In this document: positions 1 to 60,586 of the stretch, piece by piece
Layout: the number at the start of each line of letters is the position of its first letter
How positions within the stretch are numbered: the stretch's first letter is position 1
Assembly: GCA_045545055.1 (NCBI GenBank)
Contig: JAZQAB010000105.1
Coordinates: 1-60,586 of the forward strand
Length of the DNA stretch: 60,586 bases
Direction: 5' to 3'
Origin: Clostridia bacterium
Lineage (GTDB): Bacteria; Bacillota; Clostridia; UMGS1883
The notes under the pieces: generated by a model
What the model was told of the DNA's origin: nothing
Database searches by the model: none
What the model saw: only the letters and a program-made list of their open reading frames with translations
Translations under genes and position numbers: made by a program

Positions 1-1
1 G

Positions 2-370
2 GAAGCAAAGAACAACGGTGTTAAAATAATCGCTGTTTCGAGTGCTGCATGGCAGAATGAAATGCCTGAGGACCACTTTATCCGTCACCCAAATAAAACA
101 AATCTTTTTGACTATGCAGATGTATGTATCGAGGACTTTAATCCTGTAGGCGATGCGGTGGTAAATGTTCCCGGTCTTGATACACCTATTGCACCCGTAT
201 CAAATATTATCGATTTTTACATTGCACATTTACTTGAAATTGAATGTGTAAAACAGTGTATCGACAGAGGTATTACACCACCCGTATGGTCAAGTGCTAA
301 TACACCCGGCGGTGATGAGAAAAATGCTGCTTATCTTGAAAAGTATAAGCCGAGAATAAAGATGCTCTAA
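2..370 (+). CDS. SIS-domain (sugar isomerase, UPF0309-like) protein, C-terminal part; 5-prime end outside window
   Basis: Seen: the frame of the listed 62..370 ORF stays open back to base 2 (EAKNNGVKIIAVSSAAWQNE precedes the Met at 62), so the gene enters from upstream. Known (motif recall): the tail NPVGDAVV...ITPPVWSSANTPGGDEKNAAYLEKYKPRI resembles the conserved C-terminus of UPF0309/SIS proteins. Confidence 0.55.
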   Translation, partial: EAKNNGVKIIAVSSAAWQNEMPEDHFIRHPNKTNLFDYADVCIEDFNPVGDAVVNVPGLDTPIAPVSNIIDFYIAHLLEIECVKQCIDRGITPPVWSSANTPGGDEKNAAYLEKYKPRIKML

Positions 371-373
371 TTA

Positions 374-403
374 AAAATCACGGTAGGTTTCTGCCGTGAT
401 TTT
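374..403. terminator. Bidirectional intrinsic terminator between convergent genes
   Basis: Seen: a 10-bp perfect stem pairs AAAATCACGG (374-383) with CCGTGATTTT (394-403), with a 10-nt loop. An A-run lies on one side and a T-run on the other. It sits between the stop at 368-370 (+) and the stop at 405-407 (-). Confidence 0.6.
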
Positions 404-404
404 C

Positions 405-1184
405 TTAGCTTTTATACCTTGTCTGATAGGCTTTTGGTGATTCGCCGTAGCGTTTGTGAAATTGCTTGCTGAAATATTTTATGTCTACAAAACCTGACTG
501 CAAAGCAATTTCACTGATGGGTAAATCACTCGTTTGAAGCAACTTTGAAGCATTTTCAAGTCTTAACAATCTGATATATTTATTAGGAGAAACGAGATAC
601 ACTTTCTTGAAGTTTTTTCTAAATGCTGCTTCAGACATGTATACCATTTTCGCAAGCTCCGTAATAGAAAGACTCTCTTTTTTATAGTTTTGATGGATGT
701 AGTCGCAGGCAGGCTTGATACGTATAAAAATTGAGTTTGTACTTGATGTTTCATCGCTTTTTAGTGAAAGAAGATAAATAAGCTCGTAGAAAATGGCTGT
801 ACATTTGTATTTGTATCCTTGTTCCTTTGAACTCCAGATATCATTGATTTTTAAAAATAAACTTTTGATTTCGTCAATATCTTCAAATCGGTAGACTTCC
901 ATATTGGTTGGGGGAGAATTGTACGTTATGAAATGTATTGAGATAATGGTTTCGTTTTCCGTTGTCTGCATGTAGTGAGAAACGTAGGGGAGATAAAGGA
1001 CATCATTACTGGATACTGCATAGGTTTTGTCTCCAAAAACAAAATCAGCATTGCCCATAAGTCGTATGCTCAGTGATGAGTATTGTCTCTGGTAACTTTC
1101 GTGAATGTTTTTATCTCTTGAAATTTTGTAAACGCCTATTAGTTCAAATGTTAAGTCGTTTTCAAAAAAGAACATTTTATACAC
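405..1184 (-). CDS. AraC/XylS-family transcriptional regulator (cassette 1)
   Basis: Seen: 259-aa ORF, divergent from the + operon at 1338. Known: the C-terminal double helix-turn-helix is typical of AraC (LSITELAKMVYMSEAAFRKNFKKVY...ISEIALQSGFVDIKYFSKQFHKRYGESPKAY). The N-terminal half looks like a sugar-binding cupin. Confidence 0.9.
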   Translation of the reverse strand: MYKMFFFENDLTFELIGVYKISRDKNIHESYQRQYSSLSIRLMGNADFVFGDKTYAVSSNDVLYLPYVSHYMQTTENETIISIHFITYNSPPTNMEVYRFEDIDEIKSLFLKINDIWSSKEQGYKYKCTAIFYELIYLLSLKSDETSSTNSIFIRIKPACDYIHQNYKKESLSITELAKMVYMSEAAFRKNFKKVYLVSPNKYIRLLRLENASKLLQTSDLPISEIALQSGFVDIKYFSKQFHKRYGESPKAYQTRYKS

Positions 1185-1281
1185 CTCTTTAATTAAAAAT
1201 CAATTTATTTTCTATATATTACCATTAATGGGAAATTATGTCAAGTTTCGTTTTGGACACCTTTTGGTTGCGGAATGTTAG

Positions 1282-1310
1282 TTTTCATTTTTGATATGTT
1301 GTGGTAAAAT
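1282..1310 (+). promoter_or_regulatory. Candidate sigma-A promoter with extended -10 for the cassette 1 operon
   Basis: Seen: TGgTAAAAT (1302-1310) is an extended -10. TTTTCA (1282-1287) lies 17 nt upstream as a weak -35. The element is about 28 nt upstream of the ATG at 1338. Pattern match only. Confidence 0.35.
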
Positions 1311-1337
1311 GAGAGCATAGAAAGTGGGGCATTATTT

Positions 1338-2702
1338 ATGAAAATAAATTTATTAAACAATCTTATTCCTTATCCCAGAAAAATTGAAGGTGGAGAAGGT
1401 GATTTCAGCTTAAATGCAAACTTAAAAACAACGGTTTGTGGAAAAGCAAAAAAAAACTACAACTATTGGCTTGGAAAGTTAGGTTTAGCATATGCTGAAA
1501 CTAAAGATTTTAACACAGATTTTTATGCTATAACAATTGGAGATGAAAATAACGAGTTTATTCCTCCTGCTTTTCCTGACAAAGAAGCGTACAGAATTGT
1601 GGTTAGTGCAGATTCAATAACTGTTACAGCGAACAGCGAAGAGGGACTTTCCTTTGCACTTAAAACATTGGTAAAAATTCAAATGCTTGAAAACAAGATT
1701 CCTTACGTTGTTATAGAGGATGCACCTATGGTAGATATGCGTGCAATCCATATGTGTATTTTTGATCCCGAAGATGGAAGCAAGAAAGATGATACATCTT
1801 TTTCATCTGTAAAAGAGAGAATTGAACTCATCTCTCTTATGGGATATAATCACGTATTTATTGAGTTCTGGGGGATGTTCCCTTATGAGAGACATCCCTA
1901 CGCTTGCTGGTCACATTCTACATATACCAAGGATATGGTAGAGGAGCTTATTAGCTTTTGTATTAATGATCTCCACATTACTCCTTGTCCGTGTCAAAAT
2001 TTGACAAGTCATGCAGGATGGAGTAGAATTTCAACACGCAGACATGTTGTGCTTGATCAGAAACCCGAGCTTGCAGATATGTATGTTCCGGGGGGTTGGT
2101 GCTTTGCAACAGAAAATCCCAAGACGAAGCAGTTCTTAAAGGATGTAATTGACGAACTTACAGAAGCATTTCATAATCCGCCTATGTTCCATATGAGCTG
2201 TGATAAAACCTTTGGATTTGGTTCAACTGAGGAGGACAGAACAAAATCTGCTGATGTCCTTTTTGCACAGCATATAGCAAACCTGAATTCATACATTACT
2301 TCCAAGGGTATTCGCCCTGTAATGTGGGCAGACATGCTTTACACATCAATGGATTCACTTACCTTTAGGTGTGCTCCATTTGTGGCAGATGTGCTTCCTA
2401 AAAACATTCTTATGAATATTTGGACACATAACGACCCCGGCGAATATTGGAATGATATTGACTATTTTGAAGATAAGGGTTACGAAACAGTTTATTCACC
2501 CTTTGCAAATTATGACAGCATAAGAAATATGATAAAGCTTTGCATACAGAAGAATAGCAAAGGTATTGTCCAGACTACTTGGTATTTGCCGGAAGGATCA
2601 AAACCGTACTTCACATATTCAATTGCAAAACAGTGGAATTTTGATGCGGAGATTGATGAAAATATGATAAATGACTTTCTCGGAGCTTTTTCTAAGAGGT
2701 GA
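1338..2702 (+). CDS. Cytoplasmic GH20-like (beta-N-acetylhexosaminidase-fold) protein
   Basis: Seen: 454-aa ORF with no signal peptide. Known (recall): the N-terminus LIPYPRKIEGGEGDFSL...ITVTANSEEGLSFALKTLVKI...VVIEDAPMVDMRAIHM follows the GH20 N-domain/TIM-barrel entry pattern. The position where GH20 has H-x-G-G-D-E reads FHMSCDK here, so the family or activity call is uncertain. Confidence 0.5.
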   Translation: MKINLLNNLIPYPRKIEGGEGDFSLNANLKTTVCGKAKKNYNYWLGKLGLAYAETKDFNTDFYAITIGDENNEFIPPAFPDKEAYRIVVSADSITVTANSEEGLSFALKTLVKIQMLENKIPYVVIEDAPMVDMRAIHMCIFDPEDGSKKDDTSFSSVKERIELISLMGYNHVFIEFWGMFPYERHPYACWSHSTYTKDMVEELISFCINDLHITPCPCQNLTSHAGWSRISTRRHVVLDQKPELADMYVPGGWCFATENPKTKQFLKDVIDELTEAFHNPPMFHMSCDKTFGFGSTEEDRTKSADVLFAQHIANLNSYITSKGIRPVMWADMLYTSMDSLTFRCAPFVADVLPKNILMNIWTHNDPGEYWNDIDYFEDKGYETVYSPFANYDSIRNMIKLCIQKNSKGIVQTTWYLPEGSKPYFTYSIAKQWNFDAEIDENMINDFLGAFSKR

Positions 2703-4663
2703 TTTTGTTGAAAACAGTTGTGTGGGGAGGAAGCAAAGAATTCTTATCCTTTCTTGAAACTTCTGCAGGTGCAGAAAATATTGTAAAAAAGGAAACTCTT
2801 CAGGAAACTTTAGAATATTCATTAGAAAATAGTGCTAAAGCGATGTTTCTTCTTCCTGATTATGATAATTCTGAAAGTGTACTTGAAGAGTTTGCAGATA
2901 GCTGCGTCAATAAGATAATTGATGTAATTGCTTCCGGGAAAACGAAGATATACATAGAAAATTATCCATCATTTGATGCAAGAGATTATTATATTTTTGG
3001 TGCGCAGTCTAGAGCATATCCTGCAGCACTTGGAAGAAATTCTATAAAGCTTATCGGTGATTTCAAAGATGGATTGGGTTTTGAACTTCTGCAAAAAAGA
3101 AACGGGGTTTTCTGGCAGAATGCAAAGCATTATGAGCAGGAAATTGATATATTGGCTGAAATAAGAAATTGCCTCGGTGTTCATGATGTGGTTGCGGAAG
3201 ACCAGCAGTGTATGGGAATTGCTCTTTCAAGAACGAAGACTAATGTATATACTGCAATGATTGATTTTACAAATTTTGACGGAAATTTCACTCTTCCTTT
3301 TGAAAATTGGAAGAAATTCTATTCTAAAATTTTTGGCGAAATCCTGGAAGTTGACGAGAAAAAAACAGAAAATGCTTTCGTGAGTGTTTATTCAGGTATC
3401 GGCACAGCAAAGTCGTGTGGCTGCACCAGAAATGATGATGAACTTAAGCAAGATTTGGAAGAATCAGTAAAGAATGCAGTAAACTGGCACCTTAATTCAG
3501 GAATTATGCCGGAGAGTGATGGCAAAAAAGGCGTGTACGAGATGGTGCGTTCTTTTGACCTTAAATTTGCAAAAAACATAAGGGGAGATGCAAGCCTTTT
3601 TACATCAGCACTATTCTTTATGGCAGGAAAATATTTTAAAAACGATGCTTGGAAAAATGTAGCTGAAAATATTCTCAACGAAACTCTTGTTAACCGTGAA
3701 CTTCAGATTACAGAAGGTAAAAACAAGGGGCTTCTGAAATGGTTTTCCGGCGTAAAAGATTTTGGAACACATATAATCTATGCAACCGACACTGCACGCG
3801 GCGGAAACTGTCTGTTTTCAATATATAACGCGACCGGCAGTCAGGAGATTAAAGAAAGACTTTTAATGATGGGTGAAGCCTTTCTTAAATGGTTTTCAGG
3901 AGATGCTCTTATCCCCGTTGGGTGGTTTAACTATGATGAATGGGATTTAGAAACAATATCCCAGTGTAAGAAAACAACTGCTCCGGAATTTTATGAGCCT
4001 ATAATGATTCTTATGAAAAATTTATATAGTATTTCTAGAGATGATCGTTATAGAGAACAAATAATAAAAACGGCGGATAAAATGGCGGAAATTTACCCTG
4101 ATTTCGGGATAGGTCCCTCTCATTCAAAAAATTTTACATTAAGTCGTGTTTTAGGTGTTTTTGCCATTGCACAATCATTTGAAAGCGGTAAATGGACAAA
4201 TATTATTGATGAACTACTTAACTATTTTAAAGGATTGCAGCATTCTTGCGGTGGCTTTGCAGACGGGAAGGCATACTTCGATGAAAAGAGTCTGAAAACA
4301 GATATGGAATTTGCAATAGGTTTCGGGCCTGAACACGGAAACATCTGTGACCTGATGTATTGCCAGAATACCATGCTTTACACATTGAACATTCTCCAAA
4401 AGTGCAAAACGGAAGGATTTGATAAATCCCTCGCAAAAAAAATGCTGGATAAAGCGGTGGATTTCCTTATTAATATACAGATAGTGTCTGAAGATAAAAC
4501 CTTATCAGGAGGGTGGATGCGTGCTTACGATATGGATCTTGGTGAGTATTACGGATGCGATAAGGATTTTGCCTGGGGTGCGTACAGTATACTGACAGGT
4601 TGGGTAACAGGAGCCATCCCCATAGCATTTCTTGATTTATTGGGAATGGAATCTATGTATTGA
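2699..4663 (+). CDS. Uncharacterised cytoplasmic protein (about 650 aa)
   Basis: Seen: a long ORF in operon context with no signal peptide. The GTG at 2699 overlaps the TGA stop (2700-2702) of the upstream gene. In-frame TTG codons at 2705/2708 are better spaced from AAGAGG (2694-2699), so the exact start is uncertain. No family recognised. GGFADGKAYF and GGWMRAYDMD are vaguely like alpha/alpha-barrel glycan enzymes (inference). Confidence 0.75.
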   Translation: MILLKTVVWGGSKEFLSFLETSAGAENIVKKETLQETLEYSLENSAKAMFLLPDYDNSESVLEEFADSCVNKIIDVIASGKTKIYIENYPSFDARDYYIFGAQSRAYPAALGRNSIKLIGDFKDGLGFELLQKRNGVFWQNAKHYEQEIDILAEIRNCLGVHDVVAEDQQCMGIALSRTKTNVYTAMIDFTNFDGNFTLPFENWKKFYSKIFGEILEVDEKKTENAFVSVYSGIGTAKSCGCTRNDDELKQDLEESVKNAVNWHLNSGIMPESDGKKGVYEMVRSFDLKFAKNIRGDASLFTSALFFMAGKYFKNDAWKNVAENILNETLVNRELQITEGKNKGLLKWFSGVKDFGTHIIYATDTARGGNCLFSIYNATGSQEIKERLLMMGEAFLKWFSGDALIPVGWFNYDEWDLETISQCKKTTAPEFYEPIMILMKNLYSISRDDRYREQIIKTADKMAEIYPDFGIGPSHSKNFTLSRVLGVFAIAQSFESGKWTNIIDELLNYFKGLQHSCGGFADGKAYFDEKSLKTDMEFAIGFGPEHGNICDLMYCQNTMLYTLNILQKCKTEGFDKSLAKKMLDKAVDFLINIQIVSEDKTLSGGWMRAYDMDLGEYYGCDKDFAWGAYSILTGWVTGAIPIAFLDLLGMESMY

Positions 4664-4682
4664 TGAAAAAAGGTGGTTTGAT

Positions 4683-5639
4683 ATGCTTATGAAAAACAAA
4701 TCAAAAAATGTAAAAGACTTTAGAAACGGTGGTAAGGTGTTTTCAGACCTTCGGGAAAATTATCAGCTTTATCTTATGATACTGATTCCTTTCGTTTACA
4801 TATTCGTGTTTAAATACATTCCTATGTATGGGACTCAAATAGCATTCAAAGATTACAGAGTAAATGATGGTATCTTGGGAAGTGATTGGGTTGGATTGAA
4901 ACATTTCATCAGATTCTTCACAACTCCCCAATGCTGGCAGATTATTAAAAATACATTCGTGCTTGCTTTATACGGTCAGATTGTCGGTATGCCGCTTCCA
5001 ATATTTCTTGCAATCGGAATCAATTACTGCAGAAGCGGTAAGCTGAAAAAGTCGGTGCAGATGATATCGTATCTTCCGCACTTCCTTTCAACAGTTATTA
5101 TCGTAAGCTTGATTTCAATGATGTTCAGCTATCAGTCAGGACTTGTAAGCAACCTTTCTGAAATCTTCACGGGAAACCGTGTGGATATACTGAATAAACC
5201 TGCAAACTTCAAACATCTTTACATATGGTCTGATGTTTGGCAGAATGCAGGCTGGAGCTCAATTCTCTATGTATCCGCATTGGCAGGTGTAGACCCTGCA
5301 CTTCACGAAGCAGCAATGATAGACGGTGCAAGCAAGTGGAAGAGAATCTATCACATAGATTTACCGTGTATTCTCCCCACAGTAGCAATTATGCTCATCA
5401 TGAGTATGGGTAAGCTTCTGACAATCGGCTTCGATAAAACATTTATGATGCAGAATCCCACAAACATAGATGTATCAGAAGTGCTCAGTACCTTTGAGTA
5501 TAAGAGAGGTATAGCAGCAAGCCTCCCCGATTATTCATATCCTGCGGCAATCGGTCTTACAACCTCCGTAGTTACATTTATTCTCGTAATGATATCCAAC
5601 AAGCTTTCACAGAAGCTTTCTGGATACGGCTTGTGGTAA
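4683..5639 (+). CDS. Carbohydrate ABC transporter permease (LplB/CUT1-like)
   Basis: Seen: the ATG at 4683 is preceded by AAAGGTGG. The track start at 4632 is a TTG without an RBS and overlaps the upstream gene. The protein is multi-pass and hydrophobic. Known: the EAA-loop region (ALHEAAMIDGASKWKRIYHIDLP) is typical of MalF-type sugar permeases. Confidence 0.9.
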   Translation: MLMKNKSKNVKDFRNGGKVFSDLRENYQLYLMILIPFVYIFVFKYIPMYGTQIAFKDYRVNDGILGSDWVGLKHFIRFFTTPQCWQIIKNTFVLALYGQIVGMPLPIFLAIGINYCRSGKLKKSVQMISYLPHFLSTVIIVSLISMMFSYQSGLVSNLSEIFTGNRVDILNKPANFKHLYIWSDVWQNAGWSSILYVSALAGVDPALHEAAMIDGASKWKRIYHIDLPCILPTVAIMLIMSMGKLLTIGFDKTFMMQNPTNIDVSEVLSTFEYKRGIAASLPDYSYPAAIGLTTSVVTFILVMISNKLSQKLSGYGLW

Positions 5640-5649
5640 GGAGGTTAGT

Positions 5650-6543
5650 ATGAAAAAGAATAAATTAAGAAATTCATCAAGTGACAATGTGTTTGACGTG
5701 CTTAACACAACCTTGCTCATTGCATTTTCACTTGTAATCCTCTATCCCTTGATAGTGGTATTAAGTTCATCTTTCAGTAATCCCACTGCACTTATGGCAG
5801 GAAAGGTTCTTCTTTTCCCCATAAAGCCAACTCTTGACGGATACAGAGCGGTAATATATCATCCCGATATCTGGATTGGACTGAAGAATTCGTTTCTTTA
5901 TACTGTAATAGGAACAATAGTAAACCTTGTGGTAACGGTTCTTGCAGCATATCCGCTTTCAAGAAAGGACTTCACCTCAAGAGGGTGGATATCGCTTTTC
6001 TTCGCATTTACTATGTGGTTTAATGGCGGACTTATACCAACATTCCTCCTTATAAAGAATATGGGATTGTATAACACCCCTGCGGTTATGATAATCCCCC
6101 TTGCTATGAGTGTGTGGAATATGATAATTGTCAGAACTTATTTCCAAAGTAATATCTCTGACGACCTTTTGGAAGTTGCCAAGCTTGACGGTTGTAGTGA
6201 CATAAAGTTTTTGACACAGATAGTAATACCGCTGTCTAAGCCTGTACTAGCAGTAGTGGCACTTTACTACGCTGTTGCAAACTGGAACGTGTATGCACAC
6301 GCATACATCTACTTGAACAGTCCGGAGTATCAGCCCATACAGGTAGTGCTACGTGACATCCTGCTTCTCAATTCAACACAGGAAATATCCGTCGATGTAA
6401 CGAAGATGGCAAAGAGCGAGCAATTAAGTGAGCTTTTGAAATATTCCCTTGTTGTAACAGCAAGCATTCCGATGATTTTAATTTATCCCTTTGTACAGAA
6501 GTATTTTGTAAAGGGAATTATGGTAGGTAGTGTAAAAGGATAA
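5650..6543 (+). CDS. Carbohydrate ABC transporter permease (LplC/MalG-like)
   Basis: Seen: AAGGAGG RBS and a 10-nt gap from the previous gene. Known: EAA loop LLEVAKLDGCSDIKFLTQIVIPLSKP. The tail YPFVQKYFVKGIMVGSVKG is shared with the paralogue at 42289. Confidence 0.9.
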   Translation: MKKNKLRNSSSDNVFDVLNTTLLIAFSLVILYPLIVVLSSSFSNPTALMAGKVLLFPIKPTLDGYRAVIYHPDIWIGLKNSFLYTVIGTIVNLVVTVLAAYPLSRKDFTSRGWISLFFAFTMWFNGGLIPTFLLIKNMGLYNTPAVMIIPLAMSVWNMIIVRTYFQSNISDDLLEVAKLDGCSDIKFLTQIVIPLSKPVLAVVALYYAVANWNVYAHAYIYLNSPEYQPIQVVLRDILLLNSTQEISVDVTKMAKSEQLSELLKYSLVVTASIPMILIYPFVQKYFVKGIMVGSVKG

Positions 6544-6569
6544 CAATAAAAAAAGAAAGGAAGAAAGAA

Positions 6570-8219
6570 ATGAAAAAAGGTTTTAAGCATGCACTTGTTC
6601 TTGTATTGGCATTTATAATGGTGCTTACAGTAGCAGGCTGCGGAAAAGGCACAAAGAAAACAGCATTAAACCCAAACGTGTCGGGAACAAACGAATTCCC
6701 GATAGTAAAAGAAAAGACAGAGCTCACAGTATTTGTAGCGAAGCCCTCGATGATTGCAGACCTCGAGACCAATGAATTCACCAAGTGGTATGAGGAAAAA
6801 ACCGGCGTACATATCAATTGGGATATAGCATCAGGTGACACAGCTCAGGCAATCAACCTTAGAATTGCAAGTGGTGATTTGCCTGATGTATTCTGGAATT
6901 GCGGATTCTCGCCGGCACAGGTATTTGCATACGGTGAGCAAGGCCTGTTTCTTGATTTGACAGATTATATTGACAACTATATGTATTATTTCAAGGATAT
7001 TCTCTCCAAACGTGAGGATATCAAAACCAAGATTACAACAAAAGGTGCTATTTACGGACTTCCTACAATTCTTGAGTCGGTTACACAGCCTTGTCTTAAT
7101 AAGATGTGGGTTTATCAGCCATGGCTCGATAAGTTAGGTCTTGAACTTCCTACAACGACAGATGAGTTTTATGAAATGCTGAAAGCATTCAAGGAAAAAG
7201 ACCCCAACGGCAACGGTAAGGCGGATGAAATTCCCCTTGGTGGTCGTGGACTCCGTTCAGATGTAGGTATTGAAGACTATATTATGAATGCTTTCACGTA
7301 TACGGATACTAGAACAAACAGAATCTATGTGGAAGATGGGAAGGTTAAGTGCTCAGCAACAACTGAGGGTTATCGCGAAGGTCTCCGCTTTATAAAGAAG
7401 CTTTATGATGAAGGTCTCCTTCTCCGTGACGTATTCACAATTGACAGAACTCGTCTTACAGCTCTCGGCGAATACGAAGGTGTGCCGATTCTCGGTGCTT
7501 GTGTAGGTCAATGGCCAGGTATGTTCACACTTTCAAGTGGTGAATCCGGAAGAATTACAGAGTATACCTCCGTTTCCCCGTTGGAAGGACCGACAGGTCT
7601 CCGCCAAACCGCGAGAACTGATATAACAAATAGCATGGGAACAGCTTTTATTGTCACAAAGGATTGCGAAAACCCTGAAGTTGCAGTTAAGTGGGTTGAC
7701 TGGATGTACTCTAACGAAGGCAGAATCAAGGCACAGGGAATACAGGGCTACCGTGAAGCTAAAGAAGGCGAAATCGGTCTTAATGGTAAACAGGCGAAAT
7801 ATACATACGACCCCGTTCCAGAAGAAGAACAGAATACAAAGTTTGGTACAGTACAGAACGAAACATGGGGTGCAAACTTCATAATTCAGTATTTTGACCG
7901 TGAAATGCAGGGTAGTCAGAAACTTCTGGACACAGATCTTAACAAGATGCTGTATCATGAATCAATTAACAAGTATTTTGATTACATAGTTGATAAGTCA
8001 TATCCGTCGATTCCGATTGATTCTGAAATGGCTGCCGAATACCAGGATTTAGAAACTACAATTTCAGAAGCGATTGACAAGAATTTTGTTGCATTTGTAA
8101 CCGGTGAAAAGGACATTGAAAAAGATTGGGATAAATATGTTAAGGACCTTGATAAGTACGGACTTCCCAAATTGCTTAAGCTGGCACAGGAACGTTACGA
8201 TATGTATTATAAAAAATAA
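6570..8219 (+). CDS. Extracellular solute-binding lipoprotein of the ABC importer (LplA-like, about 550 aa class)
   Basis: Seen: a signal peptide with lipobox LTVAG-C24. Size and sequence are typical of the large family-1 SBPs paired with LplB/LplC permeases (recall). Confidence 0.9.
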   Translation: MKKGFKHALVLVLAFIMVLTVAGCGKGTKKTALNPNVSGTNEFPIVKEKTELTVFVAKPSMIADLETNEFTKWYEEKTGVHINWDIASGDTAQAINLRIASGDLPDVFWNCGFSPAQVFAYGEQGLFLDLTDYIDNYMYYFKDILSKREDIKTKITTKGAIYGLPTILESVTQPCLNKMWVYQPWLDKLGLELPTTTDEFYEMLKAFKEKDPNGNGKADEIPLGGRGLRSDVGIEDYIMNAFTYTDTRTNRIYVEDGKVKCSATTEGYREGLRFIKKLYDEGLLLRDVFTIDRTRLTALGEYEGVPILGACVGQWPGMFTLSSGESGRITEYTSVSPLEGPTGLRQTARTDITNSMGTAFIVTKDCENPEVAVKWVDWMYSNEGRIKAQGIQGYREAKEGEIGLNGKQAKYTYDPVPEEEQNTKFGTVQNETWGANFIIQYFDREMQGSQKLLDTDLNKMLYHESINKYFDYIVDKSYPSIPIDSEMAAEYQDLETTISEAIDKNFVAFVTGEKDIEKDWDKYVKDLDKYGLPKLLKLAQERYDMYYKK

Positions 8220-8245
8220 TTTTATATAATGAGAGGTGTTGAAAA

Positions 8246-9793
8246 ATGAAAAAATTTATAACAAAAGCGATTTCCCTTATATGTGTATTGGTGATGTTGG
8301 CAGCATTTACTCCATCGGCACTTGCCTACACAGAAGAAACAGTAATTAACTGGGCGGATAAAACTGTTTACAGTAGCGTATCGGGAAGCTGTGCATATGA
8401 CGTGAAAAACAATAAAACAACGATGGATGCACTTTTCGGGGGTGTGACAAGCCCGTTAGCAGGAAGCGGATATAACGTGGAGCTTGCCTATCCCGTTACA
8501 TATGATGCTGAATTTAACACAGTCGATATCGGAACAACTCCCATATCTAAATTCCTTGTTGACCTTGGTGCAGAAAGAAACATCGATTATATTGACTTGT
8601 ATCAGTTCAAGGATCGTATCAAGAAGATAGAGGTATATGAAGTTACAGATGTTTCCAAATTTAATGCGGCAAAAAATACAGCTGCTTCCATAAGTGACAA
8701 CTTTATGAACGGGTCATACATGGTATTGCTTGGAGAAGCAACTTTTGACAACGGCGGAAACGCAGCAACCACATTAAATACACTTGATAATTGTAACGAT
8801 CCCGACAGAATAACATTCAGTGAAACAAAGAATGCCAGATATCTTTTCTTTGCAGTTACCGAAGCGTTAACAGGACAGGGATATGATAAAATCTTACTTC
8901 AGAAAATAACTATTAACCAAAAAGGTTCTTTGGGTATTAAAGCTGTGAAGAACTGGGCAGACAAGAGTATTTATTCTAATGTGACAGGTGTTTTCCCCAC
9001 CGGAACTGCAACCGGAGCTATAGGTAATCTTTCAGAAAATGATGCTCATTCGCTCTTCGGGGTAGGAAATAGCTCCACAAAAAACAGCGGGTACAACATT
9101 ATCTTGAATAATCCTGTTGCACAGACAGGTACTGCAAATACTGCTCGTTCCAAGTTTGAAATTGATCTGGGAGCAGAAAGATCTATAAACTACATTGACC
9201 TTTATCAATACAAAAACCGTATAGCAGAGATAAAAGTATATAAGATGTCAGAACAACAGTATACTCAGGCAAATAACGGTGTTTGCTATCTTAGTGACAA
9301 TTTCGTCAACGGAACAACACTTATAGGAGAAGCAACTTTTGACCACGGAACTAACGCAGAGCTTATTTTGAATTCTGTTGATGAATGCACAACTCCTGAC
9401 AGAATAGAATTTGCAACTCCTGTGGACGCACAGTATCTTCTCTTTGTAGTAACGAAAGTTGTACCATCTTCTAATACGAAGTATCAGCTTCAAAAAATAA
9501 CTGTTAATTCGGTTACAAACACATTGGATGCGAGTGCTCTTGAATACGATGTAGAACTTTTCCAAAACAGTGGAGAAATTAAGAATGTAGGTGTTTTTGC
9601 AGCACAAAAAAATGAAGATATGATGGTTGACTGTGACATTATAAAAACTGATGTAGCAAATCTTTCTCAGGTTAACCTTTTTGCAAATAAAATTAAAATA
9701 GATAGCTCTGCTACAAGTATTGTTTTTATAATACTTGATATGACTACACTTGAACCTTTGTTTAAGGTTCCGTACGCGATTGAAAAGAACTGA
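8246..9793 (+). CDS. Secreted protein with two tandem discoidin (F5/8 type C, CBM32-like) modules
   Basis: Seen: signal peptide MKKFITKAISLICVLVMLAAFTPSALA. There are two internal repeats, each starting NWADK(T/S)(V/I)YS and containing DLGAER.I.YIDLYQ(F/Y)K.RI..I(E/K)VY. Known (recall): this DLG...i.l...y.v pattern fits discoidin-type carbohydrate-binding modules. No catalytic motif seen. Confidence 0.65.
   Translation: MKKFITKAISLICVLVMLAAFTPSALAYTEETVINWADKTVYSSVSGSCAYDVKNNKTTMDALFGGVTSPLAGSGYNVELAYPVTYDAEFNTVDIGTTPISKFLVDLGAERNIDYIDLYQFKDRIKKIEVYEVTDVSKFNAAKNTAASISDNFMNGSYMVLLGEATFDNGGNAATTLNTLDNCNDPDRITFSETKNARYLFFAVTEALTGQGYDKILLQKITINQKGSLGIKAVKNWADKSIYSNVTGVFPTGTATGAIGNLSENDAHSLFGVGNSSTKNSGYNIILNNPVAQTGTANTARSKFEIDLGAERSINYIDLYQYKNRIAEIKVYKMSEQQYTQANNGVCYLSDNFVNGTTLIGEATFDHGTNAELILNSVDECTTPDRIEFATPVDAQYLLFVVTKVVPSSNTKYQLQKITVNSVTNTLDASALEYDVELFQNSGEIKNVGVFAAQKNEDMMVDCDIIKTDVANLSQVNLFANKIKIDSSATSIVFIILDMTTLEPLFKVPYAIEKN
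8345..8484 (+). repeat. Copy A of a 140-nt near-identical direct repeat (partner 9886-10025)
   Basis: Seen: 139/140 nt are identical to 9886-10025. The single difference is a at 8447 versus g at 9988. The repeat starts at a codon boundary (codon 34). Confidence 0.95.
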
Positions 9794-9804
9794 AAGGGAT
9801 TTTT

Positions 9805-12800
9805 ATGAAAAAGCTTATTTCCTTAATAATAGCTCTGACTATACTGATACCCTGTATTGGGGTATCAGCTTCAGATAGTGAAATTATTAACTGGGCGGAT
9901 AAAACTGTTTACAGTAGCGTATCGGGAAGCTGTGCATATGACGTGAAAAACAATAAAACAACGATGGATGCACTTTTCGGGGGTGTGGCAAGCCCGTTAG
10001 CAGGAAGCGGATATAACGTGGAGCTGGACTATCCGAAAACATATTCTGAAGAGTCCAACGGTCAGGGCGTAGGAACTGTCCCGATTTCCAAGTTTCTTGT
10101 TGACTTAGGTGAGGAACGTGAAATTGATTTTATTGATATATATCAATTCAAGGACCGTATTACTGAAATCAAAGTATACGAAGTTAATGATGTATCTAAG
10201 TTTAATGCGGCAAAGAACATAGCGGCATCAATCACAGACAGCTTTATGGCAAATTACACAACTCTTCTTGGTGAAGCAATCTTCGATAACGGAGGCAATG
10301 CTGCGACAACCCTGAACGAGCTTGGTAACTGTAATTCTCCCGATACTATACAGTTCAGCGAAACAAAAACAGCACAGTATCTTCTTTTTACAGTGACACA
10401 AACTGTTTCTACACCGGGATATAGTAAAATATTACTTCAGAAAATTACAATAAATAAGGGTACTCGGACTCCGGGGAATCCTGATCCCGAACAGCCCGGC
10501 ACAGGTGGAGGCACAGATCCTGATCCCGAACAGCCTGGCACAGGTGGAGGCACAGATCCTGAACTTGAAGATCTTACAGCAAGACCGATTTTTAGGGACA
10601 AACACGATAATGCATACAGTAAAGGTGCTGTAGATATTGCGGCTAAATGTATGGAAGGGACTGATTTGGAATCTCTTACAGACTTAACAGATAAAACAGG
10701 TGTAGAGGTTGCCGAAAATGACAGCCTTATTATTGATTTTGGAAAAGAAAAGGTAATTAATCTTATTTCTATGACTCAGCTCGGCAACAAAATTGATGAG
10801 TACGAGATATATTATTCATCGGATGAATCAGAATGGAAGCTTTTTGACAAAGGCAACTTTGAAGTTGTGGATCTTGATTTTGAAGAATCGCAACCTATCG
10901 AAATGAGTGTCGAAAGAGAATCGGTAATTTGCCACTACATTAAAATAGTTGTAAAAACTCTTCGCGAAGACCCTTTAACCGACGTTGCAAAACTTCTTTC
11001 CTTTGAAGCTTATAATACAGAAGATGGAACGGAAGTAAATTTAGCAAACTCAGATTTGCGTAATGATGTTACCGGTTTCAAAAACACAAGTGAAGATACG
11101 ACTTACGGTTATTTCAAAAATGTGTTATCTCCTTCGAAAATTGGATATATAATGTGTCTCAGTTTTATATCGAGTTTGCATAATCATAATAATACTTTCT
11201 TTGCAATAGACTTGGGTAGAGTAACTGATGTTAATAGACTGCAGTTGACTCAGAGAAAAGAAAATATTGTAAATTACAGCATTTACAGCTGTGATTCCGA
11301 CATGGCGTGGAGTCGTGTTTCTGCACTTGGTGGAAACAACAGTCAGCTTGACGAGGGCACCTTATCAGAACTTACAAAAATTACAGACGGTAGTCTTCCT
11401 GATCTGGAGGATTATGATACAATTCTAAATGAGGAAGAAAAAGATCTCGTTTCTGTAATCGATTTTGGTAAAACTGTCAAGAGCCGCTATCTTGTTTTTG
11501 TTATTACAAAGGCTGATAGACCCAATGGCGGACCTATGCAGTGGGATGTTGAAGTGTACAATCATAAGATAGTATCTCCTGTATACACTCCCGACGGAAA
11601 TGAAAGTGAGTTTGATTCGTCGTCTATGGGTACAAATTATGCCCTTGAACATAGTGTAATTTCTGACGCTGGGTATATAGGCAGCAATGCTCCGTATACG
11701 TCAACTGAAATTCTGACCGATGGCACTAAATCTGATGGCAGAAATATCTTCTATCTCGGAGGAAATTCTCCTGCAGAGATGATTTTAGACTTCGGACAAT
11801 CTGTTCCGACAGATACATTGGTTTTGTATGAATACGGACACAAAATGAAAGACGTTGTTATTTCTTCTTCTAACGACAATCTTAGCTGGGAGGAAGTAAC
11901 AACTTATACATCAGGTGAAACAGAAGGACGAGATGCAAATTTTACTGCAATAACATATCCCCTTACCGTTGCAAGGTATATAAAAATATCGAGCTATAAT
12001 CAATCTGGTACGGCCATGCTCTCAGAAATAGAGGCATATTCTTCAGATGAGGTAGCGGTGATTCTTAACAGTCTGACAACAGATATGTTGTCAGATGAAA
12101 GTACACAGTGTATTACAAACAACCTTATAGACCTCCCGGAAACAGTAACGGATGCTGATTCGGGATACAGTGCAACTATTATATGGTCAGGTGGGGAAGG
12201 CGTAATAAATCCGCTGACAGGGGAGATTATAAGAAGTCTTGATGAGGACAAGAATGTTATCCTAAAGGCAACTCTTACTGTAGCGGAAACAGGGGATGTT
12301 TTCGAAAAAACATTTAGCTTCTGTGTGAAGAAAGATTCTTCAGGAACCTTTGTTGAACAGAAGGAGCTTTCTTTTGCAGAATTTATAAATACAGGAAGTG
12401 TAACCGAAGAAAACATTCTTTCTCTCGGTGAAAACTCTTCTGCAACATACACCTATAAGGAAGAAAATGACTTTCTTATAAAGGATAACTTTACAGCTGA
12501 ATTTCAGCTTGACAGTTCGGCATCTTCAGTCTCTTTTGATTTGGGAGAGAAAACTTTTTACATAGAGAAGAATGCCGATGAAACTGTATTTACACTCGAA
12601 GAAAAAGAAATTCTTAAAACAAATGCATACCGGAACGCAAAATACAAACTTGAAATAGTTGACGGAATGCTCAATATTTATATTGATAAGCTTAACGGAT
12701 ATGGATATCGTGCTATATCGTATGGCAATGTGTTTTCAGGTGCTGTACTCGAAACAATAGATTTTTCAACAGGCAGCGAAGAAACTGCAAATGTTATTTT

Positions 12801-14415
12801 TGTAAAACTCTATATTCCTGAAAACAAGCTTATTGATACAGTCTTTGAACAGTTTGATTTTTCAAAACTGTCGGACGATAATCCGCTTCTTCTTACCAAG
12901 AATCTTACTCTTATTTCAAATGTTCTTAAGACTGATATTTCTTACACTACATTGGAATCATCTTCAGCGATAAATAGTGTAAACGGCATGGTGGATTTGG
13001 ATAATCATGGTATATTTAGTTTTAATGTAAAAGTTTCATACAGAGATTCTTCTAAATCAAAAACATTTAAAACTGCAGTAGGCAATATCTTTGCGGGTGT
13101 GCCTGTAAGCGCTTCTGCTGTACCATATGGCGGGACAAGTGAATCAAGTATTACAGCGACTGCGCACGGAGGATATTACCTTACAACTGCGAGCAAATAT
13201 GATATTACAGCAGAAATTCTTGATTTAAAACCTATCACAAAAATTGTGGTTTCAGAGCCTAGCGATGCACTGGGAAGAATTAATGCATGGAGCCTCGAAG
13301 TTTCGCAAGATGGAAAGACATTTGCAAAGGTGGCAGAGGGTAATTCTGTTGGGGAAGAACTTATTATTGATGTTGCTCCCGTTAAGATAAAGAAGATTAA
13401 GTTTTCAGTAAATCAAAGAAACGGAAGCACAAGCGGTATTGAAAAGATGTTAGGATTCTTTACCCCTACAGATATTCAGATAGCTAAGAGCGACAATAAT
13501 TCAGTAAGCGTCCCGGAAGAAATTAACGGAAATATAACACTTCCGCTTTTGGGAGAATATGGTGCTTTATATAAATATGAGCTTGTTGACTCACAGCATT
13601 CAGCTCTTCTCAGCTTTATTGCAGGGGCAGAAAACTATGTTTGTACTGTTACTAAACCAGAAAATGATACTTCAGTTGAAATCAGAATTACCGCAACGTA
13701 TAACGGAGAATCTGTTTCAAAAGTAGTACGTACAAAGGTTAGTGGTAAAAACAGCGTTTCAACAAAACCCTCTGAAGGCGGAACTATAAACGCTGGCAAT
13801 AGTGGCAGTTATAACGGACCTACTACCGGTGGCGGAAGCAGTGGAGAAAAGAAGGAAGATCCTTTGGTTACTCCCGATGTACCCATGGAAGAAAACAAGA
13901 CTGAAAAAGAACTTGAAAACCATTGGGCAAAGGCGGAAATCTCATTCCTTATGGTTAAAGGAATAGTGCGGGGTGACGGAAAGTCCCTTAATCTTGATTC
14001 GTCTGTAACTCGTGCAGAATTTATTGCAATGATAGTTCGTGCAATGGAATGGACAGCCTCCGAAAACAACAGTCAGTTCAAGGATGTAAAATCTACTGAT
14101 TGGTTTGCAGCTGATTTGCAGACAGCCTATGAAAACCGACTCTTCAAGGGCGACGGAATTAATGCAATGCCCAATAAGCGCATAACAAGGCAGGAAGCAG
14201 CAGTAATGCTTGCAAATATCTGCAAAGCAGTTGAAAATGAATCAAAGGGCTTTACTGATAACGTAAATATCAGCGATTGGGCACGGGACGGCGTAGAAAA
14301 GGCATCAGCTTTGGGTCTTATCACGGGATATGAAGATGGTTCCTTTGCTCCCGGCAAGAACATTCGTAGAGATGAAGCAATGGTAGTAATTTACAGATTG
14401 CTTACTTTAAAGTAA
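9805..14415 (+). CDS. 1536-aa cell-surface multi-module protein: discoidin-like modules, Ig-like repeat, C-terminal 3x SLH anchor
   Basis: Seen: signal peptide, then an N-terminal module paralogous to the 8246 gene. Further discoidin-like blocks follow (IIDFGKEKVINLISMTQLGNKIDEYEIYYSSDESEW; MILDFGQSVPTDTLVLYEYGHKMKDVVISSSNDNLSW; ILDLKPITKIVVSEPSDALGRINAWSLEVSQDGKTF). A Gly-rich linker precedes three SLH repeats (HWAKAEISFLMVKGIVRGDG...VTRAEFIAMIV; FKDVKSTDWFAADLQTAY; ISDWARDGVEKASALGLITGYEDGSFAPGKNIRRDEAMVVIYRLL). No catalytic domain recognised. Confidence 0.85.
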   Translation: MKKLISLIIALTILIPCIGVSASDSEIINWADKTVYSSVSGSCAYDVKNNKTTMDALFGGVASPLAGSGYNVELDYPKTYSEESNGQGVGTVPISKFLVDLGEEREIDFIDIYQFKDRITEIKVYEVNDVSKFNAAKNIAASITDSFMANYTTLLGEAIFDNGGNAATTLNELGNCNSPDTIQFSETKTAQYLLFTVTQTVSTPGYSKILLQKITINKGTRTPGNPDPEQPGTGGGTDPDPEQPGTGGGTDPELEDLTARPIFRDKHDNAYSKGAVDIAAKCMEGTDLESLTDLTDKTGVEVAENDSLIIDFGKEKVINLISMTQLGNKIDEYEIYYSSDESEWKLFDKGNFEVVDLDFEESQPIEMSVERESVICHYIKIVVKTLREDPLTDVAKLLSFEAYNTEDGTEVNLANSDLRNDVTGFKNTSEDTTYGYFKNVLSPSKIGYIMCLSFISSLHNHNNTFFAIDLGRVTDVNRLQLTQRKENIVNYSIYSCDSDMAWSRVSALGGNNSQLDEGTLSELTKITDGSLPDLEDYDTILNEEEKDLVSVIDFGKTVKSRYLVFVITKADRPNGGPMQWDVEVYNHKIVSPVYTPDGNESEFDSSSMGTNYALEHSVISDAGYIGSNAPYTSTEILTDGTKSDGRNIFYLGGNSPAEMILDFGQSVPTDTLVLYEYGHKMKDVVISSSNDNLSWEEVTTYTSGETEGRDANFTAITYPLTVARYIKISSYNQSGTAMLSEIEAYSSDEVAVILNSLTTDMLSDESTQCITNNLIDLPETVTDADSGYSATIIWSGGEGVINPLTGEIIRSLDEDKNVILKATLTVAETGDVFEKTFSFCVKKDSSGTFVEQKELSFAEFINTGSVTEENILSLGENSSATYTYKEENDFLIKDNFTAEFQLDSSASSVSFDLGEKTFYIEKNADETVFTLEEKEILKTNAYRNAKYKLEIVDGMLNIYIDKLNGYGYRAISYGNVFSGAVLETIDFSTGSEETANVIFVKLYIPENKLIDTVFEQFDFSKLSDDNPLLLTKNLTLISNVLKTDISYTTLESSSAINSVNGMVDLDNHGIFSFNVKVSYRDSSKSKTFKTAVGNIFAGVPVSASAVPYGGTSESSITATAHGGYYLTTASKYDITAEILDLKPITKIVVSEPSDALGRINAWSLEVSQDGKTFAKVAEGNSVGEELIIDVAPVKIKKIKFSVNQRNGSTSGIEKMLGFFTPTDIQIAKSDNNSVSVPEEINGNITLPLLGEYGALYKYELVDSQHSALLSFIAGAENYVCTVTKPENDTSVEIRITATYNGESVSKVVRTKVSGKNSVSTKPSEGGTINAGNSGSYNGPTTGGGSSGEKKEDPLVTPDVPMEENKTEKELENHWAKAEISFLMVKGIVRGDGKSLNLDSSVTRAEFIAMIVRAMEWTASENNSQFKDVKSTDWFAADLQTAYENRLFKGDGINAMPNKRITRQEAAVMLANICKAVENESKGFTDNVNISDWARDGVEKASALGLITGYEDGSFAPGKNIRRDEAMVVIYRLLTLK
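9886..10025 (+). repeat. Copy B of the 140-nt near-identical direct repeat (partner 8345-8484)
   Basis: Seen: see copy A. The repeat starts at codon 28 of the 9805 gene, the same phase as copy A. Confidence 0.95.
10480..10557 (+). repeat. Tandem 39-nt duplication encoding linker PDPEQPGTGGGTD x2
   Basis: Seen: units 10480-10518 and 10519-10557 differ at one synonymous base (cagcccggc versus cagcctggc). The next 5 nt (cctga) begin a third unit. The duplication is in frame. Confidence 0.95.
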
Positions 14416-14445
14416 TACTGAAATGAGAAAAGAGGAGATTATACA

Positions 14446-17079
14446 ATGAAAAAAATATTAGCTTTAATATTGACTATAGTTATGCTTATTCTTTCTCAGA
14501 GCAGTGTTATGGCGGAAAAAACAACATACGATGATGCGCTCTTCGATATTACTTCGTTGGGAATATTTGTTCCGGATGAAAACGGGGGATACAGAGAGGG
14601 TAGCCCTCTTACACGTGCAGAATTTGCAACAGCAATTCTTCGTATGATAGGATATGATGAAATTGTATCAGTCGGTGTAGCGACCTCTTTTGCCGATGTA
14701 GCAGAGGAAGATTGGTATTATAATGCTGTACAGAATGTTTATTCGCTTAACATAATGACTGGGGATGGAAAAGGTTATTTCCATCCCACGGCAAATGTAA
14801 CCCTAGAGGAGGCGGTAAAAACAGTAGTTACCATTCTCGGTTATGAAATATCTGCTGAAAATCTTGGTGGCTGGCCGCAAGGATATATGGCGATGGCTAC
14901 AAAATTAGGTGTTCTTGATGGGTTGAAAACATCAGGAGTATTTACTCGCGGAGATTTGGCAGTAGTTCTCTACAATGCTCTTGATGTGCAAATTCTTACT
15001 AAGCGCTATGGTAGTGAGGAATTTTATAAAGACAGTGATACATATCGTTATCTGCTGATGCGAAAGTATGGGAAAAAGGTATATAATGTAGTTGATGTTG
15101 TTAAGGCAACTGCGTTTTCTTATACTGAATTTCCTATAAAAGACCTTGAAGAGGACGAGGTAGTTATTGGGGATATACGCTACAAGAAAGGCAGTACTGA
15201 TGTTGATAACTACATCGGTATGGAGGTAGAGATTTTTGCTGTGGAGTACCCTGAAGGAACAACAACTCTCCTTTCTGTAAAACCGACCGGCAACAATACT
15301 GTTACAGAGATTGCACTTGCGGATATTGAAGGATGCAGTAATTCCTATGTCAATTATACAAGCGGAAACAAGACAGAAAAAATTAACTTTGAAGCGCTCC
15401 CCGTGATGCTTTATAACGGAACCCCCGTAGAATTTAACAAAAACGAACTTTTGTCAGAAAATCCAGGATGTATAAAGTTTGTCGATTGTAACAACAATAA
15501 AAAAGTTGATTATATTTTTATAGAGGCATATGAAAATATACTTGTTCAGCGAGTTTCTGAAAATGTTATCGTACCTTATAACGGATTTACTGTAAATGGT
15601 AAGAAAACCTTGTTCGTAGATTTAGAGAATGAGAATAAAAAGTTCGAAATTTATGACGGTAACGGTGAGATTGCACAGTTTACCGACATAAAGCCTGAAC
15701 AGATTTTGAGTGTCTATTCTGATAAGAATGAAACTCGTTTCAGAATTTATTTAAGTGACAAGACAGGTACGGGAGTTTTTTCTGAATATGATGAAAATAC
15801 AGTAAAAATAGATGACAATACCTATAATGTTTATAGTAAAACTGTATACGACGGGGAACTTGGAGACGAGGTCACGGTATACATTGATGCAAAAGGATAT
15901 TGTGCATATATAAAATATGTACCACAGACTAAGAATTATGGATATGTGTTAGATGTGTGGGAATCAGGTTTCACAAAAGAAGTAGCCCTACTCCTTTCAA
16001 AGCCTGCAAGCTTTACCGCAGATATCAACTCTGAAGACTTGGACAATATAACTTCTACACCTGTTCTTATTTGTGAAAATGAAGGAATTGAATATTACAG
16101 TCTTGCAAAAAAAGTAAAAATTAATGGACAGAGATACAGTCAGGGTGATGCAATTGAGAAACTTCAAAATGCGGGGGCTGTTAAATTCAGTCTTAATTCA
16201 GAAGGACTTATTTCTGAAGCGGAGATACTTGAAATGTATGCAGGCGATGAAAGTCTGAAACTTACATATAACGTTTATGACAAAGTATTTGCCGGAAATT
16301 CATTCATTGAAGGATTTTCTCTTGATGAAAAATCAAATATTATATGTATTCCCGAAATCGTCAAGCGCGAAGATGACTATCTTGTAAAAACTCGTATCGA
16401 TGTCAGTGGTAATACGGAAGGATACAATGTAAGAGCCTACGATTACGATGAAGTAACAAAGAAAGCAGGCCTTGTTGTTATTGTAAAGGGTATGGATGCA
16501 GAACTTATAAATGATGCTACAATAACATCTTCACCAGCTTGTATGGTTAAGAATGTGAGAGTCGTATGTGACGAAGACAACGGAGATTATTATAGACTAA
16601 CATTGATAGAAAACGGTAAGGAAGTTACATATAATACTATAGAAGTCAGAGAAAAGAATGAAGTTATAAGCGAACTACGTCCTGGAGATCTTATAAGTTA
16701 TTATATGAACGATTCTGATCTTATTGAAAATGTTATGCTTTTTCATTCGTTTAAAAATGGAGATAGCTCCTATAAAATTCAACATGCTACTCGTGACTAT
16801 GTAGAGTACTGCGGTATTATTGAAGATGTTTCATTTGATGAGGTAGATAATACAAATTGTCTTTTGGCGACAAAGGTGGTTATGGAGATTCAGGGTGGCT
16901 CGGTACCGTTGTACATACAACAGAGAAATAAACCTCCGGTATTTATCTATGATTTTTCAGGTGAAGAAATGGTGCAGAGTTCATCACTTGAAGAACTTAT
17001 TCCGGGATATGACAAACTCTATGTTCTTTCTGTATCGAACAAAACCCCTAGAGCTTGCGTTATTATAAGAGGAGAATAA
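14446..17079 (+). CDS. 877-aa surface protein: signal peptide + N-terminal SLH triplet + about 690-aa uncharacterised body
   Basis: Seen: GAGGAG RBS and signal peptide MKKILALILTIVMLILSQSSVMA. SLH-like repeats: LTRAEFATAILRMIG; FADVAEEDWYYNAVQNVYSLNIMTGDGKGYFHPTANVTLEEAVKTVV; GWPQGYMAMATKLGVLDGL...TRGDLAVVLYNAL. The rest matches no motif I recognise. A paralogue lies at 46129. Confidence 0.8.
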   Translation: MKKILALILTIVMLILSQSSVMAEKTTYDDALFDITSLGIFVPDENGGYREGSPLTRAEFATAILRMIGYDEIVSVGVATSFADVAEEDWYYNAVQNVYSLNIMTGDGKGYFHPTANVTLEEAVKTVVTILGYEISAENLGGWPQGYMAMATKLGVLDGLKTSGVFTRGDLAVVLYNALDVQILTKRYGSEEFYKDSDTYRYLLMRKYGKKVYNVVDVVKATAFSYTEFPIKDLEEDEVVIGDIRYKKGSTDVDNYIGMEVEIFAVEYPEGTTTLLSVKPTGNNTVTEIALADIEGCSNSYVNYTSGNKTEKINFEALPVMLYNGTPVEFNKNELLSENPGCIKFVDCNNNKKVDYIFIEAYENILVQRVSENVIVPYNGFTVNGKKTLFVDLENENKKFEIYDGNGEIAQFTDIKPEQILSVYSDKNETRFRIYLSDKTGTGVFSEYDENTVKIDDNTYNVYSKTVYDGELGDEVTVYIDAKGYCAYIKYVPQTKNYGYVLDVWESGFTKEVALLLSKPASFTADINSEDLDNITSTPVLICENEGIEYYSLAKKVKINGQRYSQGDAIEKLQNAGAVKFSLNSEGLISEAEILEMYAGDESLKLTYNVYDKVFAGNSFIEGFSLDEKSNIICIPEIVKREDDYLVKTRIDVSGNTEGYNVRAYDYDEVTKKAGLVVIVKGMDAELINDATITSSPACMVKNVRVVCDEDNGDYYRLTLIENGKEVTYNTIEVREKNEVISELRPGDLISYYMNDSDLIENVMLFHSFKNGDSSYKIQHATRDYVEYCGIIEDVSFDEVDNTNCLLATKVVMEIQGGSVPLYIQQRNKPPVFIYDFSGEEMVQSSSLEELIPGYDKLYVLSVSNKTPRACVIIRGE

Positions 17080-17080
17080 T

Positions 17081-18214
17081 ATGAAGGTAGATTCTAATAC
17101 AAAAAAATGGGCTGATGAAATATGGGGAAAGCTTGATAGAAAACTTTCCCATTCAGTTTCTACAGTAGGAGATATGATTCCCTATACCACTAAAGGAGGA
17201 AAATACTGCCCTCATGAATCGAACGATATATCATGGTGGACAAACGGCTTTTGGGGCGGATTAATGTGGCTTATGTATGCAGGTACAAAAAATGATCTAT
17301 ATAAAAAGGCCGCAGAGAAGAATGAGGTGCTTCTTGAAGAAGCATTTGAGGAATATAACGGAATACATCATGATGTAGGCTTTATGTGGCTCCTTACCTC
17401 AGGAGCAAACTATATGCTTACAGGGAGTCAAAAATCCGGCAAAAGAATGATGCACGCAGCAGACCTTCTTGCAGCAAGATTCAATGTAGAGGGCGGTTAT
17501 ATTCGTGCGTGGAATGGACCTAAAGAAGAGGAAAGGTTCAGGCAGATTGCAATAATTGACTGTATGATGAATATTTCTCTCTTATACCATGCTTCAAAAG
17601 AAAGTATGGATGATAGATATAAGGCAATAGCGATGCGTCATGCAGATAAAACAATGCGGCACCACGTAAGAGAAGACGGAAGTATAAATCACATAATGAG
17701 ATACGACACCCATACAGGCGAGGTAGTAGCAATAGAAGGCGGTCAGGGGTATAATGAAAATTCCTCATGGTCCCGCGGTCAAAGCTGGGGCCTGTACGGA
17801 TTTACTCTAAGCTATATACATACAGGTAAAAAGGAATATCTTGATACGGCAAAAAAGATAGCTCATTACTTTATAGCAGCGTGTTGCAGTGATTGGCTGG
17901 TAAGAAGTGATTTTCGTGCACCCAAAGAACATATTCTGTATGACAGCACAGCAGCATGTATTGCAGCGTGCGGACTTCTTGAACTTTCAGGATTGGTAGA
18001 TGAAAAAGAATCAGATATGTACTTTAGTGCGGCAATAAATATTCTTAAGGCGACGGAAGAGAAATTTGCTGACTGGTCAGAAGAGACAGACGGAATACTA
18101 GATTTTGGTTCTGAATTGTATAATGGTGGAAAGCATATGAAGATAATCTATGGAGATTATTACTTTGCAGAAGCTATATATAAGCTTAGAGAAACAGGAC
18201 CGCTTTTCTGGTAA
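17081..18214 (+). CDS. GH88 unsaturated glucuronyl hydrolase, cytoplasmic
   Basis: Seen: the ATG is 1 nt after the previous stop; no signal peptide. Known: GH88 hallmark blocks WWTNGFWGGLMWLMY, HHDVGFMW, IIDCMMNISLLY, SWSRGQSWGLYGF and DSTAACIAACGLLEL. Confidence 0.9.
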   Translation: MKVDSNTKKWADEIWGKLDRKLSHSVSTVGDMIPYTTKGGKYCPHESNDISWWTNGFWGGLMWLMYAGTKNDLYKKAAEKNEVLLEEAFEEYNGIHHDVGFMWLLTSGANYMLTGSQKSGKRMMHAADLLAARFNVEGGYIRAWNGPKEEERFRQIAIIDCMMNISLLYHASKESMDDRYKAIAMRHADKTMRHHVREDGSINHIMRYDTHTGEVVAIEGGQGYNENSSWSRGQSWGLYGFTLSYIHTGKKEYLDTAKKIAHYFIAACCSDWLVRSDFRAPKEHILYDSTAACIAACGLLELSGLVDEKESDMYFSAAINILKATEEKFADWSEETDGILDFGSELYNGGKHMKIIYGDYYFAEAIYKLRETGPLFW

Positions 18215-18232
18215 CAAAAAGGAGAGAGCAGT

Positions 18233-21200
18233 ATGATGAAAAAAGTATTTGCATTTTTAATGTCTTCAATTATTTTCTTTTCCGGATACAGCTTCACCAC
18301 ATTTTCTGCCAATGAAAACACAAGTGAATATTTTCAGGAAAAAATAGATTTTTATGAAAGTTTTAATGTTGGAGACCCTCAGGCTTTTACTGATGAAGAA
18401 TTTTTCGGTAAGTGGGACGGTGAAAAATGGGAGGTAGACCCTGCTTTTGATTATGAGAATTTTCCATGTTTAGTTGATATTGAAGAAGCTGCAAAAACAA
18501 GTGATTATGCTGCAGCAAAAGAAGCAACCCTTGAATATTACAGGCAAAGATTTAAAGAAGATAAGTATGAGAGCACTGTAACTGCAACCTCAAAATCTTA
18601 CCGTCTTTTGGGCGAGCTTGCGATGGAGAATACCATGATAAGATTTTCTAATCTTGTTCCTATGGAAAAACTTACACTCGTTGAAGATGAAAAATGGTAT
18701 GAGGCAGATTTGATCGAGCGTGTGTTACACCGAATTACAACTACAACTAGTACAAGGTTCAATATTCGTTTACACGAAACAAAAAAAGATGGATATATGG
18801 CACAGTTCTGGACTAAGGAAAGTGACAAAACTCCATATGTGAAAATTATTGTAAATGGTGCTGAACGAACATATTATCCTTTGGCAGATAATACTGTACG
18901 TGCCGGAGATTTCCTTAATACTTCGTATAGCAATGAAGAATATATGTACGCGAATGAAAGCTATACGACCATCGGAAAAGAATCTCCTATAGATAATTAT
19001 ACAAGGAGAGCATGCATGCTGTTCGATTTTTCCGACATAACAGCCAATGATACAATAAGCTCAGCAAAACTTTTTGTGTATGGAAAGATGATAGAGGATG
19101 ATAATCCTGAGAGACCGGAAGAAATAAAAACTTCAATGAGTGTTTTTGTGCTTGATGATGCACAGAACTTAAATTGGATAGAAGAGGGTCATTCTTGGTT
19201 ATCACAGAGTCAGGACGACAGCTTTTCATATGATGGAGAATATGGACCCAATCTTACAATTCCCACAAAGCTGAGTGGTCAGTGGTCGGCTTTTGTAATG
19301 CATCAGCAGTATATGGTGAAGTGGCTTACCGACCTTTACAGAGGAACAGGTGATGAAGCATATGCATATCACGCTATAAGACTTACAATAAATTCAGCTC
19401 ACATTCTCCGTGACGATTTTACTCAGGTAACTCAGTACTTTATGCAACTAGCAACAAGAAACTCAAATCTTGTAACAAACTTATACACACTTATAAAAAG
19501 TGATTATATGACTCCTGAGTATTTCACAGTAATTCTGAAATTGATTCATATGCAAAATGACTACCTTGTAGAAGGTTGGTCGAGCGGCGATGAAACAAAT
19601 AATATAGGCTCTATAGTAACAGCGGGACTTATGAAGGGCGCATTAACTATCAGGGAGTTTAAAAAATACAGTGCCCCAAAAACTGGGTTAAGTAATCCTA
19701 ATTGGCCTGGCTCAATGCAGGGCGGATGGAGAGATGTAGGTATATATCGCTCAATTTATAAATTAAAAACTACGGTTTTTGAAGACGGTAGTTGTGTGGA
19801 AATTCCGATTGCCTATCTTATGACCAATGTAACTCACTTCTTTGAGTGTTATGAGTGGGCAGAGGAGATTGGTTTCGGAGAAGAAATGGCAAAATATGTT
19901 GAGAGCTCTGAACGTGAGCTTCTTCGCAAAGTTGCATACTATGTTGTGAATATGCAAAACCCTATAAAAGGAGTATGGCAGATTGGCGATGACAGCAAAT
20001 ACGTATCAAATAATTCTTCGAAAATGTGTTATATTGTAAAGTTTTTTGGAATAAATGATGACCCCGTTATCGAATGGGGATATTCTAAGGGAGAAAATGG
20101 AGCGCCGCCTGAGAACACTTCATATGTTTCAGATACGGTGCAAAAAGCTGTTCTTAGAAGCAATTGGACAGAAAATGCGGTGGCGCTATATATGGATGCC
20201 GACGGTGGAGTTGGCTCTCATGCGCATAATGATGACCTTTCTCTGGGACTTATGGCTTATGGAAAGTATCTTCTTGTTGACCCTCTTAAGCATACTTATA
20301 ACGGAGACCAGAAGATTGTAAGCTGGCAGGTTTCCACAAGGGCTCATAATACTATTGAAATAAATAACGCTACCCAGCGTGGAATGGTCACCGGACAAGG
20401 TCTTACTGAAGAGCCTTTTGGTGAAGAACTTTATTTTCCTTCGCAAACAGGTGAAATAGGTTCTCTGAATCCAGAAACAAGATATCTTGGAAAGCTTTAT
20501 GATTATATGGAGGGTGATACAAACGGGTATAAGAATAACAATGCTCTTAATGGTGATTTTAAGGTTTCGAGGAATGTGCTTTTTGTAAAACCCGGATATT
20601 TTATTGTAACTGATTATATAAAACCTGAAAATACAGACGAGAATACATATAAACAGGCATGGCATCTTTATCCGGGTATCAAGTATGAAATAGAAGAAGA
20701 TTCAAAAAATATTGTTTCAAAAGATGCACAAGGTGCAAATCTTATTATTGCTCCCGTTGACAGCAACGGAGAAATCTCTCTGGAAAAACGAAGAGGATAT
20801 TACAGTACACAGGGCTCTAATACTCCGGTTATTGTAGAAAACGAATATGTAACTTATAATAAGCAGAAAAATGGAACAACAACCTATAACACAATTTTGT
20901 ATCCTTTAGCAGCAGGCGAAATAAAGGATATACAGACAGCAGATATTCCTCTTGATGTGGATGAAAGTGTTGCAAATGCATTTTCAGCAATAATAACCGA
21001 TAAAAATTCTGGGGGAGTAACTAATGTTTCTTACTATACTTTGTTTGATGATACACAGAAAGCAGATAGAAAATTCGGATATTACAGAACAGACGGAACA
21101 CTTGCGTTTGTTGAAAAAATTCAGGATAATTACAGCAAAGTAATTCTGAAAAACGCAACAAAGCTTTCCGTTGACGGAGGAAATGCGATTGTAGAGAACG

Positions 21201-22105
21201 GAAATATTATTAAAGACATAGGAATAAAAAATGAAAATTACGCTATCGAAATTGATGTAAAGGATGAAAGTGATATCGATGTGGATACTTTCAGACTTTA
21301 CAGCGATGATAATATAAAATCTGTAACCATTAATGGTCGCAGTGTATACTTTGAACAGAGAGACGGTTATGTTTATCTGAGGGAAACAGGAATTCCGGAG
21401 GATGTAACTGATGATACCATTTCTGCCCCGATAGTACCTGAACATTCTACTGGAAAAAAGCCTTCAGGATGTGGAGGAAGCTCTTCTGGGGTTGGCTCTA
21501 CCAGTGGAGAAAGTGATAACCCCGAAAACGATAAAACGGGTATAGACACTCCCGTAGCTACGGACAAGGATAAAGAGTCTTTCTCTGATATTTCTGCACA
21601 CTGGGCAGAAAAGTATATTCTTGAAGCAAGTGAAAAGAAACTTGTAAATGGTGACGGAAAAGGAAACTTTAAGCCTGACGACTCCGTAACACGGGCTGAG
21701 CTTATTACAATGCTTATGCGTGCAGTAGAGGGAAATGATGTTAATTATAACGGAAACTTCTCCGATGTGGTTTCAGACGATTGGTTTGCACTCGCAGTTG
21801 CGAAAGCATTGTCATTGGGAATTATATCAGAAGATACAAAATTCCGTCCCAATGATTGTGTAACTCGAGAAGAAATGTGCAAGATGATAGTGAATGTATA
21901 CACAATTCTCAGCGGTGAGATAATTGCCAGAAATGACATTACATTTTCTGACGGAGAGGATATATCCTCATGGGCGGAGGATTTTGTTAAAAAAGCCGTG
22001 TCAGCAGGACTCATGAATGGTGTTGACAAGAATTCTTTTGCTCCCAGGAGTGGAGCAACACGAGCTCAGGTAGCAACAGTAATTTGCAGAATGCTGAAAA
22101 ATTAA
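18233..22105 (+). CDS. 1290-aa heparinase II/III-like (polysaccharide-lyase fold) protein with C-terminal 3x SLH anchor
   Basis: Seen: AAAGGAGAG RBS and a signal peptide. Known: heparinase II/III block GVGSHAHNDDLSLGLMAYGKYLLVDP...RAHNTIEIN, and an upstream helical region starting DYAAAKEATLEYYRQR. After a Gly/Ser linker come three SLH repeats (FSDISAHWAEKYILEASEKKLVNGDG...; FSDVVSDDWFALAVAKALSLGIIS; ISSWAEDFVKKAVSAGLMNGVDKNSFAPRSGATRAQVATVICRML). Confidence 0.85.
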   Translation: MMKKVFAFLMSSIIFFSGYSFTTFSANENTSEYFQEKIDFYESFNVGDPQAFTDEEFFGKWDGEKWEVDPAFDYENFPCLVDIEEAAKTSDYAAAKEATLEYYRQRFKEDKYESTVTATSKSYRLLGELAMENTMIRFSNLVPMEKLTLVEDEKWYEADLIERVLHRITTTTSTRFNIRLHETKKDGYMAQFWTKESDKTPYVKIIVNGAERTYYPLADNTVRAGDFLNTSYSNEEYMYANESYTTIGKESPIDNYTRRACMLFDFSDITANDTISSAKLFVYGKMIEDDNPERPEEIKTSMSVFVLDDAQNLNWIEEGHSWLSQSQDDSFSYDGEYGPNLTIPTKLSGQWSAFVMHQQYMVKWLTDLYRGTGDEAYAYHAIRLTINSAHILRDDFTQVTQYFMQLATRNSNLVTNLYTLIKSDYMTPEYFTVILKLIHMQNDYLVEGWSSGDETNNIGSIVTAGLMKGALTIREFKKYSAPKTGLSNPNWPGSMQGGWRDVGIYRSIYKLKTTVFEDGSCVEIPIAYLMTNVTHFFECYEWAEEIGFGEEMAKYVESSERELLRKVAYYVVNMQNPIKGVWQIGDDSKYVSNNSSKMCYIVKFFGINDDPVIEWGYSKGENGAPPENTSYVSDTVQKAVLRSNWTENAVALYMDADGGVGSHAHNDDLSLGLMAYGKYLLVDPLKHTYNGDQKIVSWQVSTRAHNTIEINNATQRGMVTGQGLTEEPFGEELYFPSQTGEIGSLNPETRYLGKLYDYMEGDTNGYKNNNALNGDFKVSRNVLFVKPGYFIVTDYIKPENTDENTYKQAWHLYPGIKYEIEEDSKNIVSKDAQGANLIIAPVDSNGEISLEKRRGYYSTQGSNTPVIVENEYVTYNKQKNGTTTYNTILYPLAAGEIKDIQTADIPLDVDESVANAFSAIITDKNSGGVTNVSYYTLFDDTQKADRKFGYYRTDGTLAFVEKIQDNYSKVILKNATKLSVDGGNAIVENGNIIKDIGIKNENYAIEIDVKDESDIDVDTFRLYSDDNIKSVTINGRSVYFEQRDGYVYLRETGIPEDVTDDTISAPIVPEHSTGKKPSGCGGSSSGVGSTSGESDNPENDKTGIDTPVATDKDKESFSDISAHWAEKYILEASEKKLVNGDGKGNFKPDDSVTRAELITMLMRAVEGNDVNYNGNFSDVVSDDWFALAVAKALSLGIISEDTKFRPNDCVTREEMCKMIVNVYTILSGEIIARNDITFSDGEDISSWAEDFVKKAVSAGLMNGVDKNSFAPRSGATRAQVATVICRMLKN

Positions 22106-22373
22106 AGTTAAGATGCAATGGTTTTGTGAACAAAAGGAAACATAAAAGAGTAGCAACAACGATAGAAATTGTTGAGCATATGTTTGGAACAGAAAGAACT
22201 ATTGAGTCAATTGCAGAGGTAGGATTTGACAGAAGTGCTTATTTCGATTGCTACTCAAACTCTTTTATAGAACAGGAGAATTATTCAGGAACGACAAAGA
22301 AATTCCGTTAGTAAGGTATTTGATCGAGAATATAGAACAATATAAAAACTAAAAATTAAATCTATGAAAAATT

Positions 22374-22415
22374 AAGGAAGCCTTCGTTTACATATATATA
22401 AACGAGGGCTTCCTT
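22374..22415. terminator. Hairpin terminator between convergent operons
   Basis: Seen: a 17-bp stem (22374-22390 pairs with 22399-22415, one G-U pair) and an 8-nt loop. On the minus strand it is followed by AATTTTT. It lies between the + stop at 22105 and the - stop at 22449. Confidence 0.7.
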
Positions 22416-22448
22416 GTAGTTAATATCATACTCTATTAATTAGATGTG

Positions 22449-25157
22449 TTATTGTTCTTTTATTTCAACTCTTTTTACTTTAATAAGATTCCCTGGGTAG
22501 GAGAGAGCAAAACTTACATCAGTACAATCAAAAGGAACATCCTTGTAAACTGTTTTCAGTGAACTTTCAGTTCCGTTCAGTGTTAACGAAGACACAAACC
22601 TGCCGTCGGTTTTTATTGTCAACATTATTTGCGATATAGTAGGCTCTGCAGATGTGTATTCAATACATAAAAGATGGTTTCCGGTTTTGTTTAGAGTGAG
22701 TTTGTATTCTAAATCGTTTTCAAATGACAGAATCTCGACAACTGTTTTAAGAGTGTCCAGCATTTCATAAAGAGAACGCTTCATTTTGCAACCGTTTTCA
22801 ATAAACCTGTCAAGGGCCTTTGAGGTGCATAAATACCGTAAAACATTTATTGCATTTCTCTGTAATTGTCCTCTCGTTATTGTACCGTTTTTTAAGGATT
22901 GTGTAAGATTGTCATTAAATGTAAGAGAATCGGGAGCAGGCATAAAAATGTCATTCTGAGCTTCAACCATATTTTTCAGATTAATATAATCAGTTTCTTC
23001 AATGCTTAATTTTGGCCACCAGTCGGTCATAACAAAACCGTCATATCCCCATTCATTACGTAATATCAGAGTATTAAGCTCATAATTGTTTGCAGTCCAG
23101 ATTCCGTTGAGAGGATTGTATGAGGTCATAAGGGAAGAGGGCTTTCCGTATTTTATTGCATACTCAAAACTTTTTAAATAGATTTCTCTTGCTGCACGTT
23201 CGCTCATTACAGAGTCAACTTCACGTCTGTTAAATTCCTGGGAATTAGCCGCAAAATGCTTTACGGTTGCAGAATTTCTATGCTTTGATATTCCTCTTAT
23301 AAGTGCTGCACCAATAATTCCGGAAAGATACGGGTCCTCTGAAAGATATTCGAAGTTTCTGCCATTTAACGGGGTTCTGTGAATATTAATGCCAGGACCA
23401 AGAATACAGTCAACAGAGTATGCAGACATTTCTATACTTAAAAGCTCGTAAAGCCTTTCGGCAAGAGAGGTATCCCATGTACAGGCGATAGCAGTTCCGT
23501 TTGGAATACTTGTTGCGTATTCTCCACTGTCCATACGTATACCTGACGGCCCATCATGAAGTGCTGCCACAGGAATCCCAAAGCTACAGAGACTCTCGGT
23601 AACACCGCCCAAAACCCCGGCATTTCCGGGTCTCGCTTTATGAGAACACATTCCTTCCCCTTTAAGAAGACAAATAAGGTCAGTATCCGATAACTGAGAA
23701 ACGAATTCTTCCATCATATGCTTGCCTTGCTTCACATCAAAAAGTTTTATTCCCAGATTGCCAGTATAGGGAAGCTCAGAAGGAAGCTCTTCAAGAAGCC
23801 TTTTTTCGTAATCAACAGTTCTGATAGATACAGGCTTATAGCAAAGTTGGGGATTTCCGTTTATTTCTGCCGCATGAAATATATCAAAGCTTCGCATTGG
23901 GGCGACTGCTTCAGTGCATTCTTTTACAACTATTGTTTGGTCAACTGTATATGTAAAAGCTATATCACTACAACGCACCGAGTTGCCAATGTAAATGTTA
24001 TAATTCCCCTTTTCAAGTACATAGCAGGACTTGTTTCCCGTAATACCGCTGTCATCATAGGCGCACATATCTGAAATATTAATTATCATATGAATAATCT
24101 GTTTTTCGCCCGGGAAAAGTAGTCTTGTTTTTGAAAATGCACACAATTCTCGCTTGCTTTTTCCAAGCAGTCCAAAGGGAGCACTAAAATAAGCTTGTAC
24201 TGTTTCCCTACCTTTGGTGCTACCTGTATTTTCGATTTCTATATCAAGAGAAATGGTGCTGTCGCATAAAACAGTGTTTATAGTCCTAAAACTGAATTGA
24301 GTATAGGAGAGTCCAAAACCAAACGGGTATAATACATCATCGGGAGCGAACGTTTCAAAATAACGATAGCCGACAAAAATATCTTCAACGTACAGATTGA
24401 AATCACTATTTCCAAAATTTTTGACTGATGGGTATAGATAAATATCCTTTGCAATTGTATCTGTAAGTTTGCCTGAAGGAGTAACTTTGCCACTTAGAAC
24501 ATCTGCTACAGCGTTTCCGCCTTCCTGCCCACCTTGCCAGATATACATTACTGATTTTATATTGTATTTTTCAACCCACTTCATATCAATAATGTTACCC
24601 ACATTGAGAAGCACAACTGTTCTGTCAAAATATTTTGTAACTGCATCGAGAAGCTTTTCCTCATCCTCGGAAAGATACCAGCTTCCTTTTTCTGCGCTGT
24701 TATCCCTGTCCTCACCGGAGATCCTTCCAATTACAATTACTGCGGTGTCTGATTTTTTTCTGGCGGAAGAGAGGAGCCTATCGTCAGGTATCATTTCCCT
24801 TTGAAACCAAGGCTCCTGTGCCCAACCGTTACCAAGGTCAAAAGGATTTTCCAAAATCCATTGTTCATAGGCGTGTGCCACTTCTTCATTGATTGATAGC
24901 TCAGAGTTATTTCTTATTCCTTCGAGAATATTTACTGTGTACTTAACTCTCACAAGGCCGCCTGAGCCGGTTCCGCTTTTGTTGTAATTAATTTGTGAAC
25001 GTCCAAAAAGCGAGATTACATTTTCTTTTCCCAGAGGCAATACATTACATTCATTTTTAAGCATTACACAGCTTTCTGCACTTACCTCTCTTGCAAGAGA
25101 GGCAAGCGGGGGGGAAGGCTCTTGAGAAAGAGCTTTTAAATCAATATCGTTAGTCAT
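22449..25157 (-). CDS. GH3 beta-glucosidase-type glycoside hydrolase (902 aa), cytoplasmic
   Basis: Seen: the ATG at 25157 (MTNDIDLKAL) is well spaced from GAGGAA. The longer track start at 25256 would overlap the upstream gene. Known: GH3 blocks KHFAANSQE, GFVMTDWW (nucleophile Asp context) and GFGLSYTQF. Confidence 0.9.
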   Translation of the reverse strand: MTNDIDLKALSQEPSPPLASLAREVSAESCVMLKNECNVLPLGKENVISLFGRSQINYNKSGTGSGGLVRVKYTVNILEGIRNNSELSINEEVAHAYEQWILENPFDLGNGWAQEPWFQREMIPDDRLLSSARKKSDTAVIVIGRISGEDRDNSAEKGSWYLSEDEEKLLDAVTKYFDRTVVLLNVGNIIDMKWVEKYNIKSVMYIWQGGQEGGNAVADVLSGKVTPSGKLTDTIAKDIYLYPSVKNFGNSDFNLYVEDIFVGYRYFETFAPDDVLYPFGFGLSYTQFSFRTINTVLCDSTISLDIEIENTGSTKGRETVQAYFSAPFGLLGKSKRELCAFSKTRLLFPGEKQIIHMIINISDMCAYDDSGITGNKSCYVLEKGNYNIYIGNSVRCSDIAFTYTVDQTIVVKECTEAVAPMRSFDIFHAAEINGNPQLCYKPVSIRTVDYEKRLLEELPSELPYTGNLGIKLFDVKQGKHMMEEFVSQLSDTDLICLLKGEGMCSHKARPGNAGVLGGVTESLCSFGIPVAALHDGPSGIRMDSGEYATSIPNGTAIACTWDTSLAERLYELLSIEMSAYSVDCILGPGINIHRTPLNGRNFEYLSEDPYLSGIIGAALIRGISKHRNSATVKHFAANSQEFNRREVDSVMSERAAREIYLKSFEYAIKYGKPSSLMTSYNPLNGIWTANNYELNTLILRNEWGYDGFVMTDWWPKLSIEETDYINLKNMVEAQNDIFMPAPDSLTFNDNLTQSLKNGTITRGQLQRNAINVLRYLCTSKALDRFIENGCKMKRSLYEMLDTLKTVVEILSFENDLEYKLTLNKTGNHLLCIEYTSAEPTISQIMLTIKTDGRFVSSLTLNGTESSLKTVYKDVPFDCTDVSFALSYPGNLIKVKRVEIKEQ

Positions 25158-25176
25158 AAACATTTCCTCGAAAATT

Positions 25177-27333
25177 TCAATTATTATCAATTTTTCTAAA
25201 TCTCTTAAAAATGGTAGAAAAATCACCATATGGATACTCAGGCATAACTCCTGCATACATCAGTTCATCGCCACCAAATTCCTCTCCGGTTTCGACATCG
25301 ACATATACAGAAGTTTCGTCAAGGCCTTCAAGCATAATGGATTCTTCCTTATAATTAGCAACAGAAAGAATTCTGCAAGTGAAGAGAATAAATTCGCAAC
25401 CGTCTTTTGCCACAATCTGCCAACCGCAATAATTGCTTTCATAGGGGTTCTGAAGCCTGTAAAAATCGCCTGTTCTTACGAGTGTGCGTATATCCTTGTA
25501 AAGCTTTATTTGTGATTTTATTTCATCGATTTCACTCTGTGGCATTTTTGTTATATCAAGTTCATAACCAAACGCACCTGTGTAAGCAACGTCAGCTCTT
25601 GTTTTTAAAGGTGTGAATCGGCCAAGCTGGTGATTAGGAGAAGCCGTGACATGTGCCGAAATTGAACTAAGGGGATAGCATATAGAGGTGGAGTACTGAA
25701 TTTTAAGCCTTGCTACTGAATCAGAATTATCACTCGTCCATATCTGCGGTGAATAAGCGAGCATTCCAGCGTCAAATCTTCCGCCTCCGCCTGAGCAGCC
25801 TTCTATGAGAAGTTCAGGAAATTCGGTCAGCAAAGAATCAAGAATTTTATATAAACCCAACGTGTATTTATGATTATAACCCTTGCAAGGCATGTCGGTC
25901 ATAATTCTGTTGTAGTCCCATTTTATATAACTGATTCCTGAATCTCTTATGATTGTGCTCAATGTTTTTATTATATAATCACATACATCGCTTTTTGTAA
26001 GGTCAAGCATATACTGATTTCTACCAAGTGCAGGATTTCTGTGGGGAGTTCTAATAATCCAGTCAGGGTGACTGCGATAAAGATCTGAGTCCGGACTTAC
26101 CATTTCAGGCTCAAACCAAAGTCCGAAACTAATACCCAAAGCATTCACTTTTTCTGTAAGTCCTTTTATTCCTGATGGAAGCTTTTTTTTGTTTGCTATC
26201 CAGTCTCCAAGAGATGTTTTGTCATCGTTTCTTATTCCAAACCAACCATCATCAAGAACAAAAAGTTCCATTCCGGCATCTTTTCCAAGCTTTGCTATAT
26301 TAAGAAGCTTCTTTTCGTCAAAATCAAAATATGTGCCTTCCCAATTGTTTATAAGTATAGGACGGTCTTTTTGTGCCCAACTACTTTTGCAAAGATTGTC
26401 GCGGTAAATATCATGAAGCTGCCTTGAAATTCCGCCAAACCCGTTTGAACTGTAACATATTACTGTCTGTGGTGTGAAGAATGTTTCTCCGGGTTTTAAA
26501 CTATGAGAAAATCCAAAAGGATTAATTCCTTGCATTATACGCACATTTCCAAACTGGTCACATTCGCAGAAAGAAGAGTGATTGCCGCTGTAAATGAGAG
26601 AAAAACCGTATGCGTCAGAGCTTCTTTCAGTTGTATTTTTGTCACACAGAATTACAAAGGGATTCATTGCGTGGCCACTGCCTCCGCTTGCATTTGATAT
26701 GTCAATTTTCTCTCCCTGTTTTATGGGGACACGAACAAATTCTCTTTCTCTTGACCATGCTCCGGGGAAGTAAATAAGGTCATAGTCATGCTTGGCAAAA
26801 TCTACACTTGCACTGTATGCGGAATCTATGTCAATATCATTTTGAGAATCATTTATAAATTTCGTGCTTCTTAAGATAATGTCATATTCTTCAAAAACTG
26901 TATACGACAAAATAATTCTTAACCCCGTTATTTCATCACAAAGAGTAATTTCGAGAGTTGAGGGGGTAAGATTTCCTCTGAAAACAGAAGGCATCCCCTC
27001 AATATAAGCAGTTTCATTCTCTTTAATACAGTATGATTTATAACAGAGCTTTGAAACAGAATCTCCTAGATTGTTTTTTGCTATATAAGCAGGATTTCTC
27101 AGGTCAGTATAACCGTATGCAGGATATTCCTGCAACGCTGTTCCAAGAAAAAAACCATTTTCATCACAACACATAAGGGTACGGTCATCATTTTTTATTT
27201 TTGCAGAGTAGTCCCTGTTCAATAGTTTTTTTCCAAAATAATAATGGAGCAAATCACCATACTCATTTAACGCCATAATGTAGCTTGTATTTTTACCTGT
27301 AAGATGAAATGTATTTTTGTTTTTTACTATCAT
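25177..27333 (-). CDS. GH36 alpha-galactosidase
   Basis: Seen: 718-aa ORF with a GGGAGGAA RBS. Known: GH36 signature blocks FVLDDGWF, YIKWDYNR and EGCSGGGGRFD. Confidence 0.9.
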   Translation of the reverse strand: MIVKNKNTFHLTGKNTSYIMALNEYGDLLHYYFGKKLLNRDYSAKIKNDDRTLMCCDENGFFLGTALQEYPAYGYTDLRNPAYIAKNNLGDSVSKLCYKSYCIKENETAYIEGMPSVFRGNLTPSTLEITLCDEITGLRIILSYTVFEEYDIILRSTKFINDSQNDIDIDSAYSASVDFAKHDYDLIYFPGAWSREREFVRVPIKQGEKIDISNASGGSGHAMNPFVILCDKNTTERSSDAYGFSLIYSGNHSSFCECDQFGNVRIMQGINPFGFSHSLKPGETFFTPQTVICYSSNGFGGISRQLHDIYRDNLCKSSWAQKDRPILINNWEGTYFDFDEKKLLNIAKLGKDAGMELFVLDDGWFGIRNDDKTSLGDWIANKKKLPSGIKGLTEKVNALGISFGLWFEPEMVSPDSDLYRSHPDWIIRTPHRNPALGRNQYMLDLTKSDVCDYIIKTLSTIIRDSGISYIKWDYNRIMTDMPCKGYNHKYTLGLYKILDSLLTEFPELLIEGCSGGGGRFDAGMLAYSPQIWTSDNSDSVARLKIQYSTSICYPLSSISAHVTASPNHQLGRFTPLKTRADVAYTGAFGYELDITKMPQSEIDEIKSQIKLYKDIRTLVRTGDFYRLQNPYESNYCGWQIVAKDGCEFILFTCRILSVANYKEESIMLEGLDETSVYVDVETGEEFGGDELMYAGVMPEYPYGDFSTIFKRFRKIDNN

Positions 27334-27353
27334 TATTTATTTCCTCCCTAATG

Positions 27354-27394
27354 TACTATAACGTTATAGTAACAAACTAAAAATATCTTGTCAA
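27354..27394 (-). promoter_or_regulatory. Promoter of the GH36-GH3 operon overlapped by an 18-bp LacI-type palindromic operator
   Basis: Seen, reading the minus strand: TTGACA (27394-27389), a 17-nt spacer, then TACTAT (27371-27366). The perfect palindrome TACTATAACGTTATAGTA occupies 27354-27371, so its first 6 nt are the -10 box. It is identical to the site at 28467-28484. Confidence 0.6.
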
Positions 27395-27417
27395 GGCTTT
27401 GAATTAAAAAAGTAAAA

Positions 27418-28383
27418 TTAACAGTTAAATTCAAAAATCTCAACATCTATGAGTTCGTGAATTTTATTCTTACTGCCTTCTATTTTACTTAAAAGAGAGT
27501 TAGTTGCTTTTTCAGCCCAACCGCCGTTTATCATACCAACACTTATGTTCTGAAAAGGTATATGTAGGTGAGAACATGTCGCATCAAAGCCTATAACGGG
27601 TACATTTTTTACCATAGACATAATTTCAAAAGCAATTAAATCAGAAAAAGCAACAATAGAATCAAACTGTACACTGCTTTCAATAATTTCTCTTATGGCA
27701 TTGCATGCATTGTCTGCTTTAGGACTTATCTGTATGAAGCGTTCTGAGGGAAGAGATATCCCTTTTTCCAAAAATGCTTGCTTAAGACCGTCGAATCTAT
27801 TGCGGCTTGACTCTACATATTCGTACGCTCCGATATATAACGGATTTGTATAAGAGTTGTCTGTAAGATATTTTCCTGCGAGTATACCTGCCTTAAAATC
27901 ATCTGCACAAACATAGTCAGTATCAAGCTGGGCAAAATATCTACCAATTAATATATATGGAATGTCCAACTTGTTTAACAACTCTATATTGTCTGTACTG
28001 TGCTGTGTAGGACATATTAAAATTCCGTCAACCTGCTTACTGCAGGCAGTAACTATAGCGTCATACTCTGCTTCTTCGTCCTCGTTTGTGTTTAGAATAA
28101 TTACTGAGTATTTAAATAACCGCATTTTATCTTCAATGAGCTTTATCTGATGGGCTATGTGTGGATTTGAAATATCGGGAATGATAATTGCAATAGTAAA
28201 GGTTTTGCCTGAACGAAGTGAGACTGCTGCGTTATTGGAAATATAACCTAATCTTTTAGCAGTTTCAAGCACCTTTTGTTTTGTTTCCTCAGATATATCA
28301 TCAATTCCATTCATAACATGGGACACAGTACCTATTGTTATATTAAGTTCTTGGGCAATATCTTTTAGTGTTATTTTTTTCAT
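27418..28383 (-). CDS. LacI-family transcriptional repressor
   Basis: Seen: the ATG at 28383 (MKKITLKDIA) lies 6 nt after AGGAG. The ATG at 28389 directly abuts the RBS. Known: the N-terminal HTH ITLKDIAQELNITIGTVSHVMNG plus a periplasmic-binding-protein fold is typical of LacI/GalR. Confidence 0.9.
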   Translation of the reverse strand: MKKITLKDIAQELNITIGTVSHVMNGIDDISEETKQKVLETAKRLGYISNNAAVSLRSGKTFTIAIIIPDISNPHIAHQIKLIEDKMRLFKYSVIILNTNEDEEAEYDAIVTACSKQVDGILICPTQHSTDNIELLNKLDIPYILIGRYFAQLDTDYVCADDFKAGILAGKYLTDNSYTNPLYIGAYEYVESSRNRFDGLKQAFLEKGISLPSERFIQISPKADNACNAIREIIESSVQFDSIVAFSDLIAFEIMSMVKNVPVIGFDATCSHLHIPFQNISVGMINGGWAEKATNSLLSKIEGSKNKIHELIDVEIFEFNC

Positions 28384-28406
28384 AAGCATCTCCTGTTCAT
28401 AACATA

Positions 28407-28435
28407 ATTATAAATTTTCATGAAAGTTTTGTCAA
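28407..28435 (-). promoter_or_regulatory. Consensus sigma-A promoter for the LacI gene
   Basis: Seen, reading the minus strand: TTGACA (28435-28430), a 17-nt spacer, then TATAAT (28412-28407). The -10 box ends 23 nt upstream of the ATG at 28383. Confidence 0.6.
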
Positions 28436-28442
28436 TAATTAG

Positions 28443-28484
28443 TTGACAAGGAATTATATTGTATGTTACTATAACGTTATAGTA
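28443..28484 (+). promoter_or_regulatory. Promoter of the + operon (28507 onward) overlapped by the second copy of the 18-bp operator
   Basis: Seen: TTGACA (28443-28448), an 18-nt spacer, then TACTAT (28467-28472). The palindrome TACTATAACGTTATAGTA occupies 28467-28484. The architecture matches 27354-27394. Confidence 0.6.
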
Positions 28485-28506
28485 GATAAAAAAACGGAGG
28501 GATAAT

Positions 28507-29913
28507 ATGTCAATTTCAACTAAAAAAGTAACATTCGCATTGTTTTTCGGTAATCGTGGATTTTTCCCCGGCGAGGTAATTACCGATGCAAGACGCGAAA
28601 TGATTGAGGCAGTTACAAAAAACGGATTTGACTACATTTGTATGGACGAAAGCCTTACTCGTTACGGTGCTGTTGAAACACGTAAAGAGGGTCAGATGTA
28701 TGCAAAATTCCTTGAAGAAAACAAAGGTAAGTTTGACGGTGTGATTTTATGTATGCCCAATTTCTCTGATGAAAACGGTGCGGCAGAAGCTCTTAAAAAT
28801 GCAGATGTTCCCGTGCTTGTGCAGGCATATCCCGACGAACTTGGTAAGATGGATTTTGCAAGAAGACGTGATACAGTATGCGGTAAGTTTGCAATGTGCC
28901 ATGTGCTTCGTCAGTGTAAGATTAAGTTTACATTAACTAAGAAAATGGCAGTATCACCTCTTGATGAATCCTTTGCAGACGATTTGAGACGCTTTGGTGC
29001 AATCTGCCGTGTGGTAAAGGGAATGAGAAGCTTTAATATAGGTGCTATGGGTGCAAGAACAACTGCATTCAAAACTGTAAGAGCAGATGAGGTTGCACTT
29101 CAGGGAAAGGGAATAAATGTTGAAACAATTGACCTTTCATACATATTTGACCTTATGGAAAAGGTTGACGAAAAGGAACTTGCCGCAAAGAAGGAATACT
29201 TCAAGGGCGTTGCATCATTCGGAAATTACCCCGAGGAAAAGCTGACAAATATTTCAAAGCTTGGCGTAGTATTTGATAAGCTGATTGATGAATACAGCTT
29301 AAATGCAGTAGCCGTAAGATGCTGGGATGAATTTGTAACACAGTATCATATTGCACCCTGTCTTGTACTCAGCGACCTTAATGAGAGAGGTATTCCCGCA
29401 GCGTGTGAGCTTGATGTTAACAACGCTGTTATGATGTATGCGCTTTACCTTGCATCAGAACAGCCTGTAATGCTCCTTGACGTAAATAATAACTATGGTG
29501 AATCTGATAACAAGAATATAATGTTCCACTGCTCAGCAGTGCCCTCATCATTCTTTGAGGAAAAGCCCTGCATTTCCGAGCACCTTATGTTCAAAAAGAG
29601 CTACGGAGAGGGAAAAGGTGTAGGTATCGTTAACGGAAAGGTTAAGTCAGGCAAGGTAACGGTAGCAACTACAAAGACAGAGGACGGAAAAATCTGGGGC
29701 TTCACAACAGACGGCAAGCTCACAAATGATGAGTTTGACAAGGAATTCTTCGGTACAGGCGTTGTATTTGAAAACAATAATCTTGAAAACATATTCAAAT
29801 ATATGTGCGAAAACGGCTATAAGCACCACGTAGCAATCGCAAAGGGTGAATGGTCAGACTGTGTAGAAGAAGCACTTGTAAAATACTTAGGATACAATAT
29901 TGATGTTTTATGA
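28507..29913 (+). CDS. L-fucose/L-arabinose isomerase-family protein (short, about 470-aa class)
   Basis: Seen: GGAGGG RBS and a 468-aa ORF. Known (recall): the N-terminus KVTFALFFGNRGFFPGEVI and the overall length resemble the short fucose-isomerase-like family. Substrate unknown. Confidence 0.7.
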   Translation: MSISTKKVTFALFFGNRGFFPGEVITDARREMIEAVTKNGFDYICMDESLTRYGAVETRKEGQMYAKFLEENKGKFDGVILCMPNFSDENGAAEALKNADVPVLVQAYPDELGKMDFARRRDTVCGKFAMCHVLRQCKIKFTLTKKMAVSPLDESFADDLRRFGAICRVVKGMRSFNIGAMGARTTAFKTVRADEVALQGKGINVETIDLSYIFDLMEKVDEKELAAKKEYFKGVASFGNYPEEKLTNISKLGVVFDKLIDEYSLNAVAVRCWDEFVTQYHIAPCLVLSDLNERGIPAACELDVNNAVMMYALYLASEQPVMLLDVNNNYGESDNKNIMFHCSAVPSSFFEEKPCISEHLMFKKSYGEGKGVGIVNGKVKSGKVTVATTKTEDGKIWGFTTDGKLTNDEFDKEFFGTGVVFENNNLENIFKYMCENGYKHHVAIAKGEWSDCVEEALVKYLGYNIDVL

Positions 29914-30049
29914 TGACAGAAATGTTATTTGCGAAGGTGTTAACGATGCTTCTAACTGCATCTGTATGCTTTGCAATTCTTAGGTCATTTAAAACTGGCA
30001 ACAATGTAAAGGTAGACTAGGATTTTGAACAAAATGGAGAAATCAAAAA

Positions 30050-30850
30050 ATGATTTATGAAAATATTAACCTGGGTGAAGGTGCTTTCCTTGAAATTTAT
30101 GCACCGGAAAAGCCTCGGGGATATGTCCGTGATGCTTTGCTTATAATACCGGGAGGTGCCTATGCGGAAGTATGCGATGACAGAGAGGGCGAACCAATCG
30201 CAATGGAGTTTTTACAAAAGGGATATTCTTCCTTTGTGTTGCATTATTCGGTTGGTGAAAAAGCCAAGTTTCCGACTCCCTTGATTGAAGCATCCAAAGC
30301 AATGAAGTATATAAAGGATAATTTCAAAAAATATAACATAAATCCGGACAGAGTATTTGTAATAGGATTTTCCGCGGGAGGACATTTAGCCGCAAGCTTA
30401 GGTATATTATGGCATCTAAAAGAAATTTATGATGAAATTGATATGCCGTATGGATATAATAAGCCGATAGGCATTTTGCCAATCTATCCGGTTGTTTCGG
30501 CTAATGTACCGGCTCATATGGAGTCTTTTTACAATATTCTTGGAAGCAGCGAAGTAACCAGAGAAGACCTTAACAGATTTTCGCTGGAATTATATGTGGA
30601 TGAAAAATCCTCACCTGCTTTCATTTGCCACACTTCGACAGATAAGATTGTTCCCGTGCACAATGCTTTATGTCTGGCAGAGGCCTATGCTAATAGTGAT
30701 ATACCATTTGAACTTCATATATTTAAAAAGGCTCCCCATGGATTAGCTTTGGGAAATAAAATAACAATGTGCGGTAATCCGGAGTGGTTAAACCAATCGG
30801 GAGAAAAATGGACAGAATTGGCAAAAATATGGATGGAAAGTATTAAATAA
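30050..30850 (+). CDS. Alpha/beta-hydrolase esterase (carbohydrate/acetyl esterase-like)
   Basis: Seen: 266-aa ORF with no signal peptide. Known: the nucleophile elbow GFSAGGHLA (GxSxG) and a late HG motif (APHGLALG) are typical of alpha/beta-fold esterases. Confidence 0.75.
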   Translation: MIYENINLGEGAFLEIYAPEKPRGYVRDALLIIPGGAYAEVCDDREGEPIAMEFLQKGYSSFVLHYSVGEKAKFPTPLIEASKAMKYIKDNFKKYNINPDRVFVIGFSAGGHLAASLGILWHLKEIYDEIDMPYGYNKPIGILPIYPVVSANVPAHMESFYNILGSSEVTREDLNRFSLELYVDEKSSPAFICHTSTDKIVPVHNALCLAEAYANSDIPFELHIFKKAPHGLALGNKITMCGNPEWLNQSGEKWTELAKIWMESIK

Positions 30851-30878
30851 AAATATAAAAACAAGGAGGAAATTTAAA

Positions 30879-31760
30879 ATGAACAAGCTTGGAATTTTTA
30901 TGAACTTTTGGGAGAAGAACTGGGATGCAGACCATGCAAAATATATCAGAAAGGCGAAGGACATCGGCTTTGATGTGCTTGAGTTTCAGGCGCAGCCCCT
31001 TCTTGAAATGAGTGATGATAAAATCCGCTCATTAAAGGCTCTTGCAGACGAGGTAGGAATTGAACTTACATACAGCCTCGGTCTTGACAGAGCCTATGAT
31101 GTATCTTCTCTTGACGAAAATATCAGAAAAGGTGGAGTAGAGTATCTTTCAAACATCGTAAGAAAAATGCACGTAGGAGGCGGCACACTTCTTAGCGGTG
31201 TAAGTTATGCAGGCTGGGGCACACCTGACAATTTCCTCGGTGACAAGCGTCCTTATTGGGAGCAGAGTATAAAGAGCATGAAGGAAATTATCAAGGTAGC
31301 AGAGGAGTGCGGTATAACTTACTGTGTAGAGGCAGTAAACCGTTTTGAAACATGCCTTATTAATACAGCAGAGGAAGCACTTCGCTATGTAGCAGAAATA
31401 GACAGTCCCAATATTGGCGTGCTTCTTGATACCTACCATATGAACATTGAGGAAAACAATATCGGTGATGCAATCCGCCTTGTAGGCGACAAGCTCACAA
31501 GCTTCCACACAGGTGAAAACAATCGTACAGCACCGGGCAGAGGACATCTTGACTGGGATGAAATCTTCGGTGCACTTGCTGATATTAATTATAAGGGAAG
31601 AATTGTATCCGAACCGTTTGTAATGGAAGGCGGCGAGGTAGGACGTGACATTCACGTATATCGCAATCTCGTAGAAAATCCCACAGAGGCAAGAATTGAC
31701 GAGGAAGCAGCATATCTTCTCAACTTCGAAAAAGAGATGCTCAGAAAGTATAATATGTAA
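30879..31760 (+). CDS. Xylose-isomerase-like TIM-barrel protein resembling ketose 3-epimerases (D-psicose/D-tagatose 3-epimerase family)
   Basis: Seen: AAGGAGG RBS and a 293-aa ORF. Known (recall): the blocks FMNFWEKNWDADHAKYIRKAKDIGFDVLEF, VEAVNRFE, LDTYHMNIEE and FHTGENNR parallel the metal-ligand blocks of characterised ketose 3-epimerases. Confidence 0.7.
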   Translation: MNKLGIFMNFWEKNWDADHAKYIRKAKDIGFDVLEFQAQPLLEMSDDKIRSLKALADEVGIELTYSLGLDRAYDVSSLDENIRKGGVEYLSNIVRKMHVGGGTLLSGVSYAGWGTPDNFLGDKRPYWEQSIKSMKEIIKVAEECGITYCVEAVNRFETCLINTAEEALRYVAEIDSPNIGVLLDTYHMNIEENNIGDAIRLVGDKLTSFHTGENNRTAPGRGHLDWDEIFGALADINYKGRIVSEPFVMEGGEVGRDIHVYRNLVENPTEARIDEEAAYLLNFEKEMLRKYNM

Positions 31761-31815
31761 AAAAAGCTTGATTAATAAATCTTTTTGCATTAAAAATAGT
31801 AGCGGAGGGATGAAA

Positions 31816-33954
31816 ATGAAAGACAGTCTTATTTATGTAAGCTACGGCGATAACTCTGTGATTTACGATACACAGTCGGGTGTATTTTCAATCCAGCTTG
31901 AAGGTTGCGGAGAAATTATAAAAAACGCATCGTTGATACTTGAAAATGCTGACGGAGAAAAGCTTAGAATTTGTGAAAACAGAGCTTGCAACACAGAGCG
32001 TCAGTTGAATATCGAAAACAACACCATAAAAATAGTTTATCAAGATGAAAACGCCATCTGTAATCCTACATTGGAGTTTTGTGTTGAAAATAAGTGCGTT
32101 AAATTTGTTGTTACCGGCGCAAAAGAAAATTTTATGTATATTGAGGGTGAAGCATTCTTCGGCGAAAATATGCAGGAAGATACTTTTGCCATGGCTATCG
32201 GCAGAAACGGTCTTGACATACGTTGTGCAATGGGCCCTGCTTCGTCAACAGTTGACAATGCTCTTTATAACAGAAAAACTGACTGTGCATTTTTAATCAA
32301 CGGAGGAAAAAAGGTGCAGTATAAATACGATTGGGAGAAACACTGTTACAATATCCGCCTCGAGGCCGGACCGGTAGCTTTTCAGCAGAAATTCACAATT
32401 TCTTTGAGAGAAAATGTGCTCTCCGGTATGTACGGAATTTCTTTTTCACCCATCAACAAAAATTCAACATTTAAAAAGCCTCCGGCAGGCTGGATGACAT
32501 GGTATGCGGTGAAATTTGACGCCTGCGAAGAATCAGTTCTTGAAAATGTGAAATTCCAGGAAGAAAACCTGAAAAAATACGGTGCCGATGCAATCTGGAT
32601 TGATTGGGAGTGGTACCACAATAACTTGAACGGGGTAAGAAACGACGGGGTAAACACCTTTGTCCCCGACCCGCAGAAATATCCCCACGGAATGAAATTC
32701 GTTTCCGACGAAATTAAAAAAGCAGGGTTCGTACCTGCTTTGTGGCTTGGGTTTACAAATGATTCTTCAAGGAATGAGTTTACCGAAAAGCATCCCGAAA
32801 TCATTCTTGGCGAAAAAGAGGAATGGTGCGGATGTGAATTTTACGATATCAGCCATCCTCTGTACCTCGAAGAATTTCTGCCAAAAGCTCTTCAACAGGT
32901 CTTTGACTGGGGATACGAAGCCGTTAAGTTTGATACACTTCCTATCTGCATAGATTATCACGAAAAGCATCATATGAAGATGTACGATCCCACCCTTTCG
33001 ACAAGAGAAGCTTTCCGTAGTGCGATGAAGAAAGCCCGTGACTATTTAGGCAAGGATATGTATATGCTTTCCTGTGCTTCTGTGAAGGATCCTGACTTTT
33101 TGTGGGCGGCAGACATATTTGATGCAGGACGTGTCGGAAACGATATATTTGAATGGGAAGAATTCATAAGAGAGGGTGTGGACCGTACTCTGAGATTCTA
33201 TCCTCTTCATAACATTGTAATTTATCCGGATGCTGACAATGTTGTCCTCAGGGAAGAATTTAATACCCTGAAACAAGCCGAATCAAGGATATTCTTTGTG
33301 TCGCTTTTGGGTCTTCCGATGACCTTCGGCGATGATTTCAAGGTTCTTTCAGATGACAGGGTAGATTTGATTAAGAAGTGCCTCCCCGTAATGGATATTC
33401 ACCCAATGGATATAAACGAATCTGTCAGCACAAGGGGAGAGCTGATAATGAACCTTGCAGTTGAAAATCCTTTTGAAAGCTATAATGTAGTAAATGTTTT
33501 CAATACTAACAAGGAAAAAGCGGTTCGCAGGGTGAAGATTAACGAGGATTTACATCTTGAAGATGGCGGGTATCATATCTTTGATTTCAAAAGAGAAAAA
33601 TACCTTGGTTGTGTTTCTGGCTTTTTTGAGACTGAACTCGATACTTGTGAGAGTAGTGTGTTCTCTGTAAGAAAAAACCTTGACCGTCCTCAGATAATAA
33701 GCACTTCAAGGCATATTTCGCAGGGTGCTGTGGAAATTAAAGCCCTTTGCCAGACCGGTACAAAAATATCCTTCTCCGCAGAGATTGTCGCAAACGACAC
33801 CTATAAAGTGTATGTATATGTCCCAAGTGGCTTTACGCTGTGCGAAAAAGATAAGAAAAATGCAGTGCTGACTGATGAAAATGTATATTGCATTGAGTAT
33901 TTGAAGGGAGAAGACGGAATATACGAATTTGAAATAGATTTTGAAAAAATGTAA
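31816..33954 (+). CDS. Clan GH-D (GH27/GH36-like, alpha-galactosidase-type) glycoside hydrolase, 712 aa
   Basis: Seen: the ATG at 31816 is well spaced from GGAGGG (31804-31809). The track start at 31696 overlaps the previous gene. Known: PPAGWMTWYAV, AIWIDWEWY and YEAVKFDTL (the K-x-D nucleophile context of clan D). Family assignment by eye only. Confidence 0.65.
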   Translation: MKDSLIYVSYGDNSVIYDTQSGVFSIQLEGCGEIIKNASLILENADGEKLRICENRACNTERQLNIENNTIKIVYQDENAICNPTLEFCVENKCVKFVVTGAKENFMYIEGEAFFGENMQEDTFAMAIGRNGLDIRCAMGPASSTVDNALYNRKTDCAFLINGGKKVQYKYDWEKHCYNIRLEAGPVAFQQKFTISLRENVLSGMYGISFSPINKNSTFKKPPAGWMTWYAVKFDACEESVLENVKFQEENLKKYGADAIWIDWEWYHNNLNGVRNDGVNTFVPDPQKYPHGMKFVSDEIKKAGFVPALWLGFTNDSSRNEFTEKHPEIILGEKEEWCGCEFYDISHPLYLEEFLPKALQQVFDWGYEAVKFDTLPICIDYHEKHHMKMYDPTLSTREAFRSAMKKARDYLGKDMYMLSCASVKDPDFLWAADIFDAGRVGNDIFEWEEFIREGVDRTLRFYPLHNIVIYPDADNVVLREEFNTLKQAESRIFFVSLLGLPMTFGDDFKVLSDDRVDLIKKCLPVMDIHPMDINESVSTRGELIMNLAVENPFESYNVVNVFNTNKEKAVRRVKINEDLHLEDGGYHIFDFKREKYLGCVSGFFETELDTCESSVFSVRKNLDRPQIISTSRHISQGAVEIKALCQTGTKISFSAEIVANDTYKVYVYVPSGFTLCEKDKKNAVLTDENVYCIEYLKGEDGIYEFEIDFEKM

Positions 33955-33971
33955 AAAGGCTGTATACGAAA

Positions 33972-34077
33972 GTTCTTTTTTATATTCTGTAGGAGTCAAA
34001 CCAGTTGCTTTTTTAATTTGCTTGAAAGAGTAACCTACATATATATTTATGCGGCCTGTTTCAAAGAAACGGCGCAC
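33972..34077 (-). pseudogene. Probable relic of an AraC-family C-terminal helix-turn-helix (about 35 codons)
   Basis: Seen: the minus-strand frame reads RRFFETGRINIYVGYSFKQIKKATGLTPTEYKKE, with no upstream body and no proper start. Known: (F)K..TG.TP.EY(R/K)K is the usual AraC tail. Short and degenerate, hence low confidence. Confidence 0.4.
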
Positions 34078-34091
34078 TCACCTCCGCGTGA

Positions 34092-34827
34092 AAGGTAGCA
34101 CTTCTTGACCTTAATGAAGAAGCGGAAAAAACTATGCTGAAAGATAGTAAAAGACGGTGGCATTGCAAAGGGTTATGCCTGTAATGTTCTTGATAAAGAA
34201 AGCATAGAAAAAGCACACGATGAAATCGCAAAGGATTTCGGTACGTGCGATATTCTTATTAACGGAGCGGGGGGAAACAATCCCAAAGCAACAACTGATA
34301 ATGAATACTTTACACCTGAGGATATGGGTAATGTAAAGACATTCTTTGACCTTGATAAATCAGGTGTAGAATTTGTATTCAATCTTAATTTCTTAGGCAC
34401 ACTTTTACCTACACAGGTATTTGCAATGGATATGCTTCAGAAAGAGGATGCAAGTATTATCAATATTTCAAGCATGAATGCATACACTCCTCTTACAAAG
34501 ATACCTGCATACTCAGGTGCAAAGGCTGCAATATCAAACTTTACACAGTGGCTTGCAGTACATTTTTCCAAAACAAATATCCGTTGTAACGCGATTGCTC
34601 CCGGATTCTTTGTAACAAAGCAGAATGAAAAACTTCTCTTTAACGAAGATGGTACACCTACTGCAAGAACAGGTAAAATCCTTGCAGCAACTCCCATGGA
34701 CAGATTCGGCAAGGCAGAAGAACTTATCGGTACACTTTTATTTCTTGTACATAAGGATGCTTCAAGCTTTGTAAACGGCGTAGTAATCCCTGTTGATGGT
34801 GGATTTAGTGCATACAGTGGTGTTTAA
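34092..34827 (+). pseudogene. Short-chain dehydrogenase/reductase (SDR), 5-prime truncated and frameshifted
   Basis: Seen: SDR-like sequence starts abruptly at KVALLDLNEEAEKTMLKD (one frame; the TGA at 34089-34091 lies immediately upstream). That frame ends at the TAA at 34182. Homology continues one base out of phase as KIVKDGGIAKGYACNVLDKESIEKAHDEI...DILINGAGGN...NISSM...YSGAKAA...PVDGGFSAYSGV, up to the stop at 34825-34827. The TGxxxGxG dinucleotide-binding N-terminus is absent. The listed 34324..34827 ORF is only the tail. Confidence 0.75.
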
Positions 34828-34834
34828 ACTTGTT

Positions 34835-34893
34835 CTATATTTGTTTAATCTCCAAAGCAATAGTGATATGCTTTGGAGATTAAACAAATATAG
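34835..34893. repeat. Perfect 24-bp inverted repeat (hairpin, 11-nt loop) immediately upstream of galT
   Basis: Seen: CTATATTTGTTTAATCTCCAAAGC (34835-34858) pairs perfectly with GCTTTGGAGATTAAACAAATATAG (34870-34893). There is no T-run after it. The galT RBS-like AGAAAGGA starts right after the 3-prime arm. Confidence 0.9.
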
Positions 34894-34908
34894 AGAAAGG
34901 AATAAACA

Positions 34909-36405
34909 ATGATATACGAAAATATTGACAAATTAATATCATATGCTTCAATTACAAGGCTTATAGAAGAAAGCGATGAAGTTTATGCAAGAAACAGAAT
35001 CCTTGCACTTTTAAAGCTTGATTCTTATGAGAAAACAGGGAAGATATGCAACAGTATTAATGAACTGGAAGAAATTCTTAACTCAATAACAGACTATGCA
35101 GTAGAAAACGGATTGATTGAAAATGACAGTATAGTGTACAGGGATATGTTTGATACAGCACTTATGGATATTCTGACCCCGTATCCCTCAACTATCATAA
35201 ACAGATTCAACAGCCTTTATGATATTTCTCCCGAGGAAGCAACTGACTATTTTTACACACTTTCCTGTGACAGTAACTACATAAGAAGAAATAGAATAAA
35301 TAAAGACGTAAAATGGACAGTAGACTCCGAATACGGCGAAATTGAAATAACTATTAATCGCTCAAAGCCTGAGAAAGACCCCAAAGCCATTGCAGCGGCA
35401 AAGAACAGCAAGGAGTCAACATATCCTCTTTGTCAGTTATGTATTGATAACGAAGGATATGAGGGCAGAGTAAATCACCCTGCAAGGCAGAATCACAGAA
35501 TCATCCCTGTTGAGATTTGCGGAAAAAGATGGGGCTTTCAGTATTCTCCCTATGTTTATTACAATGAGCATTGTATTCTGCTTAATTCAGAGCACGTTCC
35601 TATGGTGATTGACAGAAATGTTTTTTTGAAACTTCTTGATTTTATAAGACAGTTCAATCATTATATGATAGGTTCTAATGCAGACCTGCCAATAGTTGGT
35701 GGCTCAATACTTTCGCATGAGCATTTTCAGGGTGGAAACCACGTGTTTGCTATGCATAAGGCAGATAGTGAACGCTTTTATAAAATAACAGGCTTTGAAG
35801 ATGTTGAAGTAAGCACTCTTAAATGGCCTATGTCAGTTATCAGACTTAAATCTGAAAATACAGATAAGATTGTAGAACTATCGGATAAAATCCTTACAAA
35901 CTGGCGTAATTACAATGATGAGGATGCTTTTATATTTGCTGAAACAAATGGTGAAATGCATAATACAATTACACCCATCGCAAGCATGTCCGACGGAAAG
36001 TATGTAATGGATCTAGTGCTCAGAAACAACATTACAACAGAAGAGCATCCGTTGGGTGTCTATCACCCTCACGCAGAGCTTCACCATATCAAGAAAGAGA
36101 ATATAGGTCTTATTGAGGTAATGGGACTTGCAGTGCTTCCTTCGAGACTTGTGGAAGAGCTTGATGCAGTTGCCGATGCGATTATAAAAGGCTCAGATAT
36201 GAGTAAAAACGAAAAAACTGCCACACATAAGGAGTGGGTAGAAGAAGTAGTTAAAAATCATCCTGAAATCAATGCAGATAATGTTGACAGAATACTTAAA
36301 GAAGAAGTAGGTAAGGTTTTCGTCAATGTGCTTGAGCATGCAGGTATATATAAGCGTGATGCAGAGGGAAGAAAAGCATTTGATAAGTTTATAAAAACCC
36401 TGTAG
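34909..36405 (+). CDS. galT: Galactose-1-phosphate uridylyltransferase (type 2, Gram-positive form)
   Basis: Seen: 498-aa ORF. Known: the length and the blocks CQLCIDNEGYEGRVNHPARQNHRIIP and LSHEHFQGG are typical of the long GalT of Firmicutes. It lies directly upstream of galK. Confidence 0.9.
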   Translation: MIYENIDKLISYASITRLIEESDEVYARNRILALLKLDSYEKTGKICNSINELEEILNSITDYAVENGLIENDSIVYRDMFDTALMDILTPYPSTIINRFNSLYDISPEEATDYFYTLSCDSNYIRRNRINKDVKWTVDSEYGEIEITINRSKPEKDPKAIAAAKNSKESTYPLCQLCIDNEGYEGRVNHPARQNHRIIPVEICGKRWGFQYSPYVYYNEHCILLNSEHVPMVIDRNVFLKLLDFIRQFNHYMIGSNADLPIVGGSILSHEHFQGGNHVFAMHKADSERFYKITGFEDVEVSTLKWPMSVIRLKSENTDKIVELSDKILTNWRNYNDEDAFIFAETNGEMHNTITPIASMSDGKYVMDLVLRNNITTEEHPLGVYHPHAELHHIKKENIGLIEVMGLAVLPSRLVEELDAVADAIIKGSDMSKNEKTATHKEWVEEVVKNHPEINADNVDRILKEEVGKVFVNVLEHAGIYKRDAEGRKAFDKFIKTL

Positions 36406-36416
36406 GAGAGATAGAA

Positions 36417-37601
36417 ATGGAACTTAATGAAATGAAAAAAGCATTCACCGAGCTTTACGGAGAAGGAGAGATGAGAGTATTCGCATCTCCCGGACGTGTT
36501 AACCTTATTGGTGAACATATTGATTACTGCGGCGGCTATGTTATGCCTGCTGCACTTACAATGAAAACCACACTAATTGCAAGAAAGAGGAATGATGATA
36601 TAATCCGCCTTAAAACAACTGATCTTGACTTTATGGTTGAAACCAGAGTTTCCGAAATGCATAATCTAAAAGGTAAGCTTAAATGGGGAGATTATCAGAT
36701 AGGTGTAATGCTTGAACTCATGAAGGATGGGTATGATATATGCGGTTGTGACCTGCTTTATGATGATACAGTTCCTCACGGTGGAGGACTTTCATCATCT
36801 GCGGCGATAGAGGTATCTACGGCAATTTGCTTTGCAACCTTTTCAAATGAGAAAAATGGTATAGATAAAAAGCTGGATATGATTGAAATGGCTCTTATTT
36901 CTCAGCGTGCAGAGCATAACTTTATAGGGGTTAAATGCGGCATAATGGATCAGTTTGCATCAGCTATGGGAAAAGCAGACCACGCAGTATATCTTAACTG
37001 TGCTACTCTTGAATATGAGCATATTCCGCTTAAACTAAGCGACAGCAGTATAGTTCTTACAAATACTAATGTTAAGCATTCTCTTGGAAGTTCGAAATAC
37101 AATGAGAGAAGAGCAGAATGTGAAGAAGGACTTAATGCACTCAAAACCGTTCTACCTGATATAACCCAGCTTGCAGATGTGACAATAGAGCAGTTTGAAG
37201 AGTATAAAGATATAATTAAAAATGAAATTACAAGAAAACGCATCAAGCACGTAGTTTATGAGTGTAACAGAGTTCGTAAAAGTGCAGAAGCTATGAAGAA
37301 TAACGACATAGCACTTTTTGGGCAATATATGAATGAATCACACGATTCGCTACAACATGATTACGAAGTAACTTGTCCAGAGCTTGACTACGTTGTAGAG
37401 ACGGGAAGAAAAATAGAAGGTGTGCTTGGAATAAGAATGACAGGTGCAGGTTTTGGTGGTTGCACTGTAGCAATCGTAAAGAACAATGTTGTTGAAGATT
37501 ATATTCAAAAAATTGGTATGCTTTTTGAAGGGAGATTTGGTCATAAAGCATCGTTTTATGTAACCGGCACAGGTGATGGAGGCAGGGAGATTCTCTGCTA
37601 A
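36417..37601 (+). CDS. galK: Galactokinase
   Basis: Seen: AGGAGAG RBS and an 11-nt gap after galT. Known: galactokinase signature ASPGRVNLIGEHIDYCGGYVMPAAL, plus the GHMP kinase motifs PHGGGLSSSAAIEVS and GAGFGGCTVAIV. Confidence 0.95.
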   Translation: MELNEMKKAFTELYGEGEMRVFASPGRVNLIGEHIDYCGGYVMPAALTMKTTLIARKRNDDIIRLKTTDLDFMVETRVSEMHNLKGKLKWGDYQIGVMLELMKDGYDICGCDLLYDDTVPHGGGLSSSAAIEVSTAICFATFSNEKNGIDKKLDMIEMALISQRAEHNFIGVKCGIMDQFASAMGKADHAVYLNCATLEYEHIPLKLSDSSIVLTNTNVKHSLGSSKYNERRAECEEGLNALKTVLPDITQLADVTIEQFEEYKDIIKNEITRKRIKHVVYECNRVRKSAEAMKNNDIALFGQYMNESHDSLQHDYEVTCPELDYVVETGRKIEGVLGIRMTGAGFGGCTVAIVKNNVVEDYIQKIGMLFEGRFGHKASFYVTGTGDGGREILC

Positions 37602-37823
37602 ATATTTTATTTACGGCATTAAGCTTTGTTTTCATTGTTTTCTCAAAGCTTTTGCATAACGATTTGCTGTTGTATATTTGCCCTTTATTTTTTATCGTAA
37701 AAATGTAAACTTGCCAAAAAAGCAAATATGCAACAGTAAATTGTAATAAAAGAAATTTAATAACTAAAGATAAAGGTGTTGTATATGAAACGGAAAGACT
37801 TATACAACTACATATTCAGGCTA

Positions 37824-37872
37824 AAGCCGGATTTGTCAAAAAAAGTGAACTGACAAATTCGGCTTTTCTGCT
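37824..37872 (+). terminator. Intrinsic terminator about 220 nt downstream of galK
   Basis: Seen: a 15-bp stem (37824-37838 pairs with 37851-37865, one G-U pair) with a 12-nt loop, followed by TTTTCTGCTTTCTT. A weaker 8-bp hairpin lies at 37621-37651. Confidence 0.6.
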
Positions 37873-37979
37873 TTCTTGTGCGAAATTTGACACATCAGTA
37901 GGGAATAAGACAAAAAACATAGTGTTAAAGTGAAAAGTAATTGATAGGACAAATTAGAAAGTTATTTGAAATATATATG

Positions 37980-38008
37980 TTGAAAATTCAGGCGAATTAT
38001 GATATGAT
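37980..38008 (+). promoter_or_regulatory. Candidate sigma-A promoter of the DUF1016 gene
   Basis: Seen: TTGAAA (37980-37985), a 17-nt spacer, then TATGAT (38003-38008). The -10 box ends 23 nt upstream of the ATG at 38032. Confidence 0.5.
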
Positions 38009-38031
38009 GCATTTAAAAGGTGGTTGTTTGT

Positions 38032-39048
38032 ATGGAAAAAGAAGTAAGAAATATAAATAGTGATTTTGGTACAGTTATATCTATCATCGAAAATGCAAAG
38101 GGCAGAGCTTTAAAGGCTGTTAATGAGGAACTCATAAAAATGTATTGGGAAGTAGGAGAATATTTGTCTGAATTATGTGCTGAATCTTCCTTTGGTGATA
38201 AGATTATTGATGAGGTGGCTGATTATATTTCCGAAGCTAATCCTACAATAAAAGGATTCAATAGGCGTGGATTATATAGAATGCGTCAATTTTATGAAAC
38301 ATATAAGGATGATGAATTTGTGTCAGCACTGCTGACACAAATTAGTTGGACTAATCATCTGCTTATAATGTCAAAGTCAAAAACAAAGGAAGAAAGGGAT
38401 TTTTACATTACGATAGCGGCAAAAGAGCATTATTCTTCTCGCGAACTTGAGCGTCAGCTTGACAGTGCATACTACGAGCGTTATATGCTTTCTTCAGGTA
38501 AACAACCGCCGGAATTGGTTCCACAAAGAGTTCGTAATAGTATACTTGACACTTATGTTTTAGAATTTCTCGATTTACCTGAACAATATTCAGAACGTAA
38601 CTTCCGTAAAGCAATTATACAGAATTTAAAACAGTTTATCCTTGAGTTTGGCAAAGATTTTACATTTATAGGTGAAGAATATCGTGTTCAAGTAGGTGGA
38701 CAAGACTTCTTTATTGATTTGCTTTTCTACAACAGAGCTTTATCGTGCCTTGTTCCGATAGAATTGAAAATCGGTAAATTTAAACCTGAACATATTGGTC
38801 AGATAAACTTTTATCTTGAAGCATTAGATAGAGATGTTAAAAAACCGAATGAAAATCCAAGTGTCGGTCTTATTCTTTGTGCAAGTAAAGACGATGCAGT
38901 AGTTGAATACGCATTAAGTCGTAGTATGTCACCGACATTGGTTTCAGATTATACTCTCTGCTTGCCAGATAAGCAGATATTGAAAGATAAGTTGCAGGAA
39001 TTGGCAGGACTTGCTTTGGAAGATGGAGAGGATATAAGAGGGGAATGA
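38032..39048 (+). CDS. DUF1016/YhcG-family PD-(D/E)XK nuclease-like protein
   Basis: Seen: the ATG at 38032 lies 8 nt after AAAGGTGG; 338 aa. Known (recall): the N-terminal helical region (LIKMYWEVGEYL) and C-terminal core FFIDLLFYNRALSCLVPIELKIGKF (D...E-x-K) match the YhcG/DUF1016 architecture. Confidence 0.8.
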   Translation: MEKEVRNINSDFGTVISIIENAKGRALKAVNEELIKMYWEVGEYLSELCAESSFGDKIIDEVADYISEANPTIKGFNRRGLYRMRQFYETYKDDEFVSALLTQISWTNHLLIMSKSKTKEERDFYITIAAKEHYSSRELERQLDSAYYERYMLSSGKQPPELVPQRVRNSILDTYVLEFLDLPEQYSERNFRKAIIQNLKQFILEFGKDFTFIGEEYRVQVGGQDFFIDLLFYNRALSCLVPIELKIGKFKPEHIGQINFYLEALDRDVKKPNENPSVGLILCASKDDAVVEYALSRSMSPTLVSDYTLCLPDKQILKDKLQELAGLALEDGEDIRGE

Positions 39049-39249
39049 TGTTGGCAACATTTTGGCAACAAAATATTGTAAAGTCAAAAGAATTATGGTA
39101 ATATATAGAATATGACCACTACGAAACACGGTTTATTAACTAATTCAGTTGAGGTTACAAAACAATGAGCGAGTGGGAATAAGAACCTTGTTAAAGAGCA
39201 ACCCCTGATATCGTGTAAGGGGCAAAAATTAATATTCTTAAAAAACAAA

Positions 39250-39288
39250 AAATAGACCTTGAGATTTAGAAAATCTTGAGGTCTATTT
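39250..39288. terminator. Hairpin with flanking A/T runs (orphan, possibly bidirectional terminator)
   Basis: Seen: AATAGACCTTGAGAT (39250-39264) pairs with ATCTTGAGGTCTATT (39272-39286), with two G-U pairs. An A-rich run precedes it and TT follows. No intact gene ends nearby except the DUF1016 gene, 200 nt upstream. Confidence 0.45.
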
Positions 39289-39593
39289 TGATGCCACAAA
39301 TCTGAAAATATAGGGGAATGTAGCGTATAAAATAGTGATTTTATGTGCAAAAAATATCGTAAAATTCTAATAGGGTAGAGGATACGTGATTTTGCCTTTT
39401 TGACGCTGAGGACCTTTGCCCCGTAACATAGTGTTTTTTTAAAATCACGTTTTTGGGAAAATCGCATTATCTCTCATAAATGCCATTACAGAACCTGTTA
39501 CGAATGCGGCTGCATAATCCACGAGGACGACACTTATTACTCTGAAGTGAATGAAGAAGACTATTGTCAAAGTTGCTTTGAGGAACTTGATGA

Positions 39594-39830
39594 CTCATAG
39601 CAGAAAAGGAACGTGAAAACATAAGAGCACGACAAGCACAAGGAATTGTGGCTGCAAAAGCCAATAACGTTAAATTCGGAAGACCTAAAATAGAAAAGCC
39701 TGATAACTGGGATGAAGTTGTCAGGCTTTGGCAACACCGCGAAATTACAGCTAAAAAAGCAATAGAACTTTTGAAATTGAAAAAGTCCACATTTTATGCA
39801 TTGCTGAAAACAGAGGAAGGTAGGGCTTGA
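39594..39830 (+). pseudogene. Serine recombinase (resolvase/invertase) C-terminal fragment; catalytic domain missing
   Basis: Seen: the frame reads LIAEKERENIRARQAQGIVAAKANNVKFGRPKIEKPDNWDEVVRLWQHREITAKKAIELLKLKKSTFYALLK, with a TGA directly upstream (39591-39593). Known: this corresponds to the end of the E-helix plus the HTH DNA-binding domain of small serine recombinases. The N-terminal Ser-containing catalytic domain is absent. Confidence 0.75.
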
Positions 39831-39915
39831 TAGTGTTCTGGGTAATAATTATTCTCTATCTTTGTTCTAAAGCTTTTGATTGATATGGCTGAGAAATGAA
39901 AGGAGGTGAATCCGG

Positions 39916-39972
39916 ATGGGTGCGTTTGGATTCTTTTTATTGATGTTCTTGATTTGGATTTTTGAGGACTGA
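39916..39972 (+). CDS. Hypothetical 18-codon hydrophobic mini-ORF (MGAFGFFLLMFLIWIFED)
   Basis: Seen: a near-perfect Shine-Dalgarno AAAGGAGGTGA (39899-39909) lies 9 nt before the ATG at 39916; the stop is at 39970-39972. There is no homology evidence and it is too short for statistics. Confidence 0.25.
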   Translation: MGAFGFFLLMFLIWIFED

Positions 39973-40345
39973 AAACTTCTGTTATTTCTACTTTTGTATG
40001 AGTGAAGTTTGCTTTAATGAGACTTCGGTTTTATAAATTGTAAACCGGTATCGAAAATTATTGGTATAAAGCGGCTTACAATCATTTCCTTTGACACGTA
40101 TGTGTGTTCTTTGTTAGTATAAAGGTATAAATTATTTTTTTAAAATTTAAAAAACGCAAAGAAGCGCAATGTATATCTTATGCGACTATGACTGAGGAAT
40201 TTATTATGTTCTTATCAGAAAAAAGTTGCCTAAAAAAGATGGAAATAAATTCGTCAAATAAAGCAATATTATTCACTTTAAGAACAACAATAGACACTAT
40301 TTGATAAGTCGTTATGTTATAATTAAACAAAAAGGGGAGAATGTT

Positions 40346-41185
40346 ATGAATAAAGCTTTTCTTGAAAAAAGGAACAAAGCAACAATTGATATTCCATATT
40401 TCTCCAGGGTAATTATCCCTTATGAAACCAGCACTCACTTCCACGAAGAAATTGAGGTTGTTCTGGTTTTAAAGGGAGAAGTTGTTTTGAAATTAGGAAA
40501 AGAACTACATACCATGTCTTGTGGAGATATTTGCATTGTTATGCCCAATCAGGTTCATTCGTACAATTCTTGCGAGCATACAGTTTTCTATACTTTTAAG
40601 ATTGGTTGGAATAATTCTAATTTCCACACGAACTTTTCTAAATATAAAATTTATCCTCCCGTTATTAAAAAATCTACTGATCTTAATCAAAAATTAAATC
40701 AATATTTTACAGTTGCAGCTGAAGAACGCAAAAAATGTGCGACAGGAATGGATTATGTTATTGCTGCTTGTGCAAATATGATTCTTGCAGAAATTTTACG
40801 TTCAGACTATCTCGTATTAAAAGAAGAAGTTATAAACAATATCAATTCTAAAAAATACGATTTTATGTCAGCGGTGAATGAATATGTGGATGAAAATTAT
40901 GCGGAGCAGATAAGCTCAAGTGATCTTGCGGAACACTTAAACTATTCCAAATATTATTTTATGCATTTGTTCAAGGAGTCCTTTGGTACGAATTTTACTT
41001 CGTTTTTAACAGAGTTTCGTTTGAACAAAGCGACAGAGTTGTTGCTTAAAACGAATAAAAAAACATATATTATTGCAGCGGAGTGCGGATTTACAAACAC
41101 CCGTTCATTTTATAAAGCTTTTAAAGAATCATTTAATATGACTACTTCTGAATATGTCAAAGAAAACAGGATTTACCGGAGCTGA
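40346..41185 (+). CDS. AraC/XylS-family transcriptional regulator (cassette 2)
   Basis: Seen: the ATG at 40346 is preceded by AAAGGGGAGA; 279 aa. Known: a cupin-like N-terminus (THFHEEIEVVLVLKGEVV...NQVHSY) and an AraC double HTH (SSSDLAEHLNYSKYYFMHLFKESFG...IIAAECGFTNTRSFYKAFKESFNMTTSEY). Confidence 0.9.
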   Translation: MNKAFLEKRNKATIDIPYFSRVIIPYETSTHFHEEIEVVLVLKGEVVLKLGKELHTMSCGDICIVMPNQVHSYNSCEHTVFYTFKIGWNNSNFHTNFSKYKIYPPVIKKSTDLNQKLNQYFTVAAEERKKCATGMDYVIAACANMILAEILRSDYLVLKEEVINNINSKKYDFMSAVNEYVDENYAEQISSSDLAEHLNYSKYYFMHLFKESFGTNFTSFLTEFRLNKATELLLKTNKKTYIIAAECGFTNTRSFYKAFKESFNMTTSEYVKENRIYRS

Positions 41186-41275
41186 AAAGGCTTTCAGAAG
41201 CCAAAGCAAAAGTTTACAATAAAGCAATATGTATCACAAGTTAAACAATAATAAGCGCAACGGCATCAGTAAGCG

Positions 41276-41284
41276 TGTTATAAT
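41276..41284 (+). promoter_or_regulatory. Extended -10 element (TGtTATAAT) upstream of the cassette 2 ABC genes
   Basis: Seen: TGTTATAAT at 41276-41284, ending 41 nt upstream of the ATG at 41326. No convincing -35 box. Pattern match only. Confidence 0.3.
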
Positions 41285-41325
41285 TGGAAGAGAACAACAA
41301 TCAGACAAAGCGAGGAGGATAATAT

Positions 41326-42276
41326 ATGACAAAAAGTGATTGTGAAACTATAGCAATGAAAAAGAAAAGCCTTTTGACAAGAATGAAATTGGAATTAAAA
41401 CGTAATAAGTACCTTTATATTTTAGCGGTTCCGGTCCTTCTTTATTATGTGCTGTTTTGCTATTTGCCTATGTTTGGCTTAGCCATCGCATTTGAAGACT
41501 TCAGTATAGCCAAAGGTGTATTCGGAAGCGATTGGATAGGTTTTGAACATTTTAAAGACTTTTTCTCCGGAATATATTTTGAAAGAACATTGAAAAATAC
41601 ATTGATAATAAGCTTCGAACTTATTGTCTTTGGCTTCCCGATTCCTATTCTTTTTGCTATTCTGCTAAACGAAATCAGAAGTAAGAAATTAAGGAAAGTT
41701 GCTCAAACTGCTACATATCTTCCGCATTTTATTTCAATGGTTGTATTTTGCGGAATTGTATCAAACTTTTTCGGTACAGATGGTCTGATTGTAAAACTAA
41801 TAGAGCTTTTCGGTGGGGAAAACCGAAACTATCTGGCAGATGATAATTGGTTCAGACCTATATTCATTTTTACTGACATATGGAAAGGTTTTGGATGGCA
41901 AAGCATTGTTTATCTTGCCGCCTTGGTAAGTGTAGATACTCAATTGTATGAGGCTGCAACAATAGATGGTGCCAGCCGGTTCAGAAAAATATGGCATGTG
42001 TCAATTCCGGGAATTCTCCCAACTATTATGACTATGCTCATCTTACGACTTGGTCATGTGCTTTCTGTCGGATACGAAAAGATTATTCTTTTGGCTTCAC
42101 CCGGAACGTTAAATGTTGCGGAAGTAATATCTTCTTATGTGTACAGTGCAGGTATACAAGGAGCACGCTTCGGATATGCAGCAGCAGTGGGACTATTCCA
42201 ATCGGTTGTTAATATTATTTTTGTGCTGATAGCGAATCGTATTTCTAAAAAAGTCAGCGAAACATCAATTTTCTAA
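41326..42276 (+). CDS. Carbohydrate ABC transporter permease (LplB-like), paralogue of 4683..5639
   Basis: Seen: a GAGGAGG RBS 8 nt upstream. Shared blocks with the cassette 1 permease (SDWIGFEHF versus SDWVGLKHF; YEAATIDGASRFRKIWHVSIP versus HEAAMIDGASKWKRIYHIDLP). Confidence 0.9.
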   Translation: MTKSDCETIAMKKKSLLTRMKLELKRNKYLYILAVPVLLYYVLFCYLPMFGLAIAFEDFSIAKGVFGSDWIGFEHFKDFFSGIYFERTLKNTLIISFELIVFGFPIPILFAILLNEIRSKKLRKVAQTATYLPHFISMVVFCGIVSNFFGTDGLIVKLIELFGGENRNYLADDNWFRPIFIFTDIWKGFGWQSIVYLAALVSVDTQLYEAATIDGASRFRKIWHVSIPGILPTIMTMLILRLGHVLSVGYEKIILLASPGTLNVAEVISSYVYSAGIQGARFGYAAAVGLFQSVVNIIFVLIANRISKKVSETSIF

Positions 42277-42288
42277 GGAGGTGTTGTT

Positions 42289-43170
42289 ATGGTAGAGAAG
42301 AGAACTCGTGGTGAGAAAATATTTGATGTATTCAATGTGCTGGTTATGCTATTTTTGATTATATTGACTATTTATCCTTTATATTATGTATTTGTATGTT
42401 CGATTTCCGACAGTAACCTGCTGATGGAATCACATGGATTTAAACTTTTGCCTGCCGGTTTCAGCTTGGATTCTTATAAGGCGGTGTTTTCAAATCCTAA
42501 CATTCTAACCGGATTCAAAACTACTTTATTTGTTTTAGTCGTCGGAACTTCATTGAACGTTGTTTTTACTTCGATTGGTGCATTTTTGCTTACAAGAAAA
42601 CAGTTTGCAATGAGAAAGTTCATGTCGGTAGTAATTATGATAACAATGTTTTTCGGTGGCGGAATGATACCTACATACCTCGTTGTTTATAAGTGGTTGG
42701 ATTTAGGAAATAGTATATGGGCACTGATACTTCCGGGACTAATAAGCACTTATAATCTTACTATCATGAGGACCAGTTTTGCATCGTTACCCGACAGCTT
42801 GGAGGAAGCAGCAAAAATAGACGGTGCCAATGATATTGTAATTCTTTTTAAAATAATGATTCCGTTGTCATTGCCTATTATTGCGGTTATGGTATTGTTT
42901 TATGGGGTTGCACATTGGAATTCATGGTTTCAGGCGATGCTCTATATCAGAGAGCGTGATATGTATCCCTTACAGCTCATATTAAGAGAAATTCTTCTTA
43001 TTAATGATGCCAGTGGAATGGGAGATACAGGTGCCGGGAACCAATTTTTCCTTGGCGAAAGCATAAAATATGCATCTATAATTGTAGCAACTGTACCGAT
43101 ACTGTTTGCTTATCCTTTTATACAGAAGTATTTCGTAAAAGGAATTATGTCAGGAGCAGTTAAAGGGTAA
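42289..43170 (+). CDS. Carbohydrate ABC transporter permease (LplC-like), paralogue of 5650..6543
   Basis: Seen: AAGGAGG RBS, EAA loop LEEAAKIDGANDIVILFKIMIPLSLP, and tail YPFIQKYFVKGIMSGAVKG. Confidence 0.9.
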   Translation: MVEKRTRGEKIFDVFNVLVMLFLIILTIYPLYYVFVCSISDSNLLMESHGFKLLPAGFSLDSYKAVFSNPNILTGFKTTLFVLVVGTSLNVVFTSIGAFLLTRKQFAMRKFMSVVIMITMFFGGGMIPTYLVVYKWLDLGNSIWALILPGLISTYNLTIMRTSFASLPDSLEEAAKIDGANDIVILFKIMIPLSLPIIAVMVLFYGVAHWNSWFQAMLYIRERDMYPLQLILREILLINDASGMGDTGAGNQFFLGESIKYASIIVATVPILFAYPFIQKYFVKGIMSGAVKG

Positions 43171-43238
43171 TTTTTCACGAAGATAAATTAATTTAAAATA
43201 AAAAGTCGTTTTGAGTAAGCGACAGAATGGAGTGCGTG

Positions 43239-44810
43239 ATGAAAAAAAGAGTTTTAGCATTACTTCTGGGAGTAATCATGGTTACAGCATTGTTTTCAGG
43301 CTGTGGAGATGATGACAAAAAAGATGAAAACACATTGTCATACTGGGTTGGAATGAATTCCACCATCGCAACGAGAGTCAATGATTTTAACGACATACAA
43401 ATGTATAAAGAGCTTGAGAAAAAAAGCGGTGTGCATATTGAATTTATACACCCTGCAATAGGTCAGGATGCAGAACAGTTCAACCTGATAGTTGCATCCG
43501 GAGAGCTTCCCGATCTTATCGAGTATAAATGGGCTACATATACAGGAAGTCCGCAAAAAGCTATTGACGATGGAGTAATAATTCCTCTTAATGATTTGAT
43601 TGAGAAACATGCTCCGAATTTCAAAAAATTAATTTCAGAAAATACAGAGCTCTCGAAGGAATATAATAGAGCGTGCAGAACAGATAGCGGTCAGATTTTT
43701 GCATTTCCCACTCTTAACACCGGTTCTTACAGAACTTTCCAGGGACCGATGATAAGAAAAGATTGGCTCGATGAGTTGGGCTTGGAGGTTCCGGTGACAA
43801 TTGATGACTGGACAGAAGTTTTGACAGCCTTTAAGGAGAAAAAGGGAGTAAAGTATCCTCTTACCGGCGTAATGGGAAATTATATCGGTGGCAGATGTTC
43901 TTTTGAAGGTGCCTATGGCATAGGACAGAGACTTTATGTTGATAACGGTAAGGTAAAGTTCGGACCTTTGGAAGATGGATATAAGGAATTTTTGACACTT
44001 TTGAATAAGTGGTATAAGGCGGAGCTTATAGATCGGGATTTTGCCACAAATACCGCAGTAGAGGCTGATAATAAGATTTTATCAGATCAGGCAGGTGCTG
44101 TTTTCGATTCTATCGGCAGTGGTATGGGTGTGTTTATGCAGCAGTCGGAAGACCTTGGTGAAAAAATGGACCTTGTAGCTACTCCGTATCCGATTCTCAA
44201 AGAAGGTGATATAAATCGCTTCGATTTAGGAGAACAGGATGCCGCCTCTGCATATCTTGCTATTACTACAGCGTGCGAAGATCCTGTAAAAGCAGTTAAA
44301 TGGATAGACCGGCTCTACAGTGAAGAAGGTTATTATCTTGTGAATTTCGGTGTTGAAGGCGACACATATACTATGGTTGACGGAAAGCCTGTATATACAG
44401 AAAAGATACTGAACAATCCGGAAGGATTGGGAATTGCTGAAGCTTTGGCAATGAATTGCCGTGCAATCTCACCGGCTCCCGGACTTAAGCAGGCTCCTGA
44501 ATATCTCGAACAGTACTATCAGTATCCTCAGCAGGTTGATGCCCTTAAACTTTGGGCGGAAAACTCTGCAAACACGAAGACAACAAAAATGCCTAACGGA
44601 TTGAGTGCTACTGACAAAGAAAACAGAGAACTTGCATCTCTTGCAACAGACATAAATAAATATGTGGAAGAAATGAGCTTGAAGTTTATTACAGGGGCAG
44701 AACCTTTTAAGAATTACGATAAGTTTGTAAGTACACTTAAAAATAACTTTAAGGTAGCACGTTATATTGAAATCGAGCAGGCTATGTACGACAGATATAT
44801 AAAACGATAA
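43239..44810 (+). CDS. Extracellular solute-binding lipoprotein, paralogue of 6570..8219
   Basis: Seen: the ATG at 43239 (MKKRVLALLLGVIMVTALFSG-C22) has a lipobox and a GGAG 6 nt upstream. It shares blocks with the cassette 1 SBP (IASGDLPD versus VASGELPD; DPVKAVKWIDRLYSEEG versus NPEVAVKWVDWMYSNEG). Confidence 0.9.
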   Translation: MKKRVLALLLGVIMVTALFSGCGDDDKKDENTLSYWVGMNSTIATRVNDFNDIQMYKELEKKSGVHIEFIHPAIGQDAEQFNLIVASGELPDLIEYKWATYTGSPQKAIDDGVIIPLNDLIEKHAPNFKKLISENTELSKEYNRACRTDSGQIFAFPTLNTGSYRTFQGPMIRKDWLDELGLEVPVTIDDWTEVLTAFKEKKGVKYPLTGVMGNYIGGRCSFEGAYGIGQRLYVDNGKVKFGPLEDGYKEFLTLLNKWYKAELIDRDFATNTAVEADNKILSDQAGAVFDSIGSGMGVFMQQSEDLGEKMDLVATPYPILKEGDINRFDLGEQDAASAYLAITTACEDPVKAVKWIDRLYSEEGYYLVNFGVEGDTYTMVDGKPVYTEKILNNPEGLGIAEALAMNCRAISPAPGLKQAPEYLEQYYQYPQQVDALKLWAENSANTKTTKMPNGLSATDKENRELASLATDINKYVEEMSLKFITGAEPFKNYDKFVSTLKNNFKVARYIEIEQAMYDRYIKR

Positions 44811-44850
44811 TTTGTGCAAATGGTATGCAGACCGGAGAGGAGAACATCTA

Positions 44851-45975
44851 ATGACGGATTGGGTTAATTCAACATGGGATAAAATAGATAAAAAAATGCA
44901 GAAAGTATCGGTAAGAAGCCGTAACAAAATCCCTTATACAACAGATGAAAATAATGTTCATATTGACAAGAGTCAGGAATATATCGGTTGGTGGACAAAC
45001 GGCTTTTGGGGAGCGTTAAACTGGCTTCTGTATGCTGATACTAAAAATGAAGTGTACAAAACTACTGCCTTGAGTGCTGAAAAAATAATGGATGCAGGTT
45101 TTCATTCCATTGAAAGACTCCATCATGATGTAGGATTTATGTGGCATATCAGTAGTGGGGTTAACTGGCGACTCAATCAGGACGAAGAATCAAAAAAACG
45201 TGCACTTTATGCTGCGTATATACTTGCTTCGAGATTTAATGTGCGAGGCGATTATATAACCTGTTGGCCCGGCAAAGAAAAGCAGGGCTGGACGATAATA
45301 GACAGTATGATGAATATTCCGCTTTTGTATTGGGCGTCTGATTACATCGGAGATGACCGATTCAGAGCTGTTGCAATAAAGCATGCAAATACCGTTATGC
45401 GTGACCATATCAGAGACGATGGAAGTGTTGTGCATATTGTTGTTCATGATGTTGAATCAGATAAAGTTTTGGAAACTCTCCGAGGACAAGGATATGAAGT
45501 AGGCTCTACATGGTCAAGAGGTGCAGCGTGGGCACTGTATGGGTTTGTATTGTCTTATATCCATACGGGAAAACGTGAATACCTTGATACCGCTAAGAAA
45601 GTTGCACATTACTTTATCTCGTGTGTAAGTTCATCGGGATATCTGGCAAAGGTTGATTTCAGGCAACCTAATGAACCGATGCTATATGATTCGACTGCAG
45701 GCTGCTGTGCGGCATGCGGACTTATTGAGCTTGCGAAGTGTGTGGGTGAAAATGAAAAAGAAATTTATCTTAAACCCGCATATGAGATATTGAAGGCAAC
45801 AGATGAAAAGTTTTGTAACTATGATGAGAATTGCGATTATCTGGTGGGCTTTGGAACCGACAGATATCCTCATATTCCTGAAAACTCTCTGGTACATAAG
45901 CCTATAATTTACGGAGATTTCTTCTTTGTTGAAGCTCTCTATAAACTTCGCGGTAATGAGCTGTTATTCTGGTAA
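44851..45975 (+). CDS. GH88 unsaturated glucuronyl hydrolase, cytoplasmic (paralogue of 17081..18214)
   Basis: Seen: the ATG at 44851 lies 8 nt after GGAGAGGAG; the track start at 44812 is a TTG. Known: GH88 blocks WWTNGFWGALNWLLY, HHDVGFMW, IIDSMMNIPLLYW, TWSRGAAWALYGF and DSTAGCCAACGLIEL. Confidence 0.9.
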   Translation: MTDWVNSTWDKIDKKMQKVSVRSRNKIPYTTDENNVHIDKSQEYIGWWTNGFWGALNWLLYADTKNEVYKTTALSAEKIMDAGFHSIERLHHDVGFMWHISSGVNWRLNQDEESKKRALYAAYILASRFNVRGDYITCWPGKEKQGWTIIDSMMNIPLLYWASDYIGDDRFRAVAIKHANTVMRDHIRDDGSVVHIVVHDVESDKVLETLRGQGYEVGSTWSRGAAWALYGFVLSYIHTGKREYLDTAKKVAHYFISCVSSSGYLAKVDFRQPNEPMLYDSTAGCCAACGLIELAKCVGENEKEIYLKPAYEILKATDEKFCNYDENCDYLVGFGTDRYPHIPENSLVHKPIIYGDFFFVEALYKLRGNELLFW

Positions 45976-45992
45976 TACTTTTTGCGATATAT

Positions 45993-46031
45993 AAAATAAT
46001 GGCTGGCTCATTTCGAGTCAGCCATTATTTT
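45993..46031 (+). terminator. Hairpin terminator after the cassette 2 GH88 gene
   Basis: Seen: AAAATAATGGCTG (45993-46005) pairs with CAGCCATTATTTT (46019-46031). The stem extends inward by 4 more pairs. It starts 18 nt after the stop. Confidence 0.55.
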
Positions 46032-46128
46032 AACAAGACAAATATAGACATAACAACAGCAATATCATTCATTGTTTTAGTATGTGTATATGTTATACTT
46101 TTAATAGTATATGATGGGAGGTTTGTAT

Positions 46129-48732
46129 ATGCTTAAAAAAATGATTTGTTTATTCATAGTAACTGTATTAGTTTTTAGTTGCTTTGGTATCAGCTACAGT
46201 AATAATTATACCGAAGGTCCGGTTATATATGACTACAGCGAAAGGAGTATAACCGAGGAAGCTGTTGACTATCTGGTTATGTTGAATCTTCTTGAAACTG
46301 TAGATACTGAAAAAGTAATTACCAGAGGACAAGCTATAAGTCTTGTGATGCACTCCCTTGTGCTTGACGATGGAATGAATTCTGAGGAGCATATAGCTCA
46401 ATCAGCTTACTCCCAGGGACTGATTTCCGGGGACAATTCTGCCGACCGGAGATTAAATGACAGTATAACCTTGGAAGAAAGTGCAAAATTGATGGTTCTT
46501 GCACTTGGCTATCCCATTGAAGAAAAAACAGGCGAGCTTTGGTCAAGCGAATATTTGATGTATGCAAGTAAGCTTAAATTACTTGATGGTATACACAAAA
46601 CTCGCACGGATGAATTGACGTGGGGAGATTTTGCTATTCTGCTTTCACACACAATGAAATCTCTTGTTGTTGAGTCTACAAACTTTTCAACAATAAAGCC
46701 CGATGATGAATTTCAAATTACATATGAAAAATCAGAAAGTGATACGCTTGAACAACATTATCTTGAGAAAAAAGAGTGGTTTTTAAAAACAGGCATTGTT
46801 GAGGCTGACCATTATTCAACGATGGTTTACGAAGGTGAATTTAAAAAGAACATAATCCGAATTGATGGTATTGAATTCTCCGTTGAAAGTGATGAGTTTT
46901 ATGGGTATGTGGGAAATAAAGTAGAGTATGTTTTCTCGGAAGAAGCTGCCGAAACCGGCAGAAAAATAATCGGTATGAAAGCTTGCACTTCCAATACGAC
47001 TTATGAATTTAAACCCGGATATGATATATCGTTTAGGGATAATTCTCTCTTTTATACAACGAATAATTCGAAAGAAAAAAGACTTTCTGCAAACGGAGCA
47101 GTGTATTTATATAACAACGAGCTTCTTATTTCTTATGATATCAGCGGTATTGATTTGAAATTTTGCCAAGTTACGGCAATTGAAAATAATAATGACAATA
47201 ACCTTGATGTGATTTATATTACTGAGTCGGAAAGTATGTTTGTTGACTATGTAAAGGACAATAAAATCTATTTAAAAGACGGAACTGTAAACTCAAAGAG
47301 TGTTATAAACATAGAAGAATTTGAAGACCACTGTTTGATAATTAATGATTTATACGCAAATAAAGTTCTTCCTGAAGACATCACGGAGAAAAGTCCGGTT
47401 TCAATAATTGCATCAAAGAGCATGAATTATCTCAAAATCATTTTGCTTAATTCGGAATTTACAGGCTCAATTCAAACAATAGATAGCGAGGAAAACATTA
47501 TTTCAATTGACGGAAATGAGTACAAGGTAAAAGACAACGTTGCAGATTTAAAATTCGGTATTATTTATAAAATATGGACTGATAATAATGGTTTCATATT
47601 TCATATGAAAGAAAGCAAGGAAGCGTTTGCATATTTAGTGGCGAAAGCTCCGGGAAACGGATTATCTAAAGATATTCAAATAAAACTGTATGTTCCGGGA
47701 AGCGGAATGACTGTGTTTGAAGTTGAAAACAGAGTTAAAATTAATGATATGTCTTACAGTGATAATCAATCAGTACTCAGAGCAATACCAACTGATGAAT
47801 TAGTAAGGTACTCAATTAATAGTAAAGGGAAAATAAACAAGCTTGAAACCTTAGAAAAATATGGTGAAAATGCATCGAGAATATACAGAAGTCAGGTGAA
47901 AGGCTTCAACGATATTGATAATAATGCAAGTGTTCCTTTCCGATTTGACGATGATACGGCATTCTTTTATGTACCGCTCAACGGTGATGATGAAGAGTTT
48001 GGAAAGCTGTTAAAGCTTGAAAACGGAACAGAGTATATGACTCAGGCGTATGAATACGATGTCGAAGATAAGTTTGTAGATGCTGTTGTAATAACGATTG
48101 ATACAGAGCAATGGGATAATGTGAGATTGGATTCCGATTCGGATGTTGCCATTATAGACAGAGTATATTGCACTCGTTTTGACAATGATGAATTCGGGTA
48201 TGTGGTAAAAGGTTTCTGCGATGGTGAGGCTTTTGAATACTACAGTGCTGAAGACAGCGGTGCAAGTAATGTACTGTCCTCTTTAAAGCAGGGGGATGTT
48301 GTTAGATTTGAAACAGACTATAACGAAGAAATCGTTAAAATGGAGGTTATTGCACGGCTTTCACAAACAAATGATTTCTACCACGATGGGGCAGATACTG
48401 TTGATGAGCAGTTCTTCGGACCGGTAATAATGCTTGATAAGAATACTCTGACAAATTATTCCAAATATCTGTTCCATGAAATGAGTGTCAGCACAAGCTT
48501 AAGCTACGATCATCTTGTTAATATGAGAATTTATGCCGATTTGGACAATCCTTACGATTCAGACGCAGAATTTTCTGCCTACTATTATTATGACAGGGAG
48601 AATAAAGAAGTAAGACTGGCGTCAATTGATGATATTGTTCCTTACAGCAGTGCAGGCGAAGGGGCAACAAGAGTATTTGTTCAGAGGTCTAAATCTAATG
48701 TACAGTGTATAGTTATTGTTGATAACGACTGA
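46129..48732 (+). CDS. 867-aa surface protein with degenerate N-terminal SLH-like repeats and an uncharacterised body; paralogue of 14446..17079
   Basis: Seen: the ATG at 46129 lies 7 nt after GGGAGG, with signal peptide MLKKMICLFIVTVLVFSCFGISYS. SLH-like segments: ITRGQAISLVMHSL; AQSAYSQGLISGDNSADRRLNDSITLEESAKLMVLALG; YLMYASKLKLLDGI...LTWGDFAILLSHTM. Landmarks in the body are shared with the 877-aa protein. Confidence 0.75.
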   Translation: MLKKMICLFIVTVLVFSCFGISYSNNYTEGPVIYDYSERSITEEAVDYLVMLNLLETVDTEKVITRGQAISLVMHSLVLDDGMNSEEHIAQSAYSQGLISGDNSADRRLNDSITLEESAKLMVLALGYPIEEKTGELWSSEYLMYASKLKLLDGIHKTRTDELTWGDFAILLSHTMKSLVVESTNFSTIKPDDEFQITYEKSESDTLEQHYLEKKEWFLKTGIVEADHYSTMVYEGEFKKNIIRIDGIEFSVESDEFYGYVGNKVEYVFSEEAAETGRKIIGMKACTSNTTYEFKPGYDISFRDNSLFYTTNNSKEKRLSANGAVYLYNNELLISYDISGIDLKFCQVTAIENNNDNNLDVIYITESESMFVDYVKDNKIYLKDGTVNSKSVINIEEFEDHCLIINDLYANKVLPEDITEKSPVSIIASKSMNYLKIILLNSEFTGSIQTIDSEENIISIDGNEYKVKDNVADLKFGIIYKIWTDNNGFIFHMKESKEAFAYLVAKAPGNGLSKDIQIKLYVPGSGMTVFEVENRVKINDMSYSDNQSVLRAIPTDELVRYSINSKGKINKLETLEKYGENASRIYRSQVKGFNDIDNNASVPFRFDDDTAFFYVPLNGDDEEFGKLLKLENGTEYMTQAYEYDVEDKFVDAVVITIDTEQWDNVRLDSDSDVAIIDRVYCTRFDNDEFGYVVKGFCDGEAFEYYSAEDSGASNVLSSLKQGDVVRFETDYNEEIVKMEVIARLSQTNDFYHDGADTVDEQFFGPVIMLDKNTLTNYSKYLFHEMSVSTSLSYDHLVNMRIYADLDNPYDSDAEFSAYYYYDRENKEVRLASIDDIVPYSSAGEGATRVFVQRSKSNVQCIVIVDND

Positions 48733-48775
48733 ATTTAGCTTGGGCAACAAATACGGGAAAAGGAGGGAACATTCA

Positions 48776-51700
48776 ATGAAAAGATTTATTTGTGTAATTT
48801 TATCAGTAACTCTCGTTTTTTCAGTCCTGACAGCTTTTGAATTTGCAAGTGCTGCAAAAAAGTACGAAGCTCCGCAGATTCTGCCTGAAGGAGACACATA
48901 TATTATGAAATCTGCTCCGGAGTCAAATTTTTCACAGGAGACAGATATGGCTCTTAACAGTGCAGCGGCAACAGACGGTATCGGACTGATGAAGTTTGAT
49001 ATAAGCGGATACAAGGAGCATATAAAATATGCCTCCAAAATAACACTGACACTGACAATGAACTCCAACGCAGGAGAAGAAGGCGGAAGCAACAGAATAG
49101 GCGTGTACCCATTGTCGGGAAATCACAAAAATATTGACATTGATACCATTACATATACTGCTGCAAAAGATATAGTTGAAAACGATATCAGTCTTGTCGA
49201 ATTTGCAGGCAATGAACAGGGGTTTAAAGACGACATATATAAATTTAAAACTTTGCATATTGATATTACGCAATACTGCAAAGATGTTGAAGATGACTAT
49301 GCAGTTTTTATGCTTAAATCTTTGTCGGGTAAGTATAATGTTTTTTCAGCTGATGCCGTTCATGTTGGTTATATTCCTTATATAGAAATTGAAAGTGATT
49401 ACACAACAGAGCAAAACAGAATTTATAATGCAGTGCAGGAAATTAATAAATACTATGACAATGCCTGTTTCAGTGATAGTGTCAGCATTCCCGCTATTGA
49501 AGATTGCACCGTAGTGATGGAAAGTAAAAGTCCTGAAATTGCAGATGATGACGGAACTATATATGAAAGACCGCAACAGGCAGAAAATGACACAACCGTA
49601 AATTATATATTAAGCGTCACAAGTGATATTTATAATACTATAACAGAGGAAACAGAGATTTCTGTCAGAATATTAAGAGATGGGGCATACAGTGCAGCTG
49701 CTCCTGAAAACATCAATTCACCGATTTTTGAATTTAGCAGGATTACGCAGCCTGATTCTTCGGAAAAACTCTTGCTGAAGTTTGACGGTGAAGGGCTTAC
49801 CGATGGTAATCAATATGTTATTTCAGACGATGAAGGAAATTTCGAAAGCACATTTATTTATGATTTTACAAAACCTGATATGCTTTTTGATGTGACAGAA
49901 GCATGGAAGGAAAATATCTTCTTCAAAATAACAGACAACGAAGGAAATAATGTCAGAATTAAATCTCCTGTCATTTATTGTCTGTCACAGGAAAATGCTG
50001 AAGGCATATTGGGGGTTTATAATCATTTTGAAAGTTTGAAAACTGTAAAGGAAAATCTTGTTTTACCTCAGCAGTCAAGTGGGTTCTCGGTTGTATGGAA
50101 TTCCGAAGACAGAAACGTTATTACAAACAGCGGTGAAGTAATACGTGGTGAAAATGACCAAAAGGTAAACTTGTATGCCGCACTTTCAAATACAGAATGT
50201 AAATTCAATCTGACCTTTTGTGCCAATGTCATAAGAGAATATCCGGATGTGCCTGATAATGAGTATCCCGAGCTCAAGGACCCTATGTATATGGCGGACG
50301 AAACCTTGTTCGGTAAATACAATCATACAGATTCCATATGGGATATTGAACCAATCTTAAGATACGACTTGTTTGACGGCTTAAATGCAGTCGAAGAAGC
50401 GGCAAAAGACGGAGACTACATAACTGCAAAAGAGCTTCTGTTGACATATTACAGAAATAAAAATCCCGAAGAGATGTTGGTTTATCAGCCGAAAACCACC
50501 TATACCTTATCTGCAACGGCACTTATTGACCACATCTTCAGTGTGGAAAGCAGCGATGCTTTGGTTGGAGAGGGCAGTGTAGGAAGTGAGTGGGACTGGT
50601 ATGACATAGACCTGAGCGGCTACAGCAAAAATCTCTATGGAACATACTGGATTTTGGATGCGGATATGGATGGGTCAAGCCTTGAAATATACAGCAAGGA
50701 GAATTCCGAAAATAAAAAGCCATATCTGCAAGTAACGGTCGGGGATGAAATCAGAAAATACGAAGTAGTTGCAGATACTTATATATCTGCAGGGGAAAAC
50801 AGCAATACAAATTATGGTAGTGAACCTATGCTTTACAGCAGGGAAGAAGCCGGAGATGAAAAAACTCCTTTCGGAAGTGATACCAAAAGACCATACTTCA
50901 GGTTTGACTTACCCTCATCACTGATCGCGGCAGATAGCGTGAAATTAGTTTTCTACGGAAGAAATAACGGTGAAGGCTCAAAGAAAGTTTATGCTTTCAC
51001 TTCAAATGATTTAAGAGCACTTGATGAAAACAGTGCAACGTGGAATCACCATTCGCCCAGAGCTTTCAATTTTACACAAACAGGATTTCTTTGGCTGGAC
51101 CAGCCGGAATTGAACGAGAACTGGAATTCTGATTTTGAATGGATTAATGCATCAGGTCGTTTAGACCAGGCTGAAACGCTGCTTCGTGCATATCTTTCAA
51201 ATAACAATAAGAAATATCTGTATCGTGCTCTGGAGCTTACTATGTCAATGTACGAGCAGCAGCCGTCATTCGGATATCCAAGACCGCTTGATTCTGCGTG
51301 GCGTACGGAAAATCTTATAAAGATATTGTATACAGCGATAAATGAAGAATTGATGACACCGGAGCTTTTTACCGCAATTTTTAAATACATGTCCGGTCAT
51401 ACGGGACTAAGAAATATTACATTAAGCTCCACCAATCAGGATAATGCGGTAAAGGTTAACTTTGCGAGAATATGTGCATATTTCCCCGAAATCGCAGAAG
51501 ACGGATGGTGGGAACTGGCAAAAAATAATCTCAGTCAATTCTATTCCTCCAAGCTCCTGAACGAAGATGGAAGCTATACCGAATCCACAAGCAACTACAT
51601 TGGCGGTGTAATTGAAGAAACTCAGAGTGCCGCTGAAATGGTGGGTATCCGTGACGGAAAGGATGATGAATTTTATCTTTCCCTTCTCGATACTTATAAA

Positions 51701-53749
51701 AAACTATTGGAATACTATATGGCTTTAGGCTATTCGGACGGTAATGTAGGACCGTGGGGTGATGGGAGCAGATACAATCTTAAATCAGCCCTGGAAGAGC
51801 GTAACAAGCTGATTAATGACCCGTATATTGAATTTTTCGCCACAAGCGGGAAAAAGGGTACAGAACCAAAGTCAGCGTCAAGACTTTATCCTGCGAAAGC
51901 GATATGTATGATGAGAAGCGGATGGCATGATTCTGATTTGTGTGCGTTTATCAACAGCGATTCAGGAGGCGGTCACGGTCATTACGACGACCTGTCATTG
52001 GACGTGTATGCCTACGGAAAGTATTTGCTTGTAGACGGAGGAAAGTCCGACTACAGTACAACAACGGAATTTGGTGCAAATAGGCATCGTACTCTTTACC
52101 ACAATACAATTCAGATTGATGATAAAAACCAGAATTATCAGACTAAGAATGAGCCAGGTCATATGGAACTTAAATCAAATAAGTTTTTTGATTTTGTTCA
52201 CGCAGGTGCAACAAAGGCATATGACGGATTTGATATGAACAGAAAAGTCCTTCTTCTTAAAAATAAATATATAATCGTTTCAGATTATATATTTGCTCCC
52301 GAGGGAACGCATACGTATAAGCAGCTGTGGCATCCCGACTACAATCATTCGCTTCAGCTTAATAATATAACAGGCACTGCATATACAAACGATAATGTAG
52401 GCGCCAATATCAAAATTGTTCAGGCGGATATGGAAAACACACGGGCTGAAATTTTTGAAAGCTTAATGTATAGAACAGATGTGGGTGAGACAGAGTCACG
52501 TGCCGTTTCTTATGTTCGTGAAAATGCTTCGGGAAATCAGACCTTTAACACTGTTTTGTATCCGCAGGCAGAGGGAACAAATACAGAGGTAAGTGCATCG
52601 ATGATTAATCTTGGTGTTGACAAAACAGTCGCAACGGCTATGAAGATAGAGCTGGATGATAATACAGGCTATTTTTATTCTTCAAACGAACAAACACCAT
52701 CTTCACGTAGCTTTGGAAGCTACACCTACAAAGGAGAAATGGCATACGTGGAGGAGGATATTGACGGAAAAATAACCTGCATGGGAATTGCCGGCGGAAA
52801 AACTCTTTCTAAAAACGGTAATGTTGTTTTTGAGACTGTTGCAGGTGAAACACTCAGTGATTTTTCCGTAAAATATGAAAGTACAAAAATCAAGCTGTAT
52901 TCGTCGGAGGAGCTTCCTGCATCAGGTGTAAAGGTGTTACATGACAAAGCAGGAAAAAAGGTTTTCTTCAACGATAAAGAGGTTGAAGCGACAGAAGAAA
53001 ACGGATACATAGTAACAAACGGGACTTTAAAAAGTGAAGGAACGGGCGGAAGCGGTAGCTTAGATGGCAGCAAGCCTGTTTTAGGTGGCGATAACTCCAA
53101 CGTAGGTGGCTCCGGAAGCGGTGGTGGAACAGGAACGGAAAAAGAGCCCGAAAAAGAGGAAGATACCGATTCAATCACAGAAAAGATAAGCTTTAAAGAT
53201 ACTGATGAGCATTGGGCTGAAAAAGAAATTTTATATCTTGCAGAAAAAGGAATTTTAAATGGATTTGAGGACAATAACTTCTATCCGGAAAAAAGGATAA
53301 CAAGGGCAGAATTTGTCAAAATCATAGCTCTCGCACTTGGTATAAAATCTGATAGTAGCAATGTAGCCTTTGAAGATGTTTCTTCCGATAAGTGGTATTA
53401 TCCTTATATATCAGCCTTGTATAATGCCGGACTGATAGGAGGTTATCCCGATAACACGTTCCGACCAGACGCAAATATTACAAGGGAAGAGATAACAAAA
53501 ATCCTATGCAGCTCTATAGAATATTCCGGAACAATGCTGACAGGTACATCGAATATAAGCTTTAATGATAATGATAATATCAGTCTGTGGGCGGAGGAAT
53601 ATGTTAAAAAAGCTTATGCTGCAGAATTACTGAAGGGCGATGATAAAAACAATTTCCGCCCTAAAGATAATGCAACAAGGGCAGAAGCGGCTACCGTAAT
53701 ATACCGCGTTCTTGATTTTGCCCGAAAGAAAGGAGAAAGCCATGATTAA
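48776..53749 (+). CDS. 1657-aa heparinase II/III-like (polysaccharide-lyase fold) protein with an N-terminal accessory extension and C-terminal 3x SLH anchor
   Basis: Seen: the ATG at 48776 lies 8 nt after AAGGAGGG, followed by a signal peptide. Known: heparinase II/III block GGGHGHYDDLSLDVYAYGKYLLVDGG...YHNTIQID, with an upstream helical region DGDYITAKELLLTYYRNKNP. A Gly/Ser linker precedes SLH repeats (FKDTDEHWAEKEILYLAEKGILNGFEDNNFYPEKRITRAEFVKIIALAL; FEDVSSDKWYYPYISALYNAGLIGGYPDNTFRPDANITREEITKIL; ISLWAEEYVKKAYAAELLKGDDKNNFRPKDNATRAEAATVIYRVL). Confidence 0.85.
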   Translation: MKRFICVILSVTLVFSVLTAFEFASAAKKYEAPQILPEGDTYIMKSAPESNFSQETDMALNSAAATDGIGLMKFDISGYKEHIKYASKITLTLTMNSNAGEEGGSNRIGVYPLSGNHKNIDIDTITYTAAKDIVENDISLVEFAGNEQGFKDDIYKFKTLHIDITQYCKDVEDDYAVFMLKSLSGKYNVFSADAVHVGYIPYIEIESDYTTEQNRIYNAVQEINKYYDNACFSDSVSIPAIEDCTVVMESKSPEIADDDGTIYERPQQAENDTTVNYILSVTSDIYNTITEETEISVRILRDGAYSAAAPENINSPIFEFSRITQPDSSEKLLLKFDGEGLTDGNQYVISDDEGNFESTFIYDFTKPDMLFDVTEAWKENIFFKITDNEGNNVRIKSPVIYCLSQENAEGILGVYNHFESLKTVKENLVLPQQSSGFSVVWNSEDRNVITNSGEVIRGENDQKVNLYAALSNTECKFNLTFCANVIREYPDVPDNEYPELKDPMYMADETLFGKYNHTDSIWDIEPILRYDLFDGLNAVEEAAKDGDYITAKELLLTYYRNKNPEEMLVYQPKTTYTLSATALIDHIFSVESSDALVGEGSVGSEWDWYDIDLSGYSKNLYGTYWILDADMDGSSLEIYSKENSENKKPYLQVTVGDEIRKYEVVADTYISAGENSNTNYGSEPMLYSREEAGDEKTPFGSDTKRPYFRFDLPSSLIAADSVKLVFYGRNNGEGSKKVYAFTSNDLRALDENSATWNHHSPRAFNFTQTGFLWLDQPELNENWNSDFEWINASGRLDQAETLLRAYLSNNNKKYLYRALELTMSMYEQQPSFGYPRPLDSAWRTENLIKILYTAINEELMTPELFTAIFKYMSGHTGLRNITLSSTNQDNAVKVNFARICAYFPEIAEDGWWELAKNNLSQFYSSKLLNEDGSYTESTSNYIGGVIEETQSAAEMVGIRDGKDDEFYLSLLDTYKKLLEYYMALGYSDGNVGPWGDGSRYNLKSALEERNKLINDPYIEFFATSGKKGTEPKSASRLYPAKAICMMRSGWHDSDLCAFINSDSGGGHGHYDDLSLDVYAYGKYLLVDGGKSDYSTTTEFGANRHRTLYHNTIQIDDKNQNYQTKNEPGHMELKSNKFFDFVHAGATKAYDGFDMNRKVLLLKNKYIIVSDYIFAPEGTHTYKQLWHPDYNHSLQLNNITGTAYTNDNVGANIKIVQADMENTRAEIFESLMYRTDVGETESRAVSYVRENASGNQTFNTVLYPQAEGTNTEVSASMINLGVDKTVATAMKIELDDNTGYFYSSNEQTPSSRSFGSYTYKGEMAYVEEDIDGKITCMGIAGGKTLSKNGNVVFETVAGETLSDFSVKYESTKIKLYSSEELPASGVKVLHDKAGKKVFFNDKEVEATEENGYIVTNGTLKSEGTGGSGSLDGSKPVLGGDNSNVGGSGSGGGTGTEKEPEKEEDTDSITEKISFKDTDEHWAEKEILYLAEKGILNGFEDNNFYPEKRITRAEFVKIIALALGIKSDSSNVAFEDVSSDKWYYPYISALYNAGLIGGYPDNTFRPDANITREEITKILCSSIEYSGTMLTGTSNISFNDNDNISLWAEEYVKKAYAAELLKGDDKNNFRPKDNATRAEAATVIYRVLDFARKKGESHD

Positions 53750-56700
53750 AAAAACAGTTTCATTAATTGTTGCCTTAACTGTTGCATTAAATGTGGCAGG
53801 GATAATCGGATTGGCAGTCGATAATATCGTAGAGGAAAGCCTTACGCCTACTGCAGACTGCTATATTTACGCTAAAGAAGCTGATGCAACTCACGCAGGA
53901 GCAGAGCTACAGGTTGCATATTCTACAGGTACTTGGGATTCTACCAAAAGAAGAGTTTCATTTCTCAATTTTGATTTGAGCAGCTATTCTCCGAATCCTG
54001 ATAAAATAAAAGAAATTGTACTTCAAATGACATCAGCCAGCACTGTCAGCGATGTTAATTTTAAAGTCTATCTTTTGCCTGACGAATACGAAGGTGCGAA
54101 TACAAATCCTGCCTGGGACTGCAGCACATTAACTTGCACGCAGGCAGTTACTCTTGGACTGACAGATTGTATTACACCCGAAAACTTGCTGTATGATAGC
54201 GGAAATATAAATTTGACGAGAAAAAGTGCTTTTAGTTCGGCTGATATAAAAGAAAAGATAATAGCTCATCTTAAGAATACATCAAACGGGAATATAACTT
54301 TTCTGATTGATACTGATAATCCGTCAGGTTATATGATATATAATACAGATGCTTCAAATGCTCTGTATCGCCCTAAACTTAAATTAAAGGTTGATAACAC
54401 TAAAACCGATGCTGAAATTTTAAGCGAAATAAAAGAAGAACTGGATTTTGATGTTATTAAGGGTGAAAACACATCAGATCAAAGTATAATAGATGATTTA
54501 GTACTGCCGACAACCTTTGAGGGAGCAACGATAGAATGGAGCAGTGATCCTGAAGGAATAATCGATACTGACACTGACATAGGAAAGGTAACAAGACCAT
54601 ACAGCAGTACCGATGCAGAGGTGAAGCTTACCGCAGATATAACCTATGGTACGGCAAATGACAGTAAAGAGTTTAATCTGACAATTGTAAGAAATATTCC
54701 CGACAGCGAGCTTCTTGAAGAAGCAATAGCGGATTTAACCTTTGACACTATTAAGGGGGAGAATCTTTCGGAAGATGATATTAAGTATCCGTTAAGCCTT
54801 CCCACAACCGGACTTCATAATACACAGATAACTTGGAAATCCGAGAATAAGGCGATTGCTATTAATGATGAAACCGGTGAAATTACAATTCCCGGCAGAA
54901 TTGAGGGAGCATCAACGGGAAAACTGATAGCAACACTTACTTGTGGCACTGCAAACGGCAACAAGGAGTTTAACCTGACTGTACCGGCAGGCGAAAACCT
55001 TCCCTCGGAATTGTTAAATACCGGGTACTGCTTGGCAGAAAGTGCAGCTTATGTCAGGAAAAACAGGGAAGAAGAAAGCTACCCCGGTCAGCTGGTTTTA
55101 GACTGCAGCTCAAGTGCTACAAGAATAGGATTTATTAAGTTCGATTTGACAGAGCATGAGGAAATAATATCAAAAATGAATTCTGTTTCTCTGAGAATCA
55201 CTACGGCAGCAAGCCTGGGCAGCGGCAACAGCAATGATTTTACTGTCTATCTTATGAATGACAGCATGGAAAATGCTAATCTGAGCGGACTTACATACAA
55301 GGCTGCATCAGAGCAGGGGCTTCTCACATATGAAAATTCAACGCTTGTTCACACTCAAGCTCCGGGCATGTCGGCATCAACCTCGTATTACACTGTTGAC
55401 ATATCTGGAGCGGTTAAACAAAATCTTGCGGAAGGTAATAAAACCCTGCTTTTCAGAATAGAGCAAACACAGGGAATAGCTTATACTCTTATGGGCATGG
55501 ATGCAGCCGACAGCTTTATGCCTGCTCTGAAAATAGATTATCAGAAGCCTGAACATGAAATGGACGCAGAAATACTTTCTTTACCCGATGTTACAGACAG
55601 CGACATAGAACTGCCGAATACCGGACTTTTCGGGTCTGCGATTACATGGACGACAAGTAATTCTTCAATTATAGATCTTGACGGAAATGTAAACACCGGC
55701 TATGTTTCCGAAGATATGCAGCAACAGGATTCTGTTGTAAGATTAACGGCAACTGTTATTTCTCAGGACGAAAAGTATCCTGATGCAGTGCGAACCTTTG
55801 ATGTGAGAGTTCGCAGATATGCAACAGCAGATGCAGACCTTGATTATTCAATCAATGAAAGTGCCGCTGATAAAACAGGCGAATATTTAAGTGTAGGCGG
55901 CAGTGATAATGATATAGCAGTTATATCGGCAGACGTGTCGGAGTTCTATGGCTATGCGGAGGATAAACGAAAAATTGTTCTTAAACTGTATACGCAGGAA
56001 AGCTATATAGGAGAAGAAGTATCACTTAACTGTCTTTCGGGACGTGATGAGAATGAGGTAAATAGCCTGACATATTCCGAAATCACAAATCTCAGTGGTG
56101 AATATAGTGCCACTGAGGAGGTGACGGAGAGTAATATTCTCTGTTTTGATATAACAGAATACGTATGGGACTGCGGAGAGGAACGTCTGACCTTTATTCT
56201 CAGCAAAACGGGCAAGAAAATCAGATTCTGTTCATCGGACGGATATATCGGAAAAGTACCGGGAGTACTTATTGCGGATACTGTTTACGACGATGAATAC
56301 GGAGCAGCCGCGGCTGCACAGGCCGTCAGTTTTTCCGACATATCCTCCGATTACAACGAGGAAAATATCAGACATAATCTTACATTGCCCGAAAGCGGAA
56401 GGTTCGGAGCAGTATTCACATGGACTTCAGCTGACAGTGCAATTACAATAGACGGAGAAACAGGAATTGTTACCCGTGGCAGTACGGATACTGAGGTTTT
56501 GCTTACCCTTACGGCAACTGTGGGTGATAAAACCGCCACAAAAGAATTTAATCTTACGGTGAAAAAACAGGAAACCGACAACGAATATGCAGAGTTTTTA
56601 ATAAGTACGTTAAGCTTTGATAATTCAATTGTTACAGATGATATTGTTCTTCCGGGCGAGAATCTTCCCGACGGTACTACTGTGTCATGGAGCAGCAGTG

Positions 56701-58100
56701 ATACTGATGCCGCACAGATTAACGGTTTTGTAGCGGAGATAGAGAGAAGTCTGATTAAAGAAGTACCCGTGACTTTGAAAGCTATGCTTAGTGTCGGAGA
56801 GGGCGAAGCAGAAAAGGAATTCCCGTTTACCATTATTCGCTCCGGAACAAAAAATCTGTTGAAGAACAAAAAAATTGCTTCAGGTGACACTTTGGCAGCT
56901 CTTGCAATAGATGACGATGCGGAAACAGTATGGGAAAAATCAAATAACACGCTCGTTATCGATTTGTCAAGTGCAAAAATGATATCAAGCTTTTTGATTC
57001 TGCCTGTTGAAAACAGCATCTTAAATATTAAGATTGAAGCATCGGAGGATAGTAATTACTGGACAGAAATTTACAGTGGCGGAAGCTTTGAAGCAGGGAA
57101 ACTTAACTACATCGAGCCGGATAACATTGGTTACGGACGATACTTACGCTTTACATTCCCTCAGACAAATGTACAGATTGCATATCTCGGAGGCTACAGC
57201 ACGTCGAATACAACTACTGTTGATGAATTTTCGGGAATAGTAATTCCTCAGTCCGCTACAGAAAACTTCGACGTACCGCAGAGTACAAACGGCTATACAA
57301 TCAAATGGACAACCTCATCGAAAACTATAACAATAAGCGGCTCAACAGCAACCGTTACTCGTAAAACATCGTCTGAAAACGTGACTCTAACTGCAACAAT
57401 TACTGTTAATGGAGAAACAAAATCAAAATCCTATGTTGTTTATGTTGCAGGTACAGGCGGTGGAGGAGATGGCGGTTCAGGTGGCTCGGGCAGTAGCGGT
57501 GGAAGCGACAAAATAGGCGGTGTGGACAAGCCCGTACATATAAACACACAGACCACATCACCGTTCAGCGACCTTTCGGGTGCCGAGTGGGCAAAGAGCT
57601 ATATCGAGGAGCTTGCAAAGCTTGAAATTGTAAACGGAATCGGTGATGGTAAATTTGCTCCGCTTAACAATATAAAGCGTGAGGAAATGGCAAAAATTAT
57701 TGTTTCTGCCTTTAATGTACCGTCAGGAGAAGATAATCTCCAAATGAATGATGTTTCTGAGAATGAATGGTATTTTGATTATGTAAAGGCCCTTATAAAC
57801 AGCAAAATTGCACAGGGTACAGGAAATAACAACTTCGGTGTGGGAGAAAATATTTTAAGGCAGGATGCATTCTGCATGATTGCAAAGGCACTCGGTATGT
57901 CTGAGGACATCCAGCCTACACACTCATTTAATGATGATGAAGAAATAGCCCTCTATGCCCGTAATGCAGTACATTTTCTGAAAAATATCGGAATTATCAG
58001 CGGCGATGATAAAAACTGCGTTAATCCCACTGCATATATCACAAGAGCCGAAGCATGTAAGGTGATTTTCCTTGCAATGGAATATTTTAAGGTCATATAA
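53742..58100 (+). CDS. 1452-aa non-catalytic multi-module cell-surface protein with C-terminal 3x SLH anchor
   Basis: Seen: the ATG at 53742 follows AAAGGAGAA and overlaps the upstream stop by 8 nt (ATGATTAA). An N-terminal hydrophobic signal/anchor is present. A beta-sandwich-like module recurs three times (TADCYIYAKEADATHAG...VSFLNFDLSSY; ESAAYVRKNREEESYPG...IGFIKFDLTEH; a third around GEYLSVGG...KLYTQ). Several Ig-like repeats follow the pattern LPxxG..(I/V)xW(S/T)S...I...G.VTR......V.LTATV. There is also one discoidin-like module (LVIDLSSAKMISSFLILPVENSILNIKIEASEDSNYW), a Gly-rich linker and SLH repeats. No catalytic motif recognised. Confidence 0.85.
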   Translation: MIKKTVSLIVALTVALNVAGIIGLAVDNIVEESLTPTADCYIYAKEADATHAGAELQVAYSTGTWDSTKRRVSFLNFDLSSYSPNPDKIKEIVLQMTSASTVSDVNFKVYLLPDEYEGANTNPAWDCSTLTCTQAVTLGLTDCITPENLLYDSGNINLTRKSAFSSADIKEKIIAHLKNTSNGNITFLIDTDNPSGYMIYNTDASNALYRPKLKLKVDNTKTDAEILSEIKEELDFDVIKGENTSDQSIIDDLVLPTTFEGATIEWSSDPEGIIDTDTDIGKVTRPYSSTDAEVKLTADITYGTANDSKEFNLTIVRNIPDSELLEEAIADLTFDTIKGENLSEDDIKYPLSLPTTGLHNTQITWKSENKAIAINDETGEITIPGRIEGASTGKLIATLTCGTANGNKEFNLTVPAGENLPSELLNTGYCLAESAAYVRKNREEESYPGQLVLDCSSSATRIGFIKFDLTEHEEIISKMNSVSLRITTAASLGSGNSNDFTVYLMNDSMENANLSGLTYKAASEQGLLTYENSTLVHTQAPGMSASTSYYTVDISGAVKQNLAEGNKTLLFRIEQTQGIAYTLMGMDAADSFMPALKIDYQKPEHEMDAEILSLPDVTDSDIELPNTGLFGSAITWTTSNSSIIDLDGNVNTGYVSEDMQQQDSVVRLTATVISQDEKYPDAVRTFDVRVRRYATADADLDYSINESAADKTGEYLSVGGSDNDIAVISADVSEFYGYAEDKRKIVLKLYTQESYIGEEVSLNCLSGRDENEVNSLTYSEITNLSGEYSATEEVTESNILCFDITEYVWDCGEERLTFILSKTGKKIRFCSSDGYIGKVPGVLIADTVYDDEYGAAAAAQAVSFSDISSDYNEENIRHNLTLPESGRFGAVFTWTSADSAITIDGETGIVTRGSTDTEVLLTLTATVGDKTATKEFNLTVKKQETDNEYAEFLISTLSFDNSIVTDDIVLPGENLPDGTTVSWSSSDTDAAQINGFVAEIERSLIKEVPVTLKAMLSVGEGEAEKEFPFTIIRSGTKNLLKNKKIASGDTLAALAIDDDAETVWEKSNNTLVIDLSSAKMISSFLILPVENSILNIKIEASEDSNYWTEIYSGGSFEAGKLNYIEPDNIGYGRYLRFTFPQTNVQIAYLGGYSTSNTTTVDEFSGIVIPQSATENFDVPQSTNGYTIKWTTSSKTITISGSTATVTRKTSSENVTLTATITVNGETKSKSYVVYVAGTGGGGDGGSGGSGSSGGSDKIGGVDKPVHINTQTTSPFSDLSGAEWAKSYIEELAKLEIVNGIGDGKFAPLNNIKREEMAKIIVSAFNVPSGEDNLQMNDVSENEWYFDYVKALINSKIAQGTGNNNFGVGENILRQDAFCMIAKALGMSEDIQPTHSFNDDEEIALYARNAVHFLKNIGIISGDDKNCVNPTAYITRAEACKVIFLAMEYFKVI

Positions 58101-58138
58101 CAACTATTGTAAGCACTGATTAAATTGGAATTTTAAAA

Positions 58139-58216
58139 TACAATCCCTCCGTCAGCCTTACGGCTGCCACCTCCCTTTACACAAGGGAGCTGTCACGAAG
58201 TGACGGAGGGATTGTA
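58139..58216. repeat. 78-nt structured palindromic intergenic element (REP/MITE-like; may act as terminator)
   Basis: Seen: 16-bp perfect outer arms, TACAATCCCTCCGTCA (58139-58154) and TGACGGAGGGATTGTA (58201-58216). They enclose two inner hairpins: CAGCC-ttac-GGCTG (58153-58166) and CTCCCTT-tacac-AAGGGAG (58171-58189). The element starts 39 nt after the stop at 58100. Confidence 0.85.
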
Positions 58217-58333
58217 GGATATATTTTAATAAATAAAACAGTTTTTTACACTATAACAACACAATTTTGCATCTTCTGATATGACGACTATATTACAATA
58301 AAATAAAAGAGTAAAATGAAAGAAGGTAAATTT

Positions 58334-60586
58334 ATGTCAAAAAGAATTTTATCCTCGGCGTTGGTAGTTCTTATGCTACTGTTTATTCTCCCGATAGGAG
58401 CAGCATTTGCAGCGGAAGAAAGTCCTATGACTGCAATTAAGACTAATACAGACACTTTTGAAGATTCAACGAAATTGCTTAGTGCAACTAAAAACGCAGG
58501 CACGATGCCTACACTGGTTGCTGATCCAACAGATGCAACAAATAATGCTCTTAGTCTTGGCAAATATTTTCGTATTGCACATAGCTATTTTGCCTCCGGT
58601 GCAAGTGCAACAGACACGGATAAGTATTTTACAGAGTACGAATTTGATTTTTATGCTGATGAACTTAATAATACAACTGATATGATGTTAGGTATCAGAA
58701 TTAACGGTGCAAATACTTATGTTTTCGGTATTGATACTGCAGACACCGCGAATGGCGGAAGGTATCTTGTAAGCGGTTACAAAACCAGAAATACTGCTTA
58801 TGAGATATCAAAGGATACATGGTATAGATTCAAGATTGTATATGATGACAAGGAAGATACAGCGAGGGTTTATGTGAAAGAAAGAAATGAGGAGTCTTTT
58901 GAACCTCTTAGTTTTTCAGTTGCTGCAACAGGATTTCCCGAGTATTATGTAGATGAATACACATTAAATGCTGCGAAGTCTGCAAATCAAGATCCTTGTT
59001 TCCTTAATAATCAGATTATCTGGGGAAGTTCTACAGCAGCCAGCCAAACTGTAGACATCAAAATGTACATAGATAACTTTACTATTTCTCACTATAACGA
59101 ATATCTTTCAGCACTTAACGCTTGTGCAACAGCTGCACAGGTGAAAGAGGTTCTTGATTTCTACAGTGCATACGGTTACTTTAATTATGGCGATGATGAA
59201 ATCCCTAACGGTGCATATGATGAACTTATTGGTAAGAGCTTTACAACTAAAACAGACGTGCAGACAGCATGGGATGCGTATGTTGCTGCAAATTCAAACG
59301 CACCCAAACTTTTTGAACTTTTAAACGCTGCTGCAGACGAATACGAAGCGTTGTATGTAATAAAGAGCTTTGAGTCTGTGTTTACTGCAAGCAGTATTAA
59401 TATCTCAAATCTGGATTCATATAAGTGTAAGCAATTGACTGGAAAAGATTTTGCTTCGGACGATGCTGTAAAAACTGCTGTATCAGCAGCATTAGCAGTT
59501 GATTCACCTATTTTAAAAACTCTTTACTACAATTTTGAAGACGGAAAAACAGTATATACATCAGGCGGTACAATCATCAATGATTCTACCGTAACAAATT
59601 TAGAAAACAAGATTCTTAGCCTTAGTGGAAATCACTGGCTGAACGTTGAAGATGCTCTTGGAAGCAGACTTACAGAAGGTATAATTAAGCTTAATGCAAA
59701 GTGGTATGCAGATTTCGGCACAGATTCATCTACAGGAAAAGGTATGCGTATTAACTGGAGAGGAACAGTCGGTGAAGATGAAAATGTGAGCTTGAACGTT
59801 ATGACACTTGTTCATAACGGAAGATGGGCCGGTCCCTCTGATACATGGTCGCTGCAGAGTGCAGAGCAGAAAAACTGGTATGATGTTTCAACTGTTCTGA
59901 ATCTTGACAGCGAGACCTTTGCTGCAAAAGCAAAGAAAGCAGATTCTGCAACATATGAAGCATTGGCATTCCCCCAGTACACTGAAGCAACAGGTACAGA
60001 TGTAAAAGTTTATGAGGATGTTCACTATTTAGTAGGTGCTACATACAAAGGAGCTGCTGTTACAAATGCAGCGAACGGTACACCTAATGAAGACGTATGG
60101 CTTTACGGATTCTTGCAGAATGCGGGCAGTGCAGTAGAAACAGATTACCTTGATAATATCAGCTACGATATTTACAAGCCTATGCACGATGCTCTTTCTA
60201 ATCAGTCAGCGGAGAAGGTAGAGGAATACCTTGCTCTTTACGAAGAACTCAATTCCTTTGTACCCGAATACGATGAAGAATCAGGCATTGACATGGATTT
60301 AGTGTATGCAGGAATGGCAAACACTTCATATGCAAATGATGCTGCCGTTATTGCAAAATATAACGAGCTTTGTGAAGCAAATCTTCCACCTTTCTCAATT
60401 AAGCTTAACGTTTACCGCAACGATGTGCCTGTTGGTGAACAGAAATATGACGAAGGCAAATTTAAGGCTGAGATTGAATTTACAAACAATCAGGACGATA
60501 TTGACGAGAATTTCATTGTCATTGCCGCACTTTTTAACGAAGATGACGATTCTATTGCAGAAGTAGCTTCAAGTCGGAGGCCAAGC
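58334..60586 (+). CDS. Secreted protein of unknown function, N-terminal 751 codons; 3-prime end outside window (not in the supplied ORF track)
   Basis: Seen: the ATG at 58334 lies 7 nt after AGAAGG. I read the frame by hand and found it open with no stop to the last base of the window (2253 nt = 751 codons). Signal peptide: MSKRILSSALVVLMLLFILPIGAAFA. The ORFs listed here (58288..58563 -, 58458..58685 +, 59799..59990 -, 60306..60566 +) are all in other frames. Confidence 0.8.
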   Translation, partial: MSKRILSSALVVLMLLFILPIGAAFAAEESPMTAIKTNTDTFEDSTKLLSATKNAGTMPTLVADPTDATNNALSLGKYFRIAHSYFASGASATDTDKYFTEYEFDFYADELNNTTDMMLGIRINGANTYVFGIDTADTANGGRYLVSGYKTRNTAYEISKDTWYRFKIVYDDKEDTARVYVKERNEESFEPLSFSVAATGFPEYYVDEYTLNAAKSANQDPCFLNNQIIWGSSTAASQTVDIKMYIDNFTISHYNEYLSALNACATAAQVKEVLDFYSAYGYFNYGDDEIPNGAYDELIGKSFTTKTDVQTAWDAYVAANSNAPKLFELLNAAADEYEALYVIKSFESVFTASSINISNLDSYKCKQLTGKDFASDDAVKTAVSAALAVDSPILKTLYYNFEDGKTVYTSGGTIINDSTVTNLENKILSLSGNHWLNVEDALGSRLTEGIIKLNAKWYADFGTDSSTGKGMRINWRGTVGEDENVSLNVMTLVHNGRWAGPSDTWSLQSAEQKNWYDVSTVLNLDSETFAAKAKKADSATYEALAFPQYTEATGTDVKVYEDVHYLVGATYKGAAVTNAANGTPNEDVWLYGFLQNAGSAVETDYLDNISYDIYKPMHDALSNQSAEKVEEYLALYEELNSFVPEYDEESGIDMDLVYAGMANTSYANDAAVIAKYNELCEANLPPFSIKLNVYRNDVPVGEQKYDEGKFKAEIEFTNNQDDIDENFIVIAALFNEDDDSIAEVASSRRPS

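Follow-up and report, generated by a model that had tools for sequence, protein, structure and literature searches.

Two paralogous SLH-anchored lyase, GH88 and ABC-transporter cassettes in a gut Clostridia bacterium: candidate loci for a glucuronate-containing glycan

Described systems and the two cassettes

An established strategy of Gram-positive bacteria combines an SLH-anchored enzyme with an ABC transporter and intracellular processing (PMC4765114). Its precedent is Paenibacillus sp. JDR-2, in which Xyn10A1-SLH is accompanied by an ABC transporter and intracellular GHs; the same work already includes 'alginate lyase/heparinase' and hyaluronate lyase proteins among its predicted proteins with SLH (PMC4765114). 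For GAGs, the account given in PMC9067506 places the heparin/heparan sulfate PUL of Bacteroides thetaiotaomicron at BT4652-BT4675. There a surface PL12 endo-lyase is combined with surface glycan-binding proteins, oligosaccharide import and a GH88 that acts after the lyases, in a Gram-negative SusC/D setting with periplasmic PL12, PL13 and PL15 lyases and sulfatases. The same account defines a gpPUL as a degrading enzyme, a transporter and a regulator, and describes predicted GAG gpPULs of Firmicutes, such as those of Streptococcus and Roseburia hominis, as PL8 or PL12 with GH88, a PTS or ABC transporter and a regulator; by its statement, no gut Firmicutes gpPUL had yet been characterised (PMC9067506).

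The window analysed here is a stretch of 60,586 nucleotides from a Clostridia bacterium (contig JAZQAB010000105.1); genes lie on the + strand unless marked otherwise. ORF calls and Pfam searches locate cassette 1 at 405-22105 and cassette 2 at 40346-58100, and in both the three components of a gpPUL occur in one locus. In our view, the cassettes are probably two anciently diverged gpPULs of a gut Clostridia genome related to Oscillospiraceae, each serving a glucuronate-containing glycan; activity, anchoring, regulation and substrate are deduced from homology, catalytic-residue conservation and synteny. As in Paenibacillus JDR-2, the depolymerase is multimodular and has CBMs and, at its C-terminus, three SLH repeats, and oligosaccharides made at the wall would pass through lipoprotein-SBP ABC import to cytoplasmic enzymes that lack signal peptides. 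In contrast to that system, the window has a PL12-like lyase and a predicted intracellular GH88 in an anaerobic gut Clostridia, and each cassette adds a giant non-catalytic SLH binder and an S-layer-like protein of about 875 residues. Unlike the B. thetaiotaomicron PUL, the cassettes belong to a Gram-positive cell and would rely on anchoring to its wall by SLH, on import by an ABC system and on a cytoplasmic GH88, and the window has no sulfatase. The pairing of a lyase with an unsaturated glucuronyl hydrolase is shared with the Firmicutes GAG gpPULs, but these, as described in PMC9067506, are without SLH-anchored enzymes, giant binders or an S-layer-like companion.

An earlier note on this DNA had proposed two paralogous cassettes at these positions. 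The ORF and Pfam maps and pairwise BLASTP bear this out, and all six peptides that it quoted are present in the translations. The GH88 proteins are the most similar pair (49% identity, E ~6e-127), followed by the two permease pairs (39% identity, E ~4e-82 and ~6e-70), the lyases (27.6% across ~1290 residues, E 3e-97), the SBPs (26.5%, E 4e-31) and the 877- and 873-residue proteins (25% across 689 residues, E 2e-29); similarity between the AraC regulators is confined to the HTH (26% over 93 residues). Judged from these alignments, the paralogy lies far beyond chance. The common parts list is confirmed, but the gene order differs, with the GH88 and the giant binder at different positions.

The same module, with the same parts, recurs in at least 13 loci of other gut Clostridia, cultured and uncultured, including Ructibacterium and MAGs from goat, chicken, mouse and human. 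The full core of permeases, SBP, giant SLH binder, SLH protein of ~880 residues, GH88 and SLH lyase is found in nine loci (L003, L004, L005, L007, L012, L015, L016, L018 and L023), L012 being Ructibacterium gallinarum DSM 107454; L013 and L023 both come from one goat MAG. For the permeases of cassette 1, identity to their counterparts in L003 and L005 is 57-61% (57-58% for permease 1a); for those of cassette 2, identity to their counterparts in L012, L015, L016, L018 and L023 is 47-53% (47-50% for 2a and 47-53% for 2b). Since each transporter is thus nearer to outside loci than to its in-genome paralog (39%), the duplication is ancient; on these identities the cassettes are ancient paralogs and not products of a recent duplication. 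The two probably differ in substrate. The cytoplasmic accessory enzymes vary among the related loci (GH38, GHL6, GH109, GDSL and amidohydrolase), which suggests several substrates across them.

Lyases, GH88 proteins and importers

Lyase 1 (18233-22105, 1290 residues) consists of a signal peptide, a toroid with an inserted CBM96-like module, a β-sandwich, a Gly/Ser linker and three SLH repeats, with Pfam matches to CBM96, to the N- and C-terminal heparinase II/III domains and to the three SLH stretches. Lyase 2 (48716-53749, probable start 48776, 1677 residues) has two CBM96/DNRLRE modules, an aBig_2 domain, the two heparinase II/III domains, a Gly/Ser linker and three SLH repeats. The linker and triple-SLH ending claimed for both lyases was thus confirmed by Pfam and by direct reading. 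PL12 enzymes have an N-terminal (α/α) toroid followed by a C-terminal antiparallel β-sandwich, and the presence of Hepar_II_III_N and Hepar_II_III_C in both window proteins corresponds to this two-domain plan. A profile of the lyase family matches three PL12 heparinase III structures in the PDB with E values of 9e-84, 1e-71 and 1e-67, compared with 7e-23 for PL39, 9e-9 for PL15, 3e-7 for PL35 and 4e-5 for PL17. The alignment to 4mmh spans chain residues 16-606 of 643 and is therefore nearly end to end. Single-sequence comparison of the window lyases with heparinase III gives just E 5e-10 at ~20% identity; the nearest structures are of the BT4657 type, and identity to BT4657 itself is just ~20%. 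By these profile matches the window lyases are distantly related to PL12 heparinase III. They score 65 and 62 bits against the NCBIfam HepC equivalog cut-off of 700 and are thus not HepC equivalogs; given this and the low identity, PL12-type specificity should not be transferred to them.

The catalytic residues of heparinase III are Tyr294 and His424, with Asn240 as the neutralising residue (PMC12088678). Aligned with Asn240, Tyr294 and His424 are N457, Y528 and H663 in lyase 1 and N907, Y961 and H1087 in lyase 2, which we predict to be catalytic. This triad is invariant in every homolog that spans the positions (13 to 16 of 16, depending on the residue), as is an HxH...D...H motif throughout the family. 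The His that adjoins the Asn in heparinase III (N-H) is not conserved.

Both GH88 proteins show full-length similarity to Bacillus unsaturated glucuronyl hydrolase (UGL), and both are predicted to be cytoplasmic; direct reading found no signal peptide in either, as the earlier note had stated. GH88 1 (17081-18214, 377 residues) matches the Bacillus UGL structure 1vd5 over residues 25-372 with E 3.6e-64, ahead of the streptococcal UGLs (~1e-46) and the heparin-specific Pedobacter enzyme 3wiw (1e-43). GH88 2 (44812-45975, probable start 44851) scores 32.6 bits with Pfam PF07470 and GH88 1 scores 21.8, the gathering cut-off being 26.6; in our reading the PDB match of GH88 1 outweighs its sub-threshold score. 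The predicted catalytic Asp motifs are HHDVGF in both proteins, IIDCMMN in GH88 1 and IIDSMMN in GH88 2. The catalytic pair of the Bacillus GL1 UGL we take to be Asp88 and Asp149, and a D88N mutant of that enzyme is seen in 2ahf.

Each cassette encodes the parts of a CUT1-type importer, namely two BPD_transp_1 permeases and one extracellular SBP. Those of cassette 1 are permease 1a (4632-5639, probable start 4683), permease 1b (5650-6543, BPD_transp_1 E 1e-14) and lipoprotein SBP 1 (6570-8219, 549 residues, SBP_bac_1 E 7.6e-22, lipobox VAGC). Their counterparts in cassette 2 are permease 2a (41326-42276, E 1.8e-16), permease 2b (42289-43170) and lipoprotein SBP 2 (43227-44810, probable start 43239, lipobox FSGC), which reaches SBP_bac_8 at the gathering score. 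No ORF of at least 100 residues within the window contains an ABC ATPase domain; CUT1-type importers usually use shared MsmK/MsmX-type ATPases encoded elsewhere.

Wall-anchored binders and S-layer-like proteins

Two surface proteins of more than 1,400 residues contain no recognised catalytic domain and are multi-CBM binders. The 1536-residue protein (9805-14415) carries several F5/8 type C domains, aBig_2, a Gly/Ser linker and SLH repeats, of which Pfam finds two stretches and the third was read by eye. The 1462-residue protein (53712-58100, probable start 53742) has a CBM96, six aBig_2 domains, an F5/8 domain, a Gly/Ser linker and three SLH repeats, all three found by Pfam as in the lyases. 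A secreted F5/8 (CBM32-like; Pfam F5_F8_type_C) protein of 515 residues without an anchor (8246-9793) is a paralog of the N-terminus of the 1536-residue protein (52% identity over 349 residues).

The 877-residue protein (14446-17079) has a signal peptide, an SLH trimer recognised by Pfam and about 700 residues that are all β. Its AF2 model (pLDDT 80) matches PDB structures in the SLH trimer alone (SpaA, TMt 0.79), and neither Foldseek nor phmmer finds similarity to S-layer assembly domains, both matching the SLH part only. The family comprises 728 representative clusters of uniform length, and no Pfam model covers it. The 873-residue protein (46111-48732) is a divergent paralog in which Pfam and the PDB search detect no SLH. 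Its N-terminus shares homology with the SLH part of the 877-residue protein (33% over 86 residues, E 2e-12), and it is for this reason read as carrying a degenerate SLH. The earlier description of both as N-terminal-SLH proteins of about 870 residues therefore stands for the 877-residue protein and, for its paralog, has to be reduced to a degenerate SLH-like region.

With a signal peptide, an N-terminal SLH trimer (degenerate in the 873-residue protein) and a β-rich remainder, the family shares the plan of S-layer proteins such as Sap and EA1 of Bacillus anthracis and SpaA of Paenibacillus alvei. It differs from these in having no detectable similarity to their assembly domains and in lying mostly within sugar-utilisation operons. 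On this evidence the two proteins are non-enzymatic and S-layer-like. Most copies of the family lie within such operons and not alone, and in the related loci the SLH protein of ~880 residues adjoins the lyase; in Congzhengia the related genes are monocistronic and have a strong terminator.

Proposed mechanism, substrate and neighbouring genes

In the proposed mechanism an AraC-type regulator would turn on the operon, and the PL12-like endo-lyase with its CBM96-like modules, the giant binder and the ~875-residue protein would be held at the wall by SLH repeats. The giant CBM96/F5-8/aBig_2 protein would act as a non-catalytic glycan binder and the S-layer-like protein probably as a structural platform. 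The lyase would cut the HexNAc/hexose-(1→4)-uronate bond by β-elimination with its Tyr/His/Asn triad, leaving 4,5-unsaturated uronate at the non-reducing end of its products. These fragments would be imported by the lipoprotein SBP and the two CUT1-type permeases, powered by an ATPase from another locus, and the cytoplasmic GH88 would strip the unsaturated glucuronate; the leftover sugars and keto-uronate would enter pathways encoded outside the window. This order of events, from wall-tethered lyase through ABC import to cytoplasmic GH88 on an acidic glycan, had been put forward in the earlier note, and the triad, the Asp pair and the recurrence of the module lend it support. Domain searches across the window found no sulfatase, no kduI, kduD, kdgK or kdgA genes and no ABC ATPase, in agreement with that note. 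The lack of an ATPase, a downstream uronate pathway and a sulfatase in the window counts against the model.

As the substrate of at least one cassette our leading guess, a tentative one, is a GlcA-HexNAc polymer of the heparosan/heparan type with little or no sulfation. That the GH88 proteins are nearer to the broad-specificity Bacillus UGL than to the heparin-specific 3wiw counts against it. A non-GAG glucuronate glycan from the diet or from microbes has a substantial chance, if short of an even one, of being the target; architecture and mechanism would be unchanged and the substrate class alone would differ. Candidates include xanthan- or gellan-type exopolysaccharides, glucuronomannan, arabinogalactan-protein side chains and bacterial capsules. 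The best GH88 match is the Bacillus sp. GL1 UGL, an enzyme whose substrates include fragments of gellan and xanthan in addition to GAG disaccharides, and in the Ructibacterium locus a cytoplasmic GH38 α-mannosidase adjoins the GH88, which resembles ΔGlcA-Man processing in xanthan degradation. The lack of a sulfatase in the window, the herbivores and birds among the hosts and the frequent binding of galactose-type sugars by F5/8 (CBM32-like) modules point the same way. However, the lyase family is some 60 orders of magnitude nearer to PL12 heparinases than to other solved lyase families, and HexNAc-related genes (GH20-like, GH109, amidohydrolase and NagB) recur near the related loci.

Two further readings would alter the role of the cassettes themselves. 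The SLH lyases may act on a teichuronic-acid-like or capsular uronate polymer of the cell's own envelope, the ABC transporter and GH88 salvaging the fragments. Wall attachment of every extracellular part through SLH, an S-layer-like protein in each cassette and the absence of pathway completion from the window would fit such turnover. We nevertheless consider it improbable: AraC regulators, multi-CBM capture proteins and at least two divergent cassettes per genome, as in the window and in the goat MAG with L013 and L023, fit the usual picture of nutrient foraging, the set of accessory glycosidases changes from locus to locus, and biosynthetic genes for such a polymer are not nearby. Still harder to credit is a reading in which the heparinase II/III-like proteins work as C5-epimerases at the polymer level or bind without catalysis, with GH88 in an unrelated pathway. 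Identity to characterised lyases is low, and dermatan-sulfate epimerase, as described in PMC8006597, has the same fold and residues; yet neither the Asn/Tyr/His triad nor the HxH...D...H motif varies within the family, and in many species these proteins are linked to GH88, whose substrate has to be made by a lyase.

Regulator 2 (40346-41185) is of the AraC family with a cupin sensor domain (HTH_18, Cupin_2 and AraC_binding); its frame opens at 40301 or 40346, and an ATG with an RBS is present at 40346. Regulator 1 (405-1184, - strand, 259 residues, HTH_18 E 3.6e-21) is divergent from the gene of a predicted cytoplasmic GH20-like protein of 454 residues (1338-2702; GH20b E 1e-11, GH20 E 3.6e-9). 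The GH20 catalytic motif is H-x-G-x-D-E, with an Asp-Glu pair. In the alignment to PDB entry 9fym (E 1.9e-10) HvGlDE lies opposite HMSCDK, so that D-K replaces the catalytic D-E pair with Lys at the Glu position, and CDK is kept in the L030 homolog (63% identical). As aligned, the catalytic Glu is missing, and the protein, its GH20-like fold notwithstanding, should not be classed as an active GH20. The third gene encodes a predicted cytoplasmic protein of 654 residues (2699-4663) with an N-terminal α/β region and a C-terminal (α/α)6 barrel. It has no sequence match in Pfam, NCBIfam or the PDB and its 37 homologs are all unnamed; its AF2 model (pLDDT 93.8) is closest in Foldseek to the cellobiose 2-epimerase/AGE superfamily (TMt ~0.69). 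An AraC(-)/GH20-like/650-residue trio is conserved as a free-standing unit in L030, L031 and L032, and by this synteny is a separable module. The suggestion that the GH20-like protein processes imported fragments is doubtful, because the catalytic Glu is missing and the trio is free-standing elsewhere.

A 5'-truncated uxuB (D-mannonate oxidoreductase) pseudogene lies at 34150-34827. Beyond cassette 2, an open frame with a signal peptide (58316-60586) runs off the contig end and encodes a secreted protein of more than 757 residues. It has no Pfam match and no similarity to the related loci compared, and is a possible further member of cassette 2.

Gene order and history of the two cassettes

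The open reading frames and Pfam scans place two co-directional gene blocks in the window, which spans an entire contig of 60,586 bp, with a block of unrelated sugar genes between them. Cassette 1 begins with an AraC regulator on the reverse strand (405–1184; ORF and Pfam). The genes that follow are on the forward strand and encode a GH20-like protein (1338–2702; Pfam), a 654-residue protein of no recognised family (2699–4663), two BPD_transp_1 permeases (4632–5639 and 5650–6543; Pfam), a lipoprotein SBP (6570–8219; Pfam, with a lipobox in the translation), a secreted 515-residue F5/8 protein (8246–9793), a 1536-residue protein with F5/8, aBig_2 and SLH modules (9805–14415), an 877-residue protein with N-terminal SLH (14446–17079), GH88 1 (17081–18214) and lyase 1 (18233–22105), the 1290 residues of which comprise CBM96, the heparinase II/III N- and C-terminal domains and three SLH repeats. 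All of the genes of cassette 2 are on the forward strand: an AraC protein with a cupin domain (40346–41185), two permeases (41326–42276 and 42289–43170), a lipoprotein SBP (43227–44810), GH88 2 (44812–45975), an 873-residue protein (46111–48732), the 1677-residue lyase 2 (48716–53749) and a 1462-residue protein with CBM96, six aBig_2, F5/8 and three SLH modules (53712–58100). Signal peptides, lipoboxes and Gly/Ser linkers were read by eye from the translations. The two cassettes thus have the common parts list described in the earlier note, in a gene order that is similar but not identical, and the translations of both GH88 proteins are without a signal peptide, as it had stated. Rfam and tRNA scans of the window gave no match, and promoter and terminator scans remained at background level and carried no information on operon limits. 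The last gene, a possible further member of cassette 2, encodes a secreted protein (58316–60586, forward strand) that exceeds 757 residues and is cut by the contig end; it has no Pfam match and resembles neither the other window proteins nor any of the fetched loci.

The paralogy that had been proposed for the cassette parts is borne out by all-against-all BLASTP. GH88 1 and GH88 2 share 49% identity (E 6e-127), the two permease pairs 39 and 39% (E 4e-82 and 6e-70), the SBP pair 26.5% (E 4e-31), lyases 1 and 2 27.6% over about 1290 residues (E 3e-97) and the 877- and 873-residue proteins 25% over 689 residues (E 2e-29). The HTH is the only region that the two AraC proteins have in common by BLASTP. 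Among the comparison loci from other genomes, the cassette 1 permeases show 57–61% identity to those of L003 and L005, and in L004 the identities are 78% for GH88, 59% for the lyase and 60% for the 877-residue protein. The permeases and GH88 of cassette 2 show 47–53% identity to their counterparts in L012 (Ructibacterium gallinarum DSM 107454), L015, L016, L018 and L023. As these relatives are closer than the two cassettes are to each other (just 39–49%), the cassettes are ancient paralogs, each of a separate lineage. A recent tandem duplication is ruled out by the identities of 25–49% and by the closer relatives in other genera. One goat MAG carries two such loci in a single genome (L013 and L023). 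The accessory cytoplasmic enzymes vary from locus to locus, being GH38 in Ructibacterium, GHL6 in L015, GH109, GFO/IDH/MocA and GNAT in L005, and a GDSL esterase and an amidohydrolase in L004, a variation that suggests a family of loci whose glucuronate-containing substrates differ.

Lyases, GH88 proteins and candidate substrates

As single sequences, the lyases have Bacteroides heparinase III (PL12) as their best solved relative (E 5e-10). A word-indexed protein search returned 16 homologs, the best of which is 45% identical; those that are named come from Oscillospiraceae/Clostridia MAGs. When a profile of the lyase family was compared with the PDB, three PL12 heparinase III structures matched over nearly their full length (E 9e-84, 1e-71 and 1e-67), compared with 7e-23 for PL39, 9e-9 for PL15, 3e-7 for PL35 and 4e-5 for PL17, which are other families of the same fold. 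In the alignment, the counterparts of the heparinase III catalytic triad, Asn240, Tyr294 and His424 (PMC12088678), are N457/Y528/H663 (lyase 1) and N907/Y961/H1087 (lyase 2). This triad and the HxH...D...H motif of the β-sandwich domain are invariant in all homologs that span those positions. The alignments suggest that the CBM96/DNRLRE module is inserted after the first helical hairpin, before the rest of the toroid domain. The papers found do not describe this deep PL12-like branch. In L001 (GCA_017549205.1, 1081–7676), two tandem CBM96 plus heparinase II/III-like genes encode proteins of 1081 and 1063 residues that are without SLH, with no ABC genes or GH88 within the stretch fetched; the lyase family therefore also occurs outside such cassettes.

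GH88 1 matches the unsaturated glucuronyl hydrolase (UGL) of Bacillus sp. GL1 over residues 25–372 (E 3.6e-64, PDB search), and the HHD and IID Asp motifs are kept in both GH88 proteins. An exact-sequence look-up of the window GH88 returned no record. The PL12-like profile and triad, taken with the UGL match and Asp motifs, support a lyase-then-UGL chemistry, and as far as sequence analysis reaches the proposed course of lyase cleavage, import and GH88 processing is supported; these results do not fix the substrate.

The lyases' affinity to PL12 and the HexNAc-related genes near related loci would suit a heparosan/heparan-like GlcA-HexNAc polymer as the substrate of at least one cassette, but the identity of the lyases to characterised enzymes is about 20%, the GH88 proteins have in the PDB search a nearer relative in the broad Bacillus UGL than in 3wiw, the heparin-specific enzyme of Pedobacter, the Ructibacterium locus includes GH38 and the window contains no sulfatase, and we regard such a polymer as a possible substrate, though less likely than not. 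That the substrates are other microbial or dietary glucuronate glycans is a tentative but reasonable proposition. Alginate is suggested by CBM96 and by the PL39, PL15 and PL17 relatives, and pectin or rhamnogalacturonan was also considered; both are unlikely, given a gut habitat and hydrolases that are true relatives of GH88/UGL. GH88 is unneeded for alginate, and against pectin or rhamnogalacturonan, no GH105 structure is among the PDB search matches of the window GH88.

Surface proteins of the cassettes

The 1536- and 1462-residue proteins contain CBM-type and Ig-like modules only, as judged by Pfam and the PDB search, and we read them as probable glycan-capture proteins. Hidden catalytic domains were rejected: scanned leniently with Pfam, the unassigned stretches yielded just more F5/8, aBig_2 and CBM96, and the PDB search gave just SLH and CBM-type matches. 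The anchorless 515-residue F5/8 protein duplicates the N-terminal ∼340 residues of the adjoining 1536-residue SLH protein (9805–10830) at 52% identity, and may represent the binding head of the latter in soluble or released form.

The earlier note had assigned an N-terminal SLH protein of about 870 residues to each cassette. This is correct for the 877-residue protein, according to Pfam and the model, but Pfam and the PDB search detect no SLH in the 873-residue protein, although a pairwise comparison shows its N-terminus to be a homolog of the SLH region in the 877-residue protein. The AF2 model of the 877-residue protein (mean pLDDT 80, built on 16 homologs) consists of an SLH trimer (TMt 0.79 to SpaA SLH, Foldseek) followed by ∼700 residues of small all-β domains. 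Outside SLH the protein has no match in Pfam, NCBIfam or the PDB, and beyond SLH the Foldseek comparison with solved structures gave only noise (DDB1 and OB folds; TM below 0.2). With no match other than SLH, and with a model that is a chain of small β domains, an enzyme role was rejected. With the part outside SLH as query, an exhaustive phmmer search returned 728 representative clusters (E ≤ 1e-3), of which 106 reached E ≤ 1e-30; almost all members are 860–930 residues long and match end to end. In GTDB genomes this ∼875-residue family is found in gut Clostridia (Ructibacterium, Congzhengia and MAGs from goat, mouse, chicken and Hadza). A PL12-like SLH lyase is encoded within ∼7 kb downstream of the ∼875-residue gene in 10 of the 24 loci, usually with a giant aBig_2/F5/8 SLH protein before or after it and with the same ABC genes and GH88 flanking; three metagenomic loci have the same arrangement. 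The papers found do not describe a lyase that is constantly accompanied by an S-layer-like protein of ∼875 residues and a giant SLH protein with multiple CBMs.

In Congzhengia the homolog of the 877-residue protein (∼25% identity) is alone among housekeeping genes and monocistronic. It is located at 9956–12653 in L019 and at about 9989–12574 in L022 and L026, flanked on one side by a peptidoglycan-binding SpoIID-like gene and on the other by housekeeping genes, with an ∼800-nt gap upstream and a terminator with a 15-bp stem. S-layer genes are usually monocistronic, preceded by a long gap and followed by a strong terminator, and by analogy the Congzhengia homolog looks like the main S-layer gene of the organism. 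From the SLH plus all-β plan, the lack of an enzyme fold and this stand-alone context, we infer that the ∼875-residue proteins are structural, of the S-layer type, and were recruited by the cassettes. A bolder version, which we consider rather improbable, is that the family is a previously unannotated S-layer-type class duplicated into sugar operons, and that inducible cassette-specific variants co-assemble with the SLH-tethered lyase and the multi-CBM binder into a substrate-specific surface platform; such a platform would be to these Gram-positive bacteria what the 'utilisome' is to Bacteroidetes.

The working principle of the cassettes is that of Paenibacillus JDR-2, in which depolymerases with CBM and SLH modules act at the wall, and the oligosaccharides that they free are imported by ABC systems and processed inside the cell (PMC4765114); the same paper already lists, among predicted proteins with SLH, 'alginate lyase/heparinase' and hyaluronate lyase. 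The window loci fit the gpPUL definition given in a 2022 review (PMC9067506) and resemble the Bacteroides heparan PUL in their enzyme families; according to that review, no gut Firmicutes GAG locus had yet been characterised. The cassettes leave the known logic of Gram-positive polysaccharide utilisation unchanged, and the finding is useful rather than surprising. How gut Firmicutes use acidic glycans is poorly understood, and the locus type is common to Clostridia of the chicken, ruminant, mouse and human gut. A literature search on SLH, heparinase and GH88 systems and on Ructibacterium physiology found no functional study; the cultured strain R. gallinarum DSM 107454, which carries the locus type, offers a tractable entry point. 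If followed up, the locus could define the specificity of the deep PL12-like branch, give a function to a large unannotated SLH protein family and show how S-layer-bearing anaerobes arrange their surface enzymes.

The trio heading cassette 1 and the genes between the cassettes

The AraC, GH20-like and 654-residue protein genes that head cassette 1 (405–4663) are conserved as a three-gene unit in other Clostridia. This trio is free-standing in L030 (7713–11959) and is also found in L031 (7692–11953) and L032, adjoining a ribosomal protein operon. In the window the trio is joined to the head of cassette 1, and almost no gap separates it from the permease genes; co-transcription with them is therefore likely. 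The GH20-like protein has HMSCDK at the GH20 motif H-x-G-x-D-E, a feature kept in a 63%-identical homolog; as lysine replaces glutamate in the D-E pair, the general acid/base glutamate is absent and the protein may not be a conventional hexosaminidase. The cytoplasmic processing role once suggested for it is therefore doubtful: the protein is GH20-like and present in cassette 1, but the catalytic glutamate is missing and the trio is separable from the cassette. The AF2 model of the 654-residue protein (pLDDT 93.8) has an N-terminal α/β region and an (α/α)6 barrel that is closest to the AGE (N-acylglucosamine)/cellobiose 2-epimerase superfamily (TMt ∼0.69, Foldseek). Its sequence has no match in Pfam, NCBIfam or the PDB, and its 37 homologs are all unnamed. 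The part played by the trio in the cassette 1 pathway is uncertain.

Between the cassettes, a GH3 protein (22449–25256, reverse strand) has permuted domains, the GH3 C-terminal domain being at residues 64–318 and the N-terminal domain at 558–807; its best NCBIfam match, exo-α-(1→6)-L-arabinopyranosidase, is far below the cut-off. The unrelated sugar genes at 25177–37601 encode a GH36 α-galactosidase, LacI, a fucose/sulfoquinovose-isomerase-like protein, a BD-FAE esterase, a D-psicose 3-epimerase-like protein (390 bits, above the cut-off), a 752-residue GH36-like protein, GalT and GalK. Within this block, 34150–34827 (extending upstream to about 33960) is a 5'-truncated, frameshifted D-mannonate oxidoreductase of the uxuB-type SDR class (NCBIfam 385 bits, profile positions 57–280 of 280), a decayed glucuronate-catabolism gene. 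A YhcG/DUF1016 PDDEXK nuclease gene (38020–39048) is situated just upstream of cassette 2, and 39594–39827 resembles the HTH-containing C-terminal third of a serine recombinase (resolvase-like), a likeness that Pfam did not confirm; the stretch 38020–39830 may be the scar of a mobile element.

Follow-up and report, generated by a model that had tools for sequence, protein, structure and literature searches.

An SLH-anchored protein family encoded beside exported glycan-active proteins of uncultured Clostridia: a possible surface component of Gram-positive sugar harvesting

Introduction

The usual description of polysaccharide-utilisation loci in Gram-positive bacteria comprises a regulator, an ABC transporter and a set of enzymes, and to our knowledge it includes no dedicated non-catalytic surface component comparable to SusD, SusE or SusF. 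The anchoring scaffoldins of the Acetivibrio thermocellus cellulosome (OlpB, SdbA and Orf2p) are SLH-anchored, non-catalytic organisers of surface enzymes; they carry SLH at the C-terminus and have cohesins as functional modules.

Here we analyse an 877-residue protein encoded by the ORF at 14446..17079 (+) of the window, that is, the whole 60,586-nucleotide stretch of clostridial DNA under study, which holds two glycan-utilisation cassettes. An earlier note, made from the DNA letters, had proposed that this protein is a dedicated, undescribed surface component serving, for example, in glycan capture or hand-off, or as a scaffold for the neighbouring lyase. The results presented below suggest that it may be a missing surface component of Gram-positive sugar-harvesting systems.

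Results

The target gene is surrounded by the following elements of its cassette:

9805..14415 (+): upstream partner of 1536 aa, with F5/8 type C (CBM32-like) modules and a C-terminal SLH region (Pfam)
14430..14438 (+): ribosome binding site (RBS) AAGAGGAGA, 7 nt ahead of the target ATG
17081..18214 (+): GH88 unsaturated glucuronyl hydrolase (PDB 1vd5, E=4e-64; sequence)
18233..22105 (+): CBM96 and heparinase II/III-like (heparinase III, PL12-like) lyase with a C-terminal SLH region (domain scan, synteny, co-divergence)

The target gene comes only 30 nt past the stop of the upstream giant SLH protein gene and is therefore probably co-transcribed with it; a sequence scan found no terminator-like site between the two genes. 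An equivalent giant protein with C-terminal SLH is encoded upstream in most related loci. As had been claimed, the gap to GH88 is 1 nt: the target stop TAA (17077-17079) is followed by a single t and by the GH88 ATG at 17081, the GH88 RBS being located within the 3' end of the target ORF. When both cassettes were scanned for promoters and terminators, matches were no commoner than in shuffled sequence; judged by its sequence context, the target is a mid-operon gene without a promoter of its own, which differs from the monocistronic organisation with strong expression signals of S-layer-type genes. GH88 is predicted to be cytoplasmic because it has no signal peptide, and the transporter of the cassette is an ABC system with a solute-binding protein (SBP).

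The N-terminal part of the target comprises two features:

14446..14514 (+): Sec signal peptide, residues 1-23, with cleavage after VMA (sequence; conservation of A23)
14521..14988 (+): SLH trimer, residues ~26-181, with motifs TRAE, TLEE and TRGD (Pfam, Foldseek, phmmer)

The N-terminus, MKKILALILTIVMLILSQSSVMA followed by E after the cleavage point, is a typical Sec signal peptide of the SPase-I type, and Ala23 is conserved in 89% of 56 homologues. Only one SLH repeat of the target scored above the Pfam threshold (residues 81-123, 52 bits). The AlphaFold model nevertheless matched the entire SLH trimer of Paenibacillus alvei SpaA (Foldseek TM 0.73-0.79 over ~163 residues) and also matched Bacillus anthracis Sap, the two sets of matches together spanning TM 0.63-0.79. 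Phmmer aligned target residues 36-158 with SpaA, pairing TRAEFA with TRAEFA and VTLEEA with ITVEEA, so that the first two of the motifs TRAE (56-59), TLEE (119-122) and TRGD (167-170) correspond to TRAE and TVEE of SpaA. All 56 homologues share R57, and conservation reaches 92% or more at T56, A58, E59 and R168. The three repeats, with their TRAE-type motifs, thus make up one pseudo-trimeric module, and the signal peptide and SLH triplet first read from the sequence are confirmed. By analogy, this trimer is predicted to anchor the protein to pyruvylated secondary cell-wall polymer. In both cassettes the other SLH proteins, four in all, carry SLH at the C-terminus, in keeping with the opposite anchor orientation reported earlier; N-terminal SLH is the orientation of true SLH-type S-layer proteins.

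The remainder of the target is organised as follows:

14989..17076 (+): body, residues 182-877, all-beta, with about eight small OB-like barrels (AF2, Foldseek, hhalign)
15484..15513 (+): D-x-[DN]-x-[DN]-x3-[DE] loop followed by a hydrophobic strand, residues 347-356 (column counts in 56 homologues)
15931..17076 (+): C-terminal half, residues 496-877, four packed barrels forming one compact unit (AF2, Foldseek)

Residues ~186-877 matched no family in Pfam or NCBIfam, and the body profile had no match among PDB sequences at E<=10, in agreement with the earlier description of about 690 residues devoid of any nameable motif. The AF2 model (pLDDT 83) has an all-beta body, and the C-terminal half reached pLDDT 89.7 and pTM 0.77. 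With the body as query, Foldseek retrieved only generic tandem OB-fold proteins, at probabilities of 0.9-0.99 and TM of only 0.15-0.30; the order strand-strand-strand-helix-strand-strand is seen at residues 537-594 and 699-768, again with TM to OB proteins of only 0.15-0.30. In these searches this generic likeness was the sole resemblance of the body to any characterised domain family. At least four barrels derive from one repeat unit of ~60 aa, as revealed by hhalign profile-profile comparison, unlike BLASTP self-comparison, which did not find the internal repeat. Per-domain identities showed the largest divergence between paralogue groups in the last two barrels, divergence being otherwise nearly even across all barrels.

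In the loop at residues 347-356, which falls within a landmark singled out in the earlier note, which in the target has D347, N349, N351 and D355 at the motif positions, the three D/N positions are D or N in 51/56, 42/56 and 52/56 homologues, and the last is D or E in 54/56. To judge from its sequence, this loop resembles DxDxDG Ca-binding loops and may bind Ca. Gly, Pro, Tyr, Asn and Asp account for most of the conserved residues of the body, and these do not look like a catalytic set. Gly or Asn occupies the invariant positions and Thr, Gly, Tyr or Pro the near-invariant ones, and no conserved acidic/His/Lys/Arg constellation was present among the homologues compared. The protein (~95 kDa, pI 4.5, net charge -56) contains 11 cysteines and only three tryptophans in 877 residues. 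Acidity was dropped as a case against binding of an acidic glycan, since all exported proteins of the window have a pI of 4.4-4.9.

The Pfam scan found no CBM in the target or its cassette-2 paralogue and no SusD or SusE/F match in the target, no CBM was among the listed Foldseek matches of the body, and neither a cohesin nor a dockerin was found in the target or in the scanned neighbours. Several candidate likenesses were rejected. Matches to DDB1/cereblon (E ~1e-6) are spurious long all-beta alignments (TM<0.1, rmsd ~30 Å). Nucleic-acid binding, suggested by the likeness to HIN, SSB, RPA and LEF-3, was discarded since the similarity is at fold level only and the protein is exported, wall-anchored and strongly acidic. 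Marginal, partial Pfam matches at or below cut-off were attributed to chance: Fibrinogen_C in the target, absent from the paralogue, and LysM_OapA (22.5 bits for a cut-off of 22.3, 30/85 positions), PilY2 and HUN in the paralogue only. A search of a viral structure library returned SLH and LEF-3-type matches only.

Cassette 2 provides the following counterparts:

46129..48732 (+): paralogue (ORF opens at 46111), with homologous body and degenerate SLH region (BLASTP, alignments, Pfam)
48716..53749 (+): partner lyase, with two CBM96, aBig_2, heparinase II/III-like domain and C-terminal SLH (domain scan)

The likely start of the paralogue is the ATG at 46129 following GGGAGG, which yields 867 aa, and that of the lyase is an ATG near 48776. 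Target and paralogue are 25% identical over 689 aa (BLASTP E=1e-30). The landmarks VDYIFIEAYENILVQRV and LDVIYITESESMFVDYV, as well as the two C-termini, align with each other, so that the paralogue reported earlier is real. The shared layout claimed for it holds for the body and not for an intact SLH region: the N-terminal region of the paralogue gave no Pfam SLH at E<=0.1 and no PDB sequence match at E<=10, and its motifs read TRGQ, TLEE and TWGD. The cassette-2 GH88 gene precedes the paralogue by ~150 nt, with a hairpin in the gap, and therefore the adjacency to GH88 is not conserved.

The body family comprises 5,532 clusters at 50% identity, nearly all of ~870-920 aa and of the same layout, and its members were seen here only in metagenome-assembled genomes (MAGs) of uncultured Clostridia. 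A literature search did not find a description of this very large family, which is unannotated and undescribed; the earlier view of a conserved family of exported, SLH-anchored proteins devoid of a recognisable catalytic domain is upheld. Conservation was counted in the 56-homologue alignment and the Pfam scan covered selected members. Genomes were scanned with a nine-sequence alignment as seed (A3), a six-sequence body alignment (A2) being too divergent for this use. A lyase with CBM96, heparinase-III-like domain and SLH was encoded one or two genes downstream in 17/25 genome loci, the remaining eight being interrupted by contig ends, in a sample biased towards the lyase-linked clade since both A3 search motifs are specific to that subfamily. 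Furthermore, the divergence of the body parallels that of the lyase catalytic domain (r=0.98, Mantel p<=0.0005, n=14). These results show a strong co-occurrence with the lyase: the protein, noted earlier as kept in both cassettes despite the changed gene order, stays with the lyase system in many genomes. By contrast, the link to GH88 that had also been proposed is incidental: fewer than half of the loci encode this cytoplasmic enzyme within 10 kb, and the SLH lyase is the constant neighbour.

Several copies are found per genome, each in its own operon, and every sampled operon copy is co-directional with genes for exported glycan-active proteins. Distant members belong to xylan, GH141, GH38 and GH39/GH106 loci, with no heparinase-like lyase in the examined flanks, which speaks against scaffolding of the lyase as a general family role. 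CBMs occur in the family only as extra N-terminal modules of some distant members. In both loci with CBM-fused variants that were examined, the CBM is of the type found in the neighbouring enzymes, namely CBM_4_9 at a xylan locus with GH10 and F5/8C at a locus with GH141. As the GH10 and GH141 enzymes listed there show no SLH, these two loci do not call for a role in a lattice of SLH enzymes.

The family is fast-evolving as well as large, and it includes longer homologues (P0075, P0092, P0067 and P0264) that are monocistronic and located in housekeeping regions, like S-layer genes. P0092, whose gene has promoters close to consensus and a terminator of 13 bp, matched the family profile with an hhalign probability of 100% (E=3e-72). 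The body of a stand-alone homologue used as query retrieved 18 relatives only, all from MAGs or metagenomic sequences and none from a cultured organism. The best explanation, held tentatively and at somewhat less than even odds, is that the operon copies are paralogues of stand-alone S-layer-type genes that were recruited repeatedly, one per operon.

Discussion

We tentatively propose that the target is an S-layer-derived, non-catalytic, operon-specific surface protein that tethers a glycan or oligosaccharide and resembles surface glycan-binding proteins (SGBPs) in role, a proposal that we hold with less than even confidence. The protein, whose signal peptide is seen in the sequence, would be exported by Sec and cleaved, and its SLH trimer, like those of SpaA and Sap, would bind pyruvylated secondary cell-wall polymer. 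The ~690-residue body, predicted to be a chain of about eight OB-like beta-barrels derived in part from one repeat, would project from the wall, probably stiffened by the conserved Ca-type loop. It could then hold the polysaccharide, or the unsaturated oligosaccharides released by the lyase, at the wall beside the SLH-anchored CBM96/heparinase-III-like lyase and the CBM-rich giant SLH proteins, above the lipoprotein SBP. The products would be imported by the ABC importer and trimmed by the cytoplasmic GH88.

This proposal is based on the signal peptide and SLH anatomy, the confident all-beta model with OB-only fold matches and the lack of catalytic-looking residues, together with the uniform layout in 5,532 clusters, the presence of each copy in its own operon among glycan-active neighbours, and the synteny and co-divergence with the lyase. 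Glycan capture or hand-off is plausible; the one direct hint of capture is that both examined CBM-fused variants carry the CBM type of their neighbours, and the marked paralogue-group specificity of the two distal barrels, the highest of all barrels, is a further hint. Several points argue against it: no known CBM or SGBP fold was detected in the body, the OB-fold matches have low TM, and tryptophan is unusually scarce for a sugar-binding platform. In addition, the cassettes already encode CBM32-like, CBM96 and aBig_2-rich proteins that could perform the capture, the even divergence of the barrels and the invariant length suit a structural unit as well, and the stand-alone homologues look like ordinary S-layer genes. 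Whether the family as a whole is a general clostridial counterpart of SGBPs, each copy capturing the polymer or retaining products of its operon in a 'selfish' pseudo-periplasm, is more doubtful still; such a compartment may lie between the surface enzymes and the binding protein of the ABC transporter.

A purely structural scaffold is nearly as likely as the glycan tether, although in itself still rather unlikely. The protein would then bind no glycan and would use contacts homologous to those made by the housekeeping S-layer protein to take a place in or beside the S-layer, where it would give the very large SLH-anchored enzymes and CBM proteins a docking patch, spacer or pore specific to the operon. 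N-terminal SLH, a mass of ~95 kDa, a pI of 4.5 and an all-beta multidomain body are the classic S-layer profile. Also in favour of this reading are the monocistronic longer homologues of housekeeping regions, the body length kept over thousands of clusters and the even divergence over all barrels. The Ca-type loop would suit Ca-dependent S-layer assembly, and co-divergence with the lyase could reflect direct protein contact. However, a mid-operon gene without its own promoter suggests amounts similar to those of its neighbours rather than the bulk expression of a lattice, family members are also found where the listed GH10 and GH141 enzymes show no SLH, and the substrate-matched CBM fusions point to the glycan and not to the enzymes. 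Moreover, the fold search revealed no similarity to solved S-layer assembly domains, and the sequence match to Sap is confined to SLH.

A general adhesin or protective surface coat, located in operons through co-regulation with growth on host or dietary glycans, would account for the surface location, the large and fast-evolving family and the S-layer-like relatives, but it appears improbable given the strict operon position next to genes for exported glycan-active proteins; a generic coat or adhesin would not be expected to occur once per operon and several times per genome, or to diverge in parallel with an enzyme. Slightly less probable again is an accessory specific to the lyase, such as an extracellular chaperone, an inhibitor or an activity modulator. 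In its favour the lyase lies directly or nearly directly downstream in all informative loci of the lyase-linked subfamily and co-diverges tightly with the body, but members exist as stand-alone genes and in xylan, GH141, GH38 and GH39/GH106 loci devoid of such a lyase, and a wall-anchored, eight-domain body of ~700 residues is oversized for a chaperone or inhibitor. Finally, an unrecognised enzyme, e.g. a lyase, esterase or hydrolase of novel fold with the same polysaccharide as substrate, is most improbable: the body is unannotated and many CAZyme families began as 'unknown' genes in such operons, but its small OB-like barrels offer no larger cleft-forming domain, its invariant residues are Gly or Asn with no candidate catalytic constellation, and its architecture stays the same from one locus to another although the glycans concerned are chemically unrelated.

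The significance of these findings lies in a huge and uniform family, absent from Pfam, NCBIfam and PDB, whose genes in uncultured Clostridia of gut and rumen consistently neighbour those of exported glycan-active proteins. If its members bind glycans or organise the surface enzymes, they would fill a gap in models of how Firmicutes forage for fibre and host glycans, supply a marker gene by which to locate these operons in metagenomic data and tie S-layer evolution to nutrient acquisition. If the target is merely a structural coat paralogue, substrate-tied, condition-specific isoforms of S-layer type would still be of interest to S-layer biologists.

Regarding known systems, the best structural matches of the body are tandem OB-fold proteins (HIN-200, Deinococcus/Thermus SSB, RPA and baculovirus LEF-3), with which it shares tandem barrels of the order beta1-3, helix, beta4-5; at 9-14% identity and the low TM given above, this likeness is at fold level only, and these proteins are intracellular nucleic-acid binders whereas the target is exported, wall-anchored and highly negative in charge. 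The homologue P0013 matched Pfam DUF5666 below threshold (25.6 bits for a cut-off of 27) on its fourth barrel, the unit of ~60 aa being equal in size to the body repeat; the target itself gave no match to DUF5666, for which we know of no function.

With SLH-type S-layer proteins (Sap/EA1, SpaA and Geobacillus stearothermophilus SbsB), the target has in common a Sec peptide followed by an N-terminal SLH trimer and a large secreted body of ~700 residues that is acidic, all-beta and multidomain, and its distant homologues are stand-alone genes with S-layer-like features. It differs from them by a body without fold or sequence likeness to solved assembly or crystallisation domains (Foldseek matches to S-layer entries of the PDB were SLH-only, and full-length Sap, 9g93, was matched by sequence over SLH residues only), by its location inside a glycan-utilisation operon with several paralogues per genome, and by its 11 cysteines. 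Like the cellulosomal scaffoldins, it is an SLH-anchored non-catalytic protein encoded with a polysaccharide-degrading system, but its SLH region is N-terminal and it has no cohesin, nor do its scanned neighbours have a dockerin.

Lastly, the target comes from another phylum and envelope type than the Bacteroidota SGBPs (SusD-like and SusE/F-like), with no outer membrane, SusC partner or lipoprotein signal, and its OB-like barrels and SLH anchoring differ from their TPR or Ig/CBM-like folds, so that it is not a member of the SusD, SusE or SusF families. The resemblance is in role only, glycan binding by the target being putative: both groups are non-catalytic and surface-exposed, with one divergent copy per locus at a fixed position beside genes for key surface enzymes or transporters, and both keep their architecture in spite of strong sequence divergence.

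Gene structure and surface anchoring of the target protein

The target gene, in the first of the two glycan-utilisation gene clusters (cassettes 1 and 2) of the window, is a genuine open reading frame:

14446-17079, + strand, target protein of 877 aa

Its ribosome-binding site, AAGAGGAGA, is a good match followed 7 nt further on by the ATG, and only 30 nt separate its start from the stop codon of the upstream 1536-aa gene. As the earlier note had described, a single base lies between the target TAA and the ATG of the next gene (GH88), whose ribosome-binding site is found inside the last codons of the target. A Sec signal peptide with cleavage after VMA23 forms the N-terminus (A23 is 89% conserved in the homologue alignment), and Pfam scored a single SLH repeat at residues 81-123. 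The AlphaFold2 model, built from a 56-sequence alignment and confident (mean pLDDT 83), superposes on the whole SLH trimer of Paenibacillus alvei SpaA (TM 0.73-0.79, ~163 residues) and also on the SLH of Bacillus anthracis Sap, and phmmer aligned TRAEFA and VTLEEA of the target with TRAEFA and ITVEEA of SpaA. Therefore, these superpositions and motif alignments confirm the proposed N-terminal SLH triplet. The anchor orientation is indeed opposite to that of the enzymes, every other SLH protein of both cassettes carrying SLH at the C-terminus. The designation of the target as an exported, SLH-anchored, non-catalytic surface protein is well supported.

Fold and conservation of the body

The ~690-residue body that follows the SLH trimer gave zero matches in Pfam or NCBIfam, and its profile retrieved nothing from PDB sequences even at E<=10, in agreement with the view that it is unassignable. 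The AlphaFold2 model predicts it to be all-beta from residue 182 on, with strand-strand-strand-helix-strand-strand units (e.g. 537-594 and 699-768), and the C-terminal half (residues 496-877) modelled alone is compact and very confident (pLDDT 89.7, pTM 0.77). The fold search suggested in the earlier note returned only generic tandem OB-fold proteins (HIN-200, Deinococcus/Thermus SSB, RPA, LEF-3) with probabilities of 0.9-0.99, yet TM of 0.15-0.30, so that the predicted likeness would be one of fold and not of family membership. Foldseek matches of the target to DDB1 were spurious (TM<0.1).

Profile-profile comparison of eight body segments (numbered from d1) indicated that at least four have a common 40-50-residue repeat (d1~d4, d4~d5 and d5~d7 at 89% probability, d3~d7 at 84%), and one homologue gave a sub-threshold DUF5666 match on the fourth unit. 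The loop at residues 347-355 (D-x-[DN]-x-[DN]-x3-[DE], with a hydrophobic strand after it) is 75-96% conserved among 56 homologues and resembles DxDxDG loops, suggesting putative Ca binding. Conserved body positions in the homologue alignment are mostly Gly, Pro, Tyr, Asn and Asp, and no catalytic-looking residue set was found among them. Trp is scarce in the target. Its pI of 4.5 is uninformative because every exported protein of the window is likewise acidic.

The two cassettes and their implied pathway

The genes of the cassettes are, in order:

Cassette 1
AraC regulator (minus strand)
GH20-like protein
unknown 654-aa protein
two ABC permeases
lipoprotein binding protein of the ABC importer (SBP)
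515-aa F5/8C protein
1536-aa F5/8C + SLH protein
target
GH88
1290-aa lyase (CBM96 + heparinase II/III-like + SLH)

Cassette 2
AraC regulator
two permeases
SBP
GH88
paralogue of the target (ORF 46111-48732, likely start 46129 after GGGAGG)
1677-aa lyase (CBM96 + heparinase-like + SLH)
1462-aa aBig_2 + SLH protein

The GH88 is a close relative of the unsaturated glucuronyl hydrolase of Bacillus sp. GL1 (1vd5, E=4e-64) and has no signal peptide, and the closest solved relative of the lyase is heparinase III (4mmh, E=5e-10). CBM96 was introduced, by definition, as a module specific for alginate (PMC9971899). From what is established about PL/GH88 systems, we infer a three-step pathway in which a uronate-containing polymer would be cut extracellularly by the wall-anchored lyases, the unsaturated oligosaccharides would be imported by the SBP and ABC system, and the unsaturated uronate would be removed by cytoplasmic GH88.

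The giant SLH proteins at 9805-14415 (which has a duplicated PDPEQPGTGGGTDP linker) and 53712-58100 contain binding-type modules only (F5/8C, NedA-like, aBig_2), and a catalytic domain was not recognised in either; it may be these two that really capture glycan in the cassettes. Two listed TTG starts are probably too far upstream: that of the cassette-2 lyase (48716; likely ATG near 48776, about 44 nt past the paralogue stop) and that of the aBig_2 protein (53712; likely ATG near 53742, so that it overlaps the lyase end by 8 nt, window 53712-53749).

The paralogue had been described as having the same layout as the target. Their bodies are homologous (25% identity over 689 aa, E=1e-30) and the landmark peptides quoted for both align with one another, but the SLH region of the paralogue is degenerate (TRGQ/TLEE/TWGD) and was undetected by Pfam and by PDB sequence search. 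Just past GH88 and ahead of the paralogue, a 12-bp hairpin (AATGGCTGGCTC...GAGTCAGCCATT) and a weak T tail are present at 45998-46026; the hairpin was not flagged by the terminator scan, and cassette 2 may be divided there into two transcripts.

Size, distribution and neighbours of the family

A word-indexed search turned up 225 relatives; MAGs and unnamed metagenomic sequences account for all of them, and their sole name is 'S-layer homology domain-containing protein'. An exhaustive body-only profile search returned 5,532 cluster representatives at E<=1e-3 (4,920 at <=1e-10; 943 at <=1e-30). Among the best 150 of these, nearly all measure 860-930 aa and have a body that begins at residue about 185-230; the architecture is strikingly uniform, the exceptions being truncated fragments and two variants of ~1000 aa extended at the N-terminus. 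Pfam, NCBIfam, PDB and the searchable literature yielded no description of the family.

Homologues of the window genes were mapped onto 30 related loci, 25 of them genome loci from a scan seeded with subfamily-specific motifs. In GTDB species genomes, this subfamily was found in 'Clostridia bacterium', Oscillospiraceae and Ructibacterium MAGs, several with two to four loci each. A CBM96 + heparinase-like lyase lies downstream on the same strand in 17 of the 25 genome loci, either directly next or after one giant F5/8C/aBig_2 SLH protein; in the remaining 8, the contig edge comes before a second downstream gene is readable, and this subfamily holds no informative counter-example to the linkage. 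The upstream gene usually encodes a giant C-terminal-SLH protein. Pairwise divergences of the body and of the lyase catalytic region are correlated (r=0.98, Mantel p<=0.0005, n=14, several pairs near-identical; median identities 29% and 33%, respectively), which is evidence of inheritance as a unit but not of physical contact. GH88 is found within 10 kb in a minority only (twice in the window, and in loci L002, L004, L013 and L022). The emphasis that the earlier note placed on GH88 should shift to the lyase and, in a wider sense, to exported glycan-active neighbours; its observations stand, its interpretation is partly supported, and a relationship to S-layer-type genes is to be added.

This relationship emerged from distant members, whose contexts were sampled by exact-protein look-up:

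P0017, P0045, P0056, P0058: lyase loci
P0055: GH38 nearby
P0114: with GH39, GH4 and GH106
P0106 (locus L032): xylan locus, GH10/GH30/GH67/GH2
P0065 (locus L038): GH141 locus
P0075, P0092, P0067, P0264: stand-alone longer genes, 998-1112 aa

The stand-alone homologues sit among ribosomal, translation and cell-division genes (in L031, L034, L036 and L037, neighbours are dapB/DHDPS, NusA/IF2, S6/SSB/S18 and L10/L12/EF-G). They are true homologues, as hhalign against the family profile shows (P0092, probability 100%, E=3e-72, 712 columns; P0075, 93% over 519 body columns). Near-consensus promoters lie about 120-320 nt upstream of P0092 (L034), which also has a strong 13-bp terminator; such a gene structure is typical of S-layer genes. 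These uncultured Clostridia may use the stand-alone homologues of the four loci as their primary S-layer proteins. Some members carry an additional module ahead of SLH, of the type of the neighbouring enzymes in both loci examined (CBM_4_9 in L032, F5/8C in L038), and P0190 has an N-terminal IG_AIR9 module. It is well supported that this very large, undescribed family is related to S-layer-type genes and was recruited into glycan-utilisation loci, one copy per operon.

Possible roles of the body

We tentatively favour a surface protein tethering glycans or oligosaccharides, similar in function to the surface glycan-binding proteins (SGBPs) of Bacteroidota, because the copies are specific to their operons and have diverged together with the enzymes, the gene is mid-operon, implying amounts like those of its neighbours, the fused CBMs match the locus substrate, and the two distal barrels are the most paralogue-group-specific part of the body. 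The presence of members in loci whose listed GH enzymes (GH10 in L032, GH141 in L038) show no SLH argues for the same role. A role that is purely structural, as a scaffold or docking site of S-layer type, is possible and almost as likely: the overall profile of the target is that of an S-layer protein, stand-alone homologues exist, the architecture is invariant, divergence is even over the barrels, and CBM-rich proteins are already present in the cassettes. A lyase-specific accessory role is disfavoured because members occur in loci showing no heparinase-like lyase. In view of the fold and conservation pattern of its body, the target is unlikely to be an enzyme.

Other features of the window

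33955-34827, + strand, short-chain dehydrogenase ORF (167 aa, Pfam profile positions 87-236 only)
22449-25256, - strand, GH3 protein with permuted domain order
2699-4663, 31696-33954 and 58316-60586, + strand, large ORFs of 654 aa, 752 aa and >757 aa
38020-40300, YhcG/DUF1016 PDDEXK nuclease gene and a 1.25-kb gene-poor stretch, between the galactose (GalT/GalK) genes and cassette 2

The short-chain dehydrogenase ORF is probably a 5'-truncated pseudogene, because two in-frame stops lie upstream and the N-terminal Rossmann part is missing. In the GH3 protein, the Pfam 'C-terminal' domain (residues 64-318) and an Fn3-like domain precede the 'N-terminal' catalytic domain (residues 558-807); the listed ORF and the GH36 ORF have about 80 nt in common, and the real start is therefore probably further in. 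Pfam gave nothing for the three large ORFs, nor did NCBIfam for the first two; the third, after cassette 2, encodes a signal peptide and runs past the window end. No tRNA was found anywhere in the window.

Comparison with known systems

The defining features of SusD/SGBP proteins, CBMs and scaffoldins were sought in the target and are absent, so it cannot be filed with any of them; its likeness to SusD/SGBP proteins and to scaffoldins is in role only. Nor can it be filed as an S-layer protein, because its gene structure and body fold differ from those of that class. By contrast, its N-terminal module does belong to the SLH family. The target is thus of a known kind as an SLH-anchored surface protein, and new in its body and its conserved operon context.

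Follow-up and report, generated by a model that had tools for sequence, protein, structure and literature searches.

Within a window of 60,586 nucleotides (the whole stretch of DNA analysed, from an uncultured gut Clostridia bacterium), we identified a 1290-aa protein that, judged by its sequence, is a distant heparinase III (HepIII) relative from a sizeable uncharacterised clade. Its sequence and structural model point, with good though not full confidence, to an extracellular, presumably endo-acting, beta-eliminating enzyme of a Gram-positive polysaccharide-utilisation cassette. The first-pass annotation of this DNA had described a wall-anchored protein with a signal peptide, a heparinase II/III body, about 330 beta-rich residues C-terminal to RAHNTIEIN and a Gly/Ser linker, and this outline holds throughout (Table 1). 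The leader, MMKKVFAFLMSSIIFFSGYSFTTFSA, can be read directly from the sequence. Pfam places CBM96 at aa 213-290 (31.9 bits, cut-off 26), Hepar_II_III_N at 357-578, Hepar_II_III_C at 658-878 and three SLH stretches within aa 1116-1286 (E 1.5e-36). In an AlphaFold2 model of aa 25-1010 (pLDDT 92, pTM 0.87), helices lead into a beta insert of ~200 aa; behind it come a helical toroid, then a beta-sheet domain and, last, another beta domain. The model thus contains the beta-rich stretch; its last domain (aa 914-1035) has no match in Pfam and is found in 167 of 176 clade members. Ahead of the insert, the toroid begins with helices that, at approximately aa 78-120, correspond to HepIII chain residues 16-58. 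The motifs GSHAHNDD, RAHNTIEIN, TVRAGDF and ACMLFDFSDI lie at aa 661-668, 703-711, 221-227 and 260-269, respectively. The SLH domain of B. anthracis Sap (6BT4) matches the lyase at E 7.9e-10 (7e-28 with a profile), and the SLH region of the lyase has matches in about 35 ORFs of the genome. The E-values for this domain architecture, and for the GH88 matches described below, are far past chance expectation.

Table 1. Features of the lyase gene and its surroundings (window coordinates; aa numbering of the lyase).
Feature	Coordinates	Strand	Basis
AraC-family regulator, head of the cassette	405-1184	-	
Two ABC permeases (4632-6543) and solute-binding lipoprotein (6570-8219; lipobox VAGC), presumed oligosaccharide importer	4632-8219	+	
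Two secreted F5/8-type-C (CBM32-like) proteins, 515 aa and 1536 aa (the latter with SLH), variable surface components	8246-14415	+	
877-aa secreted protein, SLH repeat at N-terminus	14446-17079	+	
GH88 unsaturated glucuronyl hydrolase, 377 aa, no signal peptide; motifs HHDVGF, IIDCMMN	17081-18214	+	
Shine-Dalgarno AGGAGAG, 6 nt 5' of lyase ATG	18220-18226	+	direct reading
SLH-anchored PL12-like polysaccharide lyase (P0001), complete ORF, 1290 aa	18233-22105	+	
Sec signal peptide, aa 1-26: KK n-region, hydrophobic core, TFSA; no lipobox Cys	18233-18310	+	direct reading
N-terminal helices, aa 27-131	18311-18625	+	profile alignment and AlphaFold2 model
Beta-sandwich insert of ~200 aa, aa 134-332, circularly permuted CBM96/DNRLRE-type	18632-19228	+	Pfam, NCBIfam, profile
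Main part of (alpha/alpha) toroid, aa 351-617 (Hepar_II_III_N), with N457 and Y528	19283-20083	+	
Asn457 codon = HepIII Asn240 (carboxylate neutraliser); N in 170/174 clade representatives	19601-19603	+	
Tyr528 codon = HepIII Tyr294 (general base/acid); Y in 175/175	19814-19816	+	
Antiparallel beta-sheet domain, aa 631-904 (Hepar_II_III_C), with GSHAHNDD, RAHNTIEIN and invariant R780	20123-20944	+	
His663 codon = HepIII His424; H in 173/173	20219-20221	+	
Extra C-terminal beta domain, aa 914-1035, past the end of the HepIII alignment	20972-21337	+	AlphaFold2 model
Linker rich in Gly/Ser/Pro/Asp, aa 1040-1115	21350-21577	+	
Three SLH repeats, aa 1116-1286, non-covalent cell-wall anchor	21578-22090	+	
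21-nt inverted repeat, 90% complementary, no loop spacing, between lyase and convergent GH3 gene	22374-22415	.	
Paralogous lyase of cassette 2, 1677 aa, 28% identity over full length, domain order shared including insert	48716-53749	+	

Searching the PDB with a profile of the clade returned HepIII at E 2.7e-55 over 563 positions and BT4657 at 1.1e-44; PL15 followed at 3e-4, PL33, PL40 and PL17 (0.68) were worse, and PL39 was not listed at E<=1. The lyase sequence by itself matches HepIII (4MMI) in phmmer at E 5.3e-10 over aa 358-714. The five best Foldseek matches to the model are all PL12 structures (5JMD, 4MMI and 4FNV among them; E 8.5e-25 to 3.6e-23, TM(target) 0.61-0.69), with PL39, PL35, PL17, PL15, PL40, PL21, PL33 and PL8 ranked lower, and the model shows the PL12 fold, in which an antiparallel beta-sheet domain comes after an (alpha/alpha)5-6 toroid. 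Nonetheless, identity to characterised PL12 enzymes is 17-18%, and the NCBIfam equivalog for HepC (NF045573) scores 65.1 bits against a cut-off of 700, which does not indicate orthology. A close characterised relative, which would have spoken against novelty, was not found: identity to any solved structure is at most 18%, and the clade's proteins carry no NCBI names beyond "heparinase II/III family", "DNRLRE domain-containing" and "hypothetical". The suggestion of a possible new family therefore survives in part. The clade is uncharacterised and remote, but it can be placed, and its relatedness is specifically to PL12, which makes a deep PL12 branch at least as likely as a new PL family on the sequence evidence. 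PL35 resembles PL12 to a similar degree (23.6% identity over 32% coverage by BLAST) and yet is a separate family (PMC12088678), so similarity of this kind does not by itself make the lyase a CAZy PL12 member.

The first-pass annotation had left the catalytic residues to be aligned, and they are intact: in the profile alignment N457, Y528 and H663 fall on N240, Y294 and H424 of HepIII, its neutraliser and base/acid (PMC12088678). K436 and R780 are likewise invariant across the clade representatives. Invariance of the triad in ~175 representatives argues for selection on catalysis, and the protein is predicted to be, probably, an active enzyme. Two other histidines of HepIII, reportedly important in older mutagenesis work, are lost. 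The "NH" His after the Asn (H241), present in both HepIII and BT4657, is I458 in the lyase, and the clade has mostly W at this position (W 104, I 16, F 12 and H 11 of 174); H295, beside the catalytic Tyr and likewise shared by BT4657, is L529, with A/T/V/S/I/N and no His listed for the clade. Consequently, details of the mechanism may differ from HepIII. Set beside PL12 HepC of Pedobacter heparinus (4MMH/4MMI) and BT4657 of Bacteroides thetaiotaomicron (5JMD/5JMF, 4FNV), the lyase thus has the same fold and matches the catalytic Asn/Tyr/His residue for residue, whereas both additional histidines are missing. Furthermore, it carries the permuted CBM96 domain (~200 aa) where in those enzymes ~35 residues follow the first helices, and it adds a C-terminal beta domain, a linker and an SLH anchor. 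It would be displayed on a Gram-positive surface, in contrast to their periplasmic or outer-membrane location, and its genome, unlike their systems, has no sulfatases.

The insert follows the third helix of the toroid, and 172 of 176 clade members have it. On the isolated insert the CBM96 score (PF24517) rises to 38.7 bits, while NCBIfam DNRLRE (NF033679) scores 31.8 bits on the lyase, slightly below its cut-off of 34. A profile of the insert (A2) matches 7VBO at E 1.7e-14 in two pieces whose order is swapped, and 8WAB, also swapped, at 3.6e-13. When the inserts of two clade members were doubled head to tail, the Pfam CBM96 match crossed the junction (profile positions 3-163 and 2-163 of 164), and in the doubled insert of the lyase itself a match to the related Disaggr_repeat spanned it. 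Swapped halves and matches across the junction indicate that the insert is a circularly permuted CBM96/DNRLRE-type domain built into the N-terminal helical domain. The founder of CBM96, TM6-N4 of Defluviitalea phaphyphila Dp0100 (7VBO), binds internal alginate chains, with K10, K22, K25, K27, K31 and R36 as binding residues (PMC9971899). TM6-N4 and the DNRLRE domain 8WAB resemble the insert in being homologous beta-sandwiches attached to polysaccharide lyases in Clostridia-type hosts. However, TM6-N4 is a separate appended module, whereas the insert is permuted and lies inside the catalytic N-domain, and five of the six basic residues are not conserved: the lysines align to a Gly/Glu/Tyr/Glu/Val-type consensus and only the R36 region is basic (T-K/R-R). 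The insert would probably widen the polyanion-binding surface, with a ligand preference other than alginate. It had earlier been noted as an accessory beta-sandwich repeated in cassette 2. The segment indeed recurs there, though only in the paralogous lyase, where it takes up the matching place (aa 649-800), and again in a third paralogue on contig C120, but phmmer did not detect it in two other large surface proteins (9805-14415 and 53712-58100). By its distribution the insert is a conserved core part of the clade and not a module repeated around cassette 2.

The lyase is the final gene of a same-strand array comprising ABC permeases, a solute-binding lipoprotein, three secreted surface proteins and a cytoplasmic GH88, whose stop codon (18212-18214) lies 18 nt before the lyase ATG; the inverted repeat behind the lyase is likely a bidirectional terminator. 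In Pfam the GH88 scores 21.8 bits, below the cut-off. Against the Bacillus unsaturated glucuronyl hydrolase 1VD5 it reaches E 3.6e-64 with both the Asp88 and Asp149 motifs kept, and it is nearer to this enzyme than to the streptococcal ones. GH88 unsaturated glucuronyl hydrolases are expected to act on lyase products, so the adjacent gene supports a lyase rather than another activity. The set of GH88, ~875-aa SLH protein, lyase and ABC components occurs again at four other loci, and the genome itself has two further cassettes with it; the 877-aa SLH protein is a conserved partner, adjoining clade lyases in every locus examined. The regulator, permeases, solute-binding protein, GH88 and lyase correspond to the definition of a gpPUL (PMC9067506), and in gene content the locus is a standard Gram-positive utilisation cassette. 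For Roseburia hominis A2-183, a gpPUL has been predicted in silico that joins a PL12 and an unsaturated-uronyl hydrolase to a regulator and an ABC importer (PMC9067506); it is likewise an uncharacterised Clostridia locus. The description in that paper mentions neither an SLH anchor nor a CBM96 insert nor SLH partners for it; the present cassette adds three large surface proteins and has a lyase from a separate deep clade. Relative to such a predicted PL12 gpPUL, only two elements are unreported, the tether by SLH repeats and the permuted CBM96 insert. The view that a wall-anchored lyase coupled to GH88 is not a textbook arrangement is therefore right about the coupling, but the operon logic is ordinary and has this in silico precedent.

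The clade comprises at least 291 clusters (50% identity) in metagenomes at E<=1e-30, with relatives in gut, faecal and bovine gut metagenomes. Among genomes, members were found in 0 of 400 across the phylum and in 16 of 87 in the order, which makes the clade taxonomically narrow, and copies multiply within genomes. The present one (2.4 Mb) has three diverged paralogues (28-31% identity), each in a cassette with its own importer and differing accessory enzymes (GH20-like; GH95 and GH3; aBig_2 proteins). One relative adjoins a chondroitinase-ABC-type PL8.

In the mechanism we propose, the lyase would be exported and held by its SLH repeats on the secondary cell-wall polymer, with the flexible linker of ~75 aa projecting the catalytic head outward. 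Asn457 would neutralise the C6 carboxylate of a 4-linked hexuronate, while Tyr528, assisted by His663, would abstract H5 and protonate the leaving O4. The resulting oligosaccharides, whose non-reducing end would be a delta-4,5-unsaturated uronate, could be imported by the ABC system, after which the cytoplasmic GH88 would take off the unsaturated uronate and leave the remaining sugars to other glycosidases of the cassette. This system would most likely feed on an unsulfated heteropolysaccharide that contains glucuronate and can be had in an animal gut, an assignment that leans on genes missing from a MAG which is itself incomplete, and on neighbours with weak annotation. No formylglycine sulfatase was found in the 93%-complete MAG (the only two PF00884 matches are membrane LtaS-like and lack the C/SxPxR motif), which makes an unsulfated glucuronate polymer the likely target, and the closeness of the GH88 to the Bacillus enzyme rather than the streptococcal ones also favours this. 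KduI, a candidate for the downstream handling of the unsaturated uronate, is absent from the same MAG and GH89 from the genome. The substrate possibly contains HexNAc (GAG-like, or a microbial capsule or EPS) and is probably not classical sulfated heparan sulfate.

Could the lyase simply be the Gram-positive equivalent of a canonical PL12, acting at the surface on heparosan or low-sulfated heparan sulfate of host NA-domains or K5-type capsules, like BT4662-PL12 of the heparin/heparan sulfate PUL of Bacteroides thetaiotaomicron? Heparinases III are its nearest relatives in sequence and fold, with an identical triad. BT4657 acts preferentially where sulfation is low or absent, and in the B. thetaiotaomicron PUL a PL12 occurs together with a GH88 (PMC9067506), a coupling found here too. 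Missing sulfatases would fit unsulfated heparosan, and the absence of GH89 is not decisive if lyases degrade the chain to disaccharides. We nevertheless consider this unlikely given the low identity, the HepC score and the two lost histidines. Three diverged paralogues with their own importers and different accessory enzymes also suggest several complex substrates and not one simple repeating GAG. The relative next to PL8 also speaks against this reading.

Activity on alginate is less probable still, to the point of being hardly credible. The strong CBM96 homology to an alginate-binding founder speaks for it, as does the PL39 alginate lyase Dp0100, the second-best structural neighbour (6JPN, E 2.3e-20; PL17 follows at ~1e-16). 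Yet the founder's five lysines are replaced, profile similarity to the alginate lyase families is negligible, the partner hydrolase is a GH88, and alginate is no regular substrate in the animal gut habitat. Almost as improbable is a protein that is no lyase at all, either a uronate C5-epimerase-like enzyme, given the fold shared with human DS-epimerase 1 (6HZN, E 3.9e-15 in Foldseek), or a catalytically silent surface glycan-binding protein, given that the neighbouring 877-aa and 1536-aa surface proteins have no recognisable catalytic domain. Here the selection on catalysis across diverged representatives weighs heavily, the nearest Foldseek neighbours are lyases and not the epimerase, and the GH88 adjacency that recurs among loci needs unsaturated ends made by a lyase.

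A PL12-related lyase remains our preferred reading, and the new specificity raised by the first-pass annotation is plausible for it, considering the lack of sulfatases, the loss of the HepIII His241 and His295 positions and the three diverged paralogues with different accessory enzymes. Rather more tentatively, and with doubts prevailing, the clade might prove to be a PL family of its own, or else a PL12 subfamily that split off deeply, acting on a substrate beyond the range known for PL12; the permuted CBM96 would then be part of the cleft and set specificity, and the paralogues would form an acidic-glycan toolkit. If so, the candidate substrate would be a microbial capsule or EPS, or another non-GAG glucuronate heteropolysaccharide.

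The protein encoded at 18233-22105 (+), hereafter the lyase, is real and, judged from its sequence, probably works as an active, surface-anchored, beta-eliminating lyase of a PL12-related clade in an ordinary gpPUL. Genuinely new here are the clade itself and a permuted CBM96 inside the catalytic domain. The frame holds 1290 open codons and follows a Shine-Dalgarno sequence (AGGAGAG, 6 nt 5' of the start), with the stop of the upstream gene 18 nt before the start, and the N-terminus is a typical Sec signal peptide (MMKKVFAFLMSSIIFFSGYSFTTFSA) without a lipobox. The AlphaFold2 model of residues 25-1010, for which 35 homologues were used, is confident (pLDDT 92, pTM 0.87). Every motif quoted in the first-pass annotation lies at its expected position; the reading frame, Pfam, motif and model results therefore confirm in full its description of a wall-anchored heparinase II/III-like protein, from signal peptide through heparinase II/III block, beta-rich part and linker to the SLH repeats.

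Features of the lyase, of the gene array that it closes, and of its paralogue on contig C120
Feature	Position	Strand	Source or remark
Three helices	lyase aa 78-131		AlphaFold2 model
Beta-sandwich, about 200 residues (the insert)	lyase aa 134-332; window 18632-19228		AlphaFold2 model
CBM96	lyase aa 213-290		Pfam, 31.9 bits (cut-off 26)
Remainder of helical toroid	lyase aa 351-617		AlphaFold2 model
Hepar_II_III_N	lyase aa 357-578		Pfam
Antiparallel beta-sheet domain	lyase aa 631-904		AlphaFold2 model
Hepar_II_III_C	lyase aa 658-878		Pfam
One additional beta domain	lyase aa 914-1035		AlphaFold2 model
Gly/Ser/Pro/Asp-rich linker	lyase aa 1040-1115		read from sequence; outside AlphaFold2 model
SLH anchor (three SLH repeats)	lyase aa 1116-1286		Pfam, E 1.5e-36; outside AlphaFold2 model
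Permeases	window 4632-6543	lyase strand	array member
Lipoprotein solute-binding protein	window 6570-8219	lyase strand	array member
Two secreted CBM32-like proteins	window 8246-14415	lyase strand	array member
877-aa SLH protein	window 14446-17079	lyase strand	array member
GH88	window 17081-18214	lyase strand	array member, directly before the lyase
Third paralogous lyase, 2782 aa	C120:42313-50661 (L014:2314-10662)		eight aBig_2 repeats, then CBM96 and PL12-like core, SLH

Sequence and modelled fold concur in placing the lyase as a distant PL12 relative. Its single sequence, searched against all PDB sequences, matches Pedobacter heparinus heparinase III (HepIII, PL12; 4MMH/4MMI) at E 5e-10. A profile built from 35 clade members reaches the PL12 entries HepIII (4MMI, E 2.7e-55), Bacteroides thetaiotaomicron BT4657 (5JMD, E 1.1e-44) and 4FNV (E 1.7e-31), followed by Atu3025 (PL15, E 3e-4), 8R73 (PL33, E 4e-3), Uly1040 (PL40, E 0.04) and 9IRQ (PL17, E 0.68), with no PL39 entry at E<=1. 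In Foldseek the five best matches to the model are PL12 entries (E 8.5e-25 to 3.6e-23, 17-18% identity), after which come PL39, PL35, PL17, PL15, PL40, DS-epimerase 1, PL21, PL33 and PL8, in that order. Orthology to HepC, the same P. heparinus enzyme, is certainly absent as judged by the equivalog model, against which the lyase scores 65 bits where the cut-off is 700. PL35 enzymes resemble PL12 at the BLAST level to a degree similar to the lyase, yet form a separate family (PMC12088678). A literature search on new PL families (PL43-46) and on PL12 with S-layer homology found nothing relevant.

In HepIII, Tyr294 and His424 serve as base/acid and Asn240 as neutraliser (PMC12088678), and the profile alignment, in which HepIII chain numbering is offset by +24, sets them against Y528, H663 and N457 of the lyase. 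An HMM alignment of 176 retrieved clade proteins has Tyr at the first position in 175/175, His at the second in 173/173 and Asn at the third in 170/174; K436 and R780 are invariant, and W645, H705, Q808, W810 and H811 almost so. As far as an alignment can tell, this pattern indicates selection for catalysis in the clade. Loss of the catalytic residues, which the first-pass annotation raised as an objection to its own reading, is therefore not what we find, all three being aligned to HepIII and kept clade-wide; likewise, a pseudoenzyme was considered and rejected because the triad is invariant. The lyase differs from HepIII and BT4657 at two positions: where they have a His next to the Asn ('NH'), the lyase has Ile and 104/174 clade members have Trp, and their His following the catalytic Tyr is Leu in the lyase.

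The insert stands in place of about 35 HepIII residues, between HepIII chain residues 58 and 94, and is found in 172/176 clade members. Against the PDB, it gives no match as a single-sequence query, and the relationship to CBM96 is seen with the clade profile only. Profile A2, built from 25 inserts, matches the CBM96 founder TM6-N4 (7VBO) at E 1.7e-14 in two pieces of swapped order (profile 76-185 to chain 10-112, profile 6-76 to chain 125-196), and the DNRLRE domain 8WAB at E 3.6e-13 with the same swap. We then compared single inserts with head-to-tail doubled ones in a scan against Pfam. Doubled inserts of two clade members give one junction-spanning CBM96 match each (profile 3-163 and 2-163 of 164), whereas single copies of the same inserts give two partial pieces; for the lyase's own, more diverged insert it is the related Disaggr_repeat model that spans the junction of the doubled copy (aa 101-268, profile 8-171 of 179). 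By these swapped and junction-spanning matches the insert is thus a complete CBM96/DNRLRE domain, circularly permuted with respect to the canonical one. The permutation is common to the clade members tested and may be what lets a CBM96-type domain fit inside a loop of the toroid. The first-pass annotation had likened an internal segment to a beta-sandwich repeated in cassette 2, the locus of a paralogous lyase (48716-53749); the module does sit at the equivalent position in that paralogue and in the one on C120, and phmmer did not find it in the two further large surface proteins tested (9805-14415 and 53712-58100).

A CBM96 might call to mind an alginate lyase. TM6-N4 binds alginate through K10, K22, K25, K27, K31 and R36 (PMC9971899), positions that in the insert fall on Gly/Glu/Tyr/Glu/Val-type consensus residues, the sole basic spot left being R36. 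Going by these substitutions, CBM96 in the clade carries no implication of alginate, and we rejected an alginate lyase because the binding lysines are lost and no sequence link to alginate lyases exists.

The clade is sizeable and taxonomically narrow. A word-indexed search found 34 relatives, the closest 73% identical, and an exhaustive search covering 1.84 billion representatives gave 1361 proteins at E<=1e-3, of which 583 reach E<=1e-10 and 291 reach E<=1e-30. The best 150 of the 1361 are mostly 1000-2800 aa long, with a few shorter fragments, and align mostly over query residues ~22-980. No relative exceeds 38% identity in the GTDB species set; the clade occurs in 0/400 genomes sampled across the phylum and in 16/87 genomes of the order, where a single genome holds a maximum of 7-9 matched stretches. 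Relatives come from gut, faecal and bovine gut metagenomes, a galT/galK search of sequencing runs, used for habitat, giving weak matches (5-12% of words). Clade proteins in Clostridia MAGs are publicly named 'heparinase II/III family', 'DNRLRE domain-containing' or 'hypothetical' only. A close characterised relative, the other objection foreseen, is absent within these data, the names being generic and the best PDB identity that of the Foldseek matches.

The lyase is the last gene of a same-strand array, cassette 1, with an AraC regulator and two cytoplasmic proteins upstream. The GH88 directly before it matches Bacillus UGL 1VD5 at E 3.6e-64, keeps HHDVGF (Asp88) and IIDCMMN (Asp149) and lacks a signal peptide; on these grounds its identity is solid despite a weak Pfam score. 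It has G/L/G at R236/S365/S368 of streptococcal UGL, which we take to be the sulfate-recognition motif of that enzyme, and hence we read it as having no sulfate motif. The cytoplasmic pair (window 1338-4663), specific to cassette 1, comprises a remotely GH20-like protein (best PDB match 9FYM, E 1.9e-10) and a 654-aa partner with no match in PDB sequences, Pfam or NCBIfam; in a 1536-aa surface protein, SLH and CBM32-like parts are recognised and nothing else. Checked as substrate clues, none of these three names a polymer. Directly 3' of the lyase stop, the frame TIESIAEVGFDRSAYFDCYSNSF at 22108-22310 (+) resembles an AraC-family regulator of which the N-terminal part is missing and only the C-terminal helix-turn-helix tail is left, probably a gene relic. 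Between the lyase and a convergent GH3 gene, a 21-nt inverted repeat at 22374-22415 (AAGGAAGCCTTCGTTTACATA / TATATAAACGAGGGCTTCCTT) is likely a bidirectional terminator; a simple terminator scan gave no call there. The first-pass annotation took a wall-anchored lyase coupled to GH88 in a Clostridia-type genome for a non-textbook arrangement. As an operon, however, cassette 1 is a gpPUL by the published definition and is similar to one with PL12 that has been predicted for Roseburia hominis (PMC9067506), and its logic is therefore not unusual.

The source MAG (2.43 Mb, 93% complete) holds three paralogous lyases, each with its own cassette, importer and ~875-aa SLH protein. Hepar_II_III_C genes number six in all, GH88-type genes seven and SLH proteins about 35. 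Cassettes 1 and 2 each add a GH88, and other extras differ: beside its own ABC importer and 875-aa SLH protein, the C120 cassette has GH95 and GH3 as well as a regulator that is a Cache-AraC hybrid. The top GH88 match of this MAG (C118:13663-14730, 329 bits) is interrupted by a TAA stop, the mark of a pseudogene or else of a fault in the assembly. At four loci of other assemblies the ~875-aa SLH protein adjoins the lyase, with an ABC solute-binding protein or GH88 nearby; one such group adjoins a chondroitinase-ABC-type PL8, and others NagA-like, GDSL, GH35 or PF10022 genes.

As for the substrate, what the GH88 suggests is a delta-4,5-unsaturated glucuronyl product. The only two PF00884 matches in the source MAG are multi-TM, LtaS-like and devoid of the C/SxPxR motif, which makes heavy sulfation of a target GAG unlikely; no formylglycine-type sulfatase was found in this MAG. 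KduI and GH89 are also absent from it; with completeness at 93% and other routes available, we take this as weak evidence. Some neighbours are HexNAc-related: the GH20-like protein, the CBM32-like proteins, a solute-binding protein that faintly resembles NgcE and, in orthologous loci, a NagA-like gene. They hint that the polymer attacked by the lyase's orthologue group contains amino sugars and is GAG-like or capsular. The divergence among the three paralogues suggests several targets. In a related MAG (GCA_045541975.1; L016:692-3340 and 18133-22218), which has a second CBM32-bearing Hepar_II_III_C protein, a clade lyase and a chondroitinase-ABC-type PL8 (Lyase_N + Lyase_catalyt + Lyase_8) share one cluster; this arrangement hints that the substrate is a glucuronate polymer of GAG-like or branched kind.

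For enzyme discovery the lyase makes a good candidate, though it is no surprise in kind. Its permuted CBM96 shows neatly how a CAZyme can take in a domain by circular permutation, and cautions against taking 'CBM96' to mean 'alginate'. Acidic-glycan degradation by gut Firmicutes is poorly known, and the lyase offers a well-modelled entry into its clade, with an expression construct (aa 27-1040) and residues for mutation (N457, Y528, H663) defined, and with matched partners, the GH88 and the solute-binding protein, for product tracing. If the substrate is new, CAZy would gain a lyase specificity, perhaps even a family, and better annotation would come within reach for hundreds of metagenomic proteins that at present carry the labels 'heparinase II/III family', 'DNRLRE domain' or 'hypothetical'.

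Follow-up and report, generated by a model that had tools for sequence, protein, structure and literature searches.

Why an uncultured gut Clostridia bacterium should keep an aldose-ketose isomerase, a ketose 3-epimerase, an esterase and three glycosidases under one repressor is the question raised by this locus. The locus lies in the window, the whole stretch of 60,586 nucleotides that was analysed. A sequence-only reading had proposed a cytoplasmic pathway for an acylated or otherwise unusual galactoside, from which a rare hexose would be released, isomerised and epimerised. The analysis below starts from the arrangement and control of the genes, then takes up the enzymes, the pathway they might form and the sugar that might be handled.

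Layout and control of the unit

Profile searches of the window's open reading frames found every gene of the proposed divergent unit where it had been placed. The minus strand carries a LacI-family repressor of 323 residues (27418..28389; LacI HTH and Peripla_BP_1), a canonical GH36 alpha-galactosidase of 718 residues (25177..27333) and a GH3 glycosidase (ORF at 22449..25256). The plus strand carries a 468-residue isomerase (28507..29913), a 266-residue esterase (30050..30850), a 293-residue epimerase (30879..31760) and a 712-residue glycosidase resembling clan GH-D enzymes (31816..33954).

An 18-bp perfect palindrome, TACTATAACGTTATAGTA, is present in exactly two copies in the window (27354-27371 and 28467-28484), against a chance expectation of 0.01. 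Each copy overlaps the -10 element of a TTGACA-17/18-TACTAT promoter. The GH36-GH3 promoter has its minus-strand TTGACA at 27394 with a 17 nt spacer, and the plus-strand promoter has TTGACA at 28443 with an 18 nt spacer. No further copies with up to two mismatches were found elsewhere in the 93%-complete assembly. Because the same palindrome sits on the -10 of both outward promoters, flanking the LacI gene, the GH36-GH3 pair and the plus-strand unit are predicted to form one regulon, as had been claimed.

The plus-strand genes are separated by gaps of 136, 28 and 55 nt, in which no convincing terminator was found. The GH-D-like gene is probably the last of the unit: a truncated SDR remnant and a 31-nt inverted repeat come next, before galT. 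The remnant (34093..34830, plus strand) is mannonate-oxidoreductase/KduD-like and truncated at its 5' end, matching PRK08277 positions 116-280 only; stops precede its frame, the Rossmann Gly motif is absent, and it is probably non-functional. Together with an AraC relic, this beheaded SDR forms a rearrangement scar directly after the GH-D-like gene. The inverted repeat (34829..34899; 94% complementary, 9-nt loop, no U-tract) directly precedes galT (34909-36405, plus; NF003629, 771 bits) and galK (36417-37601, plus; NF003705, 456 bits). Both score above cut-off, and they provide adjoining Leloir enzymes for released galactose.

The view that the unit has no transporter was borne out: no permease, PTS or binding-protein gene lies within 22449-37601, and the closest ABC systems lie at 4632-8219 and 41326-44810. 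A crude hydropathy check found no membrane-spanning proteins among the products and, in agreement with the sequence-only reading, no signal-peptide-like N-terminus except in GH3 at its annotated start. The likely true start of GH3 is Met32/34 (about 25157-25163), just past the GH36 stop, which removes both this exception and an 80-nt overlap with GH36. Judged by their sequences, the enzymes of the unit look cytoplasmic.

The encoded enzymes

The isomerase had been described as fucose-isomerase-like. It belongs to a short subfamily of the AraA/FucI superfamily, with Fucose_iso_C alone detected (55.7 bits); AraA_N gave no match, the FucI N-terminal domains are absent, and a PDB sequence search returned neither FucI nor AraA. 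The description holds for the superfamily and the C-terminal domain, but the predicted fold is nearer to L-arabinose isomerase. The best Foldseek matches of the AF2 model (pLDDT 88.8) are L-arabinose isomerases, on which it superposes over its whole length (TM 0.80-0.83), and FucI superposes less well (0.72/0.58); identity to AraA or FucI is merely 12-14%. More than 5800 homologues were found. The only curated model matched was SftI, nearly full length at 113.7 bits against a cut-off of 700. SftI, the sulfoquinovose isomerase of the sulfo-transaldolase pathway, shows that short FucI-like enzymes can use gluco-configured, 6-modified sugars. Unlike that pathway, the unit has no transaldolase, sulfolactaldehyde enzyme or GH31 sulfoquinovosidase.

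The epimerase, with a xylose-isomerase-like TIM barrel, reaches 390 bits with NF051856, the D-psicose 3-epimerase equivalog (cut-off 300), and 250-265 bits with solved DTEases and DPEases. It has the fold and length of the C. cellulolyticum DPEase (3VNI), P. cichorii DTEase (2OU4/4XSL) and A. tumefaciens DPEase (2HK0), and its E/D/H/E metal ligands and an Arg align with those of the first. With the equivalog cut-off exceeded and the ligands kept, the protein is a true member of the D-psicose/D-tagatose 3-epimerase family, and passing the equivalog rules out an inosose/hydroxypyruvate-isomerase-type identity. Like the broad-specificity DTEase of P. cichorii, the epimerase has Phe at position 7, versus Tyr6 of the DPEases. 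Such enzymes are known as biocatalysts, and a literature search found no physiological pathway or genomic partner for them, whereas the window's epimerase makes up a conserved operon together with an isomerase.

Two alpha-galactosidase-type enzymes had been proposed. One is the canonical GH36 (Melibiase 497 bits, GH36N 236 bits, GH36C 54 bits). The other, whose start is an RBS-preceded ATG at 31816 inside a longer ORF, gave no Pfam match at threshold (Melibiase 17.7 versus 27 bits). Sequence comparison matches it to Thermotoga GalA (GH36) and to GH27 enzymes, and its AlphaFold model (pLDDT 90.8) matches them by fold with probability 1.0; the top Foldseek matches all belong to clan GH-D. It shares with the T. 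maritima GalA subgroup of GH36, and with GH27 alpha-galactosidases and beta-L-arabinopyranosidases, a three-part architecture around a (beta/alpha)8 barrel. It also has their K-x-D nucleophile and R-x-x-x-D acid/base motifs: K371-x-D373 and R439-x-x-x-D443 align with the TmGalA nucleophile and acid/base and are invariant in 28 homologues. However, identity to the GalA and GH27 enzymes is 12-16%, and the second Asp of the galactose-binding 'IDD' motif of TmGalA is replaced by Trp. This 'IDW' of the family hints at a non-galactose or modified sugar. No characterised member of the family was found, and the sources label its members hypothetical proteins. The second enzyme is thus a clan GH-D protein as proposed, but a divergent one.

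GH3 has a permuted domain order (GH3_C, Fn3-like, GH3_N in Pfam). In NCBIfam it comes nearest to exo-alpha-(1->6)-L-arabinopyranosidase (354 bits), beta-glucosidase and beta-xylosidase, falling well short of each cut-off. The esterase is of the BD-FAE type with an alpha/beta fold (BD-FAE 94.5 bits) and a GFSAGG nucleophile elbow, and its gene is inserted between those of the isomerase and epimerase. It scores 164 bits against lp_1002 arylesterase, 133 against PaeX pectin acetylesterase and 97 against AxeA1, all below cut-off.

In gut mannan/raffinose-type LacI loci of Firmicutes, such as the mannan locus of Roseburia intestinalis, cytoplasmic GH36, GH3 and esterases act on imported decorated oligosaccharides. 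The window likewise has a LacI protein over cytoplasmic GH36, GH3 and esterase genes. Those loci, however, have their own ABC transporter and GH130/GH113, and no isomerase-epimerase pair.

A proposed route and its rivals

We lean, at slightly better than even confidence, towards a LacI-controlled two-operon unit that combines an isomerase-epimerase cassette with the esterase and glycosidases in a five-step route, for which we infer the reaction order, the import step and the sugar. The repressor would bind the palindrome at both outward promoters and so control two operons. The first would consist of the canonical GH36 and the permuted GH3; the second would be built on the cassette, to which in this lineage an acetyl/aryl-type esterase, by insertion, and a GH-D-like glycosidase appear to have been added. 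Oligosaccharides would be imported by a transporter encoded elsewhere, for which the neighbouring lyase/GH88/ABC operon is a candidate. They would then be de-esterified and trimmed by the three glycosidases. Galactose would pass to the adjacent GalK/GalT, and a second released aldose would be converted to a ketose and epimerised at C3, yielding a ketose usable by the cell's other enzymes.

Neighbourhoods were compared at 77 other isomerase loci (78 with the window). The isomerase and epimerase are read as a functional pair because their genes lie within two genes of each other in 51 of the 77; with the window counted in, 49 of 78 loci have the epimerase at +1. In 17 of the 77 the epimerase is replaced by a class II ketose-bisphosphate-type aldolase, with a PfkB kinase in most, and of the nine loci with neither, five are cut by a contig end. 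In gut Clostridia the two genes form a self-contained cassette. Its commonest arrangement is the two genes plus a regulator, PocR-AraC or LacI. Twelve other loci have an orthologous LacI gene at -1 relative to the isomerase, and the 16-bp operator core, with 0-1 mismatch, recurs in the LacI-isomerase spacer of L070, L079, L081, L083 and L089. The five other genomes that have this operator carry it at the cassette and nowhere else.

The glycosidase link may therefore be opportunistic, the cassette being mostly stand-alone and the operator cassette-only in those five genomes. The cassette might then scavenge a free monosaccharide (D-psicose or D-allose, for example) and have no biochemical tie to the glycosidases and esterase, having landed in a mosaic of sugar genes whose repressor it now shares. 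Its neighbours are indeed very heterogeneous (GH51, GH2, GH88, PL8, GH4, GH31, phosphatases), L017, whose isomerase is the closest to the window's (90% identity), has PocR-AraC as regulator and lacks a glycosidase, and the scar after the GH-D-like gene fits such a history. However, without selection for co-expression the GH36-GH3 promoter would be unlikely to keep a second identical operator. In 11 other loci, across several clades of the isomerase tree, the GH-D-like gene directly adjoins the cassette and runs in the same direction, and the cassette is repeatedly partnered by a clan GH-D glycosidase. About one locus in four has a clan GH-D or GH4 alpha-glycosidase with the cassette; in a same-genus genome (L018/G005) the gene right after it encodes a canonical GH36, and GH36-like, GH31 and GH4 genes occur at further loci. 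No monosaccharide transporter is conserved beside it across the compared loci. Such independence of the modules is a real possibility, but a rather unlikely one.

The sequence-only proposal, in which all genes of the unit serve one acylated, unusual galactoside and a rare hexose is processed Izumoring-style, is improbable. The esterase, both alpha-galactosidase-type enzymes and the cassette do share a regulon, the 'IDW' motif would suit a modified sugar, and same-genus GH-D-like genes have deacetylase-type genes of other families nearby (in G010 the next gene downstream encodes a CE4 polysaccharide deacetylase, and in G020 a GDSL esterase gene lies three ORFs downstream). The BD-FAE esterase, however, is beside the cassette at none of the 77 other loci, and in relatives the closest esterase orthologues are encoded at other places in the genome, so the idea of an acylated substrate is weakly founded. 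The galactose-handling genes galT and galK, which adjoin the unit, do support the proposal. Nor are GH3 and an operator-linked GH36 conserved partners, the operator-linked GH36-GH3 being seen in this window alone. Acylated alpha-glycosides of rare hexoses that would be common in herbivore and human guts are not known from nature. Of the enzyme mix, then, the pair and its GH-D-like partner recur, and the esterase insertion and operator-linked GH36-GH3 are window-specific. With the pair mostly alone under its own regulator and the operator elsewhere cassette-only, the large mix is a local mosaic and not a conserved pathway.

That the cassette stands in for KduI on DHU, the unsaturated uronate produced by lyase and GH88 systems such as the one just upstream, is very improbable. 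In its favour, KduI was not found in the window's genome even though the unit is flanked by GH88-like and PL12-like genes; at L018, L049, L046 and L076 the cassette has lyase or GH88 genes right beside it, and the SDR remnant is KduD-like. Against it, the known DHU route works without an epimerase, lyase and GH88 genes are absent from most cassette loci, the epimerase matches a neutral ketose 3-epimerase at equivalog level, and an RpiB/LacAB-family gene in the genome is a candidate DhuI-type isomerase at most.

The sugar handled by the cassette

For the second aldose in the favoured oligosaccharide route, a true ketose 3-epimerase paired with an isomerase is compatible with a rare hexose, one reading among several that the stereochemistry allows. 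Of the named sugars, the L-arabinose and D-psicose types lead as candidates.

An L-arabinose-type sugar (L-arabinose to L-ribulose to L-xylulose) is tentatively put first of the two. The AraA-like isomerase fold counts for it, as do the neighbours of the cassette: GH51 in 9 loci, GalA-type GH2 in 6, GH127 in 3, and a BAD_1528-like beta-L-arabinopyranosidase (GH36) at -1 in L095. These enzymes point to L-arabinose- or galactose-bearing glycans at least as much as to a rare hexose. Engineered pathways use the P. cichorii DTE for the step from L-ribulose to L-xylulose (PMC7341569). The genes near the unit offer L-xylulose no onward route, and the single class II (PF00596) aldolase of the window's genome is neither RhaD- nor AraD-like. 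Canonical AraA was not found in this genome, nor in 46 of 49 cassette-bearing genomes, but this absence does not discriminate, since just 1 of 41 relatives without the cassette has AraA.

A D-psicose-type sugar (D-allose/D-altrose or free D-psicose to D-fructose) seems a little less probable. It is favoured by the equivalog-level match of the epimerase to DPEase, and fructose as the product calls for no more than housekeeping PfkB/ROK kinases, which are present in the genome. Class II FBA/TBA-type aldolases are known to act on 3S ketose phosphates only, which L-ribulose or D-tagatose would fit and D-psicose or D-ribulose would not. This stereochemistry conflicts with the D-psicose reading if the epimerase and aldolase variants of the cassette share one isomerase product. 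A D-arabinose-type sugar (to D-xylulose) is doubtful. Something else, such as a 6-modified sugar, is possible and rated just above the L-arabinose type, still well short of an even chance.

Non-natural, engineered pentose-1-phosphate routes, as outlined in the literature, use an isomerase, D-tagatose 3-epimerase, ketose 1-kinase and aldolase (Pereira et al. 2016, reviewed in PMC7341569). In that outline the first two enzyme types come in the same order as in the cassette. Unlike the routes so described, the natural epimerase variant has no linked 1-kinase or FucA/RhaD-type aldolase; the alternative natural variant carries a kinase and an aldolase.

Enzymes of the locus

The window corresponds to contig C105 in the 2.43 Mb, 93%-complete assembly (G000) of an uncultured gut Clostridia bacterium, and the genes described for it from the sequence alone were all recovered. 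The minus strand encodes a GH3 protein (22449-25256) with the permuted domain order GH3_C / Fn3-like / GH3_N in Pfam, a canonical GH36 alpha-galactosidase (25177-27333; Melibiase, 497 bits) and a LacI-family regulator (27418-28389). The plus strand encodes a 468-aa isomerase (28507-29913) that matches Fucose_iso_C only, a 266-aa BD-FAE-type esterase (30050-30850), a 293-aa epimerase with a xylose-isomerase-like TIM barrel (30879-31760) and a 712-aa GH-D-like protein assigned to no Pfam family (31816-33954), which starts at an ATG preceded by a ribosome binding site. The C-terminal two thirds of an SDR and then galT and galK (34909-37601) follow on the same strand. As had been claimed, no transporter gene was found between 22449 and 37601; the ABC systems at 4632-8219 and 41326-44810 are outside the unit. 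A crude hydropathy check found no signal peptides or membrane spans in the proteins of the unit, which agrees with the proposed cytoplasmic location. The one exception, the N-terminus of the GH3 as called, is gone if translation starts at Met32/34, a start that also abolishes an 80-nt overlap with the GH36 gene. The GH3 is a circular permutation (GH3_C 64-318, Fn3-like 351-426, GH3_N 558-807), and its top NCBIfam match, below threshold, is an exo-alpha-(1->6)-L-arabinopyranosidase, not a beta-glucosidase.

The epimerase scores 390.1 bits against the D-psicose 3-epimerase equivalog NF051856 (cut-off 300), a full-length match (2-288 of 287 positions). Models of inosose, hydroxypyruvate and sugar-phosphate epimerases give 20-51 bits. 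Thus an inosose or hydroxypyruvate isomerase subfamily, an assignment that the sequence-only reading had named as fatal to its case, is ruled out for the TIM barrel. Solved DTEases and DPEases match at 250-265 bits. The Glu-Asp-His-Glu metal ligands and the substrate-binding Arg of the C. cellulolyticum DPEase are kept: VEAVNRFE, LLDTYH, FHTGENNR and VSEPF align with E150, D183/H186, H209/R215 and E244 of 3vni. As judged from its sequence, the protein is a member of the DPEase/DTEase family.

The isomerase had been labeled fucose-isomerase-like. The label holds for the FucI C-terminal domain (Fucose_iso_C, 55.7 bits) but not for the protein as a whole, which has neither Fucose_iso_N1 nor Fucose_iso_N2, is 468 residues long against about 590 in the three-domain FucI, and has a fold nearer to AraA. 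Its AlphaFold (AF2) model, with a pLDDT of 88.8, was matched by Foldseek to the AraA structures from G. kaustophilus, E. coli, T. maritima and L. fermentum with TM-scores of 0.80-0.83 over about 490 aligned columns (probability 1.0). The match to FucI is poorer (0.72/0.58), with Foldseek coverage of FucI of only 0.58. By sequence, no AraA_N (PF02610) or Arabinose_Iso_C domain was found in the isomerase, PF02610 has no match anywhere in the assembly, and a search of the PDB with the isomerase found no FucI or AraA. The sole curated model matched is the sulfoquinovose isomerase SftI (NF048012), at 113.7 bits against a cut-off of 700. The isomerase is not a FucI; it belongs to a large family of uncharacterised proteins, for which over 5800 matches were obtained, named at most "fucose isomerase-like".

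The GH-D-like protein matches T. maritima GalA (TmGalA) and GH27 enzymes weakly by sequence and scores 17.7 bits against the Pfam Melibiase model, for which the cut-off is 27. Its AF2 model (pLDDT 90.8) has the (beta/alpha)8 barrel and flanking beta domains of clan GH-D. The top 50 Foldseek matches are all GH36 or GH27, with probability 1.0 and E-values down to 2e-22, and include GH36 and GH27 alpha-galactosidases and GH27 beta-L-arabinopyranosidases. The catalytic motifs K-x-D (nucleophile) and R-x-x-x-D (acid/base) align with KIDF and RIGPD of TmGalA, and K371, D373, R439 and D443 do not vary among 28 homologues. The paired-Asp "IDD" motif of TmGalA, which we take to be galactose-binding, aligns with "IDW" (D263 is invariant, W264 nearly so), and the sugar recognised may therefore be something other than plain galactose. 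A 186-aa ORF at the end of another contig of the assembly (C84, 19963-20430) matches residues 489-644 of the GH-D-like protein at 42% identity and is probably a second, cut-off paralogue.

The esterase belongs with BD-FAE and hormone-sensitive-lipase-like proteins (PF20434, 94.5 bits against 26.8) and has a GFSAGG nucleophile elbow (G-x-S-x-G). It falls below the cut-offs of all the named equivalogs compared, lp_1002 arylesterase, PaeX and AxeA1, and therefore no particular substrate was assigned to it.

The predicted LacI regulon

A perfect 18-bp palindrome, TACTATAACGTTATAGTA, is present at 27354-27371 and at 28467-28484, where 0.01 copies are expected by chance. Each copy supplies the -10 hexamer of a TTGACA-17/18-TACTAT promoter directed away from the LacI gene. 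The regulator has a helix-turn-helix and a sugar-binding domain, and the palindrome has a central CG and lies at the promoters predicted to be regulated, as expected of a LacI regulon, which is well supported in silico. Five other genomes have the same 16-bp core between their LacI and isomerase genes, and nowhere else. Thus the repressor-operator pair would normally control the isomerase-epimerase cassette alone, and in the window a second operator copy has drawn GH36-GH3 into the predicted regulon. Further copies with two or fewer mismatches, sought in the assembly in order to locate a transporter, were not found; three sites have 3 mismatches.

The plus-strand genes are separated by gaps of 136, 28 and 55 nt, with no convincing terminator within. 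After the GH-D-like gene there are 369 nt to the next ORF, and the stretch before galT (33955-34908) holds the beheaded SDR, which is mannonate-oxidoreductase/KduD-like and without its NAD-binding N-terminus, and then a 31-nt inverted repeat that has no U-tract. The unit was therefore taken to end at 33954, with galTK as neighbors.

A paralogous pair of LacI and FucI-like genes is present at locus L121 (genome G090, contig C53). Its isomerase is 43% identical to that of the window and it has its own related palindrome, ACGATAACGTTATCGT, so the repressor-operator-isomerase unit has been duplicated within one genome and the copies have diverged.

The particular value of the window is that the repressor-operator pair joins the cassette to alpha-galactosidase-type enzymes. 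The shared operator is a handle for finding the substrate of the cassette, and an inducer screen would be straightforward.

The cassette in other genomes

The cassette is widespread among uncultured Clostridia of the human and ruminant gut, with at least 528 confirmed loci in a one-genome-per-species collection. Isomerase homologues were aligned, and a search with this alignment gave 80 loci on contigs of the collection, in 76 of which an isomerase ORF was called. With a same-genus locus, L013, the comparison set is 77 loci, and 78 when the window is counted. Neighborhoods were built from our own calls of ORFs of at least 90 aa and single-linkage clusters, which is cruder than real gene calls, and the neighbor genes were annotated in part only.

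The isomerase-epimerase pair is real and recurrent. The epimerase lies within two genes of the isomerase in 51/77 loci, and it is the very next gene (+1) in 49 of the 78 that include the window. A class II ketose-bisphosphate-type aldolase, usually with a PfkB kinase, is near the isomerase in 17/77 loci. The remaining nine have neither, five of these being cut by a contig end. In a quick isomerase tree the aldolase-partnered genes are nested among the epimerase-partnered ones, 15 of the 17 in one clade (SH-aLRT 99). The upstream regulator is PocR-AraC in 41 loci and LacI in 13 (the window is included in both counts).

Partners beyond the pair vary. In 11 other loci the GH-D-like gene, which had been proposed as a partner, immediately precedes or follows the pair and is read in the same direction. 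One genome of the same genus (L018 of G005) has a canonical GH36 gene after the pair, and GH36-like, GH31 or GH4 genes are the extra partners in other loci. Also found near the cassette are GH51 (9 loci), GH127 (3 loci), GalA-type GH2 (6 loci), a BAD_1528-like beta-L-arabinopyranosidase, phosphatases, and GH88, PL8 or heparinase-II/III-like lyases. Genes of the GH-D-like family are not bound to the cassette. In two same-genus genomes (L014 of G010, 2762-6785; L015 of G019, 2823-6441) it accompanies a GFO/IDH/MocA oxidoreductase and a DUF1893/TM1506 domain. In G010 this domain is fused to an ECF-transporter S component, and a CE4 deacetylase is directly downstream; in G019 its fusion partner is the oxidoreductase. 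The esterase, as tested by the neighborhood comparison that had been proposed, adjoins the cassette in the window and in none of the comparison loci, whereas the pair and its GH-D partner recur. Its nearest orthologues in relatives are elsewhere in the genome. Esterase and isomerase co-occur in 5/5 genomes, a count given little weight: the two genes are never adjacent there and the genomes are kin.

With variable partners around a recurrent pair, the window is a mosaic on a conserved core. The sequence-only reading was right in part, as to the isomerase-epimerase pair, the GH-D partner, the cytoplasmic enzymes and the lack of a transporter; its single dedicated pathway for an acylated rare galactoside over-reads the locus.

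The epimerases of five loci (L013, L029, L030, L032 and L034) are 94-96% identical to that of the window, against only 56-68% for the adjacent isomerases and 44% for the GH-D-like protein of L013. The epimerase gene is either under exceptionally strong selection or has been exchanged of late, independently of its partner.

Two further arrangements were seen. A Metallophos phosphoesterase and GalA-type GH2 block flanks the cassette at L024, L031, L033, L036 and L052, with GH51 added in most and a PHP-domain phosphoesterase in some; a HAD phosphatase is also present in some. Lyase/GH88 systems lie directly beside the cassette or its GH-D partner in the window (17081-22105, PL12-like) and at L018, L046, L049 and L076 (PL8 or heparinase-II/III-like lyases, and GH88).

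Candidate substrates and significance

The aldolase of the alternative cassette is of the class II FBA/TBA type, known to us only for 3S ketose phosphates. An isomerase product common to both cassette variants would therefore be 3S, of the L-ribulose, D-tagatose, D-xylulose or D-fructose type. If the epimerase product must suit housekeeping kinases, the obvious routes are D-psicose to D-fructose or D-ribulose to D-xylulose; the assembly has PfkB and ROK kinases. The substrates were ranked from genomic context and the stereochemistry of the aldolase and isomerase families. A sugar outside the three types considered here is, by a narrow margin, the likeliest single option. Of the three types, an L-arabinose-type substrate is the foremost candidate, though a tentative one. 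The accompanying glycosidases release L-arabinose and galactose, and the isomerase fold is AraA-like. Neither canonical AraA nor canonical XylA was found in the assembly, and no AraA in 46/49 cassette-bearing genomes; relatives that lack the cassette have AraA just as seldom, so its absence does not discriminate. As a precedent, an engineered, "non-natural" pentose route (PMC7341569) uses P. cichorii DTE for its second step, from L-ribulose to L-xylulose. For L-xylulose itself, neither a linked kinase nor a linked aldolase was found. A D-psicose-type substrate is only slightly less likely, and a D-arabinose type is improbable. That the cassette serves the DHU (unsaturated uronate) route is very improbable, although KduI was not found in the assembly.

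Three pathways were rejected: D-galactose to D-tagatose to D-sorbose, which would be unproductive, and galT and galK are present; the canonical L-fucose pathway, since the FucI N-terminal domains and linked FucK and FucA are missing; and membership in the sulfoquinovose pathway, since the SftI score is far below cut-off and there are no partner enzymes.

Ketose 3-epimerases from gut Clostridia are the workhorses of allulose manufacture. Literature searches found no natural role or genomic partner for them, nothing linking a DPEase to a fucose-isomerase-like gene and no natural L-ribulose 3-epimerase route, and in the literature searched the cassette itself appears to have no described natural role. 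We consider it rather unlikely that a first natural catabolic pathway based on a ketose 3-epimerase for free sugars is represented by the cassette, which would give the DPEase/DTEase family a physiological role. It would be either the natural counterpart of the isomerase-DTE pentose route, taking L-arabinose through L-xylulose in bacteria without araA, or the means of processing a sugar that a new, GH36-like family of glycosidases with non-galactose specificity sets free. Action on arabinose-type sugars would explain how a major plant sugar is handled in such bacteria. A survey of gut-bacterial allulose use considered the phosphorylated AlsE route alone and found few gut species able (PMC12216980); if the cassette acts on free psicose, that conclusion needs revisiting. 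The enzymes are from known superfamilies, the isomerase and the GH-D-like glycosidase from uncharacterised subfamilies, and two sizeable families are flagged for study, a short AraA/FucI-like isomerase and a GH36-like glycosidase.

A second FucI_C-like isomerase (449 aa), unrelated in sequence to that of the window and placed in a different cluster, is encoded in a tight group of genes of the same assembly (contig C64, 1-7725; L097). Alongside it are genes for a SIS-domain sugar-phosphate isomerase, a YjbQ-like protein, a XylB-like FGGY kinase, a fructose-6-phosphate aldolase/transaldolase of the FSA/TalC type, an unknown 500-aa protein and an MFS transporter. Given that no canonical XylA or AraA was found, this group of genes may be another non-canonical sugar route.
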